From contig CP075496.1 of NCBI GenBank assembly GCA_021613535.1, positions 310,001 through 374,000 on the forward strand: DNA of 64,000 nt. Direction: 5' to 3'. How positions within the stretch are numbered: position 1 is the first letter of the stretch; every line of letters starts with the position of its first letter. The position numbers were made by a program, and so were the translations under genes. The notes beneath the pieces were generated by a model. The model searched no databases, had not been told where the DNA came from, and saw only the letters and a list, made by a program, of their open reading frames with translations. Below, piece by piece: positions 1 through 64,000 of the stretch. This stretch comes from Adineta vaga. Lineage: Eukaryota > Animalia > Rotifera.

Positions 1-289
1 TTTATTAAAAGCGACATGTTCTATTCAGTTTGAATAGGAAAAAACCTTTATACGGCAAATAGATATACAGAGAGATAGAAATAAATTCGCAGGAAGGACA
101 AAAAAATAAAGATCCATATGTGTACCATGTGCGTCATTTCCATGCAATGAGATATAAGAAGAAAAACAGTACGATTACGCACTGAAGAGAGCGTAAGTCT
201 ATGCTGTCGCAGTGTTTTAATTTTATTTTCTCTATTGACTTTCAAGTTAAGCTCACAAAACGTGCCGCTATTTATCACAATCGAATAAG

Positions 290-342
290 TGTGTGTGGGT
301 GTTAGACAGATGTAGTACCCATACCCACACCCACACCCACCC
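290..342. repeat. Telomere-like (TGTGGG/CCCACA) hairpin element, copy 1; inverted partner at 604-657
   Basis: gtgtgtgggtgttagacagatgtagtacccatacccacacccacaccc; its reverse complement closely matches 612-655 (ggtgtgggtactacatttgtctaatacccacacccacaccc). Confidence 0.7.
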
Positions 343-570
343 AAGGGGAAAAAAGCGGATCCTGGATCCTCAGAGATCCTAGATCTTTTTTCTTCGTTAA
401 TAACTCTGTGGTAGAGAATGGCTACTAGTGCAATCTTAGTAGCAAATCGGACTCATTATATTAATGTAGAGAAAAGAGAAAAAAACGAGTTTTTTCATAT
501 GTTAGGCTCTCTGAGGATCTCTAAAATCCATGAGGATCCCTACGATCCAGGATCCGCTTTTCCCCCTTTG
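342..570. mobile_element. MITE-like element (~230 bp) with terminal inverted repeats and GGATCC sub-repeats
   Basis: Left end caaggggaaaaaagcggatcctggatc and right end gatccaggatccgcttttccccctttg are inverted; no coding capacity; no clear TSD. Confidence 0.65.
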
Positions 571-702
571 CAGTCTCCGTATTCAGTCAGTCAAAATAAA
601 TCATTGAGGATGTTGGTGTGGGTACTACATTTGTCTAATACCCACACCCACACCCTTCTAATTCGAATTTTAATTTAAAACTTTGTACAGATGAAGATCT
701 CA

Positions 703-799
703 ATGAGAATAATTTATTGTAAAACTTTCAACTTTGTACCCATATCTTTGCAGAGGAAGAAGCGTTAGGTCTGAAACTTTCACAATAAACTATTCTCAT
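703..799. repeat. 28-bp imperfect inverted repeat (foldback remnant)
   Basis: atgagaataatttattgtaaaactttca (703-730) vs tgaaactttcacaataaactattctcat (772-799); related sequence recurs near 59259. Confidence 0.55.
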
Positions 800-1331
800 C
801 AAGATCGTCATCTCTACAAAGTTTTAAAGTAAAATTTAAAAATGAGTTTTTTTTACGAACTCTCTTAGAATTTGCATCTATACTATAAACTGTACCCATT
901 GTAAGTTTTGAAGATAAGGTGTTGCGTGAATTCCGTTTATTAATGAACAACAACAAGAGAGAAAGAAACACACGTATATAGATAAGATATAAAGAGAAGA
1001 ACTAGATAGCGCGAAGTGTACGAAAGAGAACGAGATACATGCACGTATATGTATTGGAGAATTCCTTTGTATATGTATAGTGACATGAATAGAGAAAAAC
1101 TCCAATATAAATATTTCGGAATTGTCTACACTAACACCTATCAGAAAAATATGAGCACAGATAGGAGATGTCACCTCAGATGTTTCCCTTGTGCGTATAC
1201 AATACAAGTATAGTGCATGATATGTTTATAAATGTGAATAATTGAATGTTTGTAAAAAGAAATTTAAGAATGTGTTTTCTAATTAGATTTAAATAAATAG
1301 AAATTCACTCAGTAGTTTTTCAAAAGAAGAT

Positions 1332-4300
1332 TTAAGATATAGAACATTCACACGTATTTAAAAGAATGTCTAGATTACGACCGAAGTAGTTCGAGATGAT
1401 TATATCTTGACAATTATCACCATTAAAATCATGAACAATTAGCTTAGTGTCCGGTTCATTATAATACGTTTCAGGTACAAATATGTTTTGTGCTTTAAAA
1501 ATTCCATTTCCATAACCAACTAACACATTTATGTAATCGGTTCGCGCACTAGGAACGAGTATATCTACATGACCATCATTATTTAAATCACCAATAGCGG
1601 GTGGCGTTGTACTAATAATATCAGTTTCTATGAAAAAATCGACATATGCACTTAAAGTTCCGTTACCATATCCAAACAATACACTAATAGCATTTCTACC
1701 TATACAAATGAAAGCAACGTCTAACCATGTGTCTTCGTTAAAGTCGCCAACAATCATTGAAGTTGGATTATAACCACCTCCAGTAAAAAATGTCTTTACA
1801 GGTTGAAAAGTTCCATTTCCATATCCAAGTAATATGCCAACCTGTTTGCTGTAATAATTGATAAAAGTGATGTCTTTATAGTTATCATTATTAAAATCAC
1901 TAACACTAAGCTTCAATGGCCAACTACTAGGTCCAGCCGAAAATCTTGTATATGTTGCAAAACTTCCATCACCATTGTTAAGAAAAACACCAATAGTATT
2001 AGTTCCATAATCATTGACAGCTATATCTAAGTAATTATCATTATTGAAGTCAGTTAATGTAATATCGTTGAATCTCTTAACGTTTTCTCCCGTTAACCGT
2101 ATTAAAACTCTGAATGTTCCATTGCTGACGAGAACATTTACATAATTTTCATAGCCATTGATAAATGCTATGTCGAGTTGATCATCATTGTTAAAATTAC
2201 CCATCGCGAACGTGACTAAATATATATCTGTCGATAAAAGTGTTGTCTGTGCTCCAAAAGTACCATTACCATTCCCAATGAGTATATTTATACTATGATA
2301 TTCGATAAAAACTAGATCGAGAATACTGTCATTATTGAAATCAGTCACCATTGTGAGACGCGGACCATCGCTCCAATTATCTGTACGTATGGCGCTTTTT
2401 TTAAATGTAAATTGACAAGGTGATGCTTAAATAAAGATTCTCTATCTTTAATTTTATTTACTTTAATTTAAAAGAGAATTTAATTTGAAAAATAAATTTA
2501 TATAAAGATGTCATTATTTTCTATGTCAAACTCGAAAGTTAAAGAATTGAATAACTGAATAGTTAATTTCAATTTTCGAGTTTGATACTACTAAATTACG
2601 AAACATATGAGTATTTTTTGTAATTATCTTACTAAATAGATTCTTGTAAAATTTATTTACTAACTTGTTGTCGTAAAAGTTGACATTGTTGTACTTGCTC
2701 TTGTACTTGTTATTATGATCTCATTCACAGTATTTGTCGTATTCATTGAAAAAACTAGAAGAAAAAAACAATTTTTTCAATGATTTTATCTTCTAATTGA
2801 AATAGAACATTTCTCTTAAAGTTCATACCTGTTGAAACAATTTCATTCTTTTGATATCGAGCAAAATAAATAGAAAATATAATAAGAACCAATACAACAA
2901 ACAAAAACAATAAAATTTTGACAGAACATTGAATTGATGTATAAAAATTGTTTCTAATAAACAGAATTATAGATTATTAATCAAATTAATATAAAGAAGA
3001 CATACTGAGATATAACATTTGTTGATGTAGATTCTAAATGAAAAGTACGATTATGAATAATTGTGTTCATAGGTTCAATTGTCGTTATTTCGATTGTACG
3101 AAAAGGTTGAACAGTATTCACTCGTCTCTTTCGATAATGATATATTTTAGCTAAAATTCGAACTATTTGAGGACAAATCCATTTGAGAATAATTGTAAGA
3201 CCACTTTGAATACCAAGTACAAAAGCTATTGCATAAAGTAAATTAAATTGTTGAATATAAGTATATGAACAAAACAAAGGTAAACATTTTTGGAAATATA
3301 ATGAATAATTAATTGATATGATCCATTCTTCAATAAAAAGTTTATCGATAAGTTCATTAATAGTTGTATTAATTGAGAATCGACTTATTGTTGATGTCGA
3401 AAGAGAAGATGAAGAATTTATAGAATTCATATATTGTTCAATAGAATTAATACATAAAGAATCATAAAAACATTCAAGAGTTGATGCATGAAATGATTCA
3501 CTTGGTGTACATCCTATTTTAAGACCTTTAATTAAAAACATTTCAGAAGAATTTATTTTTATAAAATTTGCTTGACTTGTACAATTTTGATACAATGTAC
3601 AGGAACAATTATTATCATAAATCATATCATATGTATATGCAAAATAATCATCAATTTCATTAAAAGGAGCAATATAATCGAAATTTGTTCCATAAGTTGA
3701 TACAATTCTATTTCCATGATTTATACTTCGAACTAAATCGAAAAGACGAGAGAATATTTTAGGAGCATTGGATTTGCTTTGTTCAATCAATGAATTAATA
3801 CGTGTATGAAAAACTATTTCTGTTTGAAGTTTAGTTGTTATAAATAATGAAGAAAGTAATTGATGAATAGAAGTATTTACTGATTTATTAACAAGTTCAC
3901 ATAATCCAGTTAAATATTGTAAATGAGCTGAGAGAAAACGACGATAATCTTTTAGATCATAAATAGAAAGATTAGAAATAAGATTCATTGTAAGATTATT
4001 TCGCCATTCATTCGAAATAAATGTACTTGAACAAATCTTTTATTAATAGAAAAAGAAAAAGAATTTTATCATTTATAATATTCACTTCTTTTTTTACCTG
4101 ATGTAAACGTGATTGAATTGTGACATAATTATCGTATGTTGATGCAATTAATGAACAAGGACATTCTAAATTATTTCCATAATTCCTTTGAAGATCATTG
4201 TATAAACTAAAAGATGGTTTATTGAAAGTTTTCATCATTGTTTCAGGTTGTATGACACTGTATACAGTGAGAATACCGACACCAATAATTAACAAAATAA

Positions 4301-7300
4301 TATAAAGACGAGTAGCCCATTGACCAAGATGTTTAGCTGAAATTCGATCAATTCTACTTCCAAAACTTCTCAAAGGAAAAATATTTAGATTGATTGCTGT
4401 GATATATAAAAATCTTGCTAATTGTTGTATCATTGTTCTCAATTGATGAAACCAATTCACATGAACTTTGAAAAAAAAGAAAATAGTAAATATAATCTCA
4501 AGGTTAGGTGTGAGTTTTATATTCTCATCTACGTCCATTCTAATCTAATATTAGTCAATATAAACCTGATGAATGAGTATTTGATTGATGTTGTCGTTTG
4601 ATTTTCAACTTGAATAAACGAAAGACAAACTTGACAAGTTGAGGTGTAATTAAACGTAATGAAACAGTAAGACCACCTATCATAGATAATAATGTGATCA
4701 TCACTCCAATAGTATTCTTTGCTCGAATTGTAAAAGAATAAGTACAATAATTAGGTGCACAAAATTCGTAATAACTTTTATATGAAATCGATGTATTCCA
4801 TTTTTCAATCATCATATCTTTAACTATCATTTCAATTGAAGTATTTGGAGTAAAACGATTTAACTTTGGATTATAAATAAGAGGACGAATATCAAATGAT
4901 GATGGATATACTGTAGTTTGAATATAAGCTGATTTTATGTGACTTTTTATAATTGATAAACAATCCGAATTTGAATAAAAACATTCAAGTGTTGAAAGTA
5001 GAAGAGAATCAATAGCAAAACATCCTTGAATAAAACCTGGTACTACATATGCAATATTAAAATTATAACTCTCGTCAGATTTCATATCGACATTATAAAT
5101 AGCGATTGGACTTTGACAATGAGAATTAGTAGCACAGATACAGTTCACAGATGTTGTGTTGATATCACGAGTTCCAGTCAAAGAAAATTTTAACTAAAAA
5201 AAACTTTTCAAACATATGAAATTTCCTAACAAATTCTCCTAAAAAAACAGGGATGGACGGGTTTAAGTAAAAATTTGAACTTTCATATTCACATACTCAT
5301 CGTAACCCTATGGAATAATATTGTTGCATTTTTAGAATTGAAAATTGTCCTAAGTCTATTTTCATTATTCTTTGACAAAAGAAATCAATAGAGTGATATG
5401 AGGTCGTTTTATTATTCATATGAATAACATACCTTTATTGGTTGTTGACCATTTGTTTCGTTTATTATTGTATCTATGATCAAGTTTGTATCGATCATTT
5501 GAACACTTCCTTTTACTCCCATATAAGGTTGATCGACTTGCATAAGAAGACGTATTGTGTTGACAACAAGACTAAAATAGATATTGGTCGATTGAATAAA
5601 TTGATTGAGAGTTACATTTAATTGTGTATCGAATTCATTTTCATTAAGTACATTCGATGTGACGAAGAATTGTATGATAAAATTATTAATAGCATTATCA
5701 ATTGTTTTATTAGCCATTTGACAAAGATCTGATAATAATTGAAATTGTGAGCCAGCTTGATTAAGCCAATCAATAGAAATCACTTGCGTTGAGATAGATG
5801 TCATGATTGCAATCAAAGATTCGCTAATAATATCACTTGAACATACTTGATGAAAGATTGGAGACAATTTAATAAATGTACGATAAGGTATTGCCATTGT
5901 TGAACATGGACAATTGAGTGTATTTGAATACAACATTTGCAAGTCTTTGTAAACGATTAATGATGGATTTGATATTGTTATTGAAGTCGTCTGAGTACTC
6001 AGTGAAGTGAAGAGAAGAAGTACGAGCAATGAGCCTAATGATATATATAAACAAAGAAATGAACGTGTTACCACATACATATCTTACGAGGGAGCTTCCA
6101 TGGGTGACACTTTTCGTTTAAGTATAGTGGTGTGGAAGCAGGATTTTTCGGTGGGTCGAGCGTCAGGTTTAGAAAATGGGTCCCAATTAAAACTTATGGA
6201 CGGATAACATGAATTTTTGCCGATGAGCGATAATCCATTTATAAGAATGCCGTCGTATGCTATGTCAATTCTCATAAAAAAATTTCTATCCGTTCAGCAA
6301 TTATAATGTTTCGAAAACTGCCGTAATGTGCGACGGCATTTTTATAAATGGGTTATCACTCATCATTAAAAATACGATCTCAATAACAACAGAGTTTGGA
6401 GACGAACCATTTTAGACCTTTTATCTAAACACTACTTATAGGCAAAAGATAAGCTCAAACGGAAGATGTCACTTGACGAGATTCCCTCGTTAGATTGTAG
6501 AATTCAATATGGTACGAAAACACTTTATCTCCATTCACATCGTCAAGATGTACAGTGAAAATGATCTTACCAGTTAACAGGATTAAATAGACACGAGTGA
6601 TTATCTTCTGTTGCATGATAACCGCTTCTGTTCGATCGCCGTGATCCTTAAACAAATTCAACTGTTTTGTTTTTTGAGCAAATTTGCGTATATGTGTTGC
6701 ATTATATTCTATAAATCATATAAAAAGTTCAGTACGAGTCTATTTTCATGATACTTAAGAGATACCTGAATTAACTGTAATATTTTTTGAGCAATGTTTT
6801 AATTTCCATGCAATATTAATCAAGAATGGTGCGATCAAACGAAACACAATAATGAGACCACCATAAAGACTAATTAACAGAGCCATTGCATATAATACAT
6901 TAGTTTGATCGGTTGTAGTGTATGTGCAGAACGAACAAGCACATCTATCGAAATATATTGAATAATTCATTTCTGTTGACCATTCTTCAATGAACAGATC
7001 AAGTAAATAATTGTTTAAAGAAATATTTTCTTGTTTTGAAGATAGAACAGAATCGGTCCAGTTCGAATGCATCTACACAAAAAAAGAATATATTATGAAA
7101 TATATGATAAGTAACATAGATACTTGATTAAGAATTGGAAAATAGTCAAATAATAACATAAGACATTTGATATCATACAAACAATTAAGTGTACTTGGAA
7201 GAAGACCTTCAAATGGAGTACAACCTGCAAAGAATCCGTCGATTGTTACAATTGCATTATAGTCAATTAATGTGAAAAAGTATTTCGGAATATCGGGTTT

Positions 7301-8964
7301 ATTGTTTGGTAACGTATAGAAACCAGCTGATTTAATTAGATTTGTACTACCACAAGTTGTAATGGTATTCATGCCAGAAGCATCAGCGGTCTCATTATCA
7401 GCGAACGTCTGAAATCTATTAATAACATAGTTTACTCCATCGCCGACAACACCAACCACTGCATTCGTATTGAGAGCTGAAATTAAGTAATTTGCTCGAG
7501 TTGTAATTTTGATATAACTGAGAAATGAATTAATCTGAGTAGATATACTGTTTCTAGACAGTTTAATAGTAGCATCGACTTCTGATCGAATTTTATCTTC
7601 AGAAAGAAGATAAATACTAACAAACTCGTTATTATCAAGATCAATTTGATTTTGTAAGGTTGCGTCTTGAGAGATTGAACAAAGACTGGCCAAAAGTTGG
7701 AACTATACATAGAAATAAAGTTAATTAAAAAAAAGCTTTTTAACGCAATCTTTACGAAATAAAATAACAGTTCAGTTTCAATGACATATTTTATTAATTC
7801 AAGATGTAATAGGTATAAATCAGATTGTTTATGCGAGTTATGAATATAATCTCATTCTATCACATTCACTTTTCTAAATAAACATAATTATGTCTCAAAA
7901 ACCTTCTCTCTATATTTCTATTGAATATCATGTCATGATCGAATTTATTCCCAATGAAGAACAAAATTTCATCAATAAATAAAATTTTATATTTACCTGA
8001 GAACTTGCTGTTGTTCGAAAATCTGATGCTCCATATGTACTTGCATCTGTTAGATAAAGAGCTTTGATCCATTGTTGGCTAACGAAGAAACTCGAACAAA
8101 CAGGATGAAATGTAATTGCATTTGAAATAAAACTTTTGTAAGACATTGTAATTATTGAACATGGACATGAAAGTGTTTCAGCATGTTGCAAATAAAGTTC
8201 TTTGAAAATCGAAGGAGTTATTTTTGAAACAACAATTGTTCGAGATTGTGGTTTTACCATAGCAATGAAGAAAAGAATATAGAGAGACACTGAAATGAAA
8301 TAAAAATCATTTTGCTTCTTTATTAGTTACGCATTTGTATTTTATAATTCTTCAAAAATGTGCTTAAATCATAATAGTTGTAGTAAAGCTGCGAGATTCT
8401 ATTCAACTGTAATAATGAACTATTGATTTTATTTATCATTATTACTTCCTTTTGTACTTTCCGTCAATCTTCAAAATTCTCTGAGAAAAACATATTTGTA
8501 TTGTAGAAATGTTCAAACTCACTACTATTTCTACATATATAAGATGTTTTCTTAATGATATTAAAACTCAGCTGTTAAATAAACAATATAAATAAATTAA
8601 AAATTATTTTTCGTGTTAATCGTGATAATAGACATAGATAAACAAGTATATCTATCGAATTAATGCTTGTTCTAATAGTTTAATATTAGTTTTAAGCAAA
8701 TTTACGTTCGAGTAAACAGAGATGTTCTGCATCTCTACTTATTGTAAGTCTCAATTATTTTGGGCAAGAATTGTTAACTTCGCTTTTTGACTTACCAACG
8801 AGAAGAAGAACGTACAACCAAGTGGCATATTTTTGATGTTTAAGAATAGTTGGTGGATCTATGAGTTCATCATCATTATCAATATATGTATCATCTTCAG
8901 GAATAAAAAGATTGTAATTGTATATTTGATCATGAAACCAGTGGAATAAATTTCTAAGATTCAT
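1332..8964 (-). CDS. Large multi-exon membrane protein (~1800 aa): three tandem TM-Cys-rich ectodomain-TM modules, then TM, Thr-rich linker and FG-GAP/VCBS beta-propeller
   Basis: About 12 exons joined through GT-AG introns, in frame at the junctions I traced (ORFs 8755-8985, 7928-8290, 7073-7710, 6755-7072, 6455-6661, 5412-6080, 4555-5181, 4008-4538, 2981-3988, small exons ~2830-2953 and ~2666-2754, then 1332-2425). Each module has [RW][LV]YxxLL-TM, LxCPCS, FHQ/PVCSS, GCxxxxxLxxSTLxC, IExW, YxxYFxxCxxxxCTY and GGL-type TM motifs; the C-terminus has DFNxD..DI..LLGxGxGTF repeats. Confidence 0.85.
6222..6364. repeat. Intronic 34-bp inverted repeat (MITE/foldback remnant)
   Basis: gatgagcgataatccatttataagaatgccgtcg vs cgacggcatttttataaatgggttatcactcatc, 3 mismatches; lies in the long intron ~6035-6571. 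Confidence 0.6.
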
Positions 8965-10143
8965 TATGAAGACTAAAATATTCACTTTGTATCTTTAGAA
9001 TTAACTAAAATATTTTATTCTACAAGTCAAATTAATAATAAATTAATATTAAAACCTTTATACAGTTTCTAAAAAAATTCTTATCGACGACTAAAAATTA
9101 GAGGTAAAAGAGCAGCTTTGAAAAATTTTTCAGTGAGAGGCATGTACTTCATATTATTTTTAAATAAGATTTTCGAAAATTATACATCTACTTACATTCT
9201 TTCGTTTCAAAAAACAATACGGATCTTACAACGGAATTGATGTATGCATCCAAGATGGACAACTGCAATGCCTGGATTGGGTTCTGAAAAAAATCTGAAT
9301 CTGGAGTGAAATGACTACTCTACCTGTATGGACTCGAAGTGAAGTTTATAAACTAGAGAATGACTTGCAGCGAGCGACTGTGAATAGGTAGATATACCGA
9401 GGGGTAGGAGTTGCAGCAGTAACCGCGCCACCCAACCTCATTGGCAAGAAAAATGGTGTCACAAATCCGATTGGTCAAAAAGAAAGTGACTGATCTTCTG
9501 TGTGACTCATATACGTGTTTAGTACCACTTACCTTTCAAAATTGACAGGTGAAGTACTAAGTGGTCGGTTAGATGAAAATCGAAAAAATGAGCTTGAATG
9601 TCTATTACATCTTCTTTCATACTTACCGATAATAATCCTTATTATTCAAAATCATCCAATAGATAATCTAGAGAAATGCGATAACTGTGTTGCAACTGCG
9701 ACGAGTCGTTAAAAAAGAGGTGACATGGAGACAGTAGGAGCGAATTTAAAAGAAATAGAGCTGTATGTCGTATGCATAGCAAGACAAAACCAGTAGGAAA
9801 GAACTAATGAAGAGATGCGAAAAGTTCTGAAAAAAAAGATCTGGTGCATGACGCGAAAAGGGATACAGCAGGGGCCTCAGTATGGAGGAGAAAGACGTAA
9901 ACGCCAGAGGTGAGCAAGGGCAGAACAGGATGCACTCACTCATCCTGCCTTTTGAGATTATGTTTTTGAGTAAGCTTTTCGAAAACAGAAAATCAGTGAC
10001 AAATAACGCTTTTAAACCAATTGTGCTGCTGATTTTAACTGCTTCGAAATTCTAGTACGTTAAAGACATATTTTAACTGGAACAACTTACTTGTTTAAAG
10101 AAGAAGAAGAAGAAGAAAGAGAGACATTTTGCACTACCTCTCC

Positions 10144-10173
10144 CGGACACCCGTACACGTGACCGGGTGTCCG
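10144..10173. repeat. GC-rich perfect hairpin
   Basis: cggacacccg-tacacgtgac-cgggtgtccg, 10-bp perfect arms, inside a GC-richer tract that is probably TE-derived. Confidence 0.5.
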
Positions 10174-10878
10174 AAAATGATCTTTACCTCTAAAACCTTC
10201 ACTTGGAGTCCGTAACTCACTTTGTCCAGGTGTAGATAACTGAGAAAAAAACAGGGAAATCGGAATGAATTTTCATTATTATATGTGATGTTATATCAGG
10301 AGATCGTAACGAACATCTGCACTGGGAGTTCGTAATGAAAAAGCCGTGCGAAATGTCCTTTACGCACGAAGAATCATTTTAGATCACAATACAGATGAAA
10401 TCGGCCAAATGTGCAAATCGTACGCATTCGTTTTTTCCCAGGTCAACGGATCCGACAGATGGCCCTAAGACCGTAATAAAATATAGATAAAAAGAACGCT
10501 CATAAAATTTGCAGCTTGCGACGGAAATCTCACCGAAGGAATCCAGTATCGGATTCATCGATCTGGGCAATTTAAATAAATTGTCAATCCTAAATCTCAA
10601 AATCACACAGGCACTAACAAACGATATTTTACTCTTAAATATATTTTCTAAACTTGTCAATTAATTCATCTTCTATTATGTTACTTTGTGTTTTTCTTTA
10701 CGAGCAAATATTTTCAAATAATATGCGAACTTATGAGAGCGACATTAAAATGAATAACTGAAAAATATAATTAGAGATTTCTTTCAGACAATAGTAGTGC
10801 GTGAACAGTAATGTTTCGCACATTATTATCAGAAAAAAATTCGTCGTCCCATGTAAGTATGCCCAACAATCGTATATA

Positions 10879-12097
10879 TTAGGTTGTTAAGAAAGTTTTT
10901 GCGCTTTTTTGAAAAATATCATACAGAACTATAGAACGTTCTCACAGTTTCGATACTAAGGGTGTAGATAGAGGGTGTGACTATCGTCCGAACGAACGTA
11001 TATCGATCGATATGGATGCACACAAACGCGCAGAAATGAACATCTTTCGTAGAGAGATTCTGGCGCTTTTACTTCATGAATTTGGTTTGGGTCACAAAGT
11101 GACTGAACCAATAAACCAAATATGCAGTACGATGAGGCTAAGTGTGATGTCTATCCGTACGGCGCGATATTGATTTGATAGCTTTCGCAACAGAAAATAT
11201 AAGTTCGTATATCAACGTAGGTCTAAAGTTGATATCGACCTTTTAGAGCAGCTGATCAAACAAGATTCACGCTTAACGACACGGTGCTCAGTAGAGCAAC
11301 TCGAGTGCCTTCATACTACGGTAGAAAGACATTTGAACGCGTTAGGCAAGAGTTAAAAATATGGGGTGTGGATTCCACATGAATTGTCGCTATATTAGCT
11401 CCAACACACGTACAGATTTCATTACATCCCACCGTAATAATCAATGGCTGCGCAATCTCTTTACTGGAGATGAGAAGTGGGTCCTCTATGTAAATCATAC
11501 GCGTCGATGTCAATGCCTTAACAGCGGTCAAACGGGAGTTGCAACGCCTAAAGTGGACTCCCACTCCAAGACGTTGATGTGGAGCGTTCCGCGGAAATCA
11601 GAGGAATGATTGATTGGGATTCTCTTGCTATTGGGTGTATAATCACCACCGCTATTTGCTGTCAACAGTTGAATCGTGTAAAACAACAACTCGAAGGAAA
11701 ACAGGATCGAATTTACTTTCTCCACGACGGTGCGAGCCCCCACATGTAAAAGTTACCTCCCGAAAAATTAATGCCACTGGTTCGAATAACCATTTCCCTT
11801 CCATCTTATTCTTCAGACTTGGCTCTAACAGAATATCACTTCTTTCGGTCTCTCTCAAACTATCTGCTCGGACAGAAGTTCAACAAAGAGAAGGACCTAA
11901 AAGTCAACACCGCCACTTTCTTTGCCCAGAGGTCTGTAGAGTTCCATGAGCGCGGCATCCTTTACCTCCTAGATCGTTGGTGACGAGTCATAGATATCAA
12001 CGGTGCATAAATCGTTGATGGCTGTTTCTCTTAGAAAAGAAAAAAAAAATAAAGAAGAAAATGTCGAAAAAGCGCGAAAACTTTCTTAACAACCTAA
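10879..12097 (+). mobile_element. Full-length but decayed mariner (Tc1/mariner) transposon
   Basis: ~34-bp TIRs ttaggttgttaagaaagtttttgcgctttttt / aaaaagcgcgaaaactttcttaacaacctaa flanked by TA; transposase remnants WIPHEL, TGDEKWVLY, HDGA.PH and YSSDLALTEYHFF lie in several frames with stops. Confidence 0.92.
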
Positions 12098-12469
12098 TAA
12101 TACGGAATAGAGAAAAAGAGAAAAAAAGTGCATAATATGAGGCGGTCGAGGAAAAGAAAACTCTTTATAAATATTTACTTTTGAATAATGAATCCATATG
12201 GAAAGCGAGAGAACAGATGCGATATGCGATCATTTTAGGAAATGGAATAATAAAGCTAAACAGAAAACTAAAATGAAAGTTGTGAAAAGAAATCTTTACT
12301 GATGAGATTCTAAAAATTAACGCGAATTCTAAATCTGAACAACATAAAATCTTCTAAAATGGTTTAAAATAAATGCGTAAACTTCGGATTTTATCCGAAA
12401 GTTATGTGTACTGAAAAAATTGTATGAGATAGAAGTTATAGGGAAATATCAGTGTTTTTTCAATAACTC

Positions 12470-12650
12470 ACCAATGGCTCGGTCAATCAGGCTCATCTTC
12501 GAACTCGACCGACATATTGATGAGATAATGCTGTGTACAAAATTTCATGATAATTGCATTAGTCTTTGAGAAATTATCGTGTAAACGGACGGCCGGCCGG
12601 ACACATTGACCGATTCTAGTAGTGTACTCACTTTTTGAGTACACAAAAAG
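12470..12650. mobile_element. Possible non-autonomous Helentron/DINE-1-like element
   Basis: acggacggccggccggac microsatellite-like core followed by the stem-loop gtgtactcactttttgagtacac; boundaries uncertain. Confidence 0.35.
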
Positions 12651-14094
12651 AAAGTTCATTAAGACCACGTTTTCTATCTATTGAATATACTCTTGTTCCT
12701 ATCACGTTTCATTTGAACTAATCAATAAATGGAAAAATAGAAAACAGATGATTTTATCTAATTATGGAAATGTATTTTCACATCTGTTCTAATTTCTCAG
12801 TTTTTTTGTTTTGTTTTTCGTCTCTCTCCAACATAGAATTACGAATATAGAATTGAAAGAGAATACTCGTTTACTTTAAAGTCACACGATTCATTTTTAC
12901 ACAGTGTTGTATAAAAAAATTTATCAGATAAATGAATGTGATTAAAATGAACAAAAAAATAGTTTGATCTCAGATTGAAAATGACTTATTATCCATTTTC
13001 TACTAGATTACAGAAGATGCAACTATTGACATTCATTCATTTATATATTATATTCCATATTTCAATCTATATAATTGAAAGTAATCTGTTACATGGACAA
13101 GATATACTATGATAACGATGTATAATTATCCTAAATAGCTATCAGGACGCAAGAGACATTTTTATATTAGAACAATGGAGATGACAGGAAATCTCATTCG
13201 TGATGAACGTATTTACTCGAAAACTTCATGAAATTTCAATACTAAAGTGTTTTTATTTCCTTCTCGATGTGAATAATCAATGTTACTAATTTGAAAAAAA
13301 AGTAAGAATACAAACAAAAAGTTTTAGCGAGCTCTAATAATAATAAAAGTATGTTTCTATCAGTAAGAAAGGAAAAAAACGTTTATAAGTATCAATTCAT
13401 TTACTTAATGTTGTTGATACATTTATGTTTTATATTTTTCAAAGTAATGAAGAAAACTAGCAAAAATGAAAATGTTTTTATCCACTTCGTTTGCTTCAGT
13501 GTTGATTCATATAAGAAAAAGAGAGGAGCTGTCAGAATTTAATTTTGTGGGGATTTATTCTTCGTTCGTGTTCTACATGTTTTTACAAACACAATGTATT
13601 TTACAAATGATTCATTGTAATTCTATTCAATGTTGTCGAAAATTATGTAAAAAGATTTGCACATCAATTTTAACTATCACCTGTTCCATTTCAACGAACA
13701 ATTCATGATATTCGAATAACTGGAAAAGATTATCAAAAAAGAAAATATTTTATGAACCGTTATTTCGACGAATTCAATTTCATAGCGTTGTTGTTCAACA
13801 TACATAAGTAACAAGCCAGTTTTTCTAGAAAAATATCTTAATTTATGTGTTCTGTTTTCTAATTATACAGTAGAATGAAATGTTACCATTTATTTATTAT
13901 TGTACATCAATAAGAAAAGAATTGTAATTCTATTAGTTATTGTTTTGATTTAACTTTTCTTAGTAGAAAAAATTATATTTTTTGAAATCAATATAATTAA
14001 ATATTTCACTATTAATTTATTAATTAATTGTAAAATAATCATATGTAAATAGAAAAAAAGAATTGAATTATATTCCTGATCGAATCCTTATTAT

Positions 14095-15216
14095 TCATGC
14101 AATATATCCAGCACAATTGCCTTTGCCAAGTTGACAAGCTTCTTTTGATGCATCAGATTGAATACATTTTGCTTGAGATTGATCACACGATACGACAGAA
14201 CCGATACACCATGGTAATAAGGGAAATTTTATACATTGACATGCTGCTTTAAGTGGTGCAGGAAAGGAAATTGAACAACCACCATTTTTATATTCACAAC
14301 TACATTTATTTGGTGATGATAGATTCTTTGTAGAAATAGGAATAGAAGATGAAGGATTAGCCAAAGTTAAACCCATTGAATTCGCTACGTTTTTCAATGC
14401 TGCAACTCGATTTGTCAATATTCCATGAACACCCATGTTAATATAATCTTCCATTGATGAATCCAAATCAACAGTCCATATAATAGTTAAACCATTTTCA
14501 CTTGTTGTTCTACCAGCAATACTCGCTGTAAGAGCAGAATTAAAAACTTTTGGTAAACAACCACTAGTACCAGTTGAATAGATACGATTCGTTGTTAAAC
14601 GAGAAAGCATACTTATAACATCATAATATTCATTACCTTCTTCATCAAATGTAAAAAAATAACGATCTTTATATGCTGAATTCGTTGCTGTTAGAACTGC
14701 TGCTTGAATATAATCATATGAAGCTATTTTGGCCGCTGAGATAAGAACTTTTCCTTGAAAGCCTTTAGCCATTAAATTACTATCTACAAATGGAATAATA
14801 GCTTCACCAGCTTTCTTCAGTCGACTTCCCCATGCTGGATCAACTTTCGAATCAATATACAAAAGAGCAACAGTATTCAATGTTGCAATATATTGAAGAT
14901 GATTTACAGCATCATTGCTACCTGCAGATCCGTCACATTGATCACCATCAAGAGCCTTACAGATATGATCATTGGTCAAAGCACATATACAATCACATGG
15001 AGATCCATGAGAAACAGTAGTAGGATTTCCATCATTGTTAAATCGAATATCAGTTTCAAGTGCATTAGCACCTTGTGATAATGCCCAATCTACGGCTGCT
15101 TTTGTATTTGTCATATGTGCGATAATATAGAATGGATCTTGAGTTTTGGCTGTTTGTACTACGAAGAGAATCGATAATTGTAGTGAAATCACAAGATAAA
15201 ATCTTCGATAATTCAT
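14095..15216 (-). CDS. Secreted sphingomyelinase D / SicTox-like phospholipase D with Cys-rich C-terminal domain
   Basis: Signal peptide; catalytic motifs IAHM, ALETD, HGSPCDC, IDSK, WTVD, GILTN; C-terminal ~70-aa domain with 10 Cys; intronless. Confidence 0.9.
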   Translation of the reverse strand: MNYRRFYLVISLQLSILFVVQTAKTQDPFYIIAHMTNTKAAVDWALSQGANALETDIRFNNDGNPTTVSHGSPCDCICALTNDHICKALDGDQCDGSAGSNDAVNHLQYIATLNTVALLYIDSKVDPAWGSRLKKAGEAIIPFVDSNLMAKGFQGKVLISAAKIASYDYIQAAVLTATNSAYKDRYFFTFDEEGNEYYDVISMLSRLTTNRIYSTGTSGCLPKVFNSALTASIAGRTTSENGLTIIWTVDLDSSMEDYINMGVHGILTNRVAALKNVANSMGLTLANPSSSIPISTKNLSSPNKCSCEYKNGGCSISFPAPLKAACQCIKFPLLPWCIGSVVSCDQSQAKCIQSDASKEACQLGKGNCAGYIA

Positions 15217-16254
15217 TATAATGGATTAATTAAATTTTAAACGAGAAATATAAGAAAAATATATTTCCAAGCTGAATAATCAAATTGATCTTACTTGAAT
15301 GAGTGAATGAAGGATATATATATATACAATTATATTAAACGACGACAATTATCCCACGAAAAACAAAATTATTCATCGTCAACTAATCTGCGTTTGTATT
15401 GTTAATTATAGAGATAAATGACGTTGATATTTTCATTTATTTTTAGTCATATAGGTGAATACGTATAAAAATTGTTAATAAAAAAAGGAAAATTTTGTAG
15501 AATATTACATACAGGATTAATTTATATACTTTTACTATTATTATCATCATTAAATATAAAGTTTAAAAAAATCATATCAACGTTGTAAGAAAAGACTTTA
15601 TTTTATTATTCTATTTATAGCACGAAATCGACCTTTGCATTGAACACATCAAATCGTCTTTTAGATTTTCATAATATTTCTTCTAGTTATTGTGTGGGTT
15701 CTTATTCATGACGTCATCTCATAAATATTTCATTGGATCTTCAGTTTTATGTCTAAAATGACGTGTAGGTAAGAACGAAAAAAAGAAGCGTATTTTGAAT
15801 ACAAAATCTTGTGATAGTTATTTACTAAATTCCTCATGATTGAGGGTGTGGATGTTTAAGAAAAGAAAAATACTCTCACTTCTCTTCAATGATAAAATTA
15901 GAAAGAAGATCATTCAATAGTTAATTATAGAAACAAGAAAAAATGCTTCATTTTTTGATCTATTTTCTTTCTTTTGAATAATAATTAATTACTGGAAAGC
16001 AGGAAGAACAATATGAATCTTTTTCTAATGATCTATTCTAAAAATAAATTCTTCTTTTCTCCCTGTCGTTCATTGATTCATTGAATGTTCTTAAATTACA
16101 TGTCTGTTGTCACTTTCTATCTGTTAATTTTCATGAAAATCTTTTCTCTTATCATCCCTTCAGTGCTTGTCTTAGGTATTTACGTCATTGACAAATTTAA
16201 AAATAACCTATGATTTCTTTCACATTTATTTAAAATTTCCCCGCATTATATCAA

Positions 16255-17214
16255 ATGTCGACATCAGAATTTCTCTACTTTTTTCAACAAAATCTATTTA
16301 AATATGGTGGTCCTATACTCATAGCTATTGGTACACTAAGTTCCATAATCAATCTAATAGTATTTACACAAAAAACTCTACGAAAAAATCCATGTACAAT
16401 ATGTTTAATCATTGTTAATAGTATTAATCTTATTTATTTTTACGTCGGTCTTCTTTTTACAGTACTTGCATCTGGTTATGGTATTGATCCAAGTGCAAAT
16501 AACATAATCTTTTGTCGATTTCGTTATTATATAGCTTTCCTTCTTGCATGTTGGGAATCATCTTGTCTCATTTTAGCTTCTATTGATCGAACATTAGTCA
16601 CTTCACCAAATGCTTCAACAAGAAAACTTAGTACACGTCGATTGATTGTTATAACTATCATTGTTATATGTTTATTTTGGGCAATTTTTCATGTTCACGC
16701 ATTAATTCATATGCAAATTCTTCAATATGGACCTGATTATTTCATTTGTTATTATGAATCAGGTTCATATACAACATTTGTTACTTATTATTCACTTTTA
16801 ATCAATGGTCTATTTCCACCTATTCTCATGCTCATTTTTGGATATTGGACAGTGAGAAATATTCGTGAAATTCGTCGTGCAACACGGCATTCTGGCACAA
16901 TTAATTCAATTGTTGTTGTTGCAATTAGTAGACCACAAATACTTCAATCAAAAGATCAACAATTGGTTCGAATATTACTTGTAGAACTTATCACTTATAT
17001 TCTATACAAATGTCCAATTACAATCTGCTATATTTATCAAGAAATTACACATCATATTGAAAAAACTGTAGAACAACAATTGATTGAACAATATATTTTA
17101 TCATTAACATTTTTCATATATTTTATCGAGAATAGTATTACTTGTTATGCAAATATTTTGGTATCAAAAACTTTTCGTTCAGAACTAAAACGTATTTTAT
17201 TCAATGTTCGTTAA
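16255..17214 (+). CDS. Rhodopsin-class 7TM GPCR (intronless)
   Basis: Seven hydrophobic segments, LRKNPC in ICL1, CRFRYY in TM3, ASIDR (DRY-like), SKTFR after TM7. Confidence 0.9.
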   Translation: MSTSEFLYFFQQNLFKYGGPILIAIGTLSSIINLIVFTQKTLRKNPCTICLIIVNSINLIYFYVGLLFTVLASGYGIDPSANNIIFCRFRYYIAFLLACWESSCLILASIDRTLVTSPNASTRKLSTRRLIVITIIVICLFWAIFHVHALIHMQILQYGPDYFICYYESGSYTTFVTYYSLLINGLFPPILMLIFGYWTVRNIREIRRATRHSGTINSIVVVAISRPQILQSKDQQLVRILLVELITYILYKCPITICYIYQEITHHIEKTVEQQLIEQYILSLTFFIYFIENSITCYANILVSKTFRSELKRILFNVR

Positions 17215-17291
17215 ATGTGTCGTTATCCACAATATTAACTATATGATTTATATTTCAATAAGAAAACAGTTGTAATTAAATAAAAATCGAT

Positions 17292-17352
17292 ATTGAAAGT
17301 GGGTGTGGGTGATAATAGTAGGTCACTCCCACACCCATACAACACCCTCAAT
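17292..17352. repeat. Telomere-like hairpin element downstream of GPCR
   Basis: attgaaagtgggtgtgggtg-ataatagtaggtcact-cccacacccatacaacaccctcaat. Confidence 0.75.
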
Positions 17353-19399
17353 ATAGTTACGAATCTGATATAATTTTTTAACCAAAGCGTGGTTTTCTAT
17401 CTAAATTTTGCCCGAAAAAAGTCTCAAAATGCGAGAAAAACTGCATTCAGAAACCACGTTGCCTATAGATATGTCTCAAATGACAAGTCGTTTTGAGGTT
17501 TCCTATATGCCTGGCCTTGTAGCTTGTCAAAAGGACTATCAAATGGTAAAAATCTATTCTATATAGTTATCAATATCATTCAGCTATTGTGCAAATACTA
17601 ATGTTTGTATTTATCATATGCTTCTTATAGATTTATAAAGTTGCTTACGAATGTAATCCTGATAGAGAGAAATATAAAAATTTATTGAAAAACGTGTCAT
17701 CGAAAATCGTACTCATCAAAAAGATTTTTCATGGTAATTTTGATGCGCACACATTTCAGCATGACTCATCTCTGTCATACACTTTTTACAGTACACATAA
17801 TCTCTCGGATAAAATTCGAACTTTCCAGATTTATTTTATTTCGATAGTAGACAAGTTAATTCATTAATCAATAATTGTTTTAGAGAGAAAACAGACAAAT
17901 CGTGTTTAAAAAAATGCTTGCATCCCAAACGAGTATCAAGAGTCTTTTATTTGTACCAGAAAAAAATAAGTAGGTCTATTGAGAAGTTTCTTCTCTTGAA
18001 ATAGAATAAATTAGGTGCTGGTAAAGCGCATGAATTATACTTTGTACGTTATTTTCACATGTGGCAAAGCCTGTCCATACCGATATATAATAAACTCATC
18101 AGAGTTTGGTTGTGCGGTGAAAATACCATGAATTGAATGGTAATTATGAGGTGCAGAGGTCAGATTAATATCTGGAGCTGAACATTGTTTTACATTGCCT
18201 AGCAAAACTTTCGTTTGATATAATACACGTTGATTGTCCTTTTCAAGATTGGGAAATGTATTTGAATGTTCATTCTTTGGATTTTGACTAAAGTATGCTC
18301 CATTCCCTAAGGAAAAATTATAAATCTAGTATGAAGGAATAAATATGTACATGATAATTAGATATTGCAAAATAAAATTATTATGGCAAGATATTCATAT
18401 AAGGGTTAATGATAAATGAAATCTCTTTTTCGACGTTTACGACTCTATGCACATATGAGAATCAAAGCTTTGAAGATATTCTTATCGAAATATTTTTTCT
18501 TTGTTAAAAACAGTTTGCTTCAGTCTAAATCATTGAGATCTTCAATATAAGTCAATCAATATTTATTTAATCTATACGAAAACATTTGTGTGATGTTTAA
18601 TTCGACAATTTTCAGCTTCAGATAGGTCATTTTTAGCAAAGAACATATTGACTATTAGTGTAATCTAGATTTTAATAATGATTACTTTCACGTTGTGTTA
18701 GTATTTGTAACGTTATTGTCACACCCATTCTTTTTAATTCTTTTTCTGATCTTACTATCATCTGTATCTTTTTCACGTCTGTTTGTCCTATTCGTATTTT
18801 TCTTTTCATTGCGTATATATAATGCTATTCTTGAGGAGAGGAAGTAAAGGGAAACTTAGTTTCATTAGCAATAAAGTTTGTCCACATCTGGCTTACTTTT
18901 GATTATACTACTATCACTAAGAGTATCGATCAAAATATTATTCGTGTACATTTATCTTATAAGACAGTATCTCTAGACGTTTTTCATATTCTAACAACGT
19001 TATCTTAAACGTTTGAAAACGACTGTACTCTGGTCTCGTAAGATACAAATTTTCATCGTATTTTACTGTAGTTCATTATACCGAAGAAGGAAATTTATGT
19101 AACGAAATAAGTGAAAAGCATTACATCCTTATTTTTGTCCATATTTTGCATTCTGTCCTTATAATTCTTTATTCGTTTCTCCTTTGATGGAAGAGTATAT
19201 AAGTGACTTTTTTGTATGAGAACGATGCGACATATGGTATGAAGAAATAAAGGAAAGTGTAGCACCACACGATCAGCGCTAGTGTCTCTTCTATCTAAAA
19301 TCGTCAATTTAGTGTGCATTGGCAACGTTGGAATATTGCATCATATATTTCACGATATCCTAGTTTATGATCTAGATTGCTACGAAAAGAATTTCTTAC

Positions 19400-19524
19400 C
19401 CCAGTTTCCTTGTCGATAATTCTTTTTATCAAAACCAAAGTCAGCAATTTGGTCAATATCTGCTCCTATAAGAAAATTAATGAATAAATATAAAAGATAA
19501 TCAGATAATTTAATGCGAAGTTTT

Positions 19525-19556
<32 letters not shown>

Positions 19557-22520
19557 GTATTAGTTTACCTATTGTACCGTGATATAGCAGCATTTCATTT
19601 CCGTTTGCTATTGCTGAGTCTTTTTGAATGAATTTTTTAGCTTCTTCATATATTGCTTCCAATGCAGTATTCTTGATTTGTTCAACAGACACAACCTGCA
19701 CAGAATCTGGCGCATAACATGTTCGCATGCGTTGTTCTATTTGACGGTAAATATTGTCTGTTTTTGATAACGCTGTCAGTTCAGCTTTTGCTGGAGCAAC
19801 TACACACGGTGGTACAGGTATAAAAGTTTGAGTAAGTTGTGTCCATCCGCGAGTTATCATCTTCTTTGCTCTTTCGCCAACAAGTTTTCCAGCTGGTTCA
19901 TCATTAATTTCCGCCAACAAACAATAAGAACGTTTTTTAATATTATTCACAATTTTTTCTAGAGTTATGTCATATGGAGACTGAGTAATATCAATGCGCA
20001 TTCCCAAATGTCTTGTGTGATCTTTTTCCACATATAAATTATTTACATCAAAATCAATGCGTTCATAATGAATTGTGCCTACATGTGGTGTGATCAAGTC
20101 AACTATGAAAGGACCTGTCTTGGTATTTTGATCGATTACTAATACATATCGCCATTGATCTCTATGAACGCGAACTGCTATCTGTAGTTTTCCCAGTTCA
20201 GTGACGATTTCATTAACGTCAGACAAGCCATGCGTAGGCAAATAACAATCTAAATCAGCTGGAACTATTTCCGGATGTAAATGTGGTATGGATCCGTTGT
20301 ATACAATCCATTGATCCATAGGCACATTCTTAGGGTACGCTGTGTAACCTCCAACAACCCAGTCCCTTATAAATCCGCCATAAAGTTTACAATCAAATTT
20401 GCAAATCAACAACCAGGCAACAGTGAGCATTCTCTCTTCTCTACTGCCTTTCTGAATTTGTACTTGGTTGAACGGCATTTGTTTGCTATTAGCGATTTGA
20501 GTAATACGTCTTTCGATGTCTTCATAAATATTTTTTGATGCGTGTCCTGTTTTTGATGTCGGGCTAGGTACAAGTATTCTTGGTGGAAGAGCTAAAATTA
20601 AGAACAGTGTACAAATTACAAAACACTAGCAAAACGAGTTTTCATAGGAAAACATTAAAATATAGTGCTTTCTAAATAAATAAAAAATAGCAATGCAATT
20701 ATTCGATAAAGAAACAACATGGGTTCAAATATGTCAAAAATGAATAGCCTATTTGGGTTATCGGAATTTCAGCAATAAAACTTTCGCCAATCGGACATTC
20801 GCACATGGCGAAAGTCTGTACTGCGACATGCATGCTACCCTCAAGTCCACTGTCTATAGATATAGACTACAATTTTCTTGAGAATGTCGATGTGAAAATT
20901 TGTGCGTATTATTGTAACCATATATCTTTTTTTATATTCTCATTCATATCCACACTGTTGAAAGTTGAACCTATTGTTGCAATACGTTTTGCACTATTTC
21001 AAAATATTTTCTTAGGATTATTTTTACCTGCACTAATCTGAATAGCTTCGGCTTTGATGTTGAGAGATTTCTTTTTCCAATTGAGACTTGCATCGAGGTC
21101 ACCTTTCATCGCAGCCATCTGACCCAAGTCATCGTATAAATCGACAAGCAGATGATCATTTGGTGAAAGTTCATCTATCATACGCTGATAGTACTTTTCG
21201 GCTAGATCAAATTTACCCATTTTCCATAAGACTCTTCCAAATAATTGAAGTGTAGCTTTCTTATTTCCATAATCATTTTTCATGTGCTCAATGACTTCTT
21301 TTAAATCATTCTCTTGATCACTGCATAATGTTACTTGAATGTTCCAAATGCCGTTGCTTCCTTGACGAATTTTGTTAAGACGAAAAATCGAACCGAACAT
21401 GAACAACACTTCAAATTCATGTTTGAATGGACTATGAGAGGATACATTAGCAAATGGCTTGCTTGCGACATTATTTGGATTTGCCTCAATCTCAAACAAG
21501 ACTCGTTCTAGATCATGTGGAATACTACTGCCAGTCGAAAATAACAAAGCTTGTTTAGGATCGACGCTTGTAGATAGAAAAGAGTTCATCGATATGAGTT
21601 GATTTACTGACTGCTGTAAAGTTTTCAGTTCATCTTTCGACACCAACTGACCTCGATAGACGCGAATGGTATGCGAACACTGATTTTCTTTCAACTGTTG
21701 ATAAATATCACGGCAGAATGATCGAAGAAGAAAAAGTATATGGATGTCCTGTACACGAAAAGCTTTGTTTAATATTTTATACAGGAAACATTCACGAGTA
21801 TACCATTGTAATGCCTTGGTAGGCGAATAACTCTGCTCATATTCGGCTAATATGCTTAACTCCAAATCGTTTCCTTTATACTGAGTTTTACAAAGATCAA
21901 TCAACTCTTTTTTATCTTTTTCAGTAACCTTCAATCTGAGCAAGACATCCATGAGCACTTGCCAATGAACGAACTGACCATTTAGACTGACTGCTGACTT
22001 GTCTTTTTTTGTTTTATCAAAGAAAAAGATTTCGAACGACAGAAAATTTGCCAATTTCAGTCGATTCTGTTGATCAGCTGTTACTTGGGAAACAAGAACA
22101 CTTAGCTCAGTTATAACTGCTTTTACCTGAAAAAAAGTATGAAAAATTGATATCATAGATTATATGTCAAACTTTGTAGAACTTTTTAGCCCAAGTATTA
22201 TGCAAAGTTTCGTCCATACAATACACATAAATATCCGAAATTTGTGGAATATGATGAATGCGCGGTATTTCATGCTGACCCAAACTACCACTTATAATAA
22301 GTACCAGATAATAGCCTGGAGTGACCTGCTTGATATAGTTGCGAAACTCATCTGGATCATCGAATGTCTTGAGATAATTGATGGCTGCACGAAGTTTTTT
22401 CTGTGTCTCTTGATTATCCTTGGTTTTATAAACATTCAAATCTAACCAAATAAGACTAAATGCTTCAAGATTTTTGTCAGCAGTGCCAAATCCAGTTTTT
22501 GAGACAACTGACTTAGCCAT
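19400..22520 (-). CDS. Multidomain fusion: REC-like domain - mono-ADP-ribosyltransferase - TPR - class II (CCA/poly(A)-polymerase-like) nucleotidyltransferase - truncated PARP catalytic domain
   Basis: Exon 22173-22520 (LIWLD...IISGSLG...IYVYC); exon ~21028-22126 (ART motifs YRG, FLSTS, EFE, then TPRs); a phase-1 junction joins it in frame to the exon starting ~20591, which runs into ORF 19510-20478 (GGFIRD, DLD, RIDFDVNNL; then VEQIKN, LYHGT); exon ~19400-19465 (GFDKKNYRQGNWG). No downstream GxYFA exon found. Confidence 0.75.
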
Positions 22521-22900
22521 AATCGTTGAATCAGATTGTTGCAAGCGGCAAACGAATTATTTCCCGATAAACTTACTGTGAAATGTATTTGGCAAATACC
22601 AACAAATCTGAAATATATATATGGGTTCCTTATCTAGTGCAAATATTCTGTTCTTCGCGAAAAAAAGATTTAGAAAACATAAAGTCTTTTTTTTTATTTG
22701 CTTACAGCTACTTGAGTTTACGCACTTCACTGATACAGGTTCGTTGAAAAGGAATGCAAAAACAAAAGGTCTTATTTTATATAATGTATCATAAAGTGAT
22801 TTTGAGATTCAAGAACTCCAACCTAAGATTAGCTTCTTTTAAATTGTATAAAGAAATGTCTTGATGGTAGGGTGAATGTACAATGTCTCAGAGAAAGAAG

Positions 22901-23009
22901 ATGTGGGTGAGAGTATTCTGTTATACGTGACTCACACCCATATCCACACCCACACCCACACCCTCAAGATGTGAATGTGGGTGATAGTAGTATGTCACAC
23001 CCACACACC
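22901..23009. repeat. Two adjacent telomere-like hairpin elements
   Basis: atgtgggtga...ctcacacccatatccacacccacacccacaccctcaag followed by gtgggtgatagtagtatgtcacacccacac; the second spacer resembles the 17311 spacer. Confidence 0.75.
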
Positions 23010-23753
23010 AAAAGAGAAAAGTAAATTGTTAGATGATAATAAATTTCTTTTTCTTTTAATATACAATAAATATAAATAAAAAGGTATTGCAAATATAAAT
23101 GATAAAATGAATGCTTTGATAAATTGAATATTTTCAATATCTTGTAAATTCAATTGATCATCATAAAAATATGTAAATATATTCATTTGAAATAAACAAA
23201 TTGTAATAAAAGGTATTTTAAAACTTAAATTATATTTTGAATAACAAAATGATATGATAAGAATTGTTGTTAATGGTAAAGATATATTATAAGTAAATAA
23301 AAGATAATTATATGAACTTTCTAAATACCAATATAATGAATGAAAGAAATAAGGAATTAAATATAAAACACAAATCATATCTTGTTGAAATAAAGTTAAA
23401 ATAAAAATGAAAAATGCAATTAAATGATGTAAAAATGTATTAAAACTAAGTAAAAATTTATTTGTATAAATCATTTCTATAAAATATAATATACTATTAC
23501 TTATTAAAACAAAATTAAATTGAAAAATAGCTAAATGTTTAGAATATTGAGTTGATGGAAGAATTTTTTTTACTTTTATACAATAACAAATACAAATTAG
23601 AATTTCAATAAACCAAAATTGATTGAAAATATAATAAATATTTGGAATAAAACCATCTAAATCTTTAGATATTTCAATCCATATAAAGAATAGTTTGAAA
23701 TAGAAATAACTTCTTTCAAATATCATCGATATTTCTTCATAGATATTCATCAA
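22995..23753 (-). CDS. Polytopic membrane protein, possibly TLC (TRAM/LAG1/CLN8)-like
   Basis: 252-aa ORF with ~6-7 hydrophobic helices and an FLHHL motif; its last codons and stop lie within the hairpin repeat. Confidence 0.55.
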   Translation of the reverse strand: MMNIYEEISMIFERSYFYFKLFFIWIEISKDLDGFIPNIYYIFNQFWFIEILICICYCIKVKKILPSTQYSKHLAIFQFNFVLISNSILYFIEMIYTNKFLLSFNTFLHHLIAFFIFILTLFQQDMICVLYLIPYFFHSLYWYLESSYNYLLFTYNISLPLTTILIISFCYSKYNLSFKIPFITICLFQMNIFTYFYDDQLNLQDIENIQFIKAFILSFIFAIPFYLYLLYIKRKRNLLSSNNLLFSFGVWV

Positions 23754-23917
23754 ATAAATCTAAAAAAACAAAAGAATTAAAATATCATAATGATTGTAGA
23801 GAGAGTAAATGAAATCATTTTATTGATTAAATAGAAAGAAACAAAGAAAAATAACTACAATAAAATATAATTTTAAATCTTTTCTTTGTTTTTTTTAGTC
23901 ATTTAGTAAATTCTATA

Positions 23918-24525
23918 TTATCCACAAAGAACATGTCGATCGGATGTTGGATATTTTTTACATTTTGTTCCTTTTCCACATAATTGTTTAACAGACCAAT
24001 TATCTATAGAATAAATAATAAAATAATAAAATAAAATATTTTTAAAATAATATATTACTATAAACACAAGTAATAAATCCTTCATTTCCAACACATTTTT
24101 GTTTACCATGATTTTTATTATTACAAGATTCCGATGCAGCTTCTCCTAATTTATACATAAGTTGAGGAGTAATACATACTGAACGTTTTAATTTTTTCGA
24201 ATAGAAACATTTTTTATTTCCACTAAATAAAAATCGAAATTATATAAAACTTGCAATTTCAATCTAATTATACTTACGCAGCTCTTTTACGTCGTCCATC
24301 TTTACATGCTCCTGTTGCAAAAGTCGTAGCTATTGGAACAGCTATTGCACAAAAAAGTGCTCCAAATGGACCCGCTGCTAGACAAGGTGCAGCTGATGCC
24401 CATGCAATAGTACCAGTTACTCCAGCTTGACATTTAGTTTTTTTATCACCTGCTTCTATTTCAATCATTTGAATACATAATATAGTAACAATGAATACGA
24501 TCAATGGAATGCCAATGATTTTCAT
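23918..24525 (-). CDS. Secreted precursor: signal peptide + 4-Cys Gly/Ala-rich peptide + GRRKR site + linker + CBM19-like Cys-rich module
   Basis: Three exons (24278-24525, 24059-24222, 23918-24003) splice in frame through 55-bp GT-AG introns; C-terminus CNNKNHGKQKCVGNEGFITCVYNNWSVKQLCGKGTKCKKYPTSDRHVLCG. Confidence 0.75.
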
Positions 24526-26430
24526 TTTGATAGTTTCTTAAATTTATTTATATTTATAAAAATTAGAATTAAATTACATTAATCTGTTATAATATTCAAA
24601 GAAATCTTGACTACACTTCACAAATCTTTATATCTCAGATGTTCTGAATTATTATATTTATTTTAACTAATTTTCATTATCATATAAAGTAATAAAAGAA
24701 GAGAAACTTACATATCGTTTGATTCTATTGACTTATAATTCTTCTTTACAGATGTGTATATTTATTAGTATAGTAATTGTAAAAGATTAATAACTACGAT
24801 GAATATAGTTAAATAAAACATAGTTACTACTTGCCATCTCTATATAAAGATTTTAGATACTATCAAAACATTATAATGCCTTTCAGTGCATACTGATAAC
24901 AAAATAATACAATAATATGTAGAATAGATGTTAAGAATAACATTTAATGAAAATGTGAATCTGATAAGAACAAATATACGATGTGAACTATTTTATGCTA
25001 AAGATAGAATTTAATGAGAATATTAATATAGTAATGGTAGATATGATATATGAAATATCACGACACAACGAAAGGTAACACTCAGGCATATAACAACAAA
25101 GAAAATGATGAGATGAAATCTATAATGCCTCAAAATACACCTTTTAAAAAAATATAAGAAACTGTATAGGGCTCAACGTTTCTCAAATACGAGATGGGTG
25201 TGACTACGTGTAGGTAATGATGTTAGTATAATTTCTTTCACCATGCACACCCACACCCAAAAGTATTGAACGATCTTTTATTGACAATATTTAAGAGAAT
25301 TTTATCAGATAGATAATTTAATATATCGATATTTTGAATAATATAAATAATCTTGATCAGAATCAAGTTCTCATTCTTCTCTTGTACATTACGTATATAA
25401 GTATGATAATATGAAGCATCAACGCATGTTTTACATGTAATTAAACCATGATTACTTAAAATCACTACATCTTTATCTCCTAAATCACGTACAATACGTT
25501 TATGTTACCTAGATGAATTATATTTCCATTAAAATCAAATTTGACTATGATAATGCAGTAATTTCACGATAACTCAAATTAAATGGATTAATTAATAGAT
25601 ATTATTTACCATTTGGTCAATTCAATTCGTATTTTTTGTTTATCAATACTAAAATTACTGAAGAGATCATCATCTATTACTCGTGATCATGATATATTGT
25701 TATTTTTATTCTTTTGTGAATAATTTTCATCGTTTGAAAAGAAAAATAACATTATATGACGATTTTTAGTAGAAGAGATATATACGTTAATGGAACTACG
25801 CCTTAATTTAGTTCTTCCAATCATAAATCGCATCTTTTACATAGAAAAACACGCAGTTATATATGTGCAACCAAAAGAAAGAGAACGAAAAGAACAAATG
25901 TACGAGAAAAAGAGAAGAACCAAGAAAAATAAATAGAACGATATCGTCCCAGATATCTTTACACATTAGTTAAGCGTCGATTATTTTCGTGGCTTGATAG
26001 ATTAAAGTATGTATATAGTTTTTCTTTACTGTAAAAAAGATAGAAGTAGGGAAAGTGAAAATATCACTAAACTATGATTTATCTGTTTACTAACGAATTC
26101 TATTTCAATCAATTGAAGTTAATCGATTTAGTAGATAAAAAAGATAACGTTTGCTATGTAAATGACAACAACAACAACAACAACAGTTTTTTATTTTGAT
26201 TCTTTTTTCAAATTTAACATTAACGACTAAATATAAGTTTTAAAATCTATTGTAACACAAAATTATCTCAAACCCATGACATATAGGTCGATGTTGTACA
26301 CGTATCTTTTCTTTTTACAGAAGTAATGAAGTGAAATCTTATTCTACCTACTATATCGTCGGTTGCTGAGTCTAATAAAATTTCGTTTCAGTTTATTTTA
26401 TTTTTTTGTAGACAAGTTGTTGTAAACGAA

Positions 26431-27219
26431 ATGAGTTGGACAAAAGAAACATTCGAAAGATTATTTCATTGGAGCAATATTACATATATTGCAAATGCTT
26501 TTGATGAAGACATCTGGATTGGTTTTAAATCAAATGATTTGGAATTGGAAACAGCCCACATTGGACAGGATATTAGCGAATCGCAAGGAACTCTACCATT
26601 TAGTCTTCGATTAAACAAGATATCAGAGGTCGGTTGGATTAAATTAAAATCCGGTAATGTTCATAAACATAACAGAAGTTCCAAAACGGAAAGAATAACG
26701 ATTGTATGCACAAAAGAACTAAAGAAAGCTCTTGTGGCTGTGGACACAATATCGGCGGACGCTTCTAATACTACAACTGAAGACACTAACTTAATCATGG
26801 TACTGAACTACCAAATACAACAAAATTATTCTTACATTATGACTAAAAATGGCGAATTTTTACAGCAAAAATATGGAAGCAACAATTTCTTTCGAGATTT
26901 TTTAGGTAAAGATCACCATGTGAAACAAACAAACTCCAATACTTCTGATACAAATCAGAATGAGACACAAACAAACTTCGAGATTTCTGATACAAATCAG
27001 AATGAGACACAAACAAACTTCGAGATTTCTGATACAAATCAGAATGAGACACAAACAAACTTCGAGATTTCTGATACAAATCAGAATGAGACACAAACAA
27101 ACTCCGATATTTCTCGCACTGCTCCAGAAATTTCTGCATTTCTGTCAACTCTTTTATATTTCTCTGCATTAATTGGTGGTCCTTTGTGTGTCTTCGTTCT
27201 AGCTCTACATATTAAATAA
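26431..27219 (+). CDS. Hypothetical protein with 14-aa tandem repeats and a C-terminal TM helix
   Basis: 262-aa ORF; SDTNQNETQTNFEI x4; hydrophobic C-terminus. Confidence 0.7.
   Translation: MSWTKETFERLFHWSNITYIANAFDEDIWIGFKSNDLELETAHIGQDISESQGTLPFSLRLNKISEVGWIKLKSGNVHKHNRSSKTERITIVCTKELKKALVAVDTISADASNTTTEDTNLIMVLNYQIQQNYSYIMTKNGEFLQQKYGSNNFFRDFLGKDHHVKQTNSNTSDTNQNETQTNFEISDTNQNETQTNFEISDTNQNETQTNFEISDTNQNETQTNSDISRTAPEISAFLSTLLYFSALIGGPLCVFVLALHIK
26943..27112 (+). repeat. 42-bp coding minisatellite, ~4 copies
   Basis: ttctgatacaaatcagaatgagacacaaacaaacttcgagat repeated almost perfectly. Confidence 0.9.
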
Positions 27220-27986
27220 TTATTTAAACAACGCTTGAAAATTTTATAAAATAAATAAATAAAAACAAAAGCAAATATCGCTGCATTTATTACATAAATA
27301 ACGTAATGAAAATGATTAGATTAGTAAAACGAATTCCAATAACTTAGATCATCCGATCAAGAATTGTATTCTAAAAAGTTTCTATTCGATATTTTCACAT
27401 CTTACTTTTTAATCGGTAGAGTTGAATTGAATATCAATCTTCAAGCTACATAAATCTGATATTCACAACAAACGTGAAAAACAATAATTTTATAATTAAT
27501 TAATATAGAACCTGTGACGTTTCAGGTAATATTTGGATCTAAATTATTTTTGTTTCGTAGTGGTACTCTCGGTGTGTTTTTTCATGGAGTTTTCAACAAA
27601 AAAGCTAATAGAAAAAGTGAAATTTCTCTCGATAGTTGAGGGTTCATGTCGAGCAGAGAAAAAGAGAACAATCATTATCGCAATTCAATCCGTATATTCA
27701 TTGTGACTCACATATCACATCAAAACACACTGTTAGTTTATTCAATAGGGAAAAGAAAAGTTTGAATATATATTTGTTAAGATACTTATTTATATCTCTT
27801 GTTTGACTAGACGACTTAATATTATGTTGAGATCATTAGATCATTTTTGAATAAGATTTTTATTTCAGTTTGAAAGGACGTGGACGAGGTTACGAATATT
27901 CTTTTATTTTACTCTCATTCTCATTCTCGTCAAGATAAATGAACGAATCTCATTATATGGTTTGAAAAAATTTTAAAAAATGTACC

Positions 27987-30900
27987 TTAAAAAGCATTTG
28001 CATATAAAGCAGCACCTGAGCCTATACCATTGCCACCTTTCAATGCCCAGAAAGTAATATTGTATGTCATACCGACAACTGTAGGAAAATATTGTTCGAT
28101 AAATTGTATATTAGAAGTTGGTGTACACTTATTATTATAACACCAAACACTACCAGTTAAACAATCGGGCGAGTTCGTTACGAGAGCAGTACAGTTATTG
28201 GAACATGCAAATAGTTGCCAACCAGTCGAAGAGCCAGCTTCAAAATTCCCATTGGTTAGTATGTTTATTCCTGAACCATTGTTTGGTACAACAGTTACAT
28301 TGTCGACATACCAATCTTTGCCGGGTTGATCAGTTGCTGAACTAAATCGAATTCTTGCACTGGTACCTGTAGCTGTAAAAGTATTAGAATATTGTGCCCA
28401 TGTCGTTGGTGCAGCGTTGTTATCAAATTTTTCAAGTAATCCGGTCGCAGTAAAATTACAAGCCATTGCTAAAAAAAAAGATACTCAAAGAATTGTGTTT
28501 AGATTATCTTACTCGTTGTAGTAGTTGTCGATGTAGTGCCTATTGAAAGAAATGAAAATAAGCAATATGGTTTCTATAGAATAGAAATACACACTGGTGC
28601 TTGTAGTTGAAGTAGTTGATGTCGATGTTGATGTTGTACTAGTTGTTGATGTTGTCGAAGCTGAAAATATCGATTTAAATTATTGATTATATTCAAAATA
28701 TAATTTGAAGAAAGTATTGGTATATAAATATGATTAAAAGAGTAAATTAATAACGAGATATCAGTTAGAATTCTTTCTATAGAATGATTCTGTAAACATT
28801 TGAGATACTCTAAGAATAAAAAGCTTCGTAGTTTCTTAGTGTTTTTTTCGACGACTATGTTCTGAAAATTATGCAGTTTGCTTCTCCGATCAGAAAAACT
28901 AGTTATATTAAGTTAATTTTGAAAATAAATATCAATGAATAATATAGAAGACTACTGCAAAAAAGATATTTTAAAGAGAAATTGGAAATTTTCTTACTGG
29001 TAGTTGATGTTGTTGAAGTTGTCGATGTTGAAGTAGTGGATGTAGAAGATGTCGTGGAAGTTGTCGAAGTAGTTGATGTTGTTGAAGTTGTTGACGTTGT
29101 TGAAGTAGTGGATGTAGTTGAAGTTGTTGAGGTCGTGGATGTTGACGTTGTTGAAGTTGTCGATGTTGTTGAAGTCGTAGATGTTGACGTTGTCGAAGTT
29201 GTCGATGTTGTTGAAGTCGTCGAGGTAGTAGAGGTCGTAGAACTTGTCGAAGTAGATGTCGTGGAAGTGGACGAAGTGGATGTCGTAGAAGTGGTTGAAG
29301 TGGACGTCGTTGATGTGGTCGTTGTAGTGGTTACGGATGTCGTTGTAGTTGCAGCTGAAAAAATAGTAAAAGATATTTTAGAAAAATTATTTTATTTTAA
29401 TTAATATCGGAGACAAAATAAATCTGACTTTAAGACCTCATATTGAAAAATTCTAGGGTGCGGGTTATGGGTTGAGAGTATAGCTTGAACTACATCCACA
29501 CCCTCTTTATTCTTACTTGTTGTTGTGACTGTTGTTCTTTGTGTTGTAGACGTTTTTGGAACTAAAACAAAAGGAAAATTTCAAGAATCATTCAATAGAT
29601 AAACGTAGAGTTTGAACATATAACTATAAACATTAGTTTGTTATTAGAAAATATAAATAGATTGAGAAATAGATGACGAAATGAAAAATCACTCACATAA
29701 AGTCAAAAGAAGAATTGTAGTAATAGCAATTGCTAGAAGACCAAGACATAATCCGCAAGTAAGCAGTCGACAGATCATTGAGAAAACACATCTTTTTCTT
29801 TTACGTTCTCTTTGAATTAGTAAATAAAATGAGAGATTATCAATTGATCAAATAATTTCATATTGTTACTAACCCAATTATATTCATTGACTTTTCCAAT
29901 CGATTTCGACGTACCATATAATTACGATTATTCATTCTACGATGACCTCCTATCGGAATTTTATCTTCATATAATGAACCGTGGGTCCGTGGTCTACGTA
30001 ATGACTATAAAAATAAACAAAAAGAAATATATCCATTATAAAAGTAGCAATATAGAAAAGTTGTAATCCAGAAATAAATGATCTGATCAGTTTAAATTAC
30101 TAAAAACTCTTCCATATAGATTTACAACTATAATATTCAACATCATGAAATATTTCATATTGATCTTAAAAAACGAATCTGATACTGAAATAACACATAC
30201 TTGTAATGATGATGCATAGGATTCGTGATCAACAGAATTATGTTGAAATGGTTGTTTGAATATATTGTCATTATTAATCTTGTTGGATGTTGGTAATACG
30301 CAAGTTCGATTGTATTGAATTGTAGTGTTTAATTCATTATAATTTGAATTCTAAAACATAAGATCTTTGTTTAATTATTCTTTAAAAGAAAATATGTCAA
30401 ATTTTACATCAATAGGTGATGTATGAATAGAAATTTCATCACTGATGTCAGGTATACTTGAAACTCGTCGAACGGTAACACCACTAAAACGACTTTCAGA
30501 TTTCTTTCGATTAATTTGTACTTTCTAAAAATAAAAATCATTAGAAAAAGAAATTGATTTAATATATATATTTATATTTCAAATACATTTTTTGTTATTG
30601 ATGGACTAAGAGAATGATCATATCTGTTCACTACACTATTTAGTGATCCTATATAAACACCACTGAATTTTTGCGATTCAATTAAATGGCCATCTTTTGG
30701 TGTCTACAAATGAAGAATATTTATTATATGAAATTTAGCTTCTCCATATGATCTCAGAAAGTAAAACAATTTTGATATTTTTTTTAAATATTTAATCAAA
30801 GAATATCTTAATTACAATAAAAAGATTTCCATGATACATATTTTACTTACAGTTTTTATTGACGTATTCGAAACACTTCGTACTCGTTTGATGCTCACAC

Positions 30901-31203
30901 CACTAATAGATGATTTCCTTATCATCGGAGTTTCTTGTGAATTCTAAAAATCGAAACAAATAATATAAAATTATTTTCTCTCGAACTATTTTGTTTAAAT
31001 AAACGTTGATATATTTTAATGTAAATTAATTGATATATAAAATGATTACATACCTGAGGTGTTGATGTTCGACTAATTCCACTTTCGAATAAATCAACAG
31101 AAACAACATATGGATTACTATTTTCTATGGGTGATATCATAGGAGATATAGTGGAATGAACGGTTGGAATTCGTTTTGTTTTTGTTACAATGACACTTTT
31201 CAT
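27987..31203 (-). CDS. Type II membrane mucin-like protein: cytoplasmic N-terminus, TM, Thr/Ser-rich stalk, C-terminal CBM4/galactose-binding-like domain
   Basis: About 12 short exons; TM exon ~29696-29815 (RKRKR...LCLGLLAIAITTILLL); TTSTTS stalk exon ~28998-29354; last exon 27987-28468 with WYVDNVTV and LTNGNFEAG..TGW motifs. Confidence 0.7.
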
Positions 31204-32141
31204 GTCTTTGTTGTCTAAGAATAAATACGATTTTCTTTCGCTTTTTAATTATTTTAACAAATGATCAGTTTCTTTGTATTTTGTCAATCTTGTAATTTCT
31301 ATAAAGAAATGTACTTTTTTTTATGGGCGATTTCATATTAAATAAGAAAAGAAAAACAAATAAAAGAATTGTTTTTCATTCTTTTCAATTGAAATCAACA
31401 ATATGACCAATTCATATGGATTCCTATGATCGAGATATATAATCTCCTAGAGAAACAATAGACGATAGTTATAGAACAAGAAGATTATTTTTGTTTTACT
31501 ACTTATACAATATATTAATTAAAAATAAATATCAATATACATTTCATAGAAAACTTTTTGAAATAAATAGAATATATAATAAGAAATATAAAATATTTTG
31601 ATTTATGAATTACAATGATATAAAGAATCTTAATAGATCAAATAAAAAGAAAATTTTCATTGGTAATACATTCAACAATGAAAATCATCGTTAAACATCG
31701 ACAATCAATATGAATATTTCTTTGTTCACTTTTTAATTTAGGAAATACTAATGATTGATTCTCTCGAAATCACTAACTATTAATGGAACAATGTTATTTT
31801 CATTCTAGACTAAGACAAAGATGATATGAGTGAAATTTCATCCAAGTGCTTTGTCTTATTGATTCTCGTTTTATTTTCTTTTTCATAAAATATTAGAATA
31901 TCTATATATTTTAAGGTTGTTTATCGAATGTTTATTGTCGATTTTACGCAGTTAATTCACGATGATATTCGTCACATGGACATCGAAGAGAAACGAGAAT
32001 GTATATAATTATTCATACCTTTAGAAAAAATATATTTCTGCATCGATAAACACTATTACATATATATGACATGACAAAAAAAGAAGCCCTTATTCATAAA
32101 TTTGTTTATTATCGTATTTACCTTTTAATTTTTAACTACAA

Positions 32142-35100
32142 ATGTTAACAAAAAATACTTATGTAGAAATTGATGAATCACAAGAACGATCAAGTGATAA
32201 TGAAAATATCAATGAAAGAAATGAATTACCATCCAATTTATTAAACAAAATAGATTCTAAATTAAATGAAGAAAATAATTTCGAAAATATAGAAATGGTT
32301 GGAATTGCAAGACGATCAATCGATATAGTGGATAAAGTAATATTAAAAAATGATCGTTTAGTAGAAAATGTTTTTGAAAAATTGAAATTAACAAATTTGA
32401 ACTTATATAATAATATCGAAAGTGAAATTAGTCCAATTAAAGGATATGCTGATGAACCATTATTACCACTTTCAAAAGCATGTATTCCATTGAAAGATAT
32501 TCTTTATGATTTATCATCTTATGTTGACTTAGCATTACGAGAAACACCTGAACAACCACCAGATGAATTGACTATTGATGAAAGTGCTGCTATTCGTCTC
32601 TATACAATGGAATGGGATGCACCACATCGAAGTCTTTATTCATTACTTAATTTCAATCTAAAAACAGCTAATCATAAAGAACTTTTACCATTTTTCAAGT
32701 ATCTTAAATTATTCTTAAGTGCTCTAACTAAATTACCATGTGTTCCATCATTAACTGTTTGGCGTGGTGTTACGAAAGATTTAACTTCAGATTTTCCACC
32801 AGGTACTCGAGTAACATGGTGGTCATTTTCTTCATGTACAACTGAAATGACTGTATTAGAAAATAATATGTATTTGGGTCGTGAAGGTGATCGAACACTT
32901 TTCTCTGTTGAAGCTATCAATGGTCGATGTATACGTGATCATTCACATTTTGTTACTGAAGATGAAATTCTTCTTCTTCCTGGTACTCATATGATTGTTC
33001 AATCACAACTTAGTCCAGCATCAAATCTTTATATTATTCATTTGAAACAAGTTAAACCTGATATAGAATTATTAGAATTACCATTCGAAGGTATTTTTCA
33101 AAATTATATTCAGTAATTATTTTGATTATCTTGATTATATTTTTAGGTGCACATCTTTTTCCAAAAGAAATGTAAGTCAATTAGTTTTTATATTGTTTAT
33201 TTAATACAAAAAAAAAATTGTCTATTATTTTCTAAGACATCCTTGGTATTGGAAGAAAAGATTTACAATTCCAATCGTTTTTTTAATTATTTTATTTATT
33301 GGTGGTATTATTCTTGGTGCTGTTCTTGGAACACGAAAATCATCTCCTATGAATAGTAAAATTTGTTGTTAGATAGATCTTCTATTATATTCAACTGAAT
33401 ATTATTTATTTTAGTAATATCATGTACTAATCCATTGGAATCATTTGATTATATTAAAGTTGGACAATATCCATCTTCGATCGTATTAGGTCATTTTAGA
33501 AACAATAGTTATCTTGATGCAGCAATAACAATTGCTAATGAAAATGCTGTGATTGTACTTCTAGGTGAACCTACTGAAATTCTTCGTACTTCAAAGATTA
33601 CGACTGGCGAACAACCAATGTTTATTATAGCGACTGATTTTAATAATGATACAATAATAGATATAGCAATTGTTAACAATGGTGATGATACTGTTATTGT
33701 ATTATTAGGTGTAGGAAATGGACTTTTTCAAGATAAAAAAGTCTATCGAGTAGATACTTCACCATCTTGTCTTATATCAGCTGATTTTAATAATGACAGC
33801 AAATTGGATTTAGCCATAGTGAGTCAAGACAGTAATATTGTTAATGTGCTACTTGGTGATGGACAGGGAGCCTTTCAAAGTTCATTTAATAATTCAGTTG
33901 GTTATTTTCCATCATTTATAATATCCGTTGATTTTAATCATGATAACAAATTAGATTTGGTAGTTAGCAATACTTTTGATAATACTATTAGTGTATTGAT
34001 TGGTTATGGTGATGGAAATTTCCAAACGCACATGACATATTCTACTGGCTTGTATCCAACATGTTTGGTATCAGCTGATTTTAATAATGATAATAATTTA
34101 GATATAGCAGTAACTAATAGTAAAAATAATACAGTCAGTATTTTACTTGGCATAGGAAACGGAAGTTTTCATAGTCATCTCGAATATGTAACGGGTTCGT
34201 ATCCTTTGTCTATTGGATCAGGTGATTTTGATAATGATAAAAATACAGATTTGGCAATAACCAATAGTGAAGAAAATACCATTAGTGTCTTATTCGGTTA
34301 TGGAAATGGTACATTTAAAGATCAAATTAAATATGGAACTGGTAGCTATCCTGTTTATTTGATGGTCGATGATTTCAACGACGATGGTAGCACAGATTTA
34401 GCAGTACTTAATAATGAGGACAATACTGCTAGTATGTTTTTTGGTCTAGGCAATGGTACCTTGAAGTTTATACAATCGTTTAGTACTGGTAATTCTCCAA
34501 AATCATTCGCTGTCGCTGATTATAATAATGACAAAAAATTAGATTTTGCAGTAGTTGAACAAACTGATAATACCGTTAGTGTATTTCTTGGCGAAGGACG
34601 TGGAAATTTTCAAATTGCGCTCAAATATACTACGGAAAAATATCCATCATCTATTATCTCCGCCGATTTCGATAATGATAATAAACAGGATTTAGTCATT
34701 ACTAATAGTGAAGTAGATACTGTTAGTATACTTTACGGAGTTGGTGATGGATTTTTTCGATCTCCCATAAGCGTTACTGTTGGTAGTTTTCCAACTTCTG
34801 TAACATCGTTTGATCTTAATAAAGATGGATACATAGATTTAGCTGTAGCAAACAAAGGCGATAATACCATTCGGATATTTTTTAATACGGCCAATCAAAC
34901 GTTTACGATGTTTTTAAATTATACAATTGGTAATTGGCCATCTTCTATCATATCAGCTGATTTTAATCAAGATGGAAATATAGATTTAGCAGTGACTAGT
35001 AGAGATGATAATATTGTTAGTGTAATGCTTAATAATGGTAATGGTATTTTTCTTACTTCAGTTAATTATACAGTTGGTAAATCACCATCATGTGTTCTAT

Positions 35101-35489
35101 CAATAGATGTTAATAAAGACACATATGATGATTTAATAGTTACTAATTATGGTCATAATACTATTAGTATATTACTTAACGATCGAAATGGAACATTTTC
35201 TAATAGAAATACTTTTACAGTTGGTAGATATCCATCTTCTGTAGTAGCATCTGATTTTAATAACGATCAATATACGGATTTAGCAGTTGCTAACAGTGGT
35301 AGTAATAGCGTAAGTTTATTGTTAGGTAATGGTGATGGTACATTTCAATCTCAAATTAAATATACTACTGGAATCTTTCCAACTTCTATTAAAACAGGCG
35401 ATTTAAATAACGACCAAAGACCAGATCTTATTGTAACAAATGGCAAATCGAACGATGCATATATTTTTTTGAACAAATGTAAAAACTAA
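32142..35489 (+). CDS. Receptor-like type II membrane protein: N-terminal arginine-type mono-ADP-ribosyltransferase - TM - ~13 FG-GAP/VCBS repeats
   Basis: Exons 32142-33090, 33147-33171, 33237-33355 and 33415-35489 join in frame (phases 1, 2, 1); ART triad WRG / FSSCT / EDE; TM WKKRF-TIPIVFLIILFIGGIILGAVLG; FG-GAP repeats DFNxDxxxDLAV. Confidence 0.88.
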
Positions 35490-35718
35490 TCTTGGATGTG
35501 GGTTTGCATGTCTTTGTCCTCTTCACTCACACTCGCTAATTTGTTTATCATTTGCTGTAAGATAGAAATGTTCCAAGACGAATGTTTATGTTTTATTTTC
35601 AAAGAAAAACTACTTATGCACACTACATTTGAAAACAAAAACGAAAAAGAAAGTAAAGAAGATCCATATAAATGAGATGAATAAAGTCAGCTAAATTGAA
35701 AGATATGTGTATACCAAA

Positions 35719-36948
35719 TTAAGGTAAATTCCATTCACTTTTAGAATCACGACGACGACTTAAACCAGCATTTGTTTTTGGTAGAATGTAATTGTAGTTA
35801 TACTTTTTTCCTTTGTTCAAACGACCATAAGTCTTTACTCCTTTGCTACAAGTTAACCCAAAATTTGTATAGCCTTTTTTGCATTGTTTTAAACAATCTT
35901 CGGATGCTTCATCGTCACCTGCTAAACATTCCGATTGATAACAACCAGCACTTGATACTGCATAGGTTGGACTTCCTTCACAAGCACGTGAATGTGTTGA
36001 ATCAAATGGATTCTTTTGAGTTGGATGAGTGCTAATACCACTTGGACCCCAAGAAAAACCTCCCGTCTTATCAGCAGCCAACCAAGCTTCATCACTACCT
36101 TCAAGATCAATTAATTTCTTCGAAGTATCCATATAATCGGAGTCTGATTTTGGATCACGAAAATCAGCATAATAAGCACAATTACCAACACCTTTTGGAC
36201 CAACCGTATTGGTATCATGATAAGAACCATGAGCAATCTTTCCAACATAAACAATTGGACGATCTCCAGTAGTTTTGAAGCCATGAGAACCAGCACACCG
36301 TCCAGTACCAGAAGGAGTACAAGGAGCTTTACGTGGTCCCGAGATACGAGTGTAATGACCATCGTGCTGAAAAAAGCTAACGGCAGCCACTTTAGTCTTA
36401 TCTTCGGTAAGAATTACCATAATATGTTCCCAATCACCATTATGTTTACCTTCACTTGACCAACATGGATGTTGATATCCATAAAACCACCAATATACAA
36501 TACGCATTTGATTTCCATCAGTACGAACCATATAATATGTTGGAATTGTACCAGCACTTAGTGTACTTTTATCTGTATTTTCTTTTCTGAATGATGATGA
36601 ACTATCATTCATATAAGCTTCATAATAAACTTGAGCTGACATTGGATATCCTTCTGTAGCACGATCAAAACGAAGTTGAGGAGCAAATTTTGCTGCATAC
36701 GTATAACTATCAGTAGTTCGTTTCTCTTGTTCTTCATCAGAATTATCATTTTCGCTTTCCGTAATATATCGACTCATTTTGACAACGTTTTCAAGATCCA
36801 ATAATCGACGAACATATTGAAATTCTCCTTCTGAATTTTCTTCCGACTGAATATTCATCGATTGTACTACCAAAAGTTGCCATGCGAAAATACACACCAC
36901 GATTAACATCAATGTATTCTTTTGAAGATTTCTTTTTAATAAAAACAT
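35719..36948 (-). CDS. Secreted Vps62/NPP1-like domain protein with acidic propeptide and Cys-rich tail
   Basis: Signal peptide, acidic pro-region ending in EKR, FAPQLRF, YWWFYGY, HNGDWEH, HGSY motifs and C..GY...GL.C; the true start may be the second Met. Confidence 0.75.
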   Translation of the reverse strand: MFLLKRNLQKNTLMLIVVCIFAWQLLVVQSMNIQSEENSEGEFQYVRRLLDLENVVKMSRYITESENDNSDEEQEKRTTDSYTYAAKFAPQLRFDRATEGYPMSAQVYYEAYMNDSSSSFRKENTDKSTLSAGTIPTYYMVRTDGNQMRIVYWWFYGYQHPCWSSEGKHNGDWEHIMVILTEDKTKVAAVSFFQHDGHYTRISGPRKAPCTPSGTGRCAGSHGFKTTGDRPIVYVGKIAHGSYHDTNTVGPKGVGNCAYYADFRDPKSDSDYMDTSKKLIDLEGSDEAWLAADKTGGFSWGPSGISTHPTQKNPFDSTHSRACEGSPTYAVSSAGCYQSECLAGDDEASEDCLKQCKKGYTNFGLTCSKGVKTYGRLNKGKKYNYNYILPKTNAGLSRRRDSKSEWNLP

Positions 36949-37599
36949 ATTTTAAATACTTCTTACCTGAGAAATAAAAATCCAATAAATAGAATACTAT
37001 TTTTCTTCTATTAATGAATGAGATATTTACTTTCTCCTTGCTTGAAATATACATACAAATAAAAGCATATCAATACTCTATATATAATCCTGATCGTTTA
37101 TTACGATTCTTATTGATCATGATCAAAATAACATAACAAGTTAATTTTTATCATATTTTCGCGTAGGAAAATCACAATTTAAGAAAGTATTTTAGAGGAC
37201 GTTTTTATTGATATATTACTACATATATAAAATATTACTGTTCAAGGACACATATATATCCTTACGTTTCATGCAGTTTGATTTGAAAAAGAACAACCTT
37301 CTATTTTTGTTTCTAATAATATATGTTAAATACACGAGTGATTCAGTATACAAAAAAATATATAAGATTTGTCAGGGATTTTCGATCCTATTATTTCTTC
37401 ATATAATCGATAAAGGTAAATAAAAATATTAAAACGTAATATATAAATACGTAAAAGAAAAATAGATCAGTCATTGAGAATGACATTGAATTTAATGATC
37501 TATTTCTTCCTAAGAAAAAGATGAAAGTTTTGATATCTTTGACAATGTTATATTAACGAATATAAAATGAGTAGATCGTTGCTTAAAACATAAGAAAAA

Positions 37600-37652
37600 C
37601 CATCTTGAAGGTGTGGGCGTGTTTCTCTTGTTAACCCACACCCTTAAGATGG
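37600..37652. repeat. Telomere-like hairpin element
   Basis: ccatcttgaaggtgtggg / cccacacccttaagatgg: 18-bp arms with 2 mismatches and a 17-nt loop. Confidence 0.8.
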
Positions 37653-37995
37653 TATGTATATTTATTCGATGTATGTAAGTTTATATATTGGATTGTATTA
37701 TTTATTTCGTTATTCATCAAAAATCTAGTTCATGAATTTCAAATGAATTATCATCTTTTGTTAATTAAACCAAAGAACTCTATGATAAAGTAAAATTGCT
37801 TGCTCATAATATAACGACTTCTACGACGATCTGACCATTAGAGAGAGTAGTCTCACCGATGATAATGTTCACATAATCATGAATGGTATATAACTCTAAT
37901 CCATCCATTCGAAGTGTACACATTGGAATATATATTTGATATTAATAATTTCAAATTTGTATCAAGAAAAAAACAAACAAACAAAAACATCTCAA

Positions 37996-39048
37996 TTAAG
38001 GAGTATCTAGAAAATGACGAATAACATTCATAGTTTTCTCGTGTTCTTCGACGTGTGGCATATGACTACTTTCATTGAATAAAACCTGTTGGACACTATT
38101 GTTGATCCGTTCACGATAGGGTATTTGAGTACGAGGTGTTGCTTCATCATACCGACCAGAATAAGTAAGAGTCGGTACTTCGATAAGATGTAATCGATCG
38201 ATAATACTCCAATTTTTCAATGAACCAGTAACATAAAATTCAGAAGGACCCCACATTGTTAGATACACCGTTGGATCAAGCATATATTGTGCGACACTAG
38301 CTTTGCATTCTGCTGGCAAGGGATCGACTCGACAAACATATTGATTATTAAAAATACGCATGGCTTCCTGATATTCATCACTCGTTGTTGTGTCCGCTTG
38401 TTCATGTTTTAATAATGCTTGTTGCACTTCAGGAGGGAGTTGATCTCTCAATAAATTGACCTCTGTTACTCCAAGAGGTAGATCTGATGGACTACTAGCC
38501 AGAATAAGACGTCGCAAACCAGATGGTTGTCGTACTGCATATTCACAAGCCAACATACCACCCCATGATTGACCAAGTAAATCATAACAAGAAGAAATGT
38601 TTAGATATGAAAGAAGATTGTCCAACTCTTCTAAGAAGAGTGAAATTGTCCAATATTCTGGTGTAACTTCTGGTAAATGTGTGGATAATCCACATCCTAT
38701 TTGATCATAATGAATCACTGCTCTTTTATCTGAAGCTAAAGCTTTAAAACTGTCCGTATAATTATGTGCCATGCCTGGTCCTCCATGAAGAATAACTAAA
38801 GGTGGAACATCATCATTTAAGTTGCCTGTAATACGGTACCAAGTTTTATAATTTCGAAATGGAGCATATCCTTCAACCTAAATACGAAAAAAATATTAAG
38901 AAAAAAACAATCAATTCTAATATTCTATGAGTTTATTCTTTTTCTTCTTCTTCTTCTTGTATCAATTCAATATGTCTATTTTACATGATACTAAAAATCG
39001 ATAGATAATAATGTAAGAAACATTTCCATATACCTTAGAGATGATCAT
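37996..39048 (-). CDS. pip: Proline iminopeptidase / proline-specific peptidase (alpha/beta hydrolase, S33), bacterial-type, with one intron
   Basis: Exon 39034-39048 (MIISK) + exon 37996-38877; HGGPG, YDQIGCG, GQSWGG nucleophile, GRYDE, SSHMPH. Confidence 0.88.
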
Positions 39049-39782
39049 TGATATATAAATATCAATGATAGAATTGATTTACTTCTCTTCACAAAAAACG
39101 CATCAAGTATTATTTTTGCATACGAGTCGACCGACGAGTAGGACCGTTATTTTGTTCTGTGTTCTTCTTCTTCTTGCTTTTATGCACACACGTTATCGCA
39201 ACTATTCGACTTTACATACTAAAGCTGTACACGCCATAGAATAATAATGCACTCTTTTTTTATTCTGGAACAAAGGTTAACGGATAACAAAGGTCATGAT
39301 GCACTACAATAAACGCGAAAAAATGAAATAAGCTAAGACTGGCGACATAATCGCGTTACGTCGCGTATTCCTCATCAGGAAACACGATATCTATACAGAT
39401 TATTCATTTCTTTCTTACCAATAACAATCTCGAGAGAGAGAGAGAGTACCTTTTATACGATGAATAATATTTGCAAAAATTGAGAGATTTGAATAATTTT
39501 GAGGTAGTATCCAATGAATAATGATATTCCGATAGATGGATATATCGTCAGAACATCTAGACTATGATAAGTTTATGTTTTTAATTTCCAAAATCGTATT
39601 TTTCAAGTCCATCCTACTCTCACTTGCTGCTTATACAGTCTACTGATAAATCGTATTTTCGTCGTTCTCGTCTATTGTTTACATTTTTTTCCTTTCTTTC
39701 TCCACTTTAACCACGTGTTAAAGTATTTCGAGGAATTTTTTTTTAATTATTCCTCATTTTTTGGAATTTAAAAGCCATTCCT

Positions 39783-41502
39783 ATGGCTTCTAATTCTAAT
39801 TCTAAATTTAATCATCTTAATGATGGTAAAATTTGTGAACAATCTGATTGTAATCATGGTTTTTGTCGTGAATCTCGTAAAAAGTCTTCCACAATATCTA
39901 AAAATGTTTCAAATGTTAATTTGGATAATGTTCATGTTGCTGGTGTCGATTTTGAATCACTTGGTGCTAATCCTGATCTTGGTTTAAATTCTTCTTCTAT
40001 TGATTATCATCTTATTAATTCTTCAAGTTCCTCGGTACGTCGTCCACTTTCAGTAGATGTCGCCGATGGTTTTCTTACTGTTTCTTATAAGAAACATTCA
40101 AGACGTGATTCGAAAGAAATTTCTGTGCACGGAAATTCTGTTAATGCTGGTGTTTCAGCTGTTGGTAATGATGTTAATATTATTGGTGATAATTTATCCA
40201 ATGGTCCTATTGTTTCTCAACAGTTTATAATTACTAATGAATCAACTCGTTATGCTCAATCCCGTTATCCTTTTGCTCCATTTATTCTTCTTTTTAAATC
40301 TGATAAATTTACGATGAACCAAATCAAAGAAGAATTAATTAAGCATTGTAAAACGGTACATCAATTTGATATTGATATATTAAATTGTCGATTATTTAGT
40401 TCAAATGCTTCTGGTGGTAATTATAATGTTCATTTTTATGTTAAAGATGTTCTTTCCTTTTCATTTTTATTAAAAACTGATCATTGGCCTAATGTTCTAG
40501 GTGATGAATCTTTTTTGATTCAATCATTTCCTTCAATTCCACCTCAATTAAGTTTACTGATGAAAAACGTTGATTTGAATATTAACTTCGATGAATTTAC
40601 TGACATGATTAAAAATAAATTTCCGGATGTTAAAAATGTTATTAGATTAAAAAATAAAATGCAAAATGATATTAAATTGGTCAAATTAGAATTAACTTGT
40701 GCTTCTACTCGGGATAAAATTTTGAATGATCGTCGTATTCTTATAAATCATTTGTCTTATGATGTTGTAGAATACTTAGCACCTGCTAATGTTCTCATTT
40801 GTTCAAAATGTATGGCGATTGGGCATTTTAAGAAACAGTGTACTCAAACTAAAGAAACTTGTAGGACATGTGGTGAACAGGTGGATAATTTAAAAAATCA
40901 TACATGTTCTCAAGTAGAAAAATGTATTCATTGTCATTCTAATCACAAGTCAACCTCGCTTAAATGTCCTGTGGTGAAAGCATTTCGTGCGGAATTAACA
41001 AAGAAATTACTAAATACAAATAATGTTACTGCACCTGCTAGTTATGCAGGTGTTTTATTACAAAATCATACTAATGTTCCATCACAGCATCCAAATGTTA
41101 ATGCAAATAATTCTATGTTAAAGAAACTCGATGATTTAATGAATACTATGACAGAAATGAAGAAGCAGTTGGATAATTTACAAGATAAACAAAGTACAAT
41201 TGAGCAAGTCTTATTAGCTAAACAACAAGGTGATGACCTTATCATGTTAAATGTGAATGAAATTTCTTCCGCTCAAAAAGATTTCAAGAAGGATTTGGTT
41301 CATCATAGTGTTTTTATTGATCGTCATGAAAATATGCTTATTAAATTATTATTACCAATGTTTCAAGATTTATTCTTATTTTTATCTTCTTTAAATCAAG
41401 ATAAAAAAAGGAAACACACTTGATGCTGATCTGAAGTGTAAATTGGATCGTTATGGTATACAAGTGAAAAAAGCTATTGAAGGTAAACAATTCACAAACT
41501 AA
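39783..41502 (+). CDS. LINE ORF1 (gag-like, three Cys/His zinc knuckles, coiled coil); one +1 frameshift in an A-run at ~41403-41409
   Basis: CSKCMAIGHFKKQC, CRTCG..H.C, CIHCHSNH..C; removing one A extends the ORF to TAA at 41500-41502. Confidence 0.88.
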
Positions 41503-44502
41503 TGTCTCTGTCTCGTTACTCTACTCCTTTTTTCTCTTGTATCTCCTCCTCCAATCTTTGTAGACGTGATGATATGTTATCTAAAGCGAAAGCTACTTTG
41601 TCGCGTTTTGATTTCAATCTTTTTTCCTCTATTCTTAATGAATGGGAAGGAAGTTTAACTCTTGCTTCTTGTTTTTCTAAATGGAAATTGTTTGTAACAA
41701 AATGTTCGCTTTCTTCTTCTTCTAGTTTTTCCTCTCTCCTTATATTATCTTTCAATGTTAGAGGCCTTGGTCTAAGATGGAATGAAGTTCTTCTTTTAAT
41801 TTCTTCTTCTAATCCTGATATAGTAATTCTTCTTGAAACTGGCAACTTAGAAATTTCCTTTTACGAAAAGATCTTCAATAACTTTAAGATGTTTTTCCAG
41901 GAAGGAGAAAACGGTCATGGTGGTGTTTTGATTTTAGTTAAAAGTGATATTCATGTTGTTCGTGTCATCTGTAACGTTCCCAATGTTTGTATCGTTGATA
42001 TTAAAGGTATTGATACATTACGTGTTTTAGGTGTGTATGCACCTGATAGTAAAACTTGGAATTGGCATGATCTATCTTCCTATTTATCAAAAAAATGTGT
42101 TGTATTCGGAGATTATAATGTTGATCTTTTGCAGGACAAACAAAAAACTGATGTTCTTCTTGATTGGGCTGATAGTAATTTTCTTTCTCCTATTTTTACT
42201 GATGAGCCCACTTCTACAAGGTCGGATCGGGTTATTGATTATGTGTTCACTAATTGTTCTAATGTCAAAATTCAAACATATCGTAAGACATCAAGTGATC
42301 ATGTTCCGATCCTTTCTGTTATTCCTTTTAAAAAGGATCAACATCGTGTTGGTAAAAATGTTCGTTGGAAGGTATTTTCTCTGTTTACAGAATTTACTTA
42401 TCCTTTTTGGGAGAAATTATGGAATGTCGATAATCTTGATGTTTTATATAATGATTATAGCAAGTTTTTGTTTCTTCTTTTTTCTCGTTGCACGATTGTT
42501 TTTTCATGTGATAAATATCGTCCTTCTATTCCTATAGAAATCAGATCATTTCTGTCATATATTCGAGCACTTTCTTTTCAACAGATGAGAACAAAAAATT
42601 CTGATTTAAAAAGTGTGATTAATTCGCTTCGAAAAATTGCTAAAAATGAACTTAGAAATTTTTTTTCCTCTAATCTTTCTTCTCATCTTCACTTTCGTAA
42701 TTCCTCTACTTCTGCTTCCAATTTTGTTTTGGAGTAGAACTAAAAGGCATCTTAAACCTTCCTCTTCTTCTATTCATGGACTTATTGATTCTTCAGGAAG
42801 TGTTTCTAATGATACTAAAACCATGTGTGAAATTGCAGCTGATTATTTTGAATCTTTTTTTAGTACTTCCGATATTTGTAGACCTCATCCTTATACAGAT
42901 TCTCCACCTATTAATTTTGATAATACCGATGAACAGATTCCTGAAGTAACTCTTGATGAATTGCTTCTTATTATTAAAAATAAACGTAAAAAGAAGTCTA
43001 TTGATGCAAATGGTCTTAGTAATTATATGTTTGATTTTGTTGATGTTAATTATTGGTCGTTATTTCTTAAATTGTTTAACCACTCTTTTCAAAAGGCTGT
43101 TCTTCCTGTTGGTTGGAAAAATACTCGTATGATTTTACTTGCTAAAAAGGATTCGATTTGTTCTCCTTCACTTACTAGACCTATTTCGCTTATTGATTCT
43201 TTTCTTAAGGTTGGTGAAAGATTATTTCTCAATAGATTTCGTGATGTTCTGATTCGAAGGGGTTTACTACCTGACAATCAGTCTGGATTCCGTGAAAATT
43301 TTCGATTACAAACACGGTTGTTGTTGTTTTTAGAAGATATCTATAGTATTTTCTCAAATAGTGAACCGATTTGTACTATATTTATTGATCTAAAGTCAGC
43401 CTTTGATCAAATTTGGCACAGTGGATGTATAGGTAAACTTAAACAACTTGGTATTCCTTCTTCATATTTAAATTGGATTGATGTTTGGCTTCGTAATAGG
43501 AAATGTTTTATTGATTTTAATGGGTGTCATTCTCGTTTGTTTTCGATTGGTAAAGGTGGACCTCAAGGAAGTGTATTAACTCCTACTTTGTTTATTACTT
43601 ATCATTGTGATATGAGTCAGTTTCTTTCTGGTTGTACTAGTCATTTCTTTGCTGATGATGTTGCCGCAGTTCTTGCTGGTCAACTAGGAATTCGATTTAC
43701 AGATCAATGTTTAGATCTTGAGAAACGGGTTAAATCTTTTCTTGATTGTTTAGAATTTTATACTTTATTAACTGATCAATCATTAAATAGAAATAAAACT
43801 GAAGCTTTATTTAGTGCTAGAGCGATTGGAAACCCAAAGTTTACTATTTCATTTGATAATGATGGAAATGATCAAGTTAAATGGGTAAAAGAATATAAAT
43901 ATCTTGGTTATATTATTTCATCTAAACTTGGTTGGACTAAATTAATTAAATTTACTGAATGTAAACTGCGAAAAAGAATAGCTCTTATTCGCTCTTTTAA
44001 ACTTTTCGGTTGTTCTTCTCCTCGTCTTCGTAAAGTTTTATTTTACTCTCATGTTCTTCCTATTTTCACTTGGATTTATCCTATTTTTCCGTTACTTACT
44101 CGTAAACAACAAGAAAATATGTCTAAATTTTACTATACTTCTCTGCGTCGCACCCTTAATTGTCTTTGTTGGAATGAATTGTTTTTTGCACACATACTTG
44201 ATGAATTATCTCTTGAAGATCGGTGCTCGGCCTATTGGAATCGTTATTTGTTTGCGTTATCTAATTCAATTGATGGTTATCTCATTTTCGAAAAAGCAAA
44301 CTTATGTGAGTTCAGAAAAAGCTGGTTAGATAAAGAATTTCCAATTAGTTGCTTAAGAAGATCTAAAAGATTTGTTCCTCAACTATCAATTCTTGAAAAA
44401 GTAGTTTCTTGGCTCTCTTCTGTTCCTCAAAACTCTTCAGTTTATCATTATGATTTACAAGAAATTGGACTTCTACAATCATTTCCTGATTCTTTCTGCT
44501 AA
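41502..44502 (+). CDS. LINE ORF2: APE endonuclease + reverse transcriptase; +1 frameshift at ~42722-42725
   Basis: APE motifs SFNVRGL, LLET, GDYN, IDY, SDH; RT motifs RPISL, QSGFR, DLKSAFD, PQGSVL, FADD, YKYLG. Confidence 0.92.
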
Positions 44503-44591
44503 TCTTATGTTGGTGGTTCTCTACTGTGGAATGTTCACTTCTTTTTTTTTTTTGTGTTTGTTTTTCTATAACTTTTTGTACTGTAAGGATC

Positions 44592-47500
44592 GGTTCTATG
44601 GAATTCCGGCAGTTAGAATTTCAAAACCTGAATTTCGACACTGTCCAAATTCAGAAATAATTTGGACAATTGTCCAAATTCTACTAGAACTTGGACAACG
44701 TTGTCCAATTTACACTATTGTCCAAATTCTTGTGGAATAACGACAGAATTTCTTTTTGCTGGATATTTTGTTGTCCATTTTCGAACAGAATTTCGACAAT
44801 GTGTAAGATTTAAAGTTTTTTTTCCTGTCGACTTTCCACTGGTAATACGACAAAATATTTAATATCTATATTTACAAAATAAGGGAGTTTGTCTCTTTCT
44901 TCAATTCACAAAGAAAGAACAAATGGTTATTTAGAAAGAGTTAGATATTCTATAACAAACCATCTATGAATTTTATTTTGTTATAAATCAAAAGATCAAC
45001 AATATCCAAAAGATAGAACACAGGAAAAATTTCTGAACAAAAATTAGATGAAATGAAAGAAACAGAAAAACAATATAAGAAAAGATCTACATAATAATAA
45101 TATTGAATTTTTCTACCATAATTTACTCTATCACCCTATCAAAAATGATTCAAATATAAATAAATACATAAAAGAATTCGTTGATAAATTAAATAAGGAT
45201 TAATCAATATTTTTATCACCAACATTATTATCTTCATCTTTAAATGTTGGATTTTGACCACCTTTCTTTTTCTTTGTTTTTATAATTGTTGATTCACCAA
45301 CAAAACATGATAAGTTAATTATGTATTTTTCTAATGTGATTTTACTAATTTGAAATAAACGCCATATATTCTTTAATTGTTTCGTTCTTTTTCTCGCTCG
45401 TTCATTACCAAATGAGAATGGCAATGCCTTTTGACGATAATTGCCACTTTGTATTTGTGCTGTTCGCATCATTACCAGAGCTTCTTCACCTTTAAGAAAA
45501 TGAATGAAAGACCATAATTGCGGATGCATACCAAAGCGATGTTGTAAACGATTATTGTACCCTAAATAAGTTATAAATAATATTTTGTTTGATTTTCATT
45601 GTATTTAAAAGCTATATCATACCTTCCATGCTGTTATTACATCGTAAATGAACAGGTCCTAAATTCCAATATTTAATCGGTATACGATCAATCCATTGTT
45701 TGCGAAAATATTCATTAAACTCATTTAGTAAACGATGAGATTGTGGTGGATTATCAAGCAAATAATCGATAGCAGCACCCACTACCGTATTCTTTACTAA
45801 TGGTAATGCCATAAATGACTTTAGCCAAATTTTAATTTCTTCATCTTGATCATATAAAGTTGATAAACCAATTTTTTGGATATTTCTATAGATGCTTTGG
45901 GTAAAGTGGTACCAGCATCCATGAATAGAAATATCAGGAAACTAGAGAAAAAAGAAAAGGAGAATAACATTTATTTAGTAAATAAAAATACTTACTATTT
46001 TTTCCAACGCATTTATGGTTCCGACCTCAAAATCTAAATAAGCACATTTTGGTTCAAAGTTAAAACCAAATTCCATTGATCTTTTTTTTAAAAATTTAAA
46101 TATTTTTTCATAAACTTCTTGAGTTCGTTTCGGAGTAAGACACCATACTAATGGAATGGCTAAATTAAAAAACAACGCTCATATTAGACTAAATATATAT
46201 AGTACGAATAAAACGTATAAATCTACCTTCGTCAAGATGTTGACCCATTATAACATACACCTGAGAAAACATAGTCGGACGAGTTTTAAATGTACCATCT
46301 ACCAAGATAACGTCACAACTACATAACATCTGAATTAAATATTTGGTGGAGAAAATCATCAATCGTCCGCCCAACTTTTTGTGAGTTGAATCATAAAGTA
46401 AAAAGTCTTCCCCTTGATGTGTTGTTGAATAGGAAGAAGGAACTTCAAAATCCAATGATTTTGGATTAGGCGGTAATAACTTTGAACGAATCTTGTAGAA
46501 TCTAGAAGCTAAATGAAGAAAATAATATACAATTATGCTTTTTCACCTTCGACATTATCTTTTGTGTGAAAGCCAATTGAAAGAATTTGCTTACCTTGTG
46601 CTTGTGGTAATAAAAAATGACGTCGATCTTCGTTGTTCAAATTATTTTTCACATATTCATCTTCTATTATTCGTGAAATTGATGTAGGTTCTGATAACAC
46701 TCGATCTTTTACTTTTTGTAAAACTAATAAACGTTTAGTATTTTGAAAATTTGGTGGATGGTTATGTTCAGCACCATTTGAATCTTTATACCCATTTGTA
46801 TCCATATTGATGTAAATAATTGATCGACATCCAACAACTTTTCTTGAACAACGAAAAGACCGATGATTCTGTTTCAAGGATTCTGACATTGAATCGTATG
46901 TGTGTCCGCACATACATAATCTATCATTGTTACGATTCGTTTTACACCATTCGATTTCACCGATACCAACTGGCCATGAAGTTAATGCCTTGAATTCATT
47001 GCTATCATCAAGTACACTTAAACTATCTTGTTGATCTTTATTAACAGAATTGAACGATGATGGTATTAAATCAAGACGCTGTTCATCATCATTCATAATA
47101 CCATTAACATCATGATTATTTTGATCATGAGACGAAACAATTTCTGACGTATGAATTGGTGTTGTTGTCGTTGTATCATCTAAACATACAATTGAATTTT
47201 ATAAATGGAATATCAAATATTTAAACATACTAAATATATTTGGTGTTGCTGTTGTAGTAGGAATTGGTTGTGTTGATAAAGATTTATTAGGTGATGTCAC
47301 GTGTTGTTTCGTTACTTTCTTCTTTTTCTTACCACATGATTTGTTAACAATAAGAGGTAGAATTACATTATTTGCATTTGACGATGGTTGTTGACGTGTT
47401 GCAGCAGAACGAGTGGTGGCTACCATTTATACGAAATTAAATAGATTGCAATTGTGAAATGAAGAATATAATGATGTTATAGTGAGATTTGATATGAAAT

Positions 47501-48206
47501 GGATAGACAGGACGAACAGCTTATATACATATGTGCACACAAAGCTAAGAAACTACCAGTGCGTTCTTTTTTCACCTCGATAAACGAATACACCAGATGA
47601 GATATATATATATATATATATATGATTAGATCGAGGTCAAACAAAAGATATACATAATAGATATAGAGAAGAATGATTCTATAATGCATGTGTTAACTAA
47701 GATATTCGAGGGTATATGCTAAGATGGTATCATATGATAATGTAAAGAAAGGCAAAACATTTTTCGTACACTATCAAAGGAAATTTCAAGAATATCAATC
47801 AATCGCGTAGTTTTGATAAAGACAAAAAGTTTAAGAAATATAAAAATATATTCGATTAAAAAAATACTATTAAGAAATCCTATACCTATACATATAATTT
47901 AATACAATATCAATCATCATTTTTATCACCTATAGATATAGTTTCAGACGTATTTTTTGAATAAACTTCTGTCGAAATTCTGTTCGAAAATGGACAACAA
48001 AATATCCAGCAAAAAGAAAATTCTGTCGTTATTCCACAAGAATTTGGACAATAGTGTAAATTGGACAACGTTGTCCAAGTTCTAGTAGAATTTGGACCAT
48101 TGTCCAAATTATTTCTGAATTTGGACCATTGTCCAAATTATTTCTGAATTTGGACAGTATCGAAATTCAGGTTTCGAAATTCCAATTGCCGGAATTCAGT
48201 TTTACC
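44592..48206 (-). mobile_element. Mutator-like (MULE) DNA transposon with long TIRs, inserted in the LINE 3' UTR
   Basis: TIRs ~44592-44798 and ~47970-48206 built from aatttggacaattgtccaaatt palindromic units; 8-9 bp TSD taaggatc(g)/ttaggatc(g). Confidence 0.9.
45200..47426 (-). CDS. MULE transposase with FLYWCH-like zinc finger, 6 exons, apparently intact
   Basis: Exons 47231-47426, 46595-47179, 46227-46508, 45996-46159, 45623-45941 and 45200-45561 splice in frame; FRCS...C...HNH, VDGTFK, LDFE, GCWYHF, NNSMEGYN motifs. Confidence 0.9.
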
Positions 48207-48297
48207 TTAGGATCGAATGATCGCAGTTTTAGCAAAATAAAAAAAAAAATAAAAAAGTCCATCCTACTCTGTTTAAGATATATTCTCATATTATACT

Positions 48298-48450
48298 CTT
48301 AGTTGGATACCACATGGAGTTGAAAGTAGTAAGGATTTCGATTGATTGTCACTGCTAGATTATTATCAGTCGGATATGTTGTAGTTGTTAGTAAAGATTG
48401 TACTCCGTCACATTGTCCACTGAATGCAAGTGACACGGTAAGGATGGATG
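48298..48450 (-). pseudogene. Fragment of a small secreted beta-rich protein family
   Basis: Reads SILTVSLAFSGQCDGVQSLLTTTTYPTDNN...; no start exon evident; style resembles the fragment at 58218-58560. Confidence 0.3.
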
Positions 48451-49290
48451 CTCTAGAGTAATGATATCAATTATACAAGTATTAATGACAAACGAGTGAC
48501 GTCATATATCCCGCAGAATACGCATCTTTCGTCTCCAAACAAAAATGAACGTATTATAGTTTTTCCCTCTATTTAAATTGAACAGCTGCATTCCGATGAA
48601 AAGAACGTGTGATCATTGACCTTCTACCAGAGCCGTCACCTACACGCTTCGGTTTTTGACCATTTTGAACTGAATCTTTCTGCAAAATAGAATGTTAACT
48701 TTGTATTTTTTCTTTTAATCTCATTTTCGAAAAAAAAAACAATGCAAATCAAAATTTTTCACTACGCCTTATTTTATGGATTCTGGCCCACAAAAACGCC
48801 TATTGTCGTTTAACACTTTCACAATTCAGATTCTACTCGTTATTACAAACAAAAAACTATTTCTTTGTTTGTTATTGTGGGAATATAACTTGTCTTTTAT
48901 TAAAAATCTAAAACTATAATCTTATGTTATCTTTGTGATTATACTGGAAACCTACACATATTTTATTTTTCTCGTTGGTACTATAGGTACCGTCATTATC
49001 TATTATCAAGTTACAGAAGAAACCCTAACAAAAAACTGAATGAAAACCAAATTTTGACAACATATATATTAATTTATACAAGCAATATCAATCTACTCTT
49101 ATTAGCTCATGTACTCAAATTGCAGCTCCATACAAAAAGTTTCTTACATATTGTTCGATGTTATTTTATTTAATTCAAAAGTATTGATCTTTATTTAGAA
49201 AGGATAGATATTCCAAATTTAGCGTCACCTACGACTGTCTCTATGACATTAGCAGATCTTTGTCGTTTTTCTGTTGAAATTGTTACGGAT

Positions 49291-49358
49291 TCTTGAGAGT
49301 GTGAGTGAGATATGGATGTATCAGAAATATAATCGTTCGAATGTTGACACTCTCAAGA
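49291..49358. repeat. Telomere-like hairpin element with the same substitution in both arms
   Basis: tcttgagagtgt ... acactctcaaga, perfect 12-bp arms. Confidence 0.7.
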
Positions 49359-49794
49359 TACACTTATATTGATATATTTAATTAATTTCAATTACAGCTA
49401 AATATTTCTCAGTGTAACACATTTAACATCTTTAATTGTGTAATACAATTTATTTCTTACTCTTTATTTTTTATTATTACATAACTTATTTTAATTCAGA
49501 AAATTGTTCGAAATGGAAATAAATTTCTTATTTAATTAATCATTAACATATGATTCAAATCTCAGTTCAATAAAAGTCTCATATAAACTGCTCATATTGA
49601 TAATTTCATAAATATAGAGAGTTTTTTTTTATAGAGAATTACTTTGTTTTAGTAGATAATTCAACAAAGTCATGCGAAGTTTAATGTATAGCTGTTAAAT
49701 TACTCGATATATATAATCACAAAAAAAACATTTGTATAACATCAAATACTAAGACATCAGTATAATCCAATGAAATAATACAAGATATTCACGT

Positions 49795-50799
49795 TTAGAT
49801 ATGTTCTACTCTTCGTCTTACGTTAATCGAATGAGCGCCAGTATTTATCTGTTCTGGTTCTAGTCGTTTTATGGTTTTCAAGACCATTTGTTTGATTTCC
49901 TGTCGAAAGGGTTTAGATATCGCCAAGTAAATGTAGAAAGTAATACAATAATTTAAATAAAATAAGATAATAAGTGCCAAAAACGACATGAATGATTCGA
50001 TTGCAATACGATCTGCACTTTTATTCAACAGATTACTTGTCAAAATGGAATATAACGTACTAATTGGATATAAAGTTGTAAGAAGTATACCGAGAATAAT
50101 TTCAGTTAAGATGAGTTTGATCAAAGTAATATCATGTCTAGTTAGAATATTCTGTGGTATGCTGTCAGTTGCTGGCATAGGTTGTATACGAACACGAACC
50201 AATTTCAAATTCTTTACAATTAAGAAACTGAAAAATATTTGAGAAATTGGTAAAATAACTCCAAAAATACACACTTGATAGATGCTGAAGAAAAATCCGT
50301 ATGTTCCACTCGGCAAGCATCGATTATTCAGAATAGTCTGATTGATCGGTAAATGTATTGAAATGAGCAGACCAAAGAGAATAAATCCACCAATCATTTT
50401 AAGTGCAAATTTAGGTTTACTAAAAGCACGTATACCTGCTCTAGGCGATGTTAATGCAAAACGATCGACACATCCCAATAAAATCATACATTTATAAAGT
50501 AGTGATGAAGTTTGGAGAATATAACCTCGAAAACGGCAAAGAAAAAGAGATTGAATAAATGGATCTGGTGGTTGATAAAGAGCATACATATTACTACCAA
50601 TTCCCCAGTTAATACCAATAATACTAAATACAGCAGCAGCAAGTAAATACAATGAACACGGATTTCGTCGATGTTTTTTTCGACAAAAGACGACAATGAT
50701 GAAGAAATTACCGATGTTACCCAATGTCAAAGAAACAGGAAATCCATAACGAATAATCGTTTGTTGTGCAAATACAAGTGAAGAAGAAAGAGAAGACAT
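49795..50799 (-). CDS. Rhodopsin-class GPCR, copy A
   Basis: 7 TM; GNxxN, NPCSLYL, CRFR, VDRF, SKPFR; ATG at 50799. Confidence 0.9.
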   Translation of the reverse strand: MSSLSSSLVFAQQTIIRYGFPVSLTLGNIGNFFIIVVFCRKKHRRNPCSLYLLAAAVFSIIGINWGIGSNMYALYQPPDPFIQSLFLCRFRGYILQTSSLLYKCMILLGCVDRFALTSPRAGIRAFSKPKFALKMIGGFILFGLLISIHLPINQTILNNRCLPSGTYGFFFSIYQVCIFGVILPISQIFFSFLIVKNLKLVRVRIQPMPATDSIPQNILTRHDITLIKLILTEIILGILLTTLYPISTLYSILTSNLLNKSADRIAIESFMSFLALIILFYLNYCITFYIYLAISKPFRQEIKQMVLKTIKRLEPEQINTGAHSINVRRRVEHI

Positions 50800-52705
50800 A
50801 ATTTTGATAGATCTTAATGAATAGATATTGTACAATTCGTATTTTATCTCTTCTCCTCTGTTTATCTATAAAATATATAAACATGTACACATTGAAAAGA
50901 AAAGAATAAAAGTCAAGGCTATCGAGATCATAGTGATAACTGACGAGATGTTTTTTTAAAAGAGATATAATAATGCAGAATGATAGTGAACTAATAAAAA
51001 GTAACATTTAGTAACATAAGAGAAATGTACAAAGTATTTTCTAATCTGTCAACAAAGTTTTATCTACAATTCACTTTTTATTTTTGATGCATTTCCAATG
51101 GAATAATCTGTCGTTGAAAAGTGCTTTCATTTAATAAAATTGGAATATAATTTCTTGATGACGACAATATCTAACAAAAAGAATGTTAATCATTCTAAAT
51201 CTTATGAAAAAGTACATGAAAAATTTAGTTTTTAGATAAAAAGAGGTTAATATACTTTTGAAAAGGCTATTTGAGAGATTCTCGTAAATCTATATAAGTT
51301 ATTAATTGAAAAATGTAAAAAATTTATATAATATCTTATCAAAATAATATAGATTCGAAAATGAAATTATCTATAAAAAATAATTGAAAATAAAGTCCAG
51401 CTAATTGTATCGTTGAGATATTATTATATCTTATAAGAAAGTTTCAGTCTTATTTTATTTCTAAATATGATAACAAATGTTATATTTATCTTATATTTGA
51501 ACAATTAACTATTTTCAATGTACATATAATGTCTTGAGAAAAAACTGAAGAGATTATATTATTTACTTGTTCTATAAAAGATATTCTTTTTAAAATTTAT
51601 TATAGTAATACAGCTGTGATATTTTTGAGTTTATTCTCAAGAGAAGAACACGATTGAATTCTATATTATATATTAGAACTTATAAAATACCATGTCTAAC
51701 TAATTTTTTTCAAAAGAAAAGTAAATTTGACTAAAGTAAATCATGATCAAATATACTTTCACGATTAATGAGAAGAAATTTTCTTTCTGACAACTTTTTT
51801 TACTGTTAATAAATTAATCTATTTTATTTCTTTCATTTTTGACGTTTTTCAAATATGTTTTCTGTAGGTGAGTTACTGAATTAGATAATAAAAAAAACTT
51901 TCACAAGTTGTAAACATACTTAGATACGTCAAAAGATATAATTTGAATTCTAATATCAGAGATTCATTTGTAAATGACAAGTTATATATACTTAACTATA
52001 GTTACTTTATTTAGATTTTGTTTTTGAGTAAAACCAATTTTTAATCAAGTATTTGTAAAGTACTATATTCTTTAACAAGTATTTTTCTCGAGCATATATA
52101 ATTATAAGAGATTTAATCAACATTTCTATATTTTATCTAAACTCAAGAAAAAGATTACAATAAGCTTAAAAAATAAAAGAGTTGACGTGATGAAATTATC
52201 AGTAAGAAATAAGTACAAAAATTAAATGTCATTTCTATTCCTGAAAGAAAGGATTATTGATACTAAGAAAAATTTCTTTTCGTTCATTCCTTCAAAGTCA
52301 ATCAAATTACAGCTGTACCCTTACGCATATCATTGAAAATATCGTTTTTGTAGAATATTGTTGATATACAAACACTCTTGTGTACTGTCAATTGTTTTTC
52401 GTTATAATCTCTTTATTAGTATCATTTGGAAAAGATTTAACGATGTTTACATCTTTTTACAATTGTTTTATAAGAAACAATATCGTATAAATTTATTCTA
52501 ATACAAAATGTTAGGCAATGTTCATTGAATTAAACTGATAGTATCAAATATTTTATTGATACTTGATGTTTTAGAAAAATAGTTTTTAAATTCAATTTCA
52601 ATAAGATATGAAAGATTGATAAGAATCGAAAATAAAGTGAGATGAATAAATGATCAATATCAGGGTGTGGGTGAAGGTATCTCTTTCGATTCGATCATAT
52701 CCTAC

Positions 52706-53693
52706 GATGTTTAATACATTAGAAATTTATATTCAATTTGAAAATCTTTTTGATATTTATTTATATTAAAGATCAAAATTATCTAAATGCTCAACGATGG
52801 GAACAAATTATTCAAAGAAATTTATCACAATTAGAAGAATTTTATATGACATATATAACCAATTTTCATAAGACTCGTCAGTTATCTTCATATTCAAATG
52901 AACTAAATCAATTTTTTTCTCCATTTTGGCTTCAACGAGAATGGATATTAGAAATTGAAATTGAATGTGTTAAAATAACTTATTTCATTCATCCATATAA
53001 GTATGACAAAAAGAAAGAAAAATGAAAATTTTCTATTTAAAATTCTTTATTTAGAAAACGATGGTTTGAAAACAACGAACAAAAGAAAGTTCAACATTCT
53101 ATTGAAGAATTATCAAAATCTATGCAATTTAGTTTAAGTATTGTATCTCCAGAAAAATGGTATTCAACATTAACTATTCATGATTATATCAAACAAACTC
53201 AATCTGCCATGAAAATTGACCAACTTCATATTCGTTCAAAAATATTTGTTGTTAAATTAATTGAAATTTTAGAATCATTACCTAAACTTGATGCATTAAA
53301 ACTTTCTACGGTATCATTTTTGGATCCAAGAAAAGTAAAACGAGATGAATTAATACATATATTTAGTTTAAAAAATCAAATACTTATTACTAAACTTTAT
53401 CTTGGAAAGATAAGTCAAATTCAAGATATTTATACTTATTTCTTACAATTTGTCCTTTCATTAAACAACTTGAAATCAATCATTTACGTAAGATGAAAAT
53501 AAAATTATTTCTACGATTATTATTAATACAAATTAGAAATCGATCAAGATTTCAAAATTTTCGATTATTATGTATTCGATATCCAACAGTTGATGATAAA
53601 ATGATATTAAAATTAAAACAAATGATACAAGATGAAAATTTACTTGTTGATTTTACGATAAAACGTCTTATAGATAAAGTTTATGTAGAATGA
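52706..53693 (+). pseudogene. 5'-truncated, frameshifted C-terminal fragment of an F-box/LRR-type gene
   Basis: YLNAQRWEQII..LEEF, FWLQREW and HPY motifs; intron ~53001-53054; frameshift near 53440; no N-terminal part; begins just after a telomere-like motif at 52662. Confidence 0.6.
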
Positions 53694-55010
53694 AAATAAA
53701 TTAATTGTTTATAGAGAAATAATTCTATAGAGATGTTTGAAATAAATATTTACACGAGAAAAACCTCTTGTGTGTGATGATTTCTAAATACGACACAAAA
53801 TATTAATAAAAAAGAATGAACACATTGCTTTGTACAACCTTTTTCCTTTTGTCTGGAACATTTATGTCGTTGAAACAGCGTCTTTTTGCGTTGTACAATC
53901 GATACAAAAATGGGTAATAAACTTTAGTTTATTTCATTCTGTGCGAAATTTAGTAACGGATGCATATGATATTTAAGGTGTGGATGTAGTTGATGAATAT
54001 TTCGTATAAGCTTTAACACACATAACACTAAAATATAATGACTAAGTATGTATATATAAACAGATATGAGTAGATAAGGATGTGAGTGTGCATCTATGTT
54101 TTCTTGATTTGAGATGAAATCCAGCTCTACACTTATTTTCACATTTATCAACTTGAGAGAAAAGACTAGTAATGAGTACTGCTCCGATCGAAATGAAATT
54201 ACACGTATTGCATGATCTCGAAAATAGTTAATTACTCGAATGTAGGAGAAAAAAACATAATTGAACCTTCATTATAAGACATAAAAATAGCTGTATGATA
54301 CAAATAGAGATAATTTGTTTTCTATTACGTTTATTTTAATGAGAGAAAATGTTAGTCTTTTGAGTCTTTCAATTATCATATATATTAGCTCGTTTTACAA
54401 AAATGCTTTAACACTTTTTTTTGAAAACTAAGTTTTTGTATGTTTTTATATTTTTAGTTGATTGTCGTAGCCAAGGAAATACACTCCAATGCTATTGGAT
54501 AAAGTTATATTTCAAAAAAATCAATCTAATCATGTAAACATCAAAAACAAATACCGAACTATATAATTATAATTTGAAAGATAATGCCTTACATATACGA
54601 AAATAACTTTCATCTAGTAATATACTGGTTGATACCATAGGAAGTAAAAGTTTTTCGACAGAATGAAGCGAATAAATTTTAGATATTTCTCATATCATTA
54701 AATGTGTTTTGTTGGTTACCATAGTTCAAAAACTTGATTATTTTATTTTCTCATTTTAATAGATTATAACGCAAAACTATGATTTATTATTCTTGTAGTG
54801 ATCAATTCGAGGTCATCCGCTTACGTTATTCTCTATGATTTCTTTATCTTTTCTTTAACCACCTCGTCAGTTATCACTGTGATTTCGATAGCCTTGACTT
54901 TTATTCTTTTCTTTTCAATGTGTACATGTTTATATATTTTATAGATAAACAGAGGAGAAGAGATAAAATACGAATTGTACAATATCTATTCATTAAGATC
55001 TATCAAAATT

Positions 55011-56015
55011 ATGTCTTCTCTTTCTTCTTCACTTGTATTTGCACAACAAACGATTATTCGTTATGGATTTCCTGTTTCTTTGACATTGGGTAACATCGGT
55101 AATTTCTTCATCATTGTCGTCTTTTGTCGAAAAAAACATCGACGAAATCCGTGTTCATTGTATTTACTTGCTGCTGCTGTATTTAGTATTATTGGTATTA
55201 ACTGGGGAATTGGTAGTAATATGTATGCTCTTTATCAACCACCAGATCCATTTATTCAATCTCTTTTTCTTTGTCGTTTTCGAGGTTATATTCTCCAAAC
55301 TTCATCACTACTTTATAAATGTATGATTTTATTAGGATGTGTCGATCGTTTTGCCTTAACATCACCTAGAGCAGGTATACGTGCTTTTAGTAAACCCAAA
55401 TTTGCACTTAAAATGATTGGTGGATTTATTCTCTTTGGTCTGCTCATTTCAATACATTTACCGATCAATCAGACTATTCTGAATAATCGATGCTTGCCGA
55501 GTGGAACATACGGATTTTTCTTCAGCATCTATCAAGTGTGTATTTTTGGAGTTATTTTACCAATTTCTCAAATATTTTTCAGTTTCTTAATTGTAAAGAA
55601 TTTGAAATTGGTTCGTGTTCGTATACAACCTATGCCAGCAACTGACAGCATACCACAGAATATTCTAACTAGACATGATATTACTTTGATCAAACTCATC
55701 TTAACTGAAATTATTCTCGGTATACTTCTTACAACTTTATATCCAATTAGTTTGTTATATTCCATTTTGACAAGTAATCTGTTGAATAAAAGTACAGATC
55801 GTATTGCAATCGAATCATTCATGTCCTTTTTGGCACTTATTATCTTATTTTATTTAAATTATTGTATTACGTTCTACATTTACTTGGCGATATCTAAACC
55901 CTTTCGACAGGAAATCAAACAGATGATCTTGAAAATCATAAAATGGCTAGAACCAGAACAGATAGATACTGTTGCTCATTCAATTAACGTAAGACGAAGA
56001 GTAGAACATATCTAA
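55011..56015 (+). CDS. Rhodopsin-class GPCR, copy B
   Basis: Differs from copy A by 7 aa, all in the C-terminal ~90 residues. Confidence 0.9.
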   Translation: MSSLSSSLVFAQQTIIRYGFPVSLTLGNIGNFFIIVVFCRKKHRRNPCSLYLLAAAVFSIIGINWGIGSNMYALYQPPDPFIQSLFLCRFRGYILQTSSLLYKCMILLGCVDRFALTSPRAGIRAFSKPKFALKMIGGFILFGLLISIHLPINQTILNNRCLPSGTYGFFFSIYQVCIFGVILPISQIFFSFLIVKNLKLVRVRIQPMPATDSIPQNILTRHDITLIKLILTEIILGILLTTLYPISLLYSILTSNLLNKSTDRIAIESFMSFLALIILFYLNYCITFYIYLAISKPFRQEIKQMILKIIKWLEPEQIDTVAHSINVRRRVEHI

Positions 56016-56377
56016 ATGTAAATATCTTGTATTATTTCATTGAATTATACTGATGTCTTAGTATTTGATGTTGTACAAATGTTTTCTTGTGATTATATAT
56101 ATCGAGTAATTTAACAGCTATATATTAAACTTCGCATGACTTTGTTGAGTTGTCTACTAAAACAAAGTAATTCTCTATAAAAAAAACTCTTTATATTTAT
56201 GAAATTATCAATATGAGCAGTTTATAGTCCATTGTCAATGGTAGAATTAATAATGATCTAAATATATATTTATGTTTATCCTTTATTTCATATAAACTAT
56301 GTTAATTTCTTCAATATTAAAAAAAAGCAGTTTTAGAATTGAATAAAGAAATGTAAATGTTCATATAATTGATTGTT

Positions 56378-57004
56378 TTATGCAACATTTGGTAATGGAC
56401 TATAAGCAAAATTTTTCGTTATTTTCATTTCAGTATCGATCATATGTCTCGATGGCATAGGTGCTGCTGATGATAGATCTGATCCATTATATTCAGTTTG
56501 TTTAAAAGATTGAATTCGTCGTTGATGAATCATTTCACTCAATTGTTGTTCGAATTCATTAGCAATTGTTTTTTCAAATATCATTGTTTCCGAACCAAAA
56601 GAACCTTTTAATGTAATATATTTCTTTTTGTTGCCGAACCATAAACAAAGAAGAACAAGTAAGGCGAAAATGATAACTATTATACCTCCCGGTCGAAGCC
56701 ATGGTTGTTCGACAAGAAATCCACATGTTGTAGAAGCAATTCCTGCAAGTAATACAAGTATCATAATGATTCCGAACTCTTCATTGGGACGCATATCATC
56801 AATACGATCAATCGAATCGAGTATTATTGAAGAATAAGAGGAACGAGTAAAGCAAAGACAAGTTGTTCCTTTCCAACGAATTAATAATCGATAATTTGTA
56901 AGAACTATAATTGCTTTCATCATGTTGGAACGATCAGAACCTCTATATTTGCCCACAATTGTTTCACCACCGGATAGAGCAGAAAAAATAGTATCGGTAT
57001 CCAT
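56378..57004 (-). CDS. Hypothetical 2-TM membrane protein, possibly with a PH-like fold
   Basis: ORF with IVLTNYRLL..., two hydrophobic helices and a soluble C-terminal region; ATG at ~57004. Confidence 0.65.
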   Translation of the reverse strand: MDTDTIFSALSGGETIVGKYRGSDRSNMMKAIIVLTNYRLLIRWKGTTCLCFTRSSYSSIILDSIDRIDDMRPNEEFGIIMILVLLAGIASTTCGFLVEQPWLRPGGIIVIIFALLVLLCLWFGNKKKYITLKGSFGSETMIFEKTIANEFEQQLSEMIHQRRIQSFKQTEYNGSDLSSAAPMPSRHMIDTEMKITKNFAYSPLPNVA

Positions 57005-58217
57005 TAATAATCTTAATATAAATAACAGTATACAATACAATTATGATCACAATGTTTTCAACACATTTTAGCTATGAATTATTCTTTTCTTTTTTTTCTT
57101 ATGTTTAAAACAATGAAAGTTTTATTCTTGAATTATATCATTAAAATATCTTTAACTTACTTCGAAAATTACGTTTTTGCAATGTTGACTCTCTTATTGA
57201 AAAAATTATCAATTCTGTTGTATTTTATTTCCTCATTTTATTTTTTTTCTAAGTGGAAAAAAACCCAGTTGTCATAGATTAGAAATGAGAGAACAAAGTA
57301 TATTGATGATCTACGTGATGAAATGAAATAAACAAATGAGAAAAAGAACAATGGCATCAAATATCTTTATCATGAGATATGATTCCTCTTTTCTCTTTTC
57401 AACAAAAAAAAACACACAACGAGAACAAAGAATCAAAGTTGAAATTAATGATTGTTATAGTTTTGTTTCACGAACGCTTCGAATGTAATCAAATTACATA
57501 TGTATCAATTTTCTTTTGATTCAAAAATAGCCAAAGATATTTATAATAAAATAATAAAAGAAAAGAAATAGACAATTCGAGTTAGAATATCATCTATATG
57601 AATCTAAAGATTTAGAACAATTTTTATTCTTTTGAAAACATACAATTACTCACATATCTTATATTCTTTTCGTAGTAAAGATAAAAAAAACTGATATTAA
57701 TTGTTTATGAACAATTTGCACGAAATATTATACGTCAAATTAATCAACGAAATCCTTATAATGAATTAAATAATTCAATTTTAGCTTTGTATTGTTTTAA
57801 TGAAACTTTAAAAAAATATGAAAATCTAAAAAATTCAAAATATATTATTCTGATGATATATTGAGAATTTTACTGTCACTCTAGAAATTCAACATGAATT
57901 TTGTTAATGTCTGTACCGATCTTGGTCAACATACAAGACTATTTGAGGAAATCAACGATTATTCAAAAACAATAGCTGCATAGCAGAAGATTTAAACAAA
58001 AAAAAAGAACAAGATCTTAATAATTAATAAAATTTTAAACGACAAATTATTTCTTTTTTTAGTTATAATGATGATAAAATGAATGCGAGAAAAAAATAGA
58101 AATGAGTTCACTTTCAATTGTGTATCCATTCATGTTTGTTTGAAGAATAAGCTCAGACGAGTGAAAAAGTGTGCGAGTAGTATTATTTTCGTGGGAGATA
58201 CATAACTTGAAATCTTC

Positions 58218-58570
58218 TTGTTTTTGAATATCTGTGTAAACATCGTAATCTTCAATCACATCAGAATTATTCATTCATCATATTTATTTCTTCTCATGGT
58301 ATCAATTTTCGACATAGTTCATTCTCAAATATCACCTGATACAACCTGTGATGCAACATTTTGCTGCTGTTTGAATGGGAAAGTTGTTATAACAAGTGTG
58401 TTTTCTCAGTTAACTCCGCAGTCAGCTGCACATGTAGTAGGGTTCTCTTTATACAAGTGATTTTACAGGATGGATGATAGTATTATCTGGAAACAATTCG
58501 GTCAGTCTCAGTTCCGACAATAGTGTCATTTATATAATTAATTCAAATAATCCATTATGCTCACTTTCGT
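58218..58570 (+). pseudogene. Degenerate small secreted Cys-rich protein gene
   Basis: Signal-like segment, then CDATFCCCLNGKV..., frameshifted into ...SLSSDNSVIYIINSNNPLC. Confidence 0.4.
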
Positions 58571-58696
58571 GTAACACAACCAGATTAGGGCGAAAGCATA
58601 ATAATAGATAAATACTCTAAAGATCGATCAAATGAGCTGCTCGAAATTAGATTAAATTTCAACTACTCTCCATCTTCCACCCCTCTTCACTTTCCC

Positions 58697-58943
58697 ATAT
58701 ATATATATATACGGAAGTTTCATGAAACAGTTTGATGACCTTAGCTATTACATAATCACCTGGGTGAAATTTCACCCACGTCCCCCACCCCCACCCCCAG
58801 CCTTGATGACCATGCCAACTCCCTGCTGACCTTTCTTGGGAGCTAAGCTACCACTATGGAAAGTTTGGTGACGCTAGCTATAACAGAGACTGAATGCATA
58901 GTGAACAGATAGACAGACAAGCATTCTTCTTTATATATATAGA
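58697..58943 (-). mobile_element. Possible non-autonomous Helitron-like insertion
   Basis: GC-richer island bounded by (TA)n; the minus strand begins tctatatatataaag...gtctgtctatctgt. Confidence 0.35.
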
Positions 58944-59781
58944 AGAAAGATAGATTGTCCGGTGACGGCCTGCTTCTGACCCACACTTACACTCTCAAGA
59001 TTAATGTACATGTTTTATACCCAATTTTATCCACTCACATTTTATTTACCACAAAAAGAGGAGAAACTTATTTATGAATTTCGACTTGAAATTTTGAACA
59101 GGTATAAATCTTAACAGCAGTTGTTTGTTGTAAAAGTGTCGGCTCTTTTCTTTCACTCTACACTGATATAAAAACATCGCGTTTATTTATCTATTGAGGT
59201 AATATGAAGTGTTTTTTAACTGTAGCTGTATCACAGTACAGGAAGAACGAAAAAAGCTGAAACTTTCACAATAAACTGTTCTTGTGAGCACTTTCATTCG
59301 TATAATTTCAAGTCAAAATTCATAAAAAGGTTTCCCTACCTTTCTTGAGAATCATCACGGTATTCTGTATAAAAATTTTCCACTTTTCTGATATACACCT
59401 CCTCTGGAGGTCTAAGAAGGTTTCAAACCTCTATTTGGAACGAATATACCAAATAATTTCTAAGTCTATAGGTTTTGAGGGTGGGCATTTGGTTGTGGGT
59501 AAACAAAAGATACTCAAAACATCCTCAACATAGAAGAAAATAATTTTTTGCTTAAAAAATCGAATTGTCAATAATAAATGATGTTTCGACCGTTTTTCAT
59601 TCGATAGAAAAACTTTTTCAACGCGTAGAAACGTGTTTTTTTTCTCATTGCTTATCTAACTGGGTACATACAATATGAGGTTGGAAAGCAATCCTTTATC
59701 GATTTTTCGGTGAATTTTAGGAGCTCTATTTTGAGATAGAAGTGGCAAACTCATACATTTGGTGTCTCAAGAGAATAGTGC

Positions 59782-60840
59782 ATGGAGAGTATATATAAAC
59801 CTTTATGCAAACTTGGTGGAGACTGTCCAGCTTTTGTTCGTTTCATCGATAATGATAGAGACCAAGATGAGGATATGGAGCATTGTTCGAAATACATTCA
59901 TCCCACTCGTCGTGGCGGTATGAGAATAGAAGACAATTTTCAGTCGAAATTCCTTATAACGGCATTTCAAAGCTGTATTAAAACACGTGCTCATCAACGG
60001 AATCGAAATTTTTGGTTCGGCAAAGTGAACAATGGAGATCTAGAAGCGGAAGTAAAAAAGAACGGCTTTGCCGAGATTTTAACGTCAAGTTTATATGATT
60101 CTGTGAAGAAGAAACTGGAACATGAGAAGCATCGACTGATCGGATTACCTTTATCATTCAATCAAATGTTCGCAATATTACTTTACACTGATACCAAGTT
60201 ATACAGAGAATTGAGAATAGATGAATGTTTATTCTCAATGAAAGATGTGACTAGTGAGGATGAATGTACCTATGAACAAAAATGGCCAATTTTCGGTCGA
60301 ATACTCAATTCGGCTATTTGCTGTTTAAACAAACATGATAGATCAAATCGACCAACAACTGTCTATCATGGTTTGCATGGTATTGAAGTTGATCCGACTA
60401 AGTTTAACAATAGTGGTTATGAGATTCGACCGAAGAATAATCCATTTTTTAAATATGGAACATTTATTAGCGCAAGTCGACGCGAAGAAGTGGCCCTAGC
60501 TTTTATGAATATGGACTCAGATGTTGATACAGTTAGTTCCATGCTTGTGATTGATACAAGGAAAGATGAAGATGGTAATGAAATTATAGGTGCCGATGTT
60601 TCATGGATATCAAAATTCCCAGATGAAGATGAATTTCTCATTGCTCGATTGGCTCAGTTTGGTATCAACAACATTCAATATCATCCACAGCTGTCTTGCT
60701 ATATAGTCAATGTTAGCGTGGAATTTTTCGCTCATCGAGGACAAATGTGCTTCTCAACGGAGCACGATAGCGATGGGTGTAATTGCGACTTTAAACCTGG
60801 CCCTCGACCTCCTTGGATACCACTACCAGATAAAATATAA
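59782..60840 (+). CDS. Intronless ADP-ribosyltransferase-domain protein with N-terminal PBZ-like zinc finger
   Basis: CKLGGDC...HCSKYIHP; ILLYT, VYHG, FISAS, ADVSWISKFPDEDEFL. Confidence 0.75.
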   Translation: MESIYKPLCKLGGDCPAFVRFIDNDRDQDEDMEHCSKYIHPTRRGGMRIEDNFQSKFLITAFQSCIKTRAHQRNRNFWFGKVNNGDLEAEVKKNGFAEILTSSLYDSVKKKLEHEKHRLIGLPLSFNQMFAILLYTDTKLYRELRIDECLFSMKDVTSEDECTYEQKWPIFGRILNSAICCLNKHDRSNRPTTVYHGLHGIEVDPTKFNNSGYEIRPKNNPFFKYGTFISASRREEVALAFMNMDSDVDTVSSMLVIDTRKDEDGNEIIGADVSWISKFPDEDEFLIARLAQFGINNIQYHPQLSCYIVNVSVEFFAHRGQMCFSTEHDSDGCNCDFKPGPRPPWIPLPDKI

Positions 60841-62055
60841 ACACAAAAAATGTCATACCTATCCAAAAAGGCGATATTTTGTCTTGAGGGTGTTGGCGTA
60901 TTTAAAGATTACACATGCACCAAATCCGAATTTCATTTGAGAAGTCGAGTTTGAAGCCTTTCCACCGAGCCAAGAGGACTGAAATCAGTCGAATATAAAA
61001 ATTGATGATAAATATATGAGTAATCTTTCTTTAGTTGCGCACTGATCCTCTTGATCTTCGCTTAATATCAATTGTGAAACTTCGTCACAGATCAGAATGA
61101 TTATTTTATATTCGTTTCATACTTTGCTTTTGCACAATTTTACATAGATTTAACTTTGCATTTTGTATATAACTATCATAAAACAATTATCTCGTATGCA
61201 TCATATGAGATTCTGAAATACTCTTTTTCTTGAATATAATCAAATTTTTATTTGAATAAAAAAGAATTATTTTCTTGTAACATAATTATGTAGAATATAT
61301 TATGAAAGTTTTTTTATAGTTTTTAAAATGAGCAATATTAAGAATAAAAACAATATATACTTCTCTTTTTAACTTTGTAAAAAATAGAAAATGAAAAAAG
61401 AAAGGAAGAGAAACCATCATCATTTTTTTATGATAGTAGATAAAAGATGCAAATATAATAAAAGAAAGTGTGTCGTGTTTTGAGGGTGCGGGTGTGGACA
61501 TAGGTTTTTGATGGAATAATGGGCTGGATTGTGGCTGAGAGTGAGGGTGGATGGCTGTAGGTGTTGGTGGTGTATTTACAACTGAATCTCATCGACAGGC
61601 ATATGCACATCCACGTCCTCAACTTTAGGAATAGATTGCAAAGGGAAAATAATTTTCTGTTTTCGACAGTCGAAGGTCAAGTGAGTCGAAACGACGAACG
61701 TTACTTGTTTCTTGTATAGCAGTTTGATGTTGATTTTTGAAATAGATCGCAGTTAAATCATCAATCGGCGAGTAAATTTATTCTGAAAGACAATTTTGTC
61801 CTAACAAAATATATATTCCATTCTATTCTATTCGAAATAATATAGACTCACTAGATCACTGTTACAACGACAAGTGAATATAATTTTGAACTACTATCAT
61901 CGACGAAAAAATCAGCCGGTTTGTTTAAAACGAAGTGAAGATAATTAATTTTTTGATCTTGAGTCACCGGTGGCTTACGTCCGACTAAATATCTTACATA
62001 ATATTTTACAATATGATTTCAAGTATAGGACCTGTATTTAATGAATCCTTTGTTC

Positions 62056-62076
62056 TGACCTGACCTGACCTGACCT
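62056..62076 (+). repeat. (TGACC)n microsatellite
   Basis: tgacc repeated 4 times. Confidence 0.8.
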
Positions 62077-62386
62077 AATTAATTGCAATAATATTCTTAC
62101 TCATTAATATATATTATTTTAGAATATCATTAGAACTCTAAACTTATTATTTTAATATTATAGATTCTCACAATGGAATCATAACAGAGATCTAAAAATA
62201 GACTTTTTAATAGTGCGAATCATTCAATCGAGGATCAAGGTGATCTAGATGAGGAGTACTTGTGTTTTCTGATATTCGATAAAATACTATGATTAAAAGT
62301 GATGCATATATTTTTCAATTTAGCATAAAATAGTTATTTCAAAAATCAAAATACGATTTTTCTTAGATTTTGCATTGAAGTTCGAT

Positions 62387-62803
62387 TTAAATAAATTTGT
62401 ATTTTAACCATCTAATTATAAAGTAAACAATCATTATGTAGAATAATACGATTAAGATAGCAAACCAACAAGCTGTTTTCTTCTTTTTCGTCGTCGTATT
62501 TATTTGTTCTCGAGCTTTTTCTCTACATTCTTCTAAAATATTCTTTGGTATTAATTTGATTGATAATAAAATTAATAATGGAACAAGAATAAGATCATCT
62601 AAATAGCCAAGAATGGGAATAAAATCTGGTATTAAATCGATTGGACTTAACAAGTATCCAAGTGTTATTATGATTGATAGTTTAGCATACCATGGTGTTT
62701 GTTGATGTCGATAAACATAAGTTAATGTATAACTTTCAAGTTTTATTATTTGTACTTTTGCCTTCAAATTTTCAATTAATGATTTATACTTTCCACGATA
62801 CAT
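62387..62803 (-). CDS. YkvA / DUF1232 family membrane protein (bacterial-type)
   Basis: TPWYAK...YLLSPIDLIPDFIPILGYLDD signature; intronless. Confidence 0.88.
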   Translation of the reverse strand: MYRGKYKSLIENLKAKVQIIKLESYTLTYVYRHQQTPWYAKLSIIITLGYLLSPIDLIPDFIPILGYLDDLILVPLLILLSIKLIPKNILEECREKAREQINTTTKKKKTACWFAILIVLFYIMIVYFIIRWLKYKFI

Positions 62804-63123
62804 CGATAGTTAGTCTCTACCTTCTTGTTTCATTACTTTCTTGTGTACGTATTAACGAAATAAAAAACACATGTCGTTTTTAAACAGGGAAAAAATATGA
62901 TCATTCCACATATCTACTCCACTAGTTTAGTATAGATCATAGATCAAGAGAAAAAAAATGTCAAATCATCTCGTTCAGCCAATGAAGAGATGATTGAAAG
63001 AGATGGCGTTAGGCGATGAATGTAAAGAAATGTGTTGTTTGCAATAGGAAAACATCGTACCTGGTATTTCTTGAATTGATAAATGAAGGTTTGTAAATAC
63101 AATAAATAGAGACTATCTTCAGA

Positions 63124-63162
63124 TTGGGTGTGGGTGTCGTTATTCTCTTCACCCACACCCAA
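63124..63162. repeat. Telomere-like hairpin element, perfect 13-bp arms
   Basis: ttgggtgtgggtg-tcgttattctctt-cacccacacccaa. Confidence 0.85.
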
Positions 63163-63571
63163 ATAATCGTTTAACTCAACTTGAAGGTTTAACAAAAGTT
63201 TATTCCTTATCACTTTATAAAAATTAATTCATTGAAATTCCAATTCTGACAACAACTGAAGCAATTCGTCGACTTGATATGAATTACAATCCAGTAAACA
63301 CATTTCTTATGCTCTATTTTTCAAGAATATAACAGAAATCAGAATTTCTCAATCGAAAATCCCCGTTATTCCTTCACACATAGGTCTACTTGAAAAACTC
63401 TCATTTTTGGATTTATCTCATATACAAATAACTCGTGTACCAAGAAGTCTCTTGAATTTACCTTATCTTCAATATTTGGCTGTTCAAAATAATCCAATTT
63501 CTAAAGAAGAAGTTGATTCATTTAAAACAGATTTAATCAATCGACAATCAAAGATTAATTTACTCATCTAA
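63162..63571 (+). pseudogene. Leucine-rich-repeat gene fragment with a stop and a frameshift
   Basis: NNRLTQLEGL..., LDMNYNP, IPSHIGLLEKLSFLDLSHIQITRVP, LPYLQYLAVQNNPI; in-frame TAA near 63225. Confidence 0.7.
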
Positions 63572-63690
63572 TTTATTTTTTATTTTTTTATTCATTTTAT
63601 AATGAGAATATCAATAAAAGTTCATTGATTAAACGTCTGTTTCTAAATCTGAAAAGATTAACACTACAGAGACAAATTACAAAATGAATA

Positions 63691-63750
63691 GAGTGTGGAT
63701 GTCATTATTCTCTTTGTCCATACCGCCACCACCCACACCCACACCCTCAA
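63691..63750. repeat. Telomere-like hairpin element downstream of the LRR fragment
   Basis: gagtgtggatgtcattattctcttt...cacccacacccacaccctcaa; spacer related to that of the 63124 copy. Confidence 0.7.
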
Positions 63751-64000
63751 CATTTTTTCAAATAATGTATTATTACTTTGATATTGTTGTTTATTTACTT
63801 ATTATTTCATGTTATGGCTTGACAAAATAAAACAAGTAACGCTCATCCTTTGGATTCGCCGACCCTATTCTGAAAGAATGATAAGAGCGCCCATTAAAGC
63901 CCTCAAGCTGGGCCTAGACTTGACCGGATCCCGGTCCAAGCAAACTTTTTACATAAAAGCTTTTCAAAAGTGCTCTTCATCTTTTCACCATTTCAAAGTA

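Follow-up and report, generated by a model that had tools for sequence, protein, structure and literature searches.

What are the short hairpins with telomere-repeat arms that are scattered along a 64-kb stretch of the Adineta vaga genome (the window), and how did they arise? The matter bears on the way bdelloids put their chromosomes back together after desiccation has shattered them, and on their uptake of foreign genes. A preliminary description had listed 18 positions, and every one of them (18/18) carries at least one arm; one further site at 58760 and two decayed, doubtful ones at 53969 and 54077 bring the curated total of hairpins and half sites to 21. The listed positions are not all two-armed: 52662 has the G arm only, 58980 the C arm only, and at 60883 the C arm is very weak at most. 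The layout of an element is an optional 7-nt leader (ATCTTGA), GGG(TGTGGG)n, a spacer, and (CCCACA)m. The sites are given below, with the strand where one is assigned.

289..340, hairpin E1: G arm at 289-301 and, after a 15-nt spacer, a leaderless C arm some 4 hexamers long that adjoins a MITE end
341..580, MITE between E1 and E2: GGATCC-rich inverted ends, right end approximate, no target duplication seen
600..662, hairpin E2: spacer is the E1 spacer inverted (14/15)
15837..15893, hairpin E3: C arm decayed; lies between GDPD and GPCR starts
17290..17354, hairpin E4 (H1): both arms with leader, 14-nt spacer common to E6; 76 nt past the GPCR stop
22858..22970, hairpin E5: leader and a long, degenerate G tract, then a 15-nt spacer and a C arm of 41 nt whose leader is perfect
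22970..23015, hairpin E6 (H3): adjoins E5 directly
25194..25263, hairpin E7: G tract degenerate
29449..29510, hairpin E8: within a predicted 161-nt intron (29516-29356, minus strand) of a Thr-rich/CBM gene
35489..35535, hairpin E9: leader and FG-GAP stop codon overlap
37600..37652, hairpin E10: leader the longest of all, CCATCTT in both arms; DNA fold z of -5.4
49290..49359, hairpin E11: GAGAG in each arm
52659..52673, plus strand, half site E12: G arm only, 6 nt upstream of a 5′-truncated F-box gene
53969..54140, the two decayed, doubtful copies
58760..58810, hairpin E15: 6-nt spacer, CCCCCA variants in the C arm
58979..59001, plus strand, half site E16: C arm whose leader is perfect, with no G arm in its vicinity
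59472..59531, hairpin E17
60881..60920, E18: G arm with leader, 41 nt past the ART stop; C arm weak or absent
61477..61625, hairpin E19: degenerate G tract of 93 nt (about 15 hexamers), C arm decayed
63115..63160, hairpin E20: spacer at 63136-63149, C arm leaderless
63684..63753, hairpin E21: spacer matches that of E20 at 13/14

The arms are indeed the bdelloid telomere hexamer, TGTGGG and TGAGGG being given as the telomere repeats of A. vaga and Philodina roseola, respectively, in supplementary file 10 of PMC7943196. In the window, GGGTGTGGG occurs 15 times versus 0.02 expected under an order-2 Markov model, and strict cores (9 nt, at most one mismatch) form 24 clusters versus a mean of 1.66 across 100 shuffles. 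Pairing of strict cores within 80 nt gave six G-then-C pairs, no C-then-G pairs, and none of any kind in the shuffles; such polarity is the orientation of two facing capped ends. The consensus first proposed had to be extended: no copy in the window matches it in both arms, the exact 15-mer is found only at 22953 and 63736, and the outer end reaches ATCTTGAGGG / CCCTCAAGAT. The leader is matched at 6 or more of 7 positions in 6 of 32 core clusters (0.10 expected). Tracts are 11-93 nt long, or about 2 to 15 hexamers, and the spacer measures 14-17 nt in 8 of the 20 curated copies. The density in this window is about 300 sites per Mb. The family is dispersed throughout the genome, and it may be on record in Repbase or Dfam as an unclassified repeat.

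Only 3 of 190 spacer pairs are alike, each between near neighbours (322, 565 and 5672 nt apart), and 187 are unrelated. Arm-to-arm covariation is absent, arms of the same element being no more alike than those of different elements (13 elements, p 0.22 and 0.34); the double change reported at 49291 is present in both arms but is not significant as a compensatory change in this test. Folding was no better than in shuffles (z above -1.5) for 4 of the 11 hairpins tested. As for position relative to genes, the five hairpin-to-stop distances hold (76, 0, 0, 41 and 113 nt), and a hairpin is present in 11 of 18 intergenic gaps. Five of 20 copies lie within 150 nt after a stop versus 2.0 expected (p ~0.04), and none of the 20 is that close to a start; the enrichment at gene 3′ ends is weak and based on hand-drawn gene models. 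Proximity to stop codons can be put down to survival bias, since a break just past the stop leaves the gene intact.

In three cases a coding sequence breaks off at an arm. One is a LINE reverse transcriptase (RT) on a metagenome contig, L001; the other two, an LRR gene and an F-box gene, lie in the window and are as follows.

63159..63571, plus strand, LRR pseudogene fragment: residues 163-299 of Adineta 299-aa proteins
52680..53696, plus strand, F-box/LRR gene fragment: residues 455-775 of A. steineri P0022

LRR homology begins at 63159, within the last 2 nt of the E20 C arm (the Pro163 codon overlaps it by 2 nt), and residues 1-162 were not found in the window, apart from the E20 spacer. That spacer encodes, with one extra base, the four residues preceding Pro163 (S-L-S-L; chance 0.002-0.007). 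It reads as host coding sequence that is continuous with its right flank, and protein homologs run on through both, in a comparison of proteins rather than of orthologous DNA. The spacer as a target duplication of a telomere-ended transposon was rejected for E20, because it continues into the inside of the flanked segment. F-box homology begins 6 nt past the lone G arm E12, and residues 1-454 were not found in the window; an apparent C arm at 52662 was rejected as native F-box coding sequence. The L001 RT (62% to P0124) stops exactly where the leader starts, at its first base. A profile made from the 110 RT residues that would follow has no hit in that contig, while it finds the window RT at 4e-26. 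Three metagenome RT relatives of L001 (P0025, P0121 and P0122) end sooner, by 40 codons, and continue with DTHTLKI, which is how a C arm plus leader translates; seen in proteins alone, this is only a hint. Flanks are non-collinear at 3 of the 4 sites readable from coding context. At E6, the last codons and the stop of a membrane-protein ORF are the C arm itself; the C-terminus of this gene at 22995 is too variable among 5 homologs to judge truncation by the arm.

Hairpins E4 and E6, which share a spacer, bound a segment with a single gene.

17236..22987, segment of 5.7 kb with roughly half the depth; in both DNA runs a contig passes over it
18035..22523, minus strand, ART-TPR-DUF5769-PARP-like gene (Pfam; start approximate), filling the segment alone

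The gene is spliced (joints 18305-19399 and 20591-21028 in two runs), and the other haplotype appears to lack the segment; the haplotype comparison by reads covers 14001-23950, that is, 4 of the 21 copies. The alternative contig departs 55 nt before E4 and rejoins inside the E6 spacer (22988), a joint read from its two sides only. The E4 and E6 spacers differ at 2 of 14 positions, more than the nearby allelic divergence of about 1-2%, so that insertion and late deletion between old repeats are equally likely. In addition, 43-44 contigs per DNA run terminate at 22967-22971, with unrelated flanks.

From these results, the hairpins are probably scars left where DNA broke and telomerase added briefly to the 3′ ends before they were joined. 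The suggestion in the preliminary description that they are recombination or repair sites fits the three cut coding sequences and the haplotype-specific single-gene segment between two hairpins. Like short ITS, they consist of the host's own telomere repeat at internal sites (TGTGGG arms, with the species confirmed by P0021 at 100% identity) and lie at break or rearrangement junctions (three truncations and a haplotype joint in a spacer, with one intronic copy collinear). The following course may be envisaged: an end with a short G/T match would prime inside the RNA template and receive no leader, and at other ends priming would take place some 7 nt closer to the 3′ end of the RNA, so that ATCTTGA-GGG would be copied first and the first unit would be TGAGGG. 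After the addition of 2-15 repeats the capped end would be ligated to a partner end, whose recessed 3′ end would also have been extended and whose ~14-nt 5′ overhang would become the spacer; extension of one end alone would leave a half site. Old scars may re-break or replicate as free ends, which would leave a copy of the spacer on either side of a captured segment, and whole genes could be gained or lost between the copied spacers. The probable source of the leader is the RNA immediately 3′ of the telomerase template, which predicts the motif in the rotifer telomerase RNA, of which no description was found in the literature.

Several observations count against scars, and some of them are what a tiny non-autonomous DNA transposon (MITE) would give, with CTTGAGGG(TGTGGG)n as its terminal inverted repeat (TIR), an AT (or TA) target duplication, local hopping and adjacent deletions. 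The leader is fixed and its outer edge sharp, with AT at many outer ends, as expected of a TIR with an AT target duplication, and AT is common to the E5/E6 tandem. Same-spacer neighbours occur in either orientation, one pair being inverted, which also fits local hopping; the flanks of the intronic copy at 29455 (E8) read as collinear in sequence; and the many contigs that end at 22967-22971 with unrelated flanks fit such an element as well. The native-spacer test is one site requiring a 1-nt insertion, an E20-type spacer recurs at 63701 without LRR sequence downstream, the alternative contig departs outside E4, and a leader matched at 6 or more of 7 positions is missing, at the strict anchor, from 26 of the 32 core clusters. 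Nevertheless, we regard a MITE as unlikely, and the mini-MITE proposed earlier is not borne out. Terminal inverted repeats are present, though the arms within an element are unequal and do not covary, and half sites and leaderless arms exist. The spacers are unrelated in all but the three pairs, one of them (E20) reads as host codons, and neither a shared interior nor a uniform size was found. The flanks are non-collinear at the three sites named above, direct repeats flanking the hairpins were not seen beyond the possible AT, and the termini of the window's TIR elements differ from the hairpin arms. CTRR, a Helitron 3′-end feature, follows 4 of 19 hairpins versus a background of 0.23, which gives no Helitron signature.

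Improbable, too, is that the same scars are the work of a Penelope-like (Athena/Terminon) RT that lacks an endonuclease and uses as template a small RNA with telomere-complementary sequence at its end. Such elements are described as priming on exposed 3′ ends at telomeres or breaks (PMC3846280), and Athena fragments are reported at new breakpoints (PMC13564844). Element RNA would be expected to give a non-telomeric leader, but longer element sequence is joined to no arm in the window and an Athena-type ORF is absent among the window ORFs scanned. The reiterated tracts of 2-15 hexamers suggest template translocation, which is established for telomerase. Nonetheless, the present data do not separate telomerase from an Athena-type RT. 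Very improbable are selected cis-elements (3′-end RNA hairpins, telomere-protein binding sites, or attC-like recombination sites defining cassettes), which would suit the positions after stops and in intergenic gaps and the whole gene present or absent between two copies, but the stop enrichment is weak, copies decay without paired changes and sit at pseudogene breakpoints, 4 of 11 fold poorly, Rfam returned 0 matches, and no recombinase family, be it a tyrosine recombinase or an HUH (RAYT) gene, was found in 42 + 11 (53) window ORF scans with Pfam; the RNA-hairpin and REP/attC readings proposed earlier are not supported.

Returning to telomerase-made scars, we tentatively propose a broader and rather speculative picture, in which germline bdelloid telomerase would be a routine end joiner. 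Both ends of a staggered break would receive a few repeats, often leader-first, with the leader copied from the telomerase RNA (predicted CACCCACACCC-UCAAGAU), and thousands of such junctions would serve as universal adapters: as they re-break and their spacers duplicate, single genes, among them foreign ones, could be added or dropped like cassettes. If the hairpins are repair scars, past breaks are recorded in the genome densely and in readable form, telomerase takes part routinely in repair on a scale for which this has not been described, and the leader is a direct handle on rotifer telomerase RNA.

Among known systems, bacterial REP/REPIN and integron attC sites likewise have inverted arms with a variable centre and lie between genes; unlike these, the hairpins belong to an animal genome and have telomere-repeat arms, and no RAYT or integrase was seen. 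A GTDB pattern scan returned 35 bacterial hairpins with GC-rich perfect stems, Y1 transposase being absent among 16 neighbouring ORFs from 10 of the 35, and viral scans returned 25, 1 and 2 loci, among which no AT-rich one had a second arm of the rotifer type. MITEs of the Tc1/mariner, PIF/ISL2EU or Foldback type are short, dispersed inverted repeats with a fixed outer motif, and so are the hairpins; unlike MITEs, the latter share no interior, have unequal arms and a host-derived spacer, and have non-collinear flanks at truncated genes. Closer are the neotelomeres and telomere-spanning fusions of cancer (PMC11293586) and the neotelomeres of A. vaga lines, in which new deletion breakpoints are reported to bear telomeric repeats (PMC13564844): new repeats likewise appear at breakpoints with 0-3 nt of microhomology and are later fused. 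As described there, neotelomeres are somatic or transient, hundreds to thousands of bases long and mostly one-sided, whereas the A. vaga hairpins are germline-fixed, 11-93 nt and two-sided. Vertebrate short ITS/TERC-ITS (Sola et al. 2021, PMC8537989), especially the Xenopus 'type C' locus, are likewise short telomere tracts at repaired breaks. At this Xenopus locus, RNA sequence from just downstream of the template precedes head-to-head repeats, a fragment in the same place and orientation as the leader here, and the head-to-head tracts are attributed to a second telomerase (PMC8537989). Head-to-head arrangement is rare among vertebrate TERC-ITS (3/41 loci; PMC8537989) but is the rule in the A. 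vaga window, which differs further in its fixed 7-nt leader, a spacer near 14-17 nt, and the duplication of spacers around genes.

All 18 positions at which the preliminary description had placed telomere-repeat hairpins were found to carry the arm or arms, and the telomeric motifs that it stated were confirmed in the available parts of PMC7943196 (supplementary file 10) and PMC8494291. The sequence GGGTGTGGG occurs in 15 copies in the window against 0.02 expected, and strict arm cores form 24 clusters against a shuffle mean of 1.66. Pairs of strict cores no more than 80 nt apart were G-then-C in six cases and C-then-G in none, and 100 shuffles gave no pair. Hand curation yielded 21 sites: 16 hairpins (G arm, spacer, C arm), two clear half sites with a single arm, one probable half site, and two doubtful decayed copies. 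A perfect hairpin copy was also present in one metagenome contig (L001). When the stretch 14001-23950 was compared with the contigs of four sequencing runs, the arm at 22930-22970 reached summed depths of 1015 and 2527, compared with about 15-20 alongside, and at least 44 and at least 43 contigs of two runs terminated at 22967-22971; this arm is therefore a genome-wide repeat with unrelated flanks. The contigs over it contain longer (CCCACA)n runs at other loci.

The window is eukaryotic, has 30% GC, and contains ART, FG-GAP, GPCR, TPR and LINE genes; one spliced gene (52771-53690) matches the Adineta vaga protein I4U23_017236 at 100% identity across the aligned part, which identifies the source as A. 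vaga. Likely candidates for horizontal acquisition are:

14095-15213, GDPD gene
35719-36951, weakly NPP1-like gene
37996-38877, alpha/beta hydrolase gene
62387-62809, DUF1232 gene

Other repeats were also seen in the window:

666-836, 6213-6373 and 59063-59334, MITE-like palindromes unrelated to the telomere hairpins
10871-12104, decayed TIR element whose inverted ends are 42 nt long
39747-44502, near full-length LINE (CCHC ORF1, APE, RT), a frameshift separating endonuclease from RT
44601-48197, DNA transposon with inverted ends of about 170 nt, 29-nt subterminal repeats and a broken ORF, without a Pfam hit, which we take to be MULE-like
49582-50953 and 54857-56226, GPCR gene duplicated in inverted orientation (97.5% identity across 1372 nt); the boundaries of the duplication do not fall on hairpins

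Read from outside inward, an arm consists of ATCTTGA, GGG and (TGTGGG)n, with a repeat tract of 11 to 93 nt. The 7-nt leader ATCTTGA is genuine yet optional: at least six of its seven letters were matched in 6 of 32 unbiased core clusters (0.10 expected). In an alignment of 43 arms, where best placement biases conservation upward and a few arms were later judged spurious, outward conservation ends at the A of the leader. Spacers measure 14-17 nt in 8 of 20 curated sites and range from 6 to 43 nt, with the longer ones possibly concealing decayed repeats and one of the 20 (52662) later shown to have no spacer. Similarity between the two arms of an element did not exceed that between arms taken from separate elements (p 0.22 and 0.34 for 13 elements), so the double change in the copy at 49291 is no evidence of arm pairing.

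With an inserted MITE, the flanks should be collinear and the interior foreign. The junctions at truncated genes and elements are instead as predicted by capped and joined ends. An LRR fragment (63159-63571) corresponds to residues 163-299 of 299-residue Adineta proteins; its homology starts within the final 2 nt of a C arm that lacks the leader (E20, the hairpin at about 63115), and residues 1-162 are absent from the window. With one extra base, the E20 spacer translates to S-L-S-L, the four residues preceding Pro163 in the A. vaga homologue P0007 (chance 0.002, or 0.007 allowing any homologue residue). An F-box fragment, residues 455-775 of the A. steineri protein P0022, begins 6 nt past a lone G arm. 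The LINE RT of L001 aligns to residues 507-652 of the homologue P0124 and stops where the leader begins, at its first base. A profile built from 51 homologues for the residues that come next gave no match in L001, yet matched the window RT. The C arm at 317-340 adjoins the end of a MITE, with no target duplication. The MITE reading is favoured, however, by the 29455 copy, which lies inside a predicted intron with collinear flanks. Three metagenome RT fragments related to L001 (P0025, P0121, P0122) end 40 codons earlier, in translated C arm and leader.

As for an RNA or Helitron origin, no Rfam family matched the hairpins and CTRR was not enriched after them. The proposed enrichment near gene 3' ends persists, albeit weakly: with two adjacent sites (E5, ~22858-22970, and E6, ~22970) merged and gene models drawn by hand, a stop codon is found no more than 150 nt upstream of 5 of the 20 sites (expected 2.0; p about 0.04) and no more than 50 nt upstream of three (expected 0.7; p about 0.03). 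None of the 20 lies within 150 nt of a start, and 11 of 18 intergenic gaps hold a site. A stop-proximal excess is to be expected if breaks just beyond a stop are tolerated.

Spacers were alike in 3 of 190 pairs, all three being neighbours (p up to 7e-4 each, uncorrected):

289 and 604, inverted
17290 (E4) and 22970 (E6), direct
63115 and 63690, direct

Between 17290 and 22970, single contigs cover 17187-19517 (depth 15) and 19569-22969 (depth 20) with no differences, compared with a depth of 27-33 over the GDPD gene. In both DNA runs a second contig shares the starting node at 17187, departs from the window sequence at 17235 and resumes it at 22988 within the E6 spacer, a joint known from contig positions. 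The enclosed ORFs form one ART-TPR-DUF5769-PARP-like gene (18035-22523, minus strand), since spliced joints link them in two further runs. Exactly one gene, flanked by two hairpins with like spacers, is thus apparently missing from one haplotype. Because the left break lies 55 nt before E4, and 2 of the 14 positions are different between the E4 and E6 spacers, gain and loss of the gene can be read equally well. Further high-depth repeats (17433-17755, 19189-19278) were seen in this 5.7-kb segment, together with a skip of 170 nt that both DNA runs show.

The sites are real and common, and display polarity, variable tract length, truncation at the arms and, in one case, a host-derived spacer; we think it rather probable that they are telomerase-patched end-joining scars. 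Telomerase would elongate the 3' ends of breaks, priming inside the template if the end has a G/T match and otherwise some 7 nt farther along in the 3' direction. If the break is staggered and leaves a 5' overhang of roughly 14 nt, host spacer would come to lie between two arms; extension of one side only would give a half site; and duplicated spacers would arise from re-breakage or from replication of a free end, which may be compared with 'breakage-replication/fusion' as described in the available part of PMC12807874. The first repeat unit would read TGAGGG, which P. roseola has as its main repeat; speculatively, this would fit an alignment region keeping that form.

REP-like, GC-rich perfect hairpins with TGAGGGTGTGG arms are repeated in Oscillochloris (L032, L033, L036, L043, L047, L051, L060) and Vacuolonema (L034, L049/L050, L052, L062), and no Y1 transposase was found among 16 neighbouring ORFs scanned at 10 of these bacterial loci. 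No description of a dispersed two-armed hairpin family in bdelloids was found in the literature searched, whose coverage was partial: short telomeric stretches or Athena priming are mentioned in the accessible parts of PMC2861651, PMC3846280 and PMC10088271, but a two-armed structure is not, and those of PMC5388398 and PMC12133305 add nothing further. The hairpins would be a variant form of short interstitial telomeric sequences. According to the accessible portions of the respective reports, neotelomeres and fusions occur in cancer (PMC11293586), new deletion breakpoints of A. vaga carry telomeric repeats and Athena fragments (PMC13564844), and head-to-head tracts are present at 3 of the 41 loci, one Xenopus locus having head-to-head repeats preceded by RNA sequence that lies immediately downstream of the template (Sola et al. 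2021, PMC8537989).

Follow-up and report, generated by a model that had tools for sequence, protein, structure and literature searches.

Adineta vaga I4U23_017226, encoded in a window of 64,000 nucleotides (the whole stretch of DNA analysed), belongs to a large undescribed family of bdelloid membrane proteins in which three homologous units form a natural concatemer. The architecture and the evolutionary pattern of the family are well supported, and channel function is predicted: we give about even weight to the reading that the gene product is a pseudo-trimer and probably an ion channel that senses ligands and represents a new family, analogous to DEG/ENaC, P2X and PAC but outside all three. 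Its putative status as a new family follows from the failed family tests together with the architecture. If the protein conducts, it would add a family of ion channels and be a natural counterpart, in a single chain, of the trimeric two-TM design that is usually built artificially in the laboratory; a very large bdelloid gene family now without annotation would gain a function, as a candidate chemical or microbe sensor. Even if it does not conduct, its ectodomain is confidently modelled, and neither the PDB nor the viral-structure libraries searched yielded a match to the model.

Gene structure and domain organisation

The gene was identified by a protein search and is intron-rich. Our 12-exon model encodes a protein close to the spliced length of about 1,800 aa originally predicted; all 11 introns are GT-AG, and the frame is open with zero internal stops.

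1332..8964, minus strand: whole gene, 12-exon model, 1,807 aa
8964-8796, minus strand: exon 1
8289-7997, minus strand: exon 2
7702-7124, minus strand: exon 3
7072-6766, minus strand: exon 4
6708-6571, minus strand: exon 5
6034-5433, minus strand: exon 6
5193-4566, minus strand: exon 7
4465-4098, minus strand: exon 8
4036-3006, minus strand: exon 9
2981..3005, minus strand: start of intron 9; read-through leads to a stop at 2981 and a six-TM form (NCBI model)
2829..2953, minus strand: exon 10, bearing the seventh TM (aa 1385-1403, 2916-2860)
2665..2754, minus strand: exon 11, Ser/Thr-rich stalk; relatives have similar stalks
1332..2425, minus strand: exon 12, encoding seven FG-GAP repeats that are predicted to fold into a seven-bladed propeller, presumably extracellular

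The NCBI model of I4U23_017226, which is 99.8% identical to ours across residues 4-1376, takes its start from an exon farther upstream and does not splice out intron 9, so that it is without TM7 and the propeller. The original prediction had attached a seventh TM and an FG-GAP propeller to the chain; both are indeed encoded, at 2953-1332, which is outside the interval it had assigned to the protein, and they would join the chain only if intron 9 is spliced, as relatives and allele patterns suggest. We prefer the long form because the 12-exon protein is colinear end to end with relatives of 1,740-1,824 aa (42-45%), because relatives among metagenome ORFs (e.g. P0136, P0150 and P0178) carry unit 3 and TM7 in one unbroken ORF, and because of the allele pattern. 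In the one study that supplied the variants, possibly the source of the assembly itself, all five listed allelic indels lie outside the exons of the window gene and, among the 40 of 89 SNP rows listed, synonymous changes make up 12 of 26 exonic SNPs, where a share of 0.21 would be expected (p 0.004), and the gene appears to be under purifying selection. No splice joints were found in four sequencing runs guessed to be RNA.

Along the chain, three TM-ectodomain-TM units are followed by the seventh TM, the Ser/Thr stalk and the seven-repeat FG-GAP propeller. The TMs below were assigned by hydropathy, which also gives an extra weak peak at aa 743-761, within an ectodomain.

6776..8946, minus strand: unit 1 (aa about 7-446), LNxF motif, TM1, Cys-rich ectodomain, TM2
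aa 50-68, minus strand: TM1, interrupted by intron 1
aa 406-424 (6898-6842), minus strand: TM2
4585..6691, minus strand: unit 2 (aa about 456-899), TM3, ectodomain, TM4
aa 489-507, minus strand: TM3, interrupted by intron 5
aa 860-878 (4704-4648), minus strand: TM4
3116..4418, minus strand: unit 3 (aa about 922-1335), TM5, ectodomain, TM6
aa 959-977 (4307-4251), minus strand: TM5
aa 1294-1312 (3241-3185), minus strand: TM6
aa 1385-1403 (2916-2860), minus strand: TM7

That three homologous units share one polypeptide, as originally proposed, is borne out by their pairwise identity of 25-27% (E 2e-32 to 8e-41) and by local scores of 404-450 against shuffle means of 44-47 (maximum 74 over 200 shuffles). 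Each of the three units has the CPCS, CSS and GC...STLxC motifs attributed to the ectodomains, and the strings quoted for TM2 (LISLYGGL, LLSMIGGL and VLGIQSGL) match the sequence; YxxYFxxCxxxxCTY is exact in unit 1 and departs from the quoted form in the other two, unit 2 having YY and unit 3 CSY. Each unit is membrane-anchored at both ends, and the cytoplasmic parts are short and without a signalling domain.

Family size and the count of three

In a profile search of 1.84 billion representatives the family amounted to 3,627 clusters at 50% identity with E <= 0.001, and to 1,436 clusters at E <= 1e-30. The first protein search returned 275 longer relatives, the best 120 listed being all from Adineta or Rotaria, and every named match among the best 120-150 listed per search was bdelloid (Adineta, Rotaria, Didymodactylos or Philodina). 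Rotifer clusters in the ESM Atlas scored 0.94-0.97, and the nearest named clusters were those of the ciliate PF27811 Y80K_N at 0.77-0.78 (43-45% of members); a pattern scan of GTDB confirmed none of 26 candidate stretches. No description of the family was among the papers listed in our literature searches, although the supplements of genome papers may include it as an orthogroup.

Three units are the rule in this family. Among 229 proteins, three units were counted in 202, two in 21, one in six and four in none, with three units in 108 of 120 proteins of the first set and in 94 of 109 of the second, which came from a search without a length cap. Paralogues of variable repeat number, the outcome that the original prediction had named as telling against itself, are not the pattern here. 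The one- and two-unit proteins mostly begin part-way into a unit; P0336, P0345 and P0347 each hold two units that are nearly complete, and may represent genuine two-unit genes. In L001, L007 and L008 all three units lie in a single intronless ORF of 1,235-1,266 codons, which shows that gene prediction did not create the concatemer. Unit-sized ORFs of another subfamily comprise 54 that are donor-ended and 28 that are terminal-tailed, a split that fits genes of three units (p 0.91) rather than two (p 0.005) and for four gives p 0.07, under a heuristic sorting rule that drops 13 named gene models and 7 unclear rows and by which a few rows look mis-sorted. Although 102 unit-sized ORFs resembled stand-alone single-unit genes, their ends fit exons of three-unit genes; genuine single-unit genes may nevertheless exist.

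The units have not simply been inherited position by position. In a tree of 120 units the nearest neighbour occupied the same position for 102 and lay in the same protein for 13, and within the window's own subfamily the units are position-specific. In a second tree of 14 proteins, picked after the first tree was seen, all three units of four of the proteins formed one clade (SH-aLRT 95-100), and a topology in which position 1, 2 or 3 makes up a clade of its own was rejected (AU p <= 5e-10). The units of P0264 are 59-66% identical to one another and at most 46% identical to units of any other protein; TM1 and the adjacent segments are 93-100% identical between them, and the distal part 45%. 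These own-clade units imply several rounds of re-copying or homogenisation, with three units kept throughout. Such repeated renewal of the count, if the protein conducts, would show selection on stoichiometry.

Predicted fold and assembly

Structures were predicted for relatives of the window protein from A. ricciae and A. steineri. The model of a relative's unit 3 (pLDDT 89.7, pTM 0.74) begins with TM1 and short strands, continues through two helices, of 31 and 37 residues, and a small strand region rich in Cys, and closes with a last strand and TM2. The three-unit P0310, modelled with AF2 (pLDDT 85.8, pTM 0.79), suggests by its pTM a defined arrangement of the units. Three copies of residues 60-392 of P0264, with TM1 left out and no confident TM contacts named, gave a complex score of 0.86 as compared with 0.00 for the best of three controls, with contact agreement of at least 92% between runs and partner pLDDT of at least 81. 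The contacts are formed by the long helices through complementary faces, and residues 207, 216 and 217 are self-contacting across copies, which is the arrangement of a cyclic trimer. The complex score was calibrated on two copies: its mark was reached by 21 of 30 solved pairs and by none of 23 single chains, and in a eukaryotic calibration by 17 of 29 pairs and 0 of 30 single chains, the figure for eukaryotic proteins without an older solved relative being 1 of 7. The pseudo-three-fold assembly originally expected is a prediction made on these two relatives. The axial positions are hydrophobic in 76-100% of units, the window's own units included. Coevolution analysis recovered three disulfide-like pairs, and coevolving pairs did not map to the predicted trimer interface.

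A central three-helix bundle in the predicted trimer would also suit a trimeric protein that remodels membranes, acts like a fusogen or transports solutes, and that mobile elements may have helped to spread. Two A. steineri records are auto-named 'Envelope protein', and a copy in Philodina roseola bears the label 'telomere-associated protein', for which the Terminon paper is a possible source. We consider this explanation improbable, however, as no free hydrophobic fusion segment is evident in units anchored at both ends, and the window gene combines its 11 introns with apparent purifying selection. The env-like ORFs of bdelloid retroelements are also of other kinds, according to PMC5408684.

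Fold searches returned no close counterpart. With the single-unit model, Foldseek gave 0 of 31 PDB rows at E <= 0.001 and 0 of 135 BFVD rows, a wide VIA search gave none of 48,161 chains at Z >= 8 (best Z 6.8 over 82 residues), and a second look gave a best Z of 3.9. With the three-unit model, 0 of 90 Foldseek rows qualified and the best VIA Z was 7.4 over 72 residues. As to the resemblance to ASIC1, ENaC or P2X that the original prediction anticipated, no ASIC, ENaC or P2X chain was among the fold matches listed for either model, although an unlisted family may still share the fold. The channel PAC (7ji3) aligned with the unit model in VIA at Z 5.6 (rmsd 4.9, 69 aligned residues), a short match tied with unrelated helical hairpins. 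Matches to PDB sequence profiles were weak, namely HCN1 (E 0.011, along a TM stretch), SidC and TMEM9 (both E >= 0.4), and all were set aside as chance.

Relationship to DEG/ENaC and P2X

The original prediction saw in the units a resemblance to DEG/ENaC, and a highly diverged true DEG/ENaC (or P2X/PAC) protein with three fused subunits would account for several features. By hydropathy and in the models each unit has two TMs around a large ectodomain that is Cys-rich, TM2 starts with an LLSxxGG-like sequence, a beta strand lies beside each TM, and the relatives are predicted to form trimers, as do DEG/ENaC proteins. A profile check of the repeats against the Pfam ASC family, PF00858, nevertheless failed: neither ASC nor P2X matched any of eight window pieces at E <= 10, nor did either match any of 15 full-length proteins at E <= 1, and ASC was absent among the 25 listed of 77 families for 104 relatives. 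PMC10148893 describes DEG/ENaC/ASIC proteins as trimeric channels with two TM helices around a large extracellular domain and, together with PMC7308080, gives the HG and Gly-Ala-Ser (GxS) motifs as highly conserved across DEG/ENaC. Here HG before TM1 occurs in three of 288 units and in none of the window's three, and GxS in TM2 in 0 of 288 at the expected offset and in three of 288 within 16 columns after GG, the window again having none in its three units, in agreement with the earlier remark that a canonical filter is not evident. The TM2 of this family also ends early, at R/K-x3-P. Furthermore, the ASIC ectodomain is built on a beta-sheet palm and ball, as set out in PMC10148893, whereas in the models of relatives the 31- and 37-residue helices make the trimer contacts; secondary structure and interface, compared by description, look unlike the hand-shaped ASIC ectodomain with its palm, beta-ball, thumb and finger. 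Taken together, a diverged DEG/ENaC origin is very improbable.

The optional propeller

The propeller is recognised by Pfam FG-GAP_3 (E 1.3e-38; 131.8 bits as compared with a cut-off of 26.9) and is unrelated to the units. Its weak similarity to PVL, a lectin of fungi (E 4e-4), hints that it may bind glycans. Tails vary among relatives, with FG-GAP in most long forms, NHL in P0054 and a different repeat in P0239, and many relatives of 1,200-1,300 aa are without a tail, the chain ending directly after TM6. The propeller is thus dispensable for the core, and TM7, stalk and propeller together are an optional module. Expanded FG-GAP and NHL families have been tied, in general terms, to defence and chemosensing in PMC3846280.

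Proposed mechanism and a non-conducting alternative

Across 288 units, conservation is highest in TM2 and lowest in the distal loops. Small residues occupy three TM2 positions in 98-100% of units, and a small/polar stripe was detected at 100 degrees (p about 0.02; profile columns 391, 395, 398 and 399). Stripes of the small-x3-small kind are also typical of plain helix packing. No conserved charged or filter residue was found in TM2, K or R occurring in 27 of 288 units at one position and in 16 of 288 at another.

We read the conserved membrane core and variable distal surface as those of a ligand-gated channel with side entry. In the predictions for relatives, the second of the two long ectodomain helices in each unit meets its two counterparts on the axis, through a hydrophobic heptad and then an NxLxS motif, and the long helices of each unit pack against those of its neighbour. 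Binding of an outside cue, such as a glycan or a microbial product, by the variable distal ectodomain or by the optional TM7-anchored propeller may cause a movement that passes to the disulfide-clamped membrane-proximal strands and opens a path lined by the T-x3-S/G-x2-G-G face of three TM2 helices. Since the upper axis is hydrophobic, ions would enter sideways. Fusion of three subunits may serve to fix the order of an asymmetric trimer amid very many paralogues.

Alternatively, the protein may be a non-conducting pseudo-trimeric receptor, adhesion or pattern-recognition protein, in which the small TM2 residues pack the bundle and signals pass via the LNxF and TRxY motifs, which are conserved and cytoplasmic. 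This fits nearly as well as the channel reading: all the evidence for a trimer applies equally, a hydrophobic upper axis and the lack of filter residues are what it would lead one to expect, and the swappable tails, the PVL likeness of the propeller and the link of FG-GAP and NHL expansions to defence and chemosensing suit it well. We regard it as possible, if on the doubtful side, given that the short cytoplasmic parts offer no signalling domain and that TM2, with its nearly invariant small residues, is the best conserved part of the protein. P2X and PAC, which share the two-TM, large-ectodomain trimeric plan, are moreover channels, as are the DEG/ENaC proteins (PMC10148893).

Returning to the ligand-gated channel, a wider proposal, which we hold with somewhat less than even confidence, is that bdelloids possess a fourth and independent kind of trimeric two-TM channel, with an undescribed helical ectodomain, a single chain and re-copied units, deployed as a large sensory or immune repertoire with swappable propellers.

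Comparison with known systems

The DEG/ENaC/ASIC proteins, which carry an amiloride-sensitive cation current, share with this family two TMs, a large disulfide-rich ectodomain, short cytoplasmic ends, a trimer (here predicted) and a GG near the start of TM2. The present family differs in being without HG, the GAS belt and a Pfam match, in having a predicted ectodomain built on two long core helices, and in joining three subunits into a single polypeptide to which a TM7 and a propeller may be added. P2X and PAC/TMEM206 are likewise trimers of two-TM subunits, with ectodomains unlike one another, that of P2X being beta-rich with an inter-subunit ATP site; the family described here differs from both in its single chain and in the lack of a Pfam match. 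Among FG-GAP seven-bladed propellers, the integrin-alpha-like ones and PVL resemble the tail of the window protein, with its seven FG-GAP repeats, whereas here the propeller stands on a Ser/Thr stalk behind a seventh TM and is absent or replaced in many relatives. By analogy, the design also resembles that of Nav and Cav channels, which are pseudo-oligomers: in both cases a homo-oligomeric unit is repeated in one polypeptide and has diverged in a position-specific way. The Nav/Cav channels, however, have four six-TM repeats of an unrelated fold (Foldseek TM-scores <= 0.07), and the repetition in the bdelloid family has apparently been renewed several times.

Family members outside the window

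The label 'telomere-associated protein' is carried by P0296 (Philodina roseola, ARX11414.1), a three-unit member of the family with homogenised units. At L008:9844-11719 (+), directly after the intronless three-unit ORF of this relative, lies an ORF encoding a TM and a Ser/Thr stalk, together with an additional ORF that by eye resembles the non-FG-GAP repeat tail of the relative P0239. These two downstream ORFs suggest that some six-TM forms may have unannotated tails.

Other features of the window

Three inverted-repeat elements have arms of 47-65 nt and are probably small non-autonomous transposons; the last sits within intron 5 of the 12-exon model of I4U23_017226. Two further stretches are assigned to mobile elements on presumed likeness, the ORFs of the LINE-like element being split over several frames.

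289-651, inverted-repeat element
666-836, inverted-repeat element
6213-6373, inverted-repeat element
10913-11983 (+), fragmented remnant, presumably of a mariner-like transposase, upstream of I4U23_017226
39747-44502 (+), presumed LINE-like element with gag-like, endonuclease-like and reverse-transcriptase-like ORFs

The remaining ORFs include a second long FG-GAP-repeat ORF, recognised by eye, and single-exon seven-TM receptor-like ORFs, two of which (both on the minus strand) form a near-identical duplicate pair.

16234-17214 (+), seven-TM receptor-like ORF
49795-50865 (-), seven-TM receptor-like ORF
54945-56015 (-), seven-TM receptor-like ORF
33399-35489 (+), FG-GAP-repeat ORF, 696 aa
14095-15225 (-), ORF with signal-like start, 376 aa
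20999-22159 (-), 32136-33116 (+) and 59779-60840 (+), ORFs that we take to resemble ADP-ribosyltransferase-like domains
37996-38877 (-), intronless alpha/beta-hydrolase

The 376-aa ORF has a putative likeness to enzymes of the sphingomyelinase D / phospholipase D type. The hydrolase is possibly a foreign gene, its likeness presumably being to bacterial proline iminopeptidase.

Follow-up and report, generated by a model that had tools for sequence, protein, structure and literature searches.

The window analysed here, a stretch of 64,000 nucleotides of Adineta vaga contig CP075496.1, probably carries one intact gene of five exons, whose product combines a receiver-like domain, an R-S-ExE ADP-ribosyltransferase (ART), a TPR/linker segment, a nucleotidyltransferase-fold domain that we call X, and a complete PARP domain; in this interpretation the gene was formed by exon shuffling and encodes a putative NTP- and NAD-using effector. 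The gene lies on the minus strand, from 22520 down to 18035, and its product is 935 aa long. Our own translations of the exons match exactly the public A. vaga model I4U23_017229 (P0224, 935 aa), on which exons 1 to 5 occupy aa 1-116, 117-482, 484-823, 825-845 and 847-935, with A483, G824 and G846 as the three split codons; placed in this way, the whole coding region covers 18035..22520. The corresponding DNA was compared with three other loci, two of which (L027 and L031) come from two Rotaria sp. Silwood2 assemblies, while the third (L039) is a Logan contig.

All features of the gene are on the minus strand. Exon 1 (22173..22520, aa 1-116) encodes an N-terminal alpha/beta domain to which the AF2 model and VIA-align assign a receiver-like (flavodoxin-like) fold; it is followed by the 46-nt, phase-0 intron 1 (22127..22172), whose gt...ag boundaries agree with P0224. 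Exon 2 (21028..22126) encodes a linker, the ART domain and some two TPR repeats; the phase-1 donor G|gtaaaa is at its 3' end. Intron 2 (20592..21027, 436 nt) lies where the ART-TPR head meets the nucleotidyltransferase-PARP tail. Exon 3 (19569..20591) opens with a Ser/Thr-rich linker starting at LPPRILVP, and then encodes X and the first stretch of the PARP domain (LYHGT). Intron 3 (19466..19568, 103 nt, phase 1), which has a counterpart at the equivalent position in L039, holds an (AT)n(GT)n microsatellite. The 66-nt exon 4 (19400..19465) provides the second part of the PARP domain (ADIDQIADFGFD...NW), and is separated by the unusually long intron 4 (18307..19399, 1093 nt, phase 1), in a position common to the paralogue L013 and to L039 and L027, from exon 5 (18035..18306), which encodes the third part (GAYFS, DEFIIY) and the stop codon and was recognized from the match to the paralogue L017 and from the Pfam PARP hit on P0224. 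Introns 2 and 4 are far longer than the other two introns of the same gene. An earlier note on this DNA, made from the sequence alone, had closed the feature at 19400; the actual end is at 18035, with two further exons (4 and 5) following exon 3. The additional exon suggested there near 20749-20853 is absent from the public 935-aa model, and it would fall within the 436-nt intron, of which the splice sites are the sole conserved part when A. vaga, L031 and L039 are compared.

The donor GCAG|gtaaaa closing exon 2 at 21028 and the acceptor ttttag|CTCTTCC opening exon 3 at 20591 are both present as originally described; both are in phase 1, and the codon formed at the junction (G + CT) is that of alanine. 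The ORF 19510-20478 (322 aa), which this splice was proposed to bring into frame with the ART-TPR ORF, was also found, and its frame is open upstream to the acceptor. That head and tail belong to one polypeptide, as the earlier note had it, is supported by the exact match to the public gene model and by comparison with Rotaria, where gene models P0151 and P0223 join the same parts. The same phase-1 G|gt...ag|CT (Ala) junction recurs in L027, L031 and L039, and its presence in three more bdelloid loci is far more than the chance expectation. The AV20 annotation combines RNA-seq with ab initio prediction (PMC8494291); for this reason the public model cannot by itself prove splicing, and the 21028|20591 junction rests on annotation and comparison.

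The same region could also be read as two adjacent syntenic genes, an ART/short-TPR gene ending after the unspliced donor and a separate X-PARP gene, with the acceptor at 20591 receiving a spliced leader or an unseen first exon. Trans-splicing occurs in bdelloids. Read-through of the donor reaches a stop in 3-15 codons at all four loci, which makes a short isoform possible, and the two-gene arrangement would also agree with the in-frame ATG that the window copy has at 20478 and with a gap of 5.3 kb in L027. However, that ATG is preceded by an out-of-frame ATG, and in Rotaria there is no in-frame ATG ahead of the conserved first helix of X: the first one comes after RExRM, itself 3' of the conserved first helices of the domain (model pLDDT 94-97), so that exon 3 cannot start a protein alone. 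Moreover, the motif at the start of exon 3, (L/I)PP(R/K)xL(V/I)P, is kept in frame despite dS values of at least 1, across lineages in which dS is saturated, and also occurs in paralogues, where it plainly lies within the coding sequence. Finally, the phases agree in every species, and head and tail are joined in each of the independent gene models from A. vaga, Rotaria sp. Silwood2 and R. socialis. We consider two separate genes distinctly improbable at this locus, and refer below to a single gene.

The exon order and strand of this gene are repeated in L027, L031 and L039, the domains of the R. socialis protein model P0223 follow one another in the same order, and dN/dS is between 0.07 and 0.29 in every exon pair with a computable dS. 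These observations bear on whether the gene is instead a decaying chimera, that is, a partial duplicate of a helicase-X-PARP gene left behind a truncated ART-TPR gene and without a function of its own. Some features have the appearance of decay: the helicase part is absent and the TPR array very short, the gene has two introns of unusual length and another with a microsatellite, and broken copies of the family with internal stops are present in the genome. Nonetheless, all five exons are open and the catalytic motifs are intact, the arrangement persists in at least three more Rotaria-type DNA loci as well as in the R. socialis model, and dN/dS is well under 1 even with dS saturated, all of which makes decay a very remote prospect.

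Within the head, the REC-like label that the earlier note gave to the first domain holds only as a fold. In the AF2 model (pLDDT 79.6) this domain consists of four beta-alpha units, and the top 27 rows of the VIA-align search are REC domains (Z 8.3-9.9). Membership in the REC family did not stand: Foldseek returned nothing significant (best E 0.023), Pfam gives no match to the domain, and the phospho-acceptor Asp is absent, beta3 ending in Ser-Gly. At least 150 copies of the domain occur in the A. vaga genome. The ART domain (21359..21832, aa 215-372) has the R in RVYRG at 271, STS at 301 and the ExE of EFEVLF at 353, motifs which it shares with the Vis/C3-type bacterial R-S-E ARTs (PF03496) and which are all kept in the Rotaria orthologues. 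Its Pfam score falls just short of the cut-off of 23.4 bits (ADPrib_exo_Tox, PF03496; 23.3 for the exon ORF, 21.2 for P0224), and in the PDB the region matches the Vis toxin with E 2.4e-4; the best explanation is an R-S-ExE enzyme of the cholera/C3/Vis type. The short TPR region (21053..21250, aa 409-474) is recognized by Pfam TPR_12 (E 1.2e-7) and matches consensus TPR proteins (E 4.6e-8), and the ART and TPR assignments of the earlier note are both supported. What exons 1 and 2 encode is typical of a bdelloid receiver-like/ART/TPR family of at least 112 scored copies, the nearest paralogues being 47-50% identical, from which the window gene differs in having a TPR array cut to about two repeats and an exon 2 that ends in a donor leading to a foreign tail.

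Domain X (19810..20520, aa 507-743; AF2 pLDDT 92.8) contains the motifs GGFIRDW (554), DLDCY (595), VDLITP (646) and IDFDVNNL (661), of which the first, second and fourth had already been pointed out as signs of a class II nucleotidyltransferase. The structural searches, of a kind that the earlier note had recommended, place X with the nucleotidyltransferases at the level of fold. With the X model Foldseek lists CCA/CC/A-adding enzymes first among PDB entries (E 3.6e-4), and VIA-align gives Z 10.0 to 3wfo, with 8 of the 9 next rows also being nucleotidyltransferases. The heads of CCA enzymes and poly(A) polymerases (PAP), including E. coli PAP, align over 160-165 residues with Z 8.4-10.0, and the individual scores for class II enzymes are 10.0 (3wfo), 8.8 (4wby), 8.7 (3aql), 8.4 (3h37) and 7.3 (1miv). 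Like these enzymes, X has a GGxxRD helix motif and a DxD strand, as well as an RxDFxxNxL motif resembling motif B. Unlike them, it has an insert of about 35 residues (modelled as a beta-hairpin) between GGxxRD and DxD: the spacing from GGFIRDW to DLD, both of them constant or almost constant in 42 sequences, is about 35 residues versus fewer than 15 in class II motif A. Furthermore, X is only about 237 aa long, lacks the neck, body and tail domains with their templating motif D (EDxxR), and is joined to the PARP domain by a linker some 20 residues in length; in class II enzymes the structural matches extend over no more than approximately the first 175-220 residues. In the profile searches, Pfam PF01743 (PolyA_pol) does not hit the ORF even with an E limit of 0.1, and among the 42 X members it finds one, at E 0.057 and short of the threshold, while a sequence search of the PDB with X profiles gave no match at E up to 10.

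Does X retain an active site? Across the 42 sequences, which go down to 27% identity to the X of the window, no substitution is seen at G48, F50, R52, D53 or D91, and G49, D89 and D156 are almost invariant; in the motif B region, ERIDFDVNNL, the first Asp is nearly invariant and the Arg is absent from distant protist-type members. This pattern suggests a conserved active site. In the clade of the window gene the strand motif DLIEP has Thr or Ile in place of its consensus Glu, a change that could affect catalysis. A gene that is real but has a non-catalytic X, serving as a platform for binding nucleotide, RNA or ADP-ribose or as a scaffold for the PARP domain, would fit this replacement, the inserted residues, the missing neck, body and tail, and the sub-threshold PolyA_pol score; the protein would then be only a double ADP-ribosyltransferase. 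We regard this as unlikely, since the invariant and nearly invariant residues are exactly those at class II active-site positions. Much less probable still is a second-messenger synthase of the cGAS/SMODS/CD-NTase type, a kinship for which a check had been proposed: X does fall in the same fold superfamily (Pol beta) and its context looks conflict-like, but cGAS-like and CD-NTase chains reach only Z 3.9-4.2 over about 95-140 residues in VIA-align, as opposed to Z 8.4-10.0 over 160-174 residues for CCA/PAP heads and FAM46B, and the GGxxRD helix motif is a signature of class II, not of CD-NTases.

Outside its rotifer family, the top structural matches of X in any library are nucleotidyltransferase-like proteins of giant viruses. 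The BFVD search returned such proteins with E 7.5e-9 to 1e-6, among them mimivirus L685 and Moumouvirus, Klosneuvirus and Pithovirus 'poly A polymerase head' proteins, and in the ESM Atlas X matches a Nucleocytoviricota cluster with TM 0.65. Sequence identity to X is only 10-20%, however, and the partner domains of the viral proteins are different (RING, BTB, F-box). The sole Pfam family matched by X is DUF5769 (PF19073), which we take to be linked to these same viral proteins; it is detected in 31 of the 42 X sequences (best E 4.3e-7). On the 322-aa ORF the DUF5769 match reaches 26.6 bits against a cut-off of 26.1 and is partial, spanning profile positions 146-181 only; with the X domain alone or the whole protein the score is 21-22 bits (21.0 for the domain), below the cut-off. 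A pattern scan of viral contigs for X found no relative. In the best explanation, X is nearest to giant-virus DUF5769-like proteins and to the heads of class II CCA enzymes and poly(A) polymerases. At fold level X also resembles TENT5/FAM46 (Z 8.7 to FAM46B in VIA-align) and phage Gad2 nucleotidyltransferases (clusters with TM 0.49-0.58 and feature score 0.94-0.95); neither group has a sequence-level match to X, and we treat both as leads only. One MMETSP transcript occurs among the distant X-domain proteins.

The PARP domain begins in exon 3, where its first part (19569..19749, from aa 764) includes the H of LYHGT; both this motif and VEQIKN, which are indeed present, were seen in the earlier note, in which the domain was described as a stub, possibly truncated. 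This description has to be abandoned, because exons 4 and 5 supply the Y and the E of the catalytic triad, with H at 818 (LYHGT), Y at 848 (GAYFS) and E at 915 (DEFIIY), and Pfam PARP (PF00644) matches aa 764-928 of P0224 with 45.7 bits (E 7.1e-12; cut-off 26.7). Exon 5 carries GNGAYFS and DEFIIYRYGQALP followed by the stop, and is 43% identical to the C-terminal half of the PARP domain of the paralogue L017 (E 2e-21). Among solved structures PARP15 comes closest (E 5e-9, with aa 20-189 of a 191-aa query aligned), and the nearest known systems are the mono-ART PARPs (PARP15/14/12/10), PARP4 and tankyrases. The triad of PARP15 is H-Y-L, whereas that of the window gene is H-Y-E, and the window protein has no macro, WWE or ankyrin partner.

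The tail has relatives elsewhere in the genome, where at least 12 X-PARP copies are present. In all three copies scanned with Pfam a helicase lies upstream of X-PARP, and in one of the three there are also Ank repeats; the scan of P0224 shows neither helicase nor Ank repeats. These bdelloid Ank-(WWE)-DEAD/DEAH helicase-X-PARP proteins (about 1950-2260 aa) have an X-PARP cassette homologous to that of the window gene (38-48% identity), and share with it the phase-1 intron before xPPRxL and the intron at PARP 'WG|xG'; in the window gene a receiver-like/ART/short-TPR head replaces the whole Ank/helicase part. The ART-fused X copies form a single clade (SH-aLRT 98), which the X tree, with an undefined root and two rows on very long branches, does not place within the family. 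The nearest ART paralogues have a phase-1 donor at their 3' end, followed by varied tails. From this anatomy it would appear that the gene was born by exon shuffling before the split between Adineta and Rotaria. The head would derive from the bdelloid receiver-like/ART/short-TPR subfamily, whose exon has a phase-1 donor at its end, and the tail from the X-PARP cassette that normally ends the giant Ank-helicase-X-PARP proteins and starts at a phase-1 acceptor. In each of the two parent families a phase-1 intron sits at the junction, and the joining of two such introns would explain why the frame was kept.

The receiver-like/ART/short-TPR module precedes other tails elsewhere in the genome; besides the nucleotidyltransferase-PARP cassette, those seen behind it are a PARG of microbial type that has a PBZ finger, together with NHL propellers, LRRs, Ig-like domains and long TPR arrays. 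A broader proposition, which is possible but which we advance as tentative, is that the head is a recombination-ready module whose shared phase-1 intron allows interchangeable tails, and that the window gene is a working NAD-/NTP-dependent defence enzyme with a nucleotidyltransferase of giant-virus type. If true, this would be an animal counterpart of the cassette swapping of bacterial polymorphic toxins and NLR-type immune receptors.

With respect to function, X and PARP may constitute a pair of NTP- and NAD-using effectors inherited from RNA-helicase-coupled enzymes, whose control would pass to the ART/TPR head in place of the helicase. The protein could then ADP-ribosylate by two unrelated chemistries and also add nucleotides, the most plausible setting being a diversifying defence or RNA-surveillance system. 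We know of no described protein that combines a toxin-type R-S-E ART with an H-Y-E PARP in a single chain, and the predicted addition of a nucleotidyltransferase with its active-site motifs kept would make an unusual triple nucleotide-using enzyme. Our literature search found nothing on an ART-nucleotidyltransferase-PARP architecture; the papers that it did bring up mention A. vaga only in connection with Het-C and PBZ-PARG. The locus would also offer a clean and datable example, in an asexual animal, of exons shuffled by way of introns matched in phase, with the nucleotidyltransferase-PARP pair acting as a portable cassette that can be separated from the helicase; should this cassette modify RNA ends or make a nucleotide signal, the bdelloid families would represent a new animal branch of NAD-dependent innate defence or RNA surveillance. 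Since the window gene is less than half the length of the helicase-linked proteins that have the same cassette, it would be a convenient laboratory construct for testing it.

The gene lies on the minus strand of an AT-rich window (GC 0.24-0.40), on contig C4 of a genome of 100.8 Mb in six contigs; six chromosomes are reported for the published A. vaga assembly AV20 (PMC8494291). Exon 1 (22520-22173) is opened by an ATG at 22520 and is separated by an intron of 46 nt (between 22173 and 22126) from exon 2 (22126-21028), whose last bases, GCA G, stand directly before the donor break G|gtaaaa. Intron 2 (436 nt between 21028 and 20591) ends in the acceptor ttttag|CT; the split codon G+CT gives Ala, and the frame of the ORF at 19510-20478 is open from the acceptor on. 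At the end of exon 3 (20591-19569) the PARP part is interrupted after LYHGT-I-G by an intron of 103 nt, which splits the domain at LYHGTIG|AD and contains an (AT)n(GT)n microsatellite at 19525-19565. Exon 4 (19465-19400, 66 nt) is followed by intron 4 (18307-19399, 1093 nt) and by exon 5 (18306-18035), which encodes GNGAYFS and DEFIIYRYGQALP before the stop. Together the exons make up 2808 nt (935 codons and the stop), and their translations are exact substrings (aa 1-116, 117-482, 484-823, 825-845 and 847-935) of the public protein P0224 (A. vaga I4U23_017229), in which the split codons correspond to A483, G824 and G846; whole-chain searches were carried out with P0224 in its database form. 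The earlier note had read the donor near 21028, the acceptor near 20591, the joined frame and the motifs correctly from the DNA, while its suggestion of a possibly truncated PARP, in a feature ending at 19400, is overturned by the two additional exons down to 18035, which complete the domain (Pfam 45.7 bits, aa 764-928; triad H-Y-E). GenBank already lists the gene product as a hypothetical protein; the new findings are that two families are fused here, the probable way in which this fusion arose, that it is conserved in Rotaria and that the PARP is whole. A literature search found no paper on this architecture.

The same exon order and strand recur at three Rotaria-type loci: L027 (Rotaria sp. 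Silwood2, GCA_905330235), L031 (a Rotaria sp. Silwood2 contig of assembly GCA_905330535) and L039 (a Logan contig). These loci are orthologue-grade, because they are closer to the window gene (identity 58-61% in exon 2, 52-55% in exon 3) than the nearest A. vaga paralogues are (47-50% and 48%, respectively). The junction between the head (exons 1-2) and the tail (exons 3-5) consists at all four loci of a donor in phase 1 (G|gtaa/gtag) and the acceptor tttag|CT, which together encode Ala; the length of the gap itself ranges from 436 nt (window; ~436 nt also in L039) through 483 nt (L031) to 5.3 kb (L027), and its sequence is unconserved but for the splice sites. In these respects it resembles an intron. 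The main rival explanation is that there are two syntenic genes, the tail being trans-spliced or separately initiated. Against it speaks that the first codons of exon 3 are conserved as coding sequence, reading ALPPRILVP, AIPPRTLIP, AIPPKVLVP and ALPPRMLVP at the four loci: since this peptide is conserved despite a dS of at least 1 between lineages, exon 3 appears to be translated from its first base. Furthermore, exon 3 would be unable to start a protein alone, because in Rotaria no in-frame ATG occurs upstream of the conserved first helices of the domain it encodes, which we call X (aa 507-743). Head and tail are also joined in the independent gene models P0151 (Rotaria sp. Silwood2, partial), P0223 (R. 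socialis, 986 aa) and P0224. Values of dN/dS are 0.07-0.29 wherever an estimate of dS was possible (for each of the four exons tested, one pair or more), as is expected of coding exons under purifying selection. Head and tail very probably constitute a single gene.

When 1.84 billion representative proteins were searched with a profile of nine A. vaga copies of X, no more than 266 relatives were retrieved. Among 42 diverse members G48, F50, R52, D53, D91 and F138 are invariant, and G49, W54, D89, D156, R217, K220, R224 and G225 nearly so; these residues make up the motifs GGFxRDW, DxD, GPF and xDFD, and a C-terminal RxxKMxxRGW. With the AlphaFold2 model of X (pLDDT 92.8, pTM 0.91), the first Foldseek matches in the PDB (E 3.6e-4 and up, probability 1.0) are Aquifex CC/A-adding enzymes, the Thermotoga CCA-adding enzyme and E. 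coli poly(A) polymerase. VIA-align, an independent search of the same model against 48,161 chains, agrees with this assignment, giving Z = 10.0 (3wfo), 8.8 (4wby), 8.7 (3aql), 8.7 (FAM46B), 8.4 (3h37), 7.5, 7.3 (1miv) and 6.7 (2la3, 'CCA-adding enzyme head domain') over 149-174 aligned residues, versus ~5 for unrelated folds. The cGAS/CD-NTase chains, a comparison that the earlier note had proposed together with SMODS, score only 3.9-4.2. Thus the CCA/poly(A)-polymerase-like nucleotidyltransferase read in the DNA holds at the level of the predicted fold (Foldseek, VIA-align) and not at that of Pfam PolyA_pol, which the X sequences do not reach; the sole Pfam family touched is DUF5769 (31 of the 42 members, best E 4.3e-7). 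In a search of viral models giant-virus proteins match best (E 7.5e-9 to 1e-6), including an 'NT pol-beta-like' protein, a Pithovirus 'poly A polymerase head' protein and mimivirus L685. The ESM Atlas ranks rotifer PARP clusters first (TM 0.91 and 0.89), followed by a Nucleocytoviricota cluster (0.65), bacterial PolyA_pol (0.53) and Gad2 (0.49-0.58); a feature search, to be taken as a lead only, returns Gad2 and PolyA_pol clusters (0.94-0.95). We conclude that the predicted fold of X is that of a nucleotidyltransferase from the PolyA_pol/DUF5769/Gad2 neighbourhood, and that its metal-binding motifs are conserved. Unlike the tRNA enzymes, X has no neck, body or tail, and an insert of ~35 residues separates its GG..RD helix from the DxD strand. 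X is likely to be a catalytic domain. The ART-fused clade has DLITP or DLIIP where the X consensus is DLIEP.

The model of exon 1 (pLDDT 79.6) contains four beta-alpha units, for which VIA-align places receiver domains first (Z = 8.3-9.9, rmsd 2.1-2.7 over ~90 residues); Foldseek gives no match below E 0.02, Pfam finds no domain in this exon, and beta3 ends in Ser-Gly, not Asp. We read it as a receiver-like fold, at most a pseudo-receiver, so that of the REC-like domain proposed earlier only the fold is retained, by VIA-align, and the phospho-acceptor Asp is missing. The proposed ART and TPR find support: the ART has the motifs R (RVYRG), STS and ExE (EFEVLF), its ADPrib_exo_Tox score lies about at the family cut-off and its best-known match is Vis toxin (E 2.4e-4), while TPR_12 spans aa 409-474. 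For the PARP domain the nearest solved structures are PARP15, PARP4, the tankyrases and PARP12/14/10. The conserved gene model carries three nucleotide-using domains with intact motifs.

The two halves belong to different A. vaga families. At least 12 copies of X plus PARP are present in the genome, and in the copies read they form the end of very long open frames, with DEAD/DEAH helicase domains and, in one case, Ank repeats (Pfam). Four of these paralogues have a phase-1 intron directly before (V/L/I)(P/S)PR(I/V)L, matching in place and phase the acceptor of exon 3 in the window. On the side of the head, scored genome matches number at least 150 for exon 1 and at least 112 for exon 2; among the copies closest to exon 2, several have an open frame of 371-386 aa, and those read close with about two TPRs and then a phase-1 consensus donor. 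In L032 (G000:C1:11295000-11303200, minus strand, ORFs 7826-8200, 6697-7809, 5773-6615 and 3497-5950) such a head is followed by a microbial-type PARG (E 5e-22) and a PBZ zinc finger, linked through a phase-1 donor, a 132-nt intron and an in-frame acceptor; if this is one gene, it places an ADP-ribose writer and eraser on a single chain. Elsewhere the head precedes, on the same strand, a TPR array (L033, G000:C5:4041300-4049500), NHL propellers (L034, G000:C6:13089700-13097900; L036, G000:C5:4596100-4604300), LRR_6 repeats (L035, G000:C5:2540300-2548500) or Ig-like KY domains (L037, G000:C5:4072500-4080700). All six loci have a phase-1 donor at the candidate head end and an in-frame acceptor for the tail. 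Since the heads of L033-L037 end in phase-1 donors before different tails on the same strand, the arrangement suggests that tails of this subfamily may have been swapped at one intron. Recombination between two phase-1 introns, one from each parent family, would explain an in-frame fusion. In the X-domain tree the six ART-fused copies group with P0020, a short protein, in a single clade (SH-aLRT 98), and a single fusion event before the Adineta-Rotaria split would fit; no helicase-type lineage in this tree was identified as the donor.

As for function, X and PARP always lie next to each other and are preceded by N-terminal parts of different kinds, so the pair may be an effector cassette that is portable between genes. 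Phosphorylated RNA ends are ADP-ribosylated by some PARPs, and RNA 3' ends are the site at which class II enzymes add nucleotides. RNA ends or nucleotides would be its likeliest substrates, because the parent family couples X-PARP to an RNA helicase. Here the cassette would be governed by the receiver-like/ART/TPR head. Because the family of this head is hugely expanded and diversifying, it points to a role of the fusion protein in defence or surveillance, which we put forward only tentatively.

A few minor observations concern the related loci and the surroundings of the gene. The X domains of two helicase-X-PARP loci, L013 (G000:C5:2158000-2167999) and L014 (G000:C3:19413000-19422999), are near-identical (tree branches 0 and 0.008) while the other paralogues differ by at least 50%, which points to a recent duplication or gene conversion between chromosomes 3 and 5. 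The copy at L010 (G000:C5:3097914-3101549) is annotated as a separate gene (P0007, A. vaga I4U23_022716, 353 aa); its match to the query stops at residue 216, with no PARP part matched, and it has LDMDV in place of the usual IDFDV. The R. socialis model P0223 (locus L042, GCA_905331485) probably reads through part of the PARP intron region and is slightly wrong, because ~50 unrelated residues separate HGAKG from GKGAYF. The position of intron 3 is read through without an intron in the helicase-type paralogues L013 and L017. Intron 4 is long (1093 nt, where introns 1 and 3 have 46 and 103 nt) and contains only short, unremarkable ORFs; at this position L039 has ~260 nt and L027 ~1 kb. Upstream, on the minus strand, a 252-aa ORF with many hydrophobic stretches (22995-23753) likely encodes a multi-pass membrane protein.

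Follow-up and report, generated by a model that had tools for sequence, protein, structure and literature searches.

Animal enzyme-coupled receptors signal via kinases, phosphatases or cyclases, and in the bacterial kinases PknB and PknD an N-terminal cytosolic enzyme is followed by one helix and a C-terminal extracellular repeat or propeller sensor, with dimerisation activating the enzyme. Among ADP-ribosyltransferases (ARTs), an ExE motif is linked to arginine specificity, and the membrane protein PARP16 has a short tail and no large exchangeable outer domain. As set out in PMC10789625, human ARTCs are luminal or extracellular and either GPI-anchored or secreted, and PARP16 stands alone as a membrane PARP whose ART is cytosolic. 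Here we describe a gene of Adineta vaga, found in a 64,000-nucleotide window (the whole stretch of DNA that was analysed), which joins an intact ARTC domain to an array of FG-GAP repeats through a single hydrophobic helix. Judged by its layout, the product would be a type II enzyme-coupled receptor, with its receptor function putative.

The spliced gene lies on the + strand and consists of four exons, which form an open frame of 1055 amino acids separated by three short GT..AG introns of 81-86% A+T. Exon 1 (32142-33090) contains the start codon, an N-terminal extension of about 95 amino acids and the ART domain, and ends in phase 1. Intron 1 (33091-33146; 56 nt, phase 1) leads to a family-conserved micro-exon of 25 nt (33147-33171) encoding the linker sequence GAHLFPKE, and intron 2 (33172-33236; 65 nt, phase 2) to exon 3 (33237-33355; 119 nt), which encodes the basic juxtamembrane motif WYWKKR and the transmembrane (TM) helix and again ends in phase 1. 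Intron 3 (33356-33414; 59 nt, phase 1) is followed by exon 4 (33415-35489), which encodes the FG-GAP half and the stop codon. We rejected the open frame as proof of splicing: an uninterrupted frame also results from 779 GT..AG combinations of one to three introns at most, and the junctions were therefore tested on public contigs.

Eight sequencing runs were compared in all. Contigs from runs X1, X2, X11 and X12 skip all three introns, while those from X3 skip introns 1 and 2 and those from X6 introns 1 and 3; run X5 had no coverage of the junctions. The contigs of run X14 retain the introns and cover upstream and flanking DNA, and served as a DNA control. The six intron-skipping runs come from three studies, and their type is guessed or unlabelled, with none recorded as RNA. 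One spliced X11 contig of 2415 nt extends from 32982 via both small exons to 35576, beyond the stop codon, and an X6 contig joins 32692-33088, which includes all catalytic codons, to the 25-nt exon. None of the contigs covers the gene from end to end, and they carry no strand or level information. In addition, an X11 contig beginning at 32111 includes an in-frame stop three codons upstream of the ATG, which makes the N-terminus complete, with no signal-peptide exon missing. The earlier note had proposed that two separately listed reading frames are joined by the two small exons and had named junction reads as the check. This proposal was borne out, with all three introns skipped at their GT..AG borders, confirming that the ART and FG-GAP parts are made from one spliced transcript.

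Residues 1-95 are low-complexity, acidic and Asn-rich, without a signal peptide, and differ in length and sequence among relatives. They are followed by the ARTC (R-S-E) domain (32427-33089, residues 96-316; Pfam ART 1.3e-09, above cut-off), with WRG at 207, FSSCT at 229 and EDE at 273, where E273-D-E275 constitutes the ExE motif. The triad that had been read from these motifs is intact: R208 (codon 32763-65), S231 (32832-34), and E273 and E275 (32958-66) are unchanged in 66/66 aligned ART rows. An AlphaFold2 model of the domain (pLDDT 90.8) found its best fold match in rat ART2.2 (1GXY; Z 18.2, rmsd 3.3, 210 aligned residues, 13% identity), followed by HopU1 (3U0J, Z 17.3), the 6DRH toxin (Z 16.8), and then XopAI and ExoS, among 21 chains with Z>=8. 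The structural check that had been suggested for this half therefore returned an ARTC fold with arginine-type ARTCs as its closest neighbours, and by both triad and fold the domain belongs to the ARTC (R-S-E) family. Its ExE motif is as in arginine-specific ARTCs, and it would be predicted to transfer ADP-ribose to arginine. The label "cholera-toxin-like" in the earlier note holds in the broad ARTC sense only, given that pertussis toxin scored Z 2.2 against Z 14.5-18.2 for the ART2.2/HopU1/ExoS group. With the single ART domain as query, a search by sequence among solved structures gave nothing useful; a profile search was swamped by LRR columns and listed ART2.2 at E 0.005.

The domain shares with the vertebrate ecto-ARTs (ARTC1-5; Pfam PF01129) the R-S-E triad with ExE, the fold and the setting of an animal membrane-bound mono-ART. 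Those enzymes are defined by an N-terminal signal peptide and by GPI anchoring or secretion, whereas the rotifer protein has a complete 5' end without a signal peptide, an internal TM helix, a predicted cytosolic enzyme and a large, variable C-terminal part. PARP16 (ARTD15) likewise has a single helix and a cytoplasmic ART, but belongs to the ARTD/PARP class and not to the R-S-E class. The bacterial proteins HopU1, 6DRH toxin, XopAI, ExoS/T and Vis have the fold in common with it (Z 13.3-17.3, 16-25% identity), but are delivered toxins, whereas the rotifer ART is part of an intron-containing animal gene. This likeness to HopU1, ExoS and Vis could be taken to mean that the protein is a defensive or digestive toxin, displayed or shed, whose outer part attaches to the cell of a microbe or predator so that the ART is delivered as a weapon; one soluble relative with a MACPF domain points the same way. 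We consider this very improbable: the protein has no signal peptide, the helix stands between the enzyme and the binding part, neither a translocation domain nor a conserved cleavage site came to light, and the top fold match is the vertebrate ART2.2.

A linker of 17 residues, ending in WYWKKR, connects the ART domain to the TM helix (33262-33333, residues 334-357), which comprises 24 uncharged residues with a G348-G352-G356 zipper; the single helix had been noted before, at a shorter length of about 20 residues. By simple hydropathy, on which both our helix and signal-peptide calls are based, this is the only hydrophobic peak in the 1055-aa protein, the N-terminus is not hydrophobic and 698 amino acids follow the helix, a profile that matches a type II single-pass protein with one internal signal-anchor. 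The same holds across relatives: a hydrophobic N-terminal peptide is absent from 38/38 TM-bearing proteins and from 144/144 further representatives. K/R residues are in excess on the ART side in 36/38 of the TM-bearing proteins, and net charge favours the N-in orientation in 31/38; in the window protein the helix is flanked by basic residues on both sides (four K/R on the ART side versus two). The C-terminal parts found in the family include typical extracellular modules, such as PAN (18 Cys in 266-268 aa), a Cys-rich repeat (76 Cys), LamG and LCCL. Because of the missing signal peptide, the 333-residue N-terminal part, the charge bias and the disulfide-type modules beyond the helix, the most likely role of the helix is that of a type II anchor with the ART in the cytosol, and the FG-GAP part could lie outside the cell or face an organelle lumen.

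The reverse arrangement, in which the ART would work as an ecto-enzyme, like its vertebrate counterparts, with the propellers in the cytosol, draws on the luminal or extracellular position of vertebrate ARTCs (PMC10789625), on the basic residues that also follow the helix, and on sequons, which are uninformative. Sequons number 0 before the helix (2.8 expected) and 12 after it (13.9 expected) in the window protein, and 121 (84 expected) and 323 (203 expected) in the family; we rejected the 0 versus 12 asymmetry as proof of topology, as the comparison with composition shows no discrimination between the two sides. Against the reverse arrangement, a 333-residue N-terminal part would have to be translocated without a signal peptide, the positive-inside bias is seen in 36/38 proteins, the disulfide-type PAN and Cys-rich parts are C-terminal, and soluble sister ARTs have cytosolic partners, so that we regard it as the least probable of the accounts weighed here. 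The N-in topology of the earlier note is accordingly retained as a prediction from charges and the absent signal peptide, but gains nothing from the sequons. With the enzyme N-terminal in a predicted type II protein, the layout resembles that of PknB and PknD and is the reverse of animal receptor kinases, which refines the comparison to a receptor kinase that had been drawn.

The product of exon 4 contains 14 FG-GAP/VCBS-type repeats, one more than the approximately 13 counted earlier for the same array, at a spacing of 48-49 aa (Pfam FG-GAP_3 7e-90). A model of this part is all-beta (pLDDT 88.8, pTM 0.56) with a low-confidence hinge at its midpoint, which suggests that the repeats probably form two seven-bladed propellers. 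A fold search returned only generic multi-propeller proteins (best TM about 0.35), and the closest sequence relatives of the repeats are rotifer and bacterial FG-GAP/VCBS arrays with 29-41% identity. Integrin alpha chains are type I proteins with one N-terminal seven-bladed FG-GAP propeller, leg domains and a short tail; here, 14 uniform 49-aa repeats make up the C-terminus, which sets the protein apart from them. Expansions of FG-GAP, NHL, Kelch and LRR families have been described in A. vaga, and the authors link them to defence and signalling (PMC3846280).

We searched for longer homologues and recovered 68 proteins, 58 of them with an organism name, and all 58 from bdelloid rotifers. In 35/68 the same basic motif and helix come after the ART, with one of seven kinds of C-terminal part beyond them: LamG (20), FG-GAP (7), peroxidase (3), PAN (2), LCCL (1), NHL (1) and a Cys-rich part without a Pfam match (1). 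The family of ART-TM-X architectures with variable ectodomains that the earlier note had thought worth counting thus exists, and in layout these 35 proteins pair a conserved enzyme with a variable, binding-type outer part, as enzyme-coupled receptors do. The peroxidase part (3/35) is an enzyme and not an obvious ligand binder, which runs counter to a ligand-receptor reading. An Atlas cluster of 138 members, most commonly from Rotifera, combines the ART with FG-GAP. The wider ART family includes 3311 representatives at E<=0.001 and 415 at 1e-30, and among the best 150, 11 of the 144 new representatives have a helix after the ART. Database entries from Adineta and Rotaria under the automatic name "NAD(P)(+)--arginine ADP-ribosyltransferase" belong to the same family, some of them with ART and FG-GAP. 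A literature search, with subscription papers mostly outside its reach, returned no description of bdelloid ARTCs or of ART-helix-ectodomain proteins. The gene is a visible member of an undescribed modular family, in which a fixed cassette of ART, linker and helix is combined with exchangeable C-terminal parts.

In a tree of 66 ART domains (built by a quick method with SH-aLRT support only, the clade being named after the tree was seen), the TM-bearing ARTs group together as a single clade within a larger family that has soluble members. All 36 helix-bearing rows fall into this 45-row clade (support 96, and 95 when two bacterial outgroup rows, which are long and compositionally odd, were included), and 9/45 of its rows have no helix after the ART. 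On the tree, the 34 labelled rows require the outer domain to change at least 10 times, the minimum possible being 6, and a single clade for the 17 LamG rows was rejected (p-AU 0.0003). Of 20 metagenome loci found, 19 were examined, one (L013) ending inside the ART. Thirteen have the 25-nt micro-exon and the helix exon, two are too short, in one the helix exon comes later, ahead of a LamG frame, and three are copies of one gene with a frameshifted helix exon. We had considered these copies (L010-L012) as helix-free fusions and rejected this because the frameshifted exon is present. A phase-1 donor lies 110-131 nt into the helix exon in 12/12 loci examined, and the phase-1 junction at intron 3 appears to be the point at which outer domains are exchanged.

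The same phase-1 symmetry could also make these genes a by-product of exon shuffling, in which a greatly expanded, promiscuous ART exon has come to lie before phase-1 helix and repeat exons and most fusions have no coupled function. The abundance of the domain fits such an origin, with 3311 ART representatives in the wider family and the arginine-ART GO term attached to 431 genes of A. vaga and 366 of A. ricciae (PMC11258130), as do the frameshifted gene L010-L012 and the expansion of FG-GAP and other repeat families in bdelloids (PMC3846280). The ART is also fused to HSP70, PDZ, PfkB and hAT pieces, a promiscuity that counts against the receptor reading preferred below. Adineta and Rotaria species alike have nevertheless kept the cassette, its active site invariant, the ART and FG-GAP combination recurs in the 138-member Atlas cluster, and the gene is spliced in three studies, and we regard a shuffling by-product as improbable.

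The reading that we prefer is of a single-pass membrane protein with its ART in the cytosol and the 14 FG-GAP repeats either outside the cell or facing a lumen. Ligand binding to the outer part would likely cause the helices to cluster, and clustering would turn on the enzyme, which would ADP-ribosylate arginine in a cytosolic target. In support of such a mechanism, a GxxxG motif is present in 33/38 helices, compared to 7.8 in shuffles, with the 38 helices being kin and not independent events; the last residue of the helix is G in 89% of 37 rows, its C-terminal end being conserved while its N-terminal half varies. A homodimer predicted for the homologue P0127 (146-417; no alignment used) scored 0.32, exactly at the mark, with the best control at 0.00. 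This mark is reached by 21/30 solved pairs and 0/23 single chains from microbes, and by 17/29 solved pairs and 0/30 single chains from eukaryotes (animals 7/16). Contact agreement between the P0127 runs was at least 55% and pLDDT at least 83, and the confident contacts were between ART domains and not in the helix. Interface columns gained more conservation than random columns when TM-bearing ARTs were compared with soluble ones (p 0.002), but within the TM clade their conservation does not exceed the average (p 0.13). The GxxxG motif and the borderline dimer prediction fit switching by clustering, and we give a clustering-gated, cytosol-facing arginine ART about an even chance of being correct.

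The main rival is a membrane-tethered cytosolic ART that is ungated, being constitutive or controlled from inside, with an outer part that only positions the enzyme through adhesion or sorting to a membrane or organelle. The topology evidence applies to it in the same way, ART-less type II helix-FG-GAP proteins (3/34 examined) suggest that the outer part has a job of its own, peroxidase outer parts occur, and human PARP16 is a precedent for a membrane-anchored cytosolic ART (PMC10789625). The fixed 17-residue linker with its conserved micro-exon suits coupling across the membrane, however, as do the conserved GxxxG motif and the repeated exchange of binding-type outer domains, and we hold an ungated tether to be unlikely, though a serious contender. 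If clustering-gated signalling is correct, a cytosolic ARTC behind swappable outer domains would add ADP-ribosylation as a receptor output. The modular design with a single junction makes gating directly testable with chimeras.

For a receptor of this kind, we infer that the enzyme is active, that clustering gates it and that it serves to sense microbes or surfaces; the effector would then be one that it shares with soluble relatives, in which the ART is joined to LRR, NACHT and other immune-type domains. Domain scans of 22 and 33 proteins identified, among soluble members, fusions to LRR, NACHT-HEAT, ankyrin, NHL, ADP-ribosylglycohydrolase, PDZ, HSP70, PfkB, AIG1 GTPase, MACPF, PBZ and MLKL-kinase domains. 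The LRR, NACHT, AIG1, MACPF and MLKL-kinase fusions provide an immune-type context for the family, in which an immune role would be plausible. More broadly, bdelloids might possess a receptor class in which a bacterial-type arginine ART replaces the kinase and dozens of exchangeable ectodomains drive ligand-dependent dimerisation and cytosolic ADP-ribosylation; together with soluble LRR/NACHT-ART sensors and with ART-hydrolase fusions, this class would make up an entire system of immune signalling. We offer this wider proposal tentatively, as somewhat less probable than its negation. As almost nothing is known at present of the genetics of rotifer immunity (10.1101/2021.09.04.458992), the family provides a handle on it and on why these genomes hold about 400 arginine-ART genes. 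Two other systems that we considered, AACRNL (PMC12957317; H-Y-Y type, its text lacking the word "transmembrane") and TeTIR, are different from the one described here.

According to Nowell et al. 2024 (PMC11258130; supplementary file 14, which we take to be their Supplementary Data 3 on GO enrichment in foreign-gene candidates), fungal attack leaves arginine-ART genes over-represented among those foreign-gene candidates that are down-regulated. The term appears in three "down" sheets (6, 19 and 8 genes; FDR 4e-5, 1e-12 and 0.02) and in no "up" sheet of this file, and "ribosyl" does not occur in the main text. These family-level data, which are silent on the gene described here, show that the ART family responds to infection in a downward direction, against an inducible antifungal role.

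The closest bacterial sequences found were four actinobacterial records (including WP_251091506.1), with 33-34% identity over 93-95% of the ART domain. They have WRGV/WWxxSSC/ExE motifs in common with it, and a macrodomain lies in or adjoins the gene in the two examined. Unlike the rotifer protein, these macrodomain-linked proteins are soluble, with a C-terminal ART and no helix. Their middle part we take, by motif, to resemble uracil-DNA glycosylase; Pfam made no such call. The records fit the "UDG-L" description in PMC13689562. Elsewhere, prokaryote genomes yielded three weak loci (29-33% identity), phages no match, and viral contigs 94 pattern matches with 0 confirmed.

Finally, a search for "near" homologues of the ART returned 113/120 without a helix, mostly exon-1 products that stop in intron 1, and we rejected these as soluble forms, as they are gene-calling stubs. 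Exons 2 and 3 together measure 144 nt, so they are skippable in frame, and the helix-free gene models P0003, P0005, P0173 and P0025-27 may be real exon skips or annotation errors.

Among the homologues of the main gene's ART domain, we found the domain joined to partners other than FG-GAP repeats. In P0008, P0017, P0020, P0025 and P0340 it is joined to a haem peroxidase domain, with or without the transmembrane helix after the ART domain, and such ART-peroxidase fusions were found in four named Rotaria taxa. In addition, soluble fusions (P0047, P0055, P0066-P0068, P0426, P0441 and P0454) combine ART with ADP-ribosylglycohydrolase, NACHT-HEAT, MACPF, MLKL-kinase or AIG1 GTPase partners. Fusion to ADP-ribosylglycohydrolase places a writer and an eraser in one protein, and fusion to NACHT-HEAT has an NLR-like layout. 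One close homologue, P0083, carries the organism label Sphagnum balticum, and is probably rotifer DNA inside a moss assembly.

Two additional ART-type frames lie within the 64-kb window of the main gene. The first, at 20999-22159 (-), encodes an ADPrib_exo_Tox-like domain followed by TPRs, while the second, at 59779-60840 (+), has a Pfam ART match (5e-08); neither frame was matched in a tblastn search with the main gene's ART domain. The window also contains a second FG-GAP array at 1332-2426 (-), and the several frames in front of it, within 1332-8326 (-), look like parts of one multi-exon membrane protein gene.

The main gene has a convergent neighbour at 35719-36951 (-), whose N-terminus is signal-like and whose match to NPP1 is weak, falling under the cut-off (E 0.0023). 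A contig on this neighbour from sequencing run X1 extends back to 34314, inside the FG-GAP exon of the main gene. Upstream, at 30853-31115, a contig from run X12 skips 110 nt; the CT..AC ends of the skipped segment mark it as a minus-strand intron belonging to a transcript upstream of the main gene.

Elsewhere in the window, a 356-aa frame resembling a 7-helix receptor is present in two inverted copies, 49582-50953 (-) and 54857-56226 (+), which share 97.6% identity. A non-LTR retrotransposon was recognised by eye at 39747-44502 (+) from its Gag-like, endonuclease-like and reverse-transcriptase-like frames. Long single open frames encode a GDPD-family protein with a Cys-rich tail (14095-15225, -) and an alpha/beta-hydrolase (37996-38877, -).
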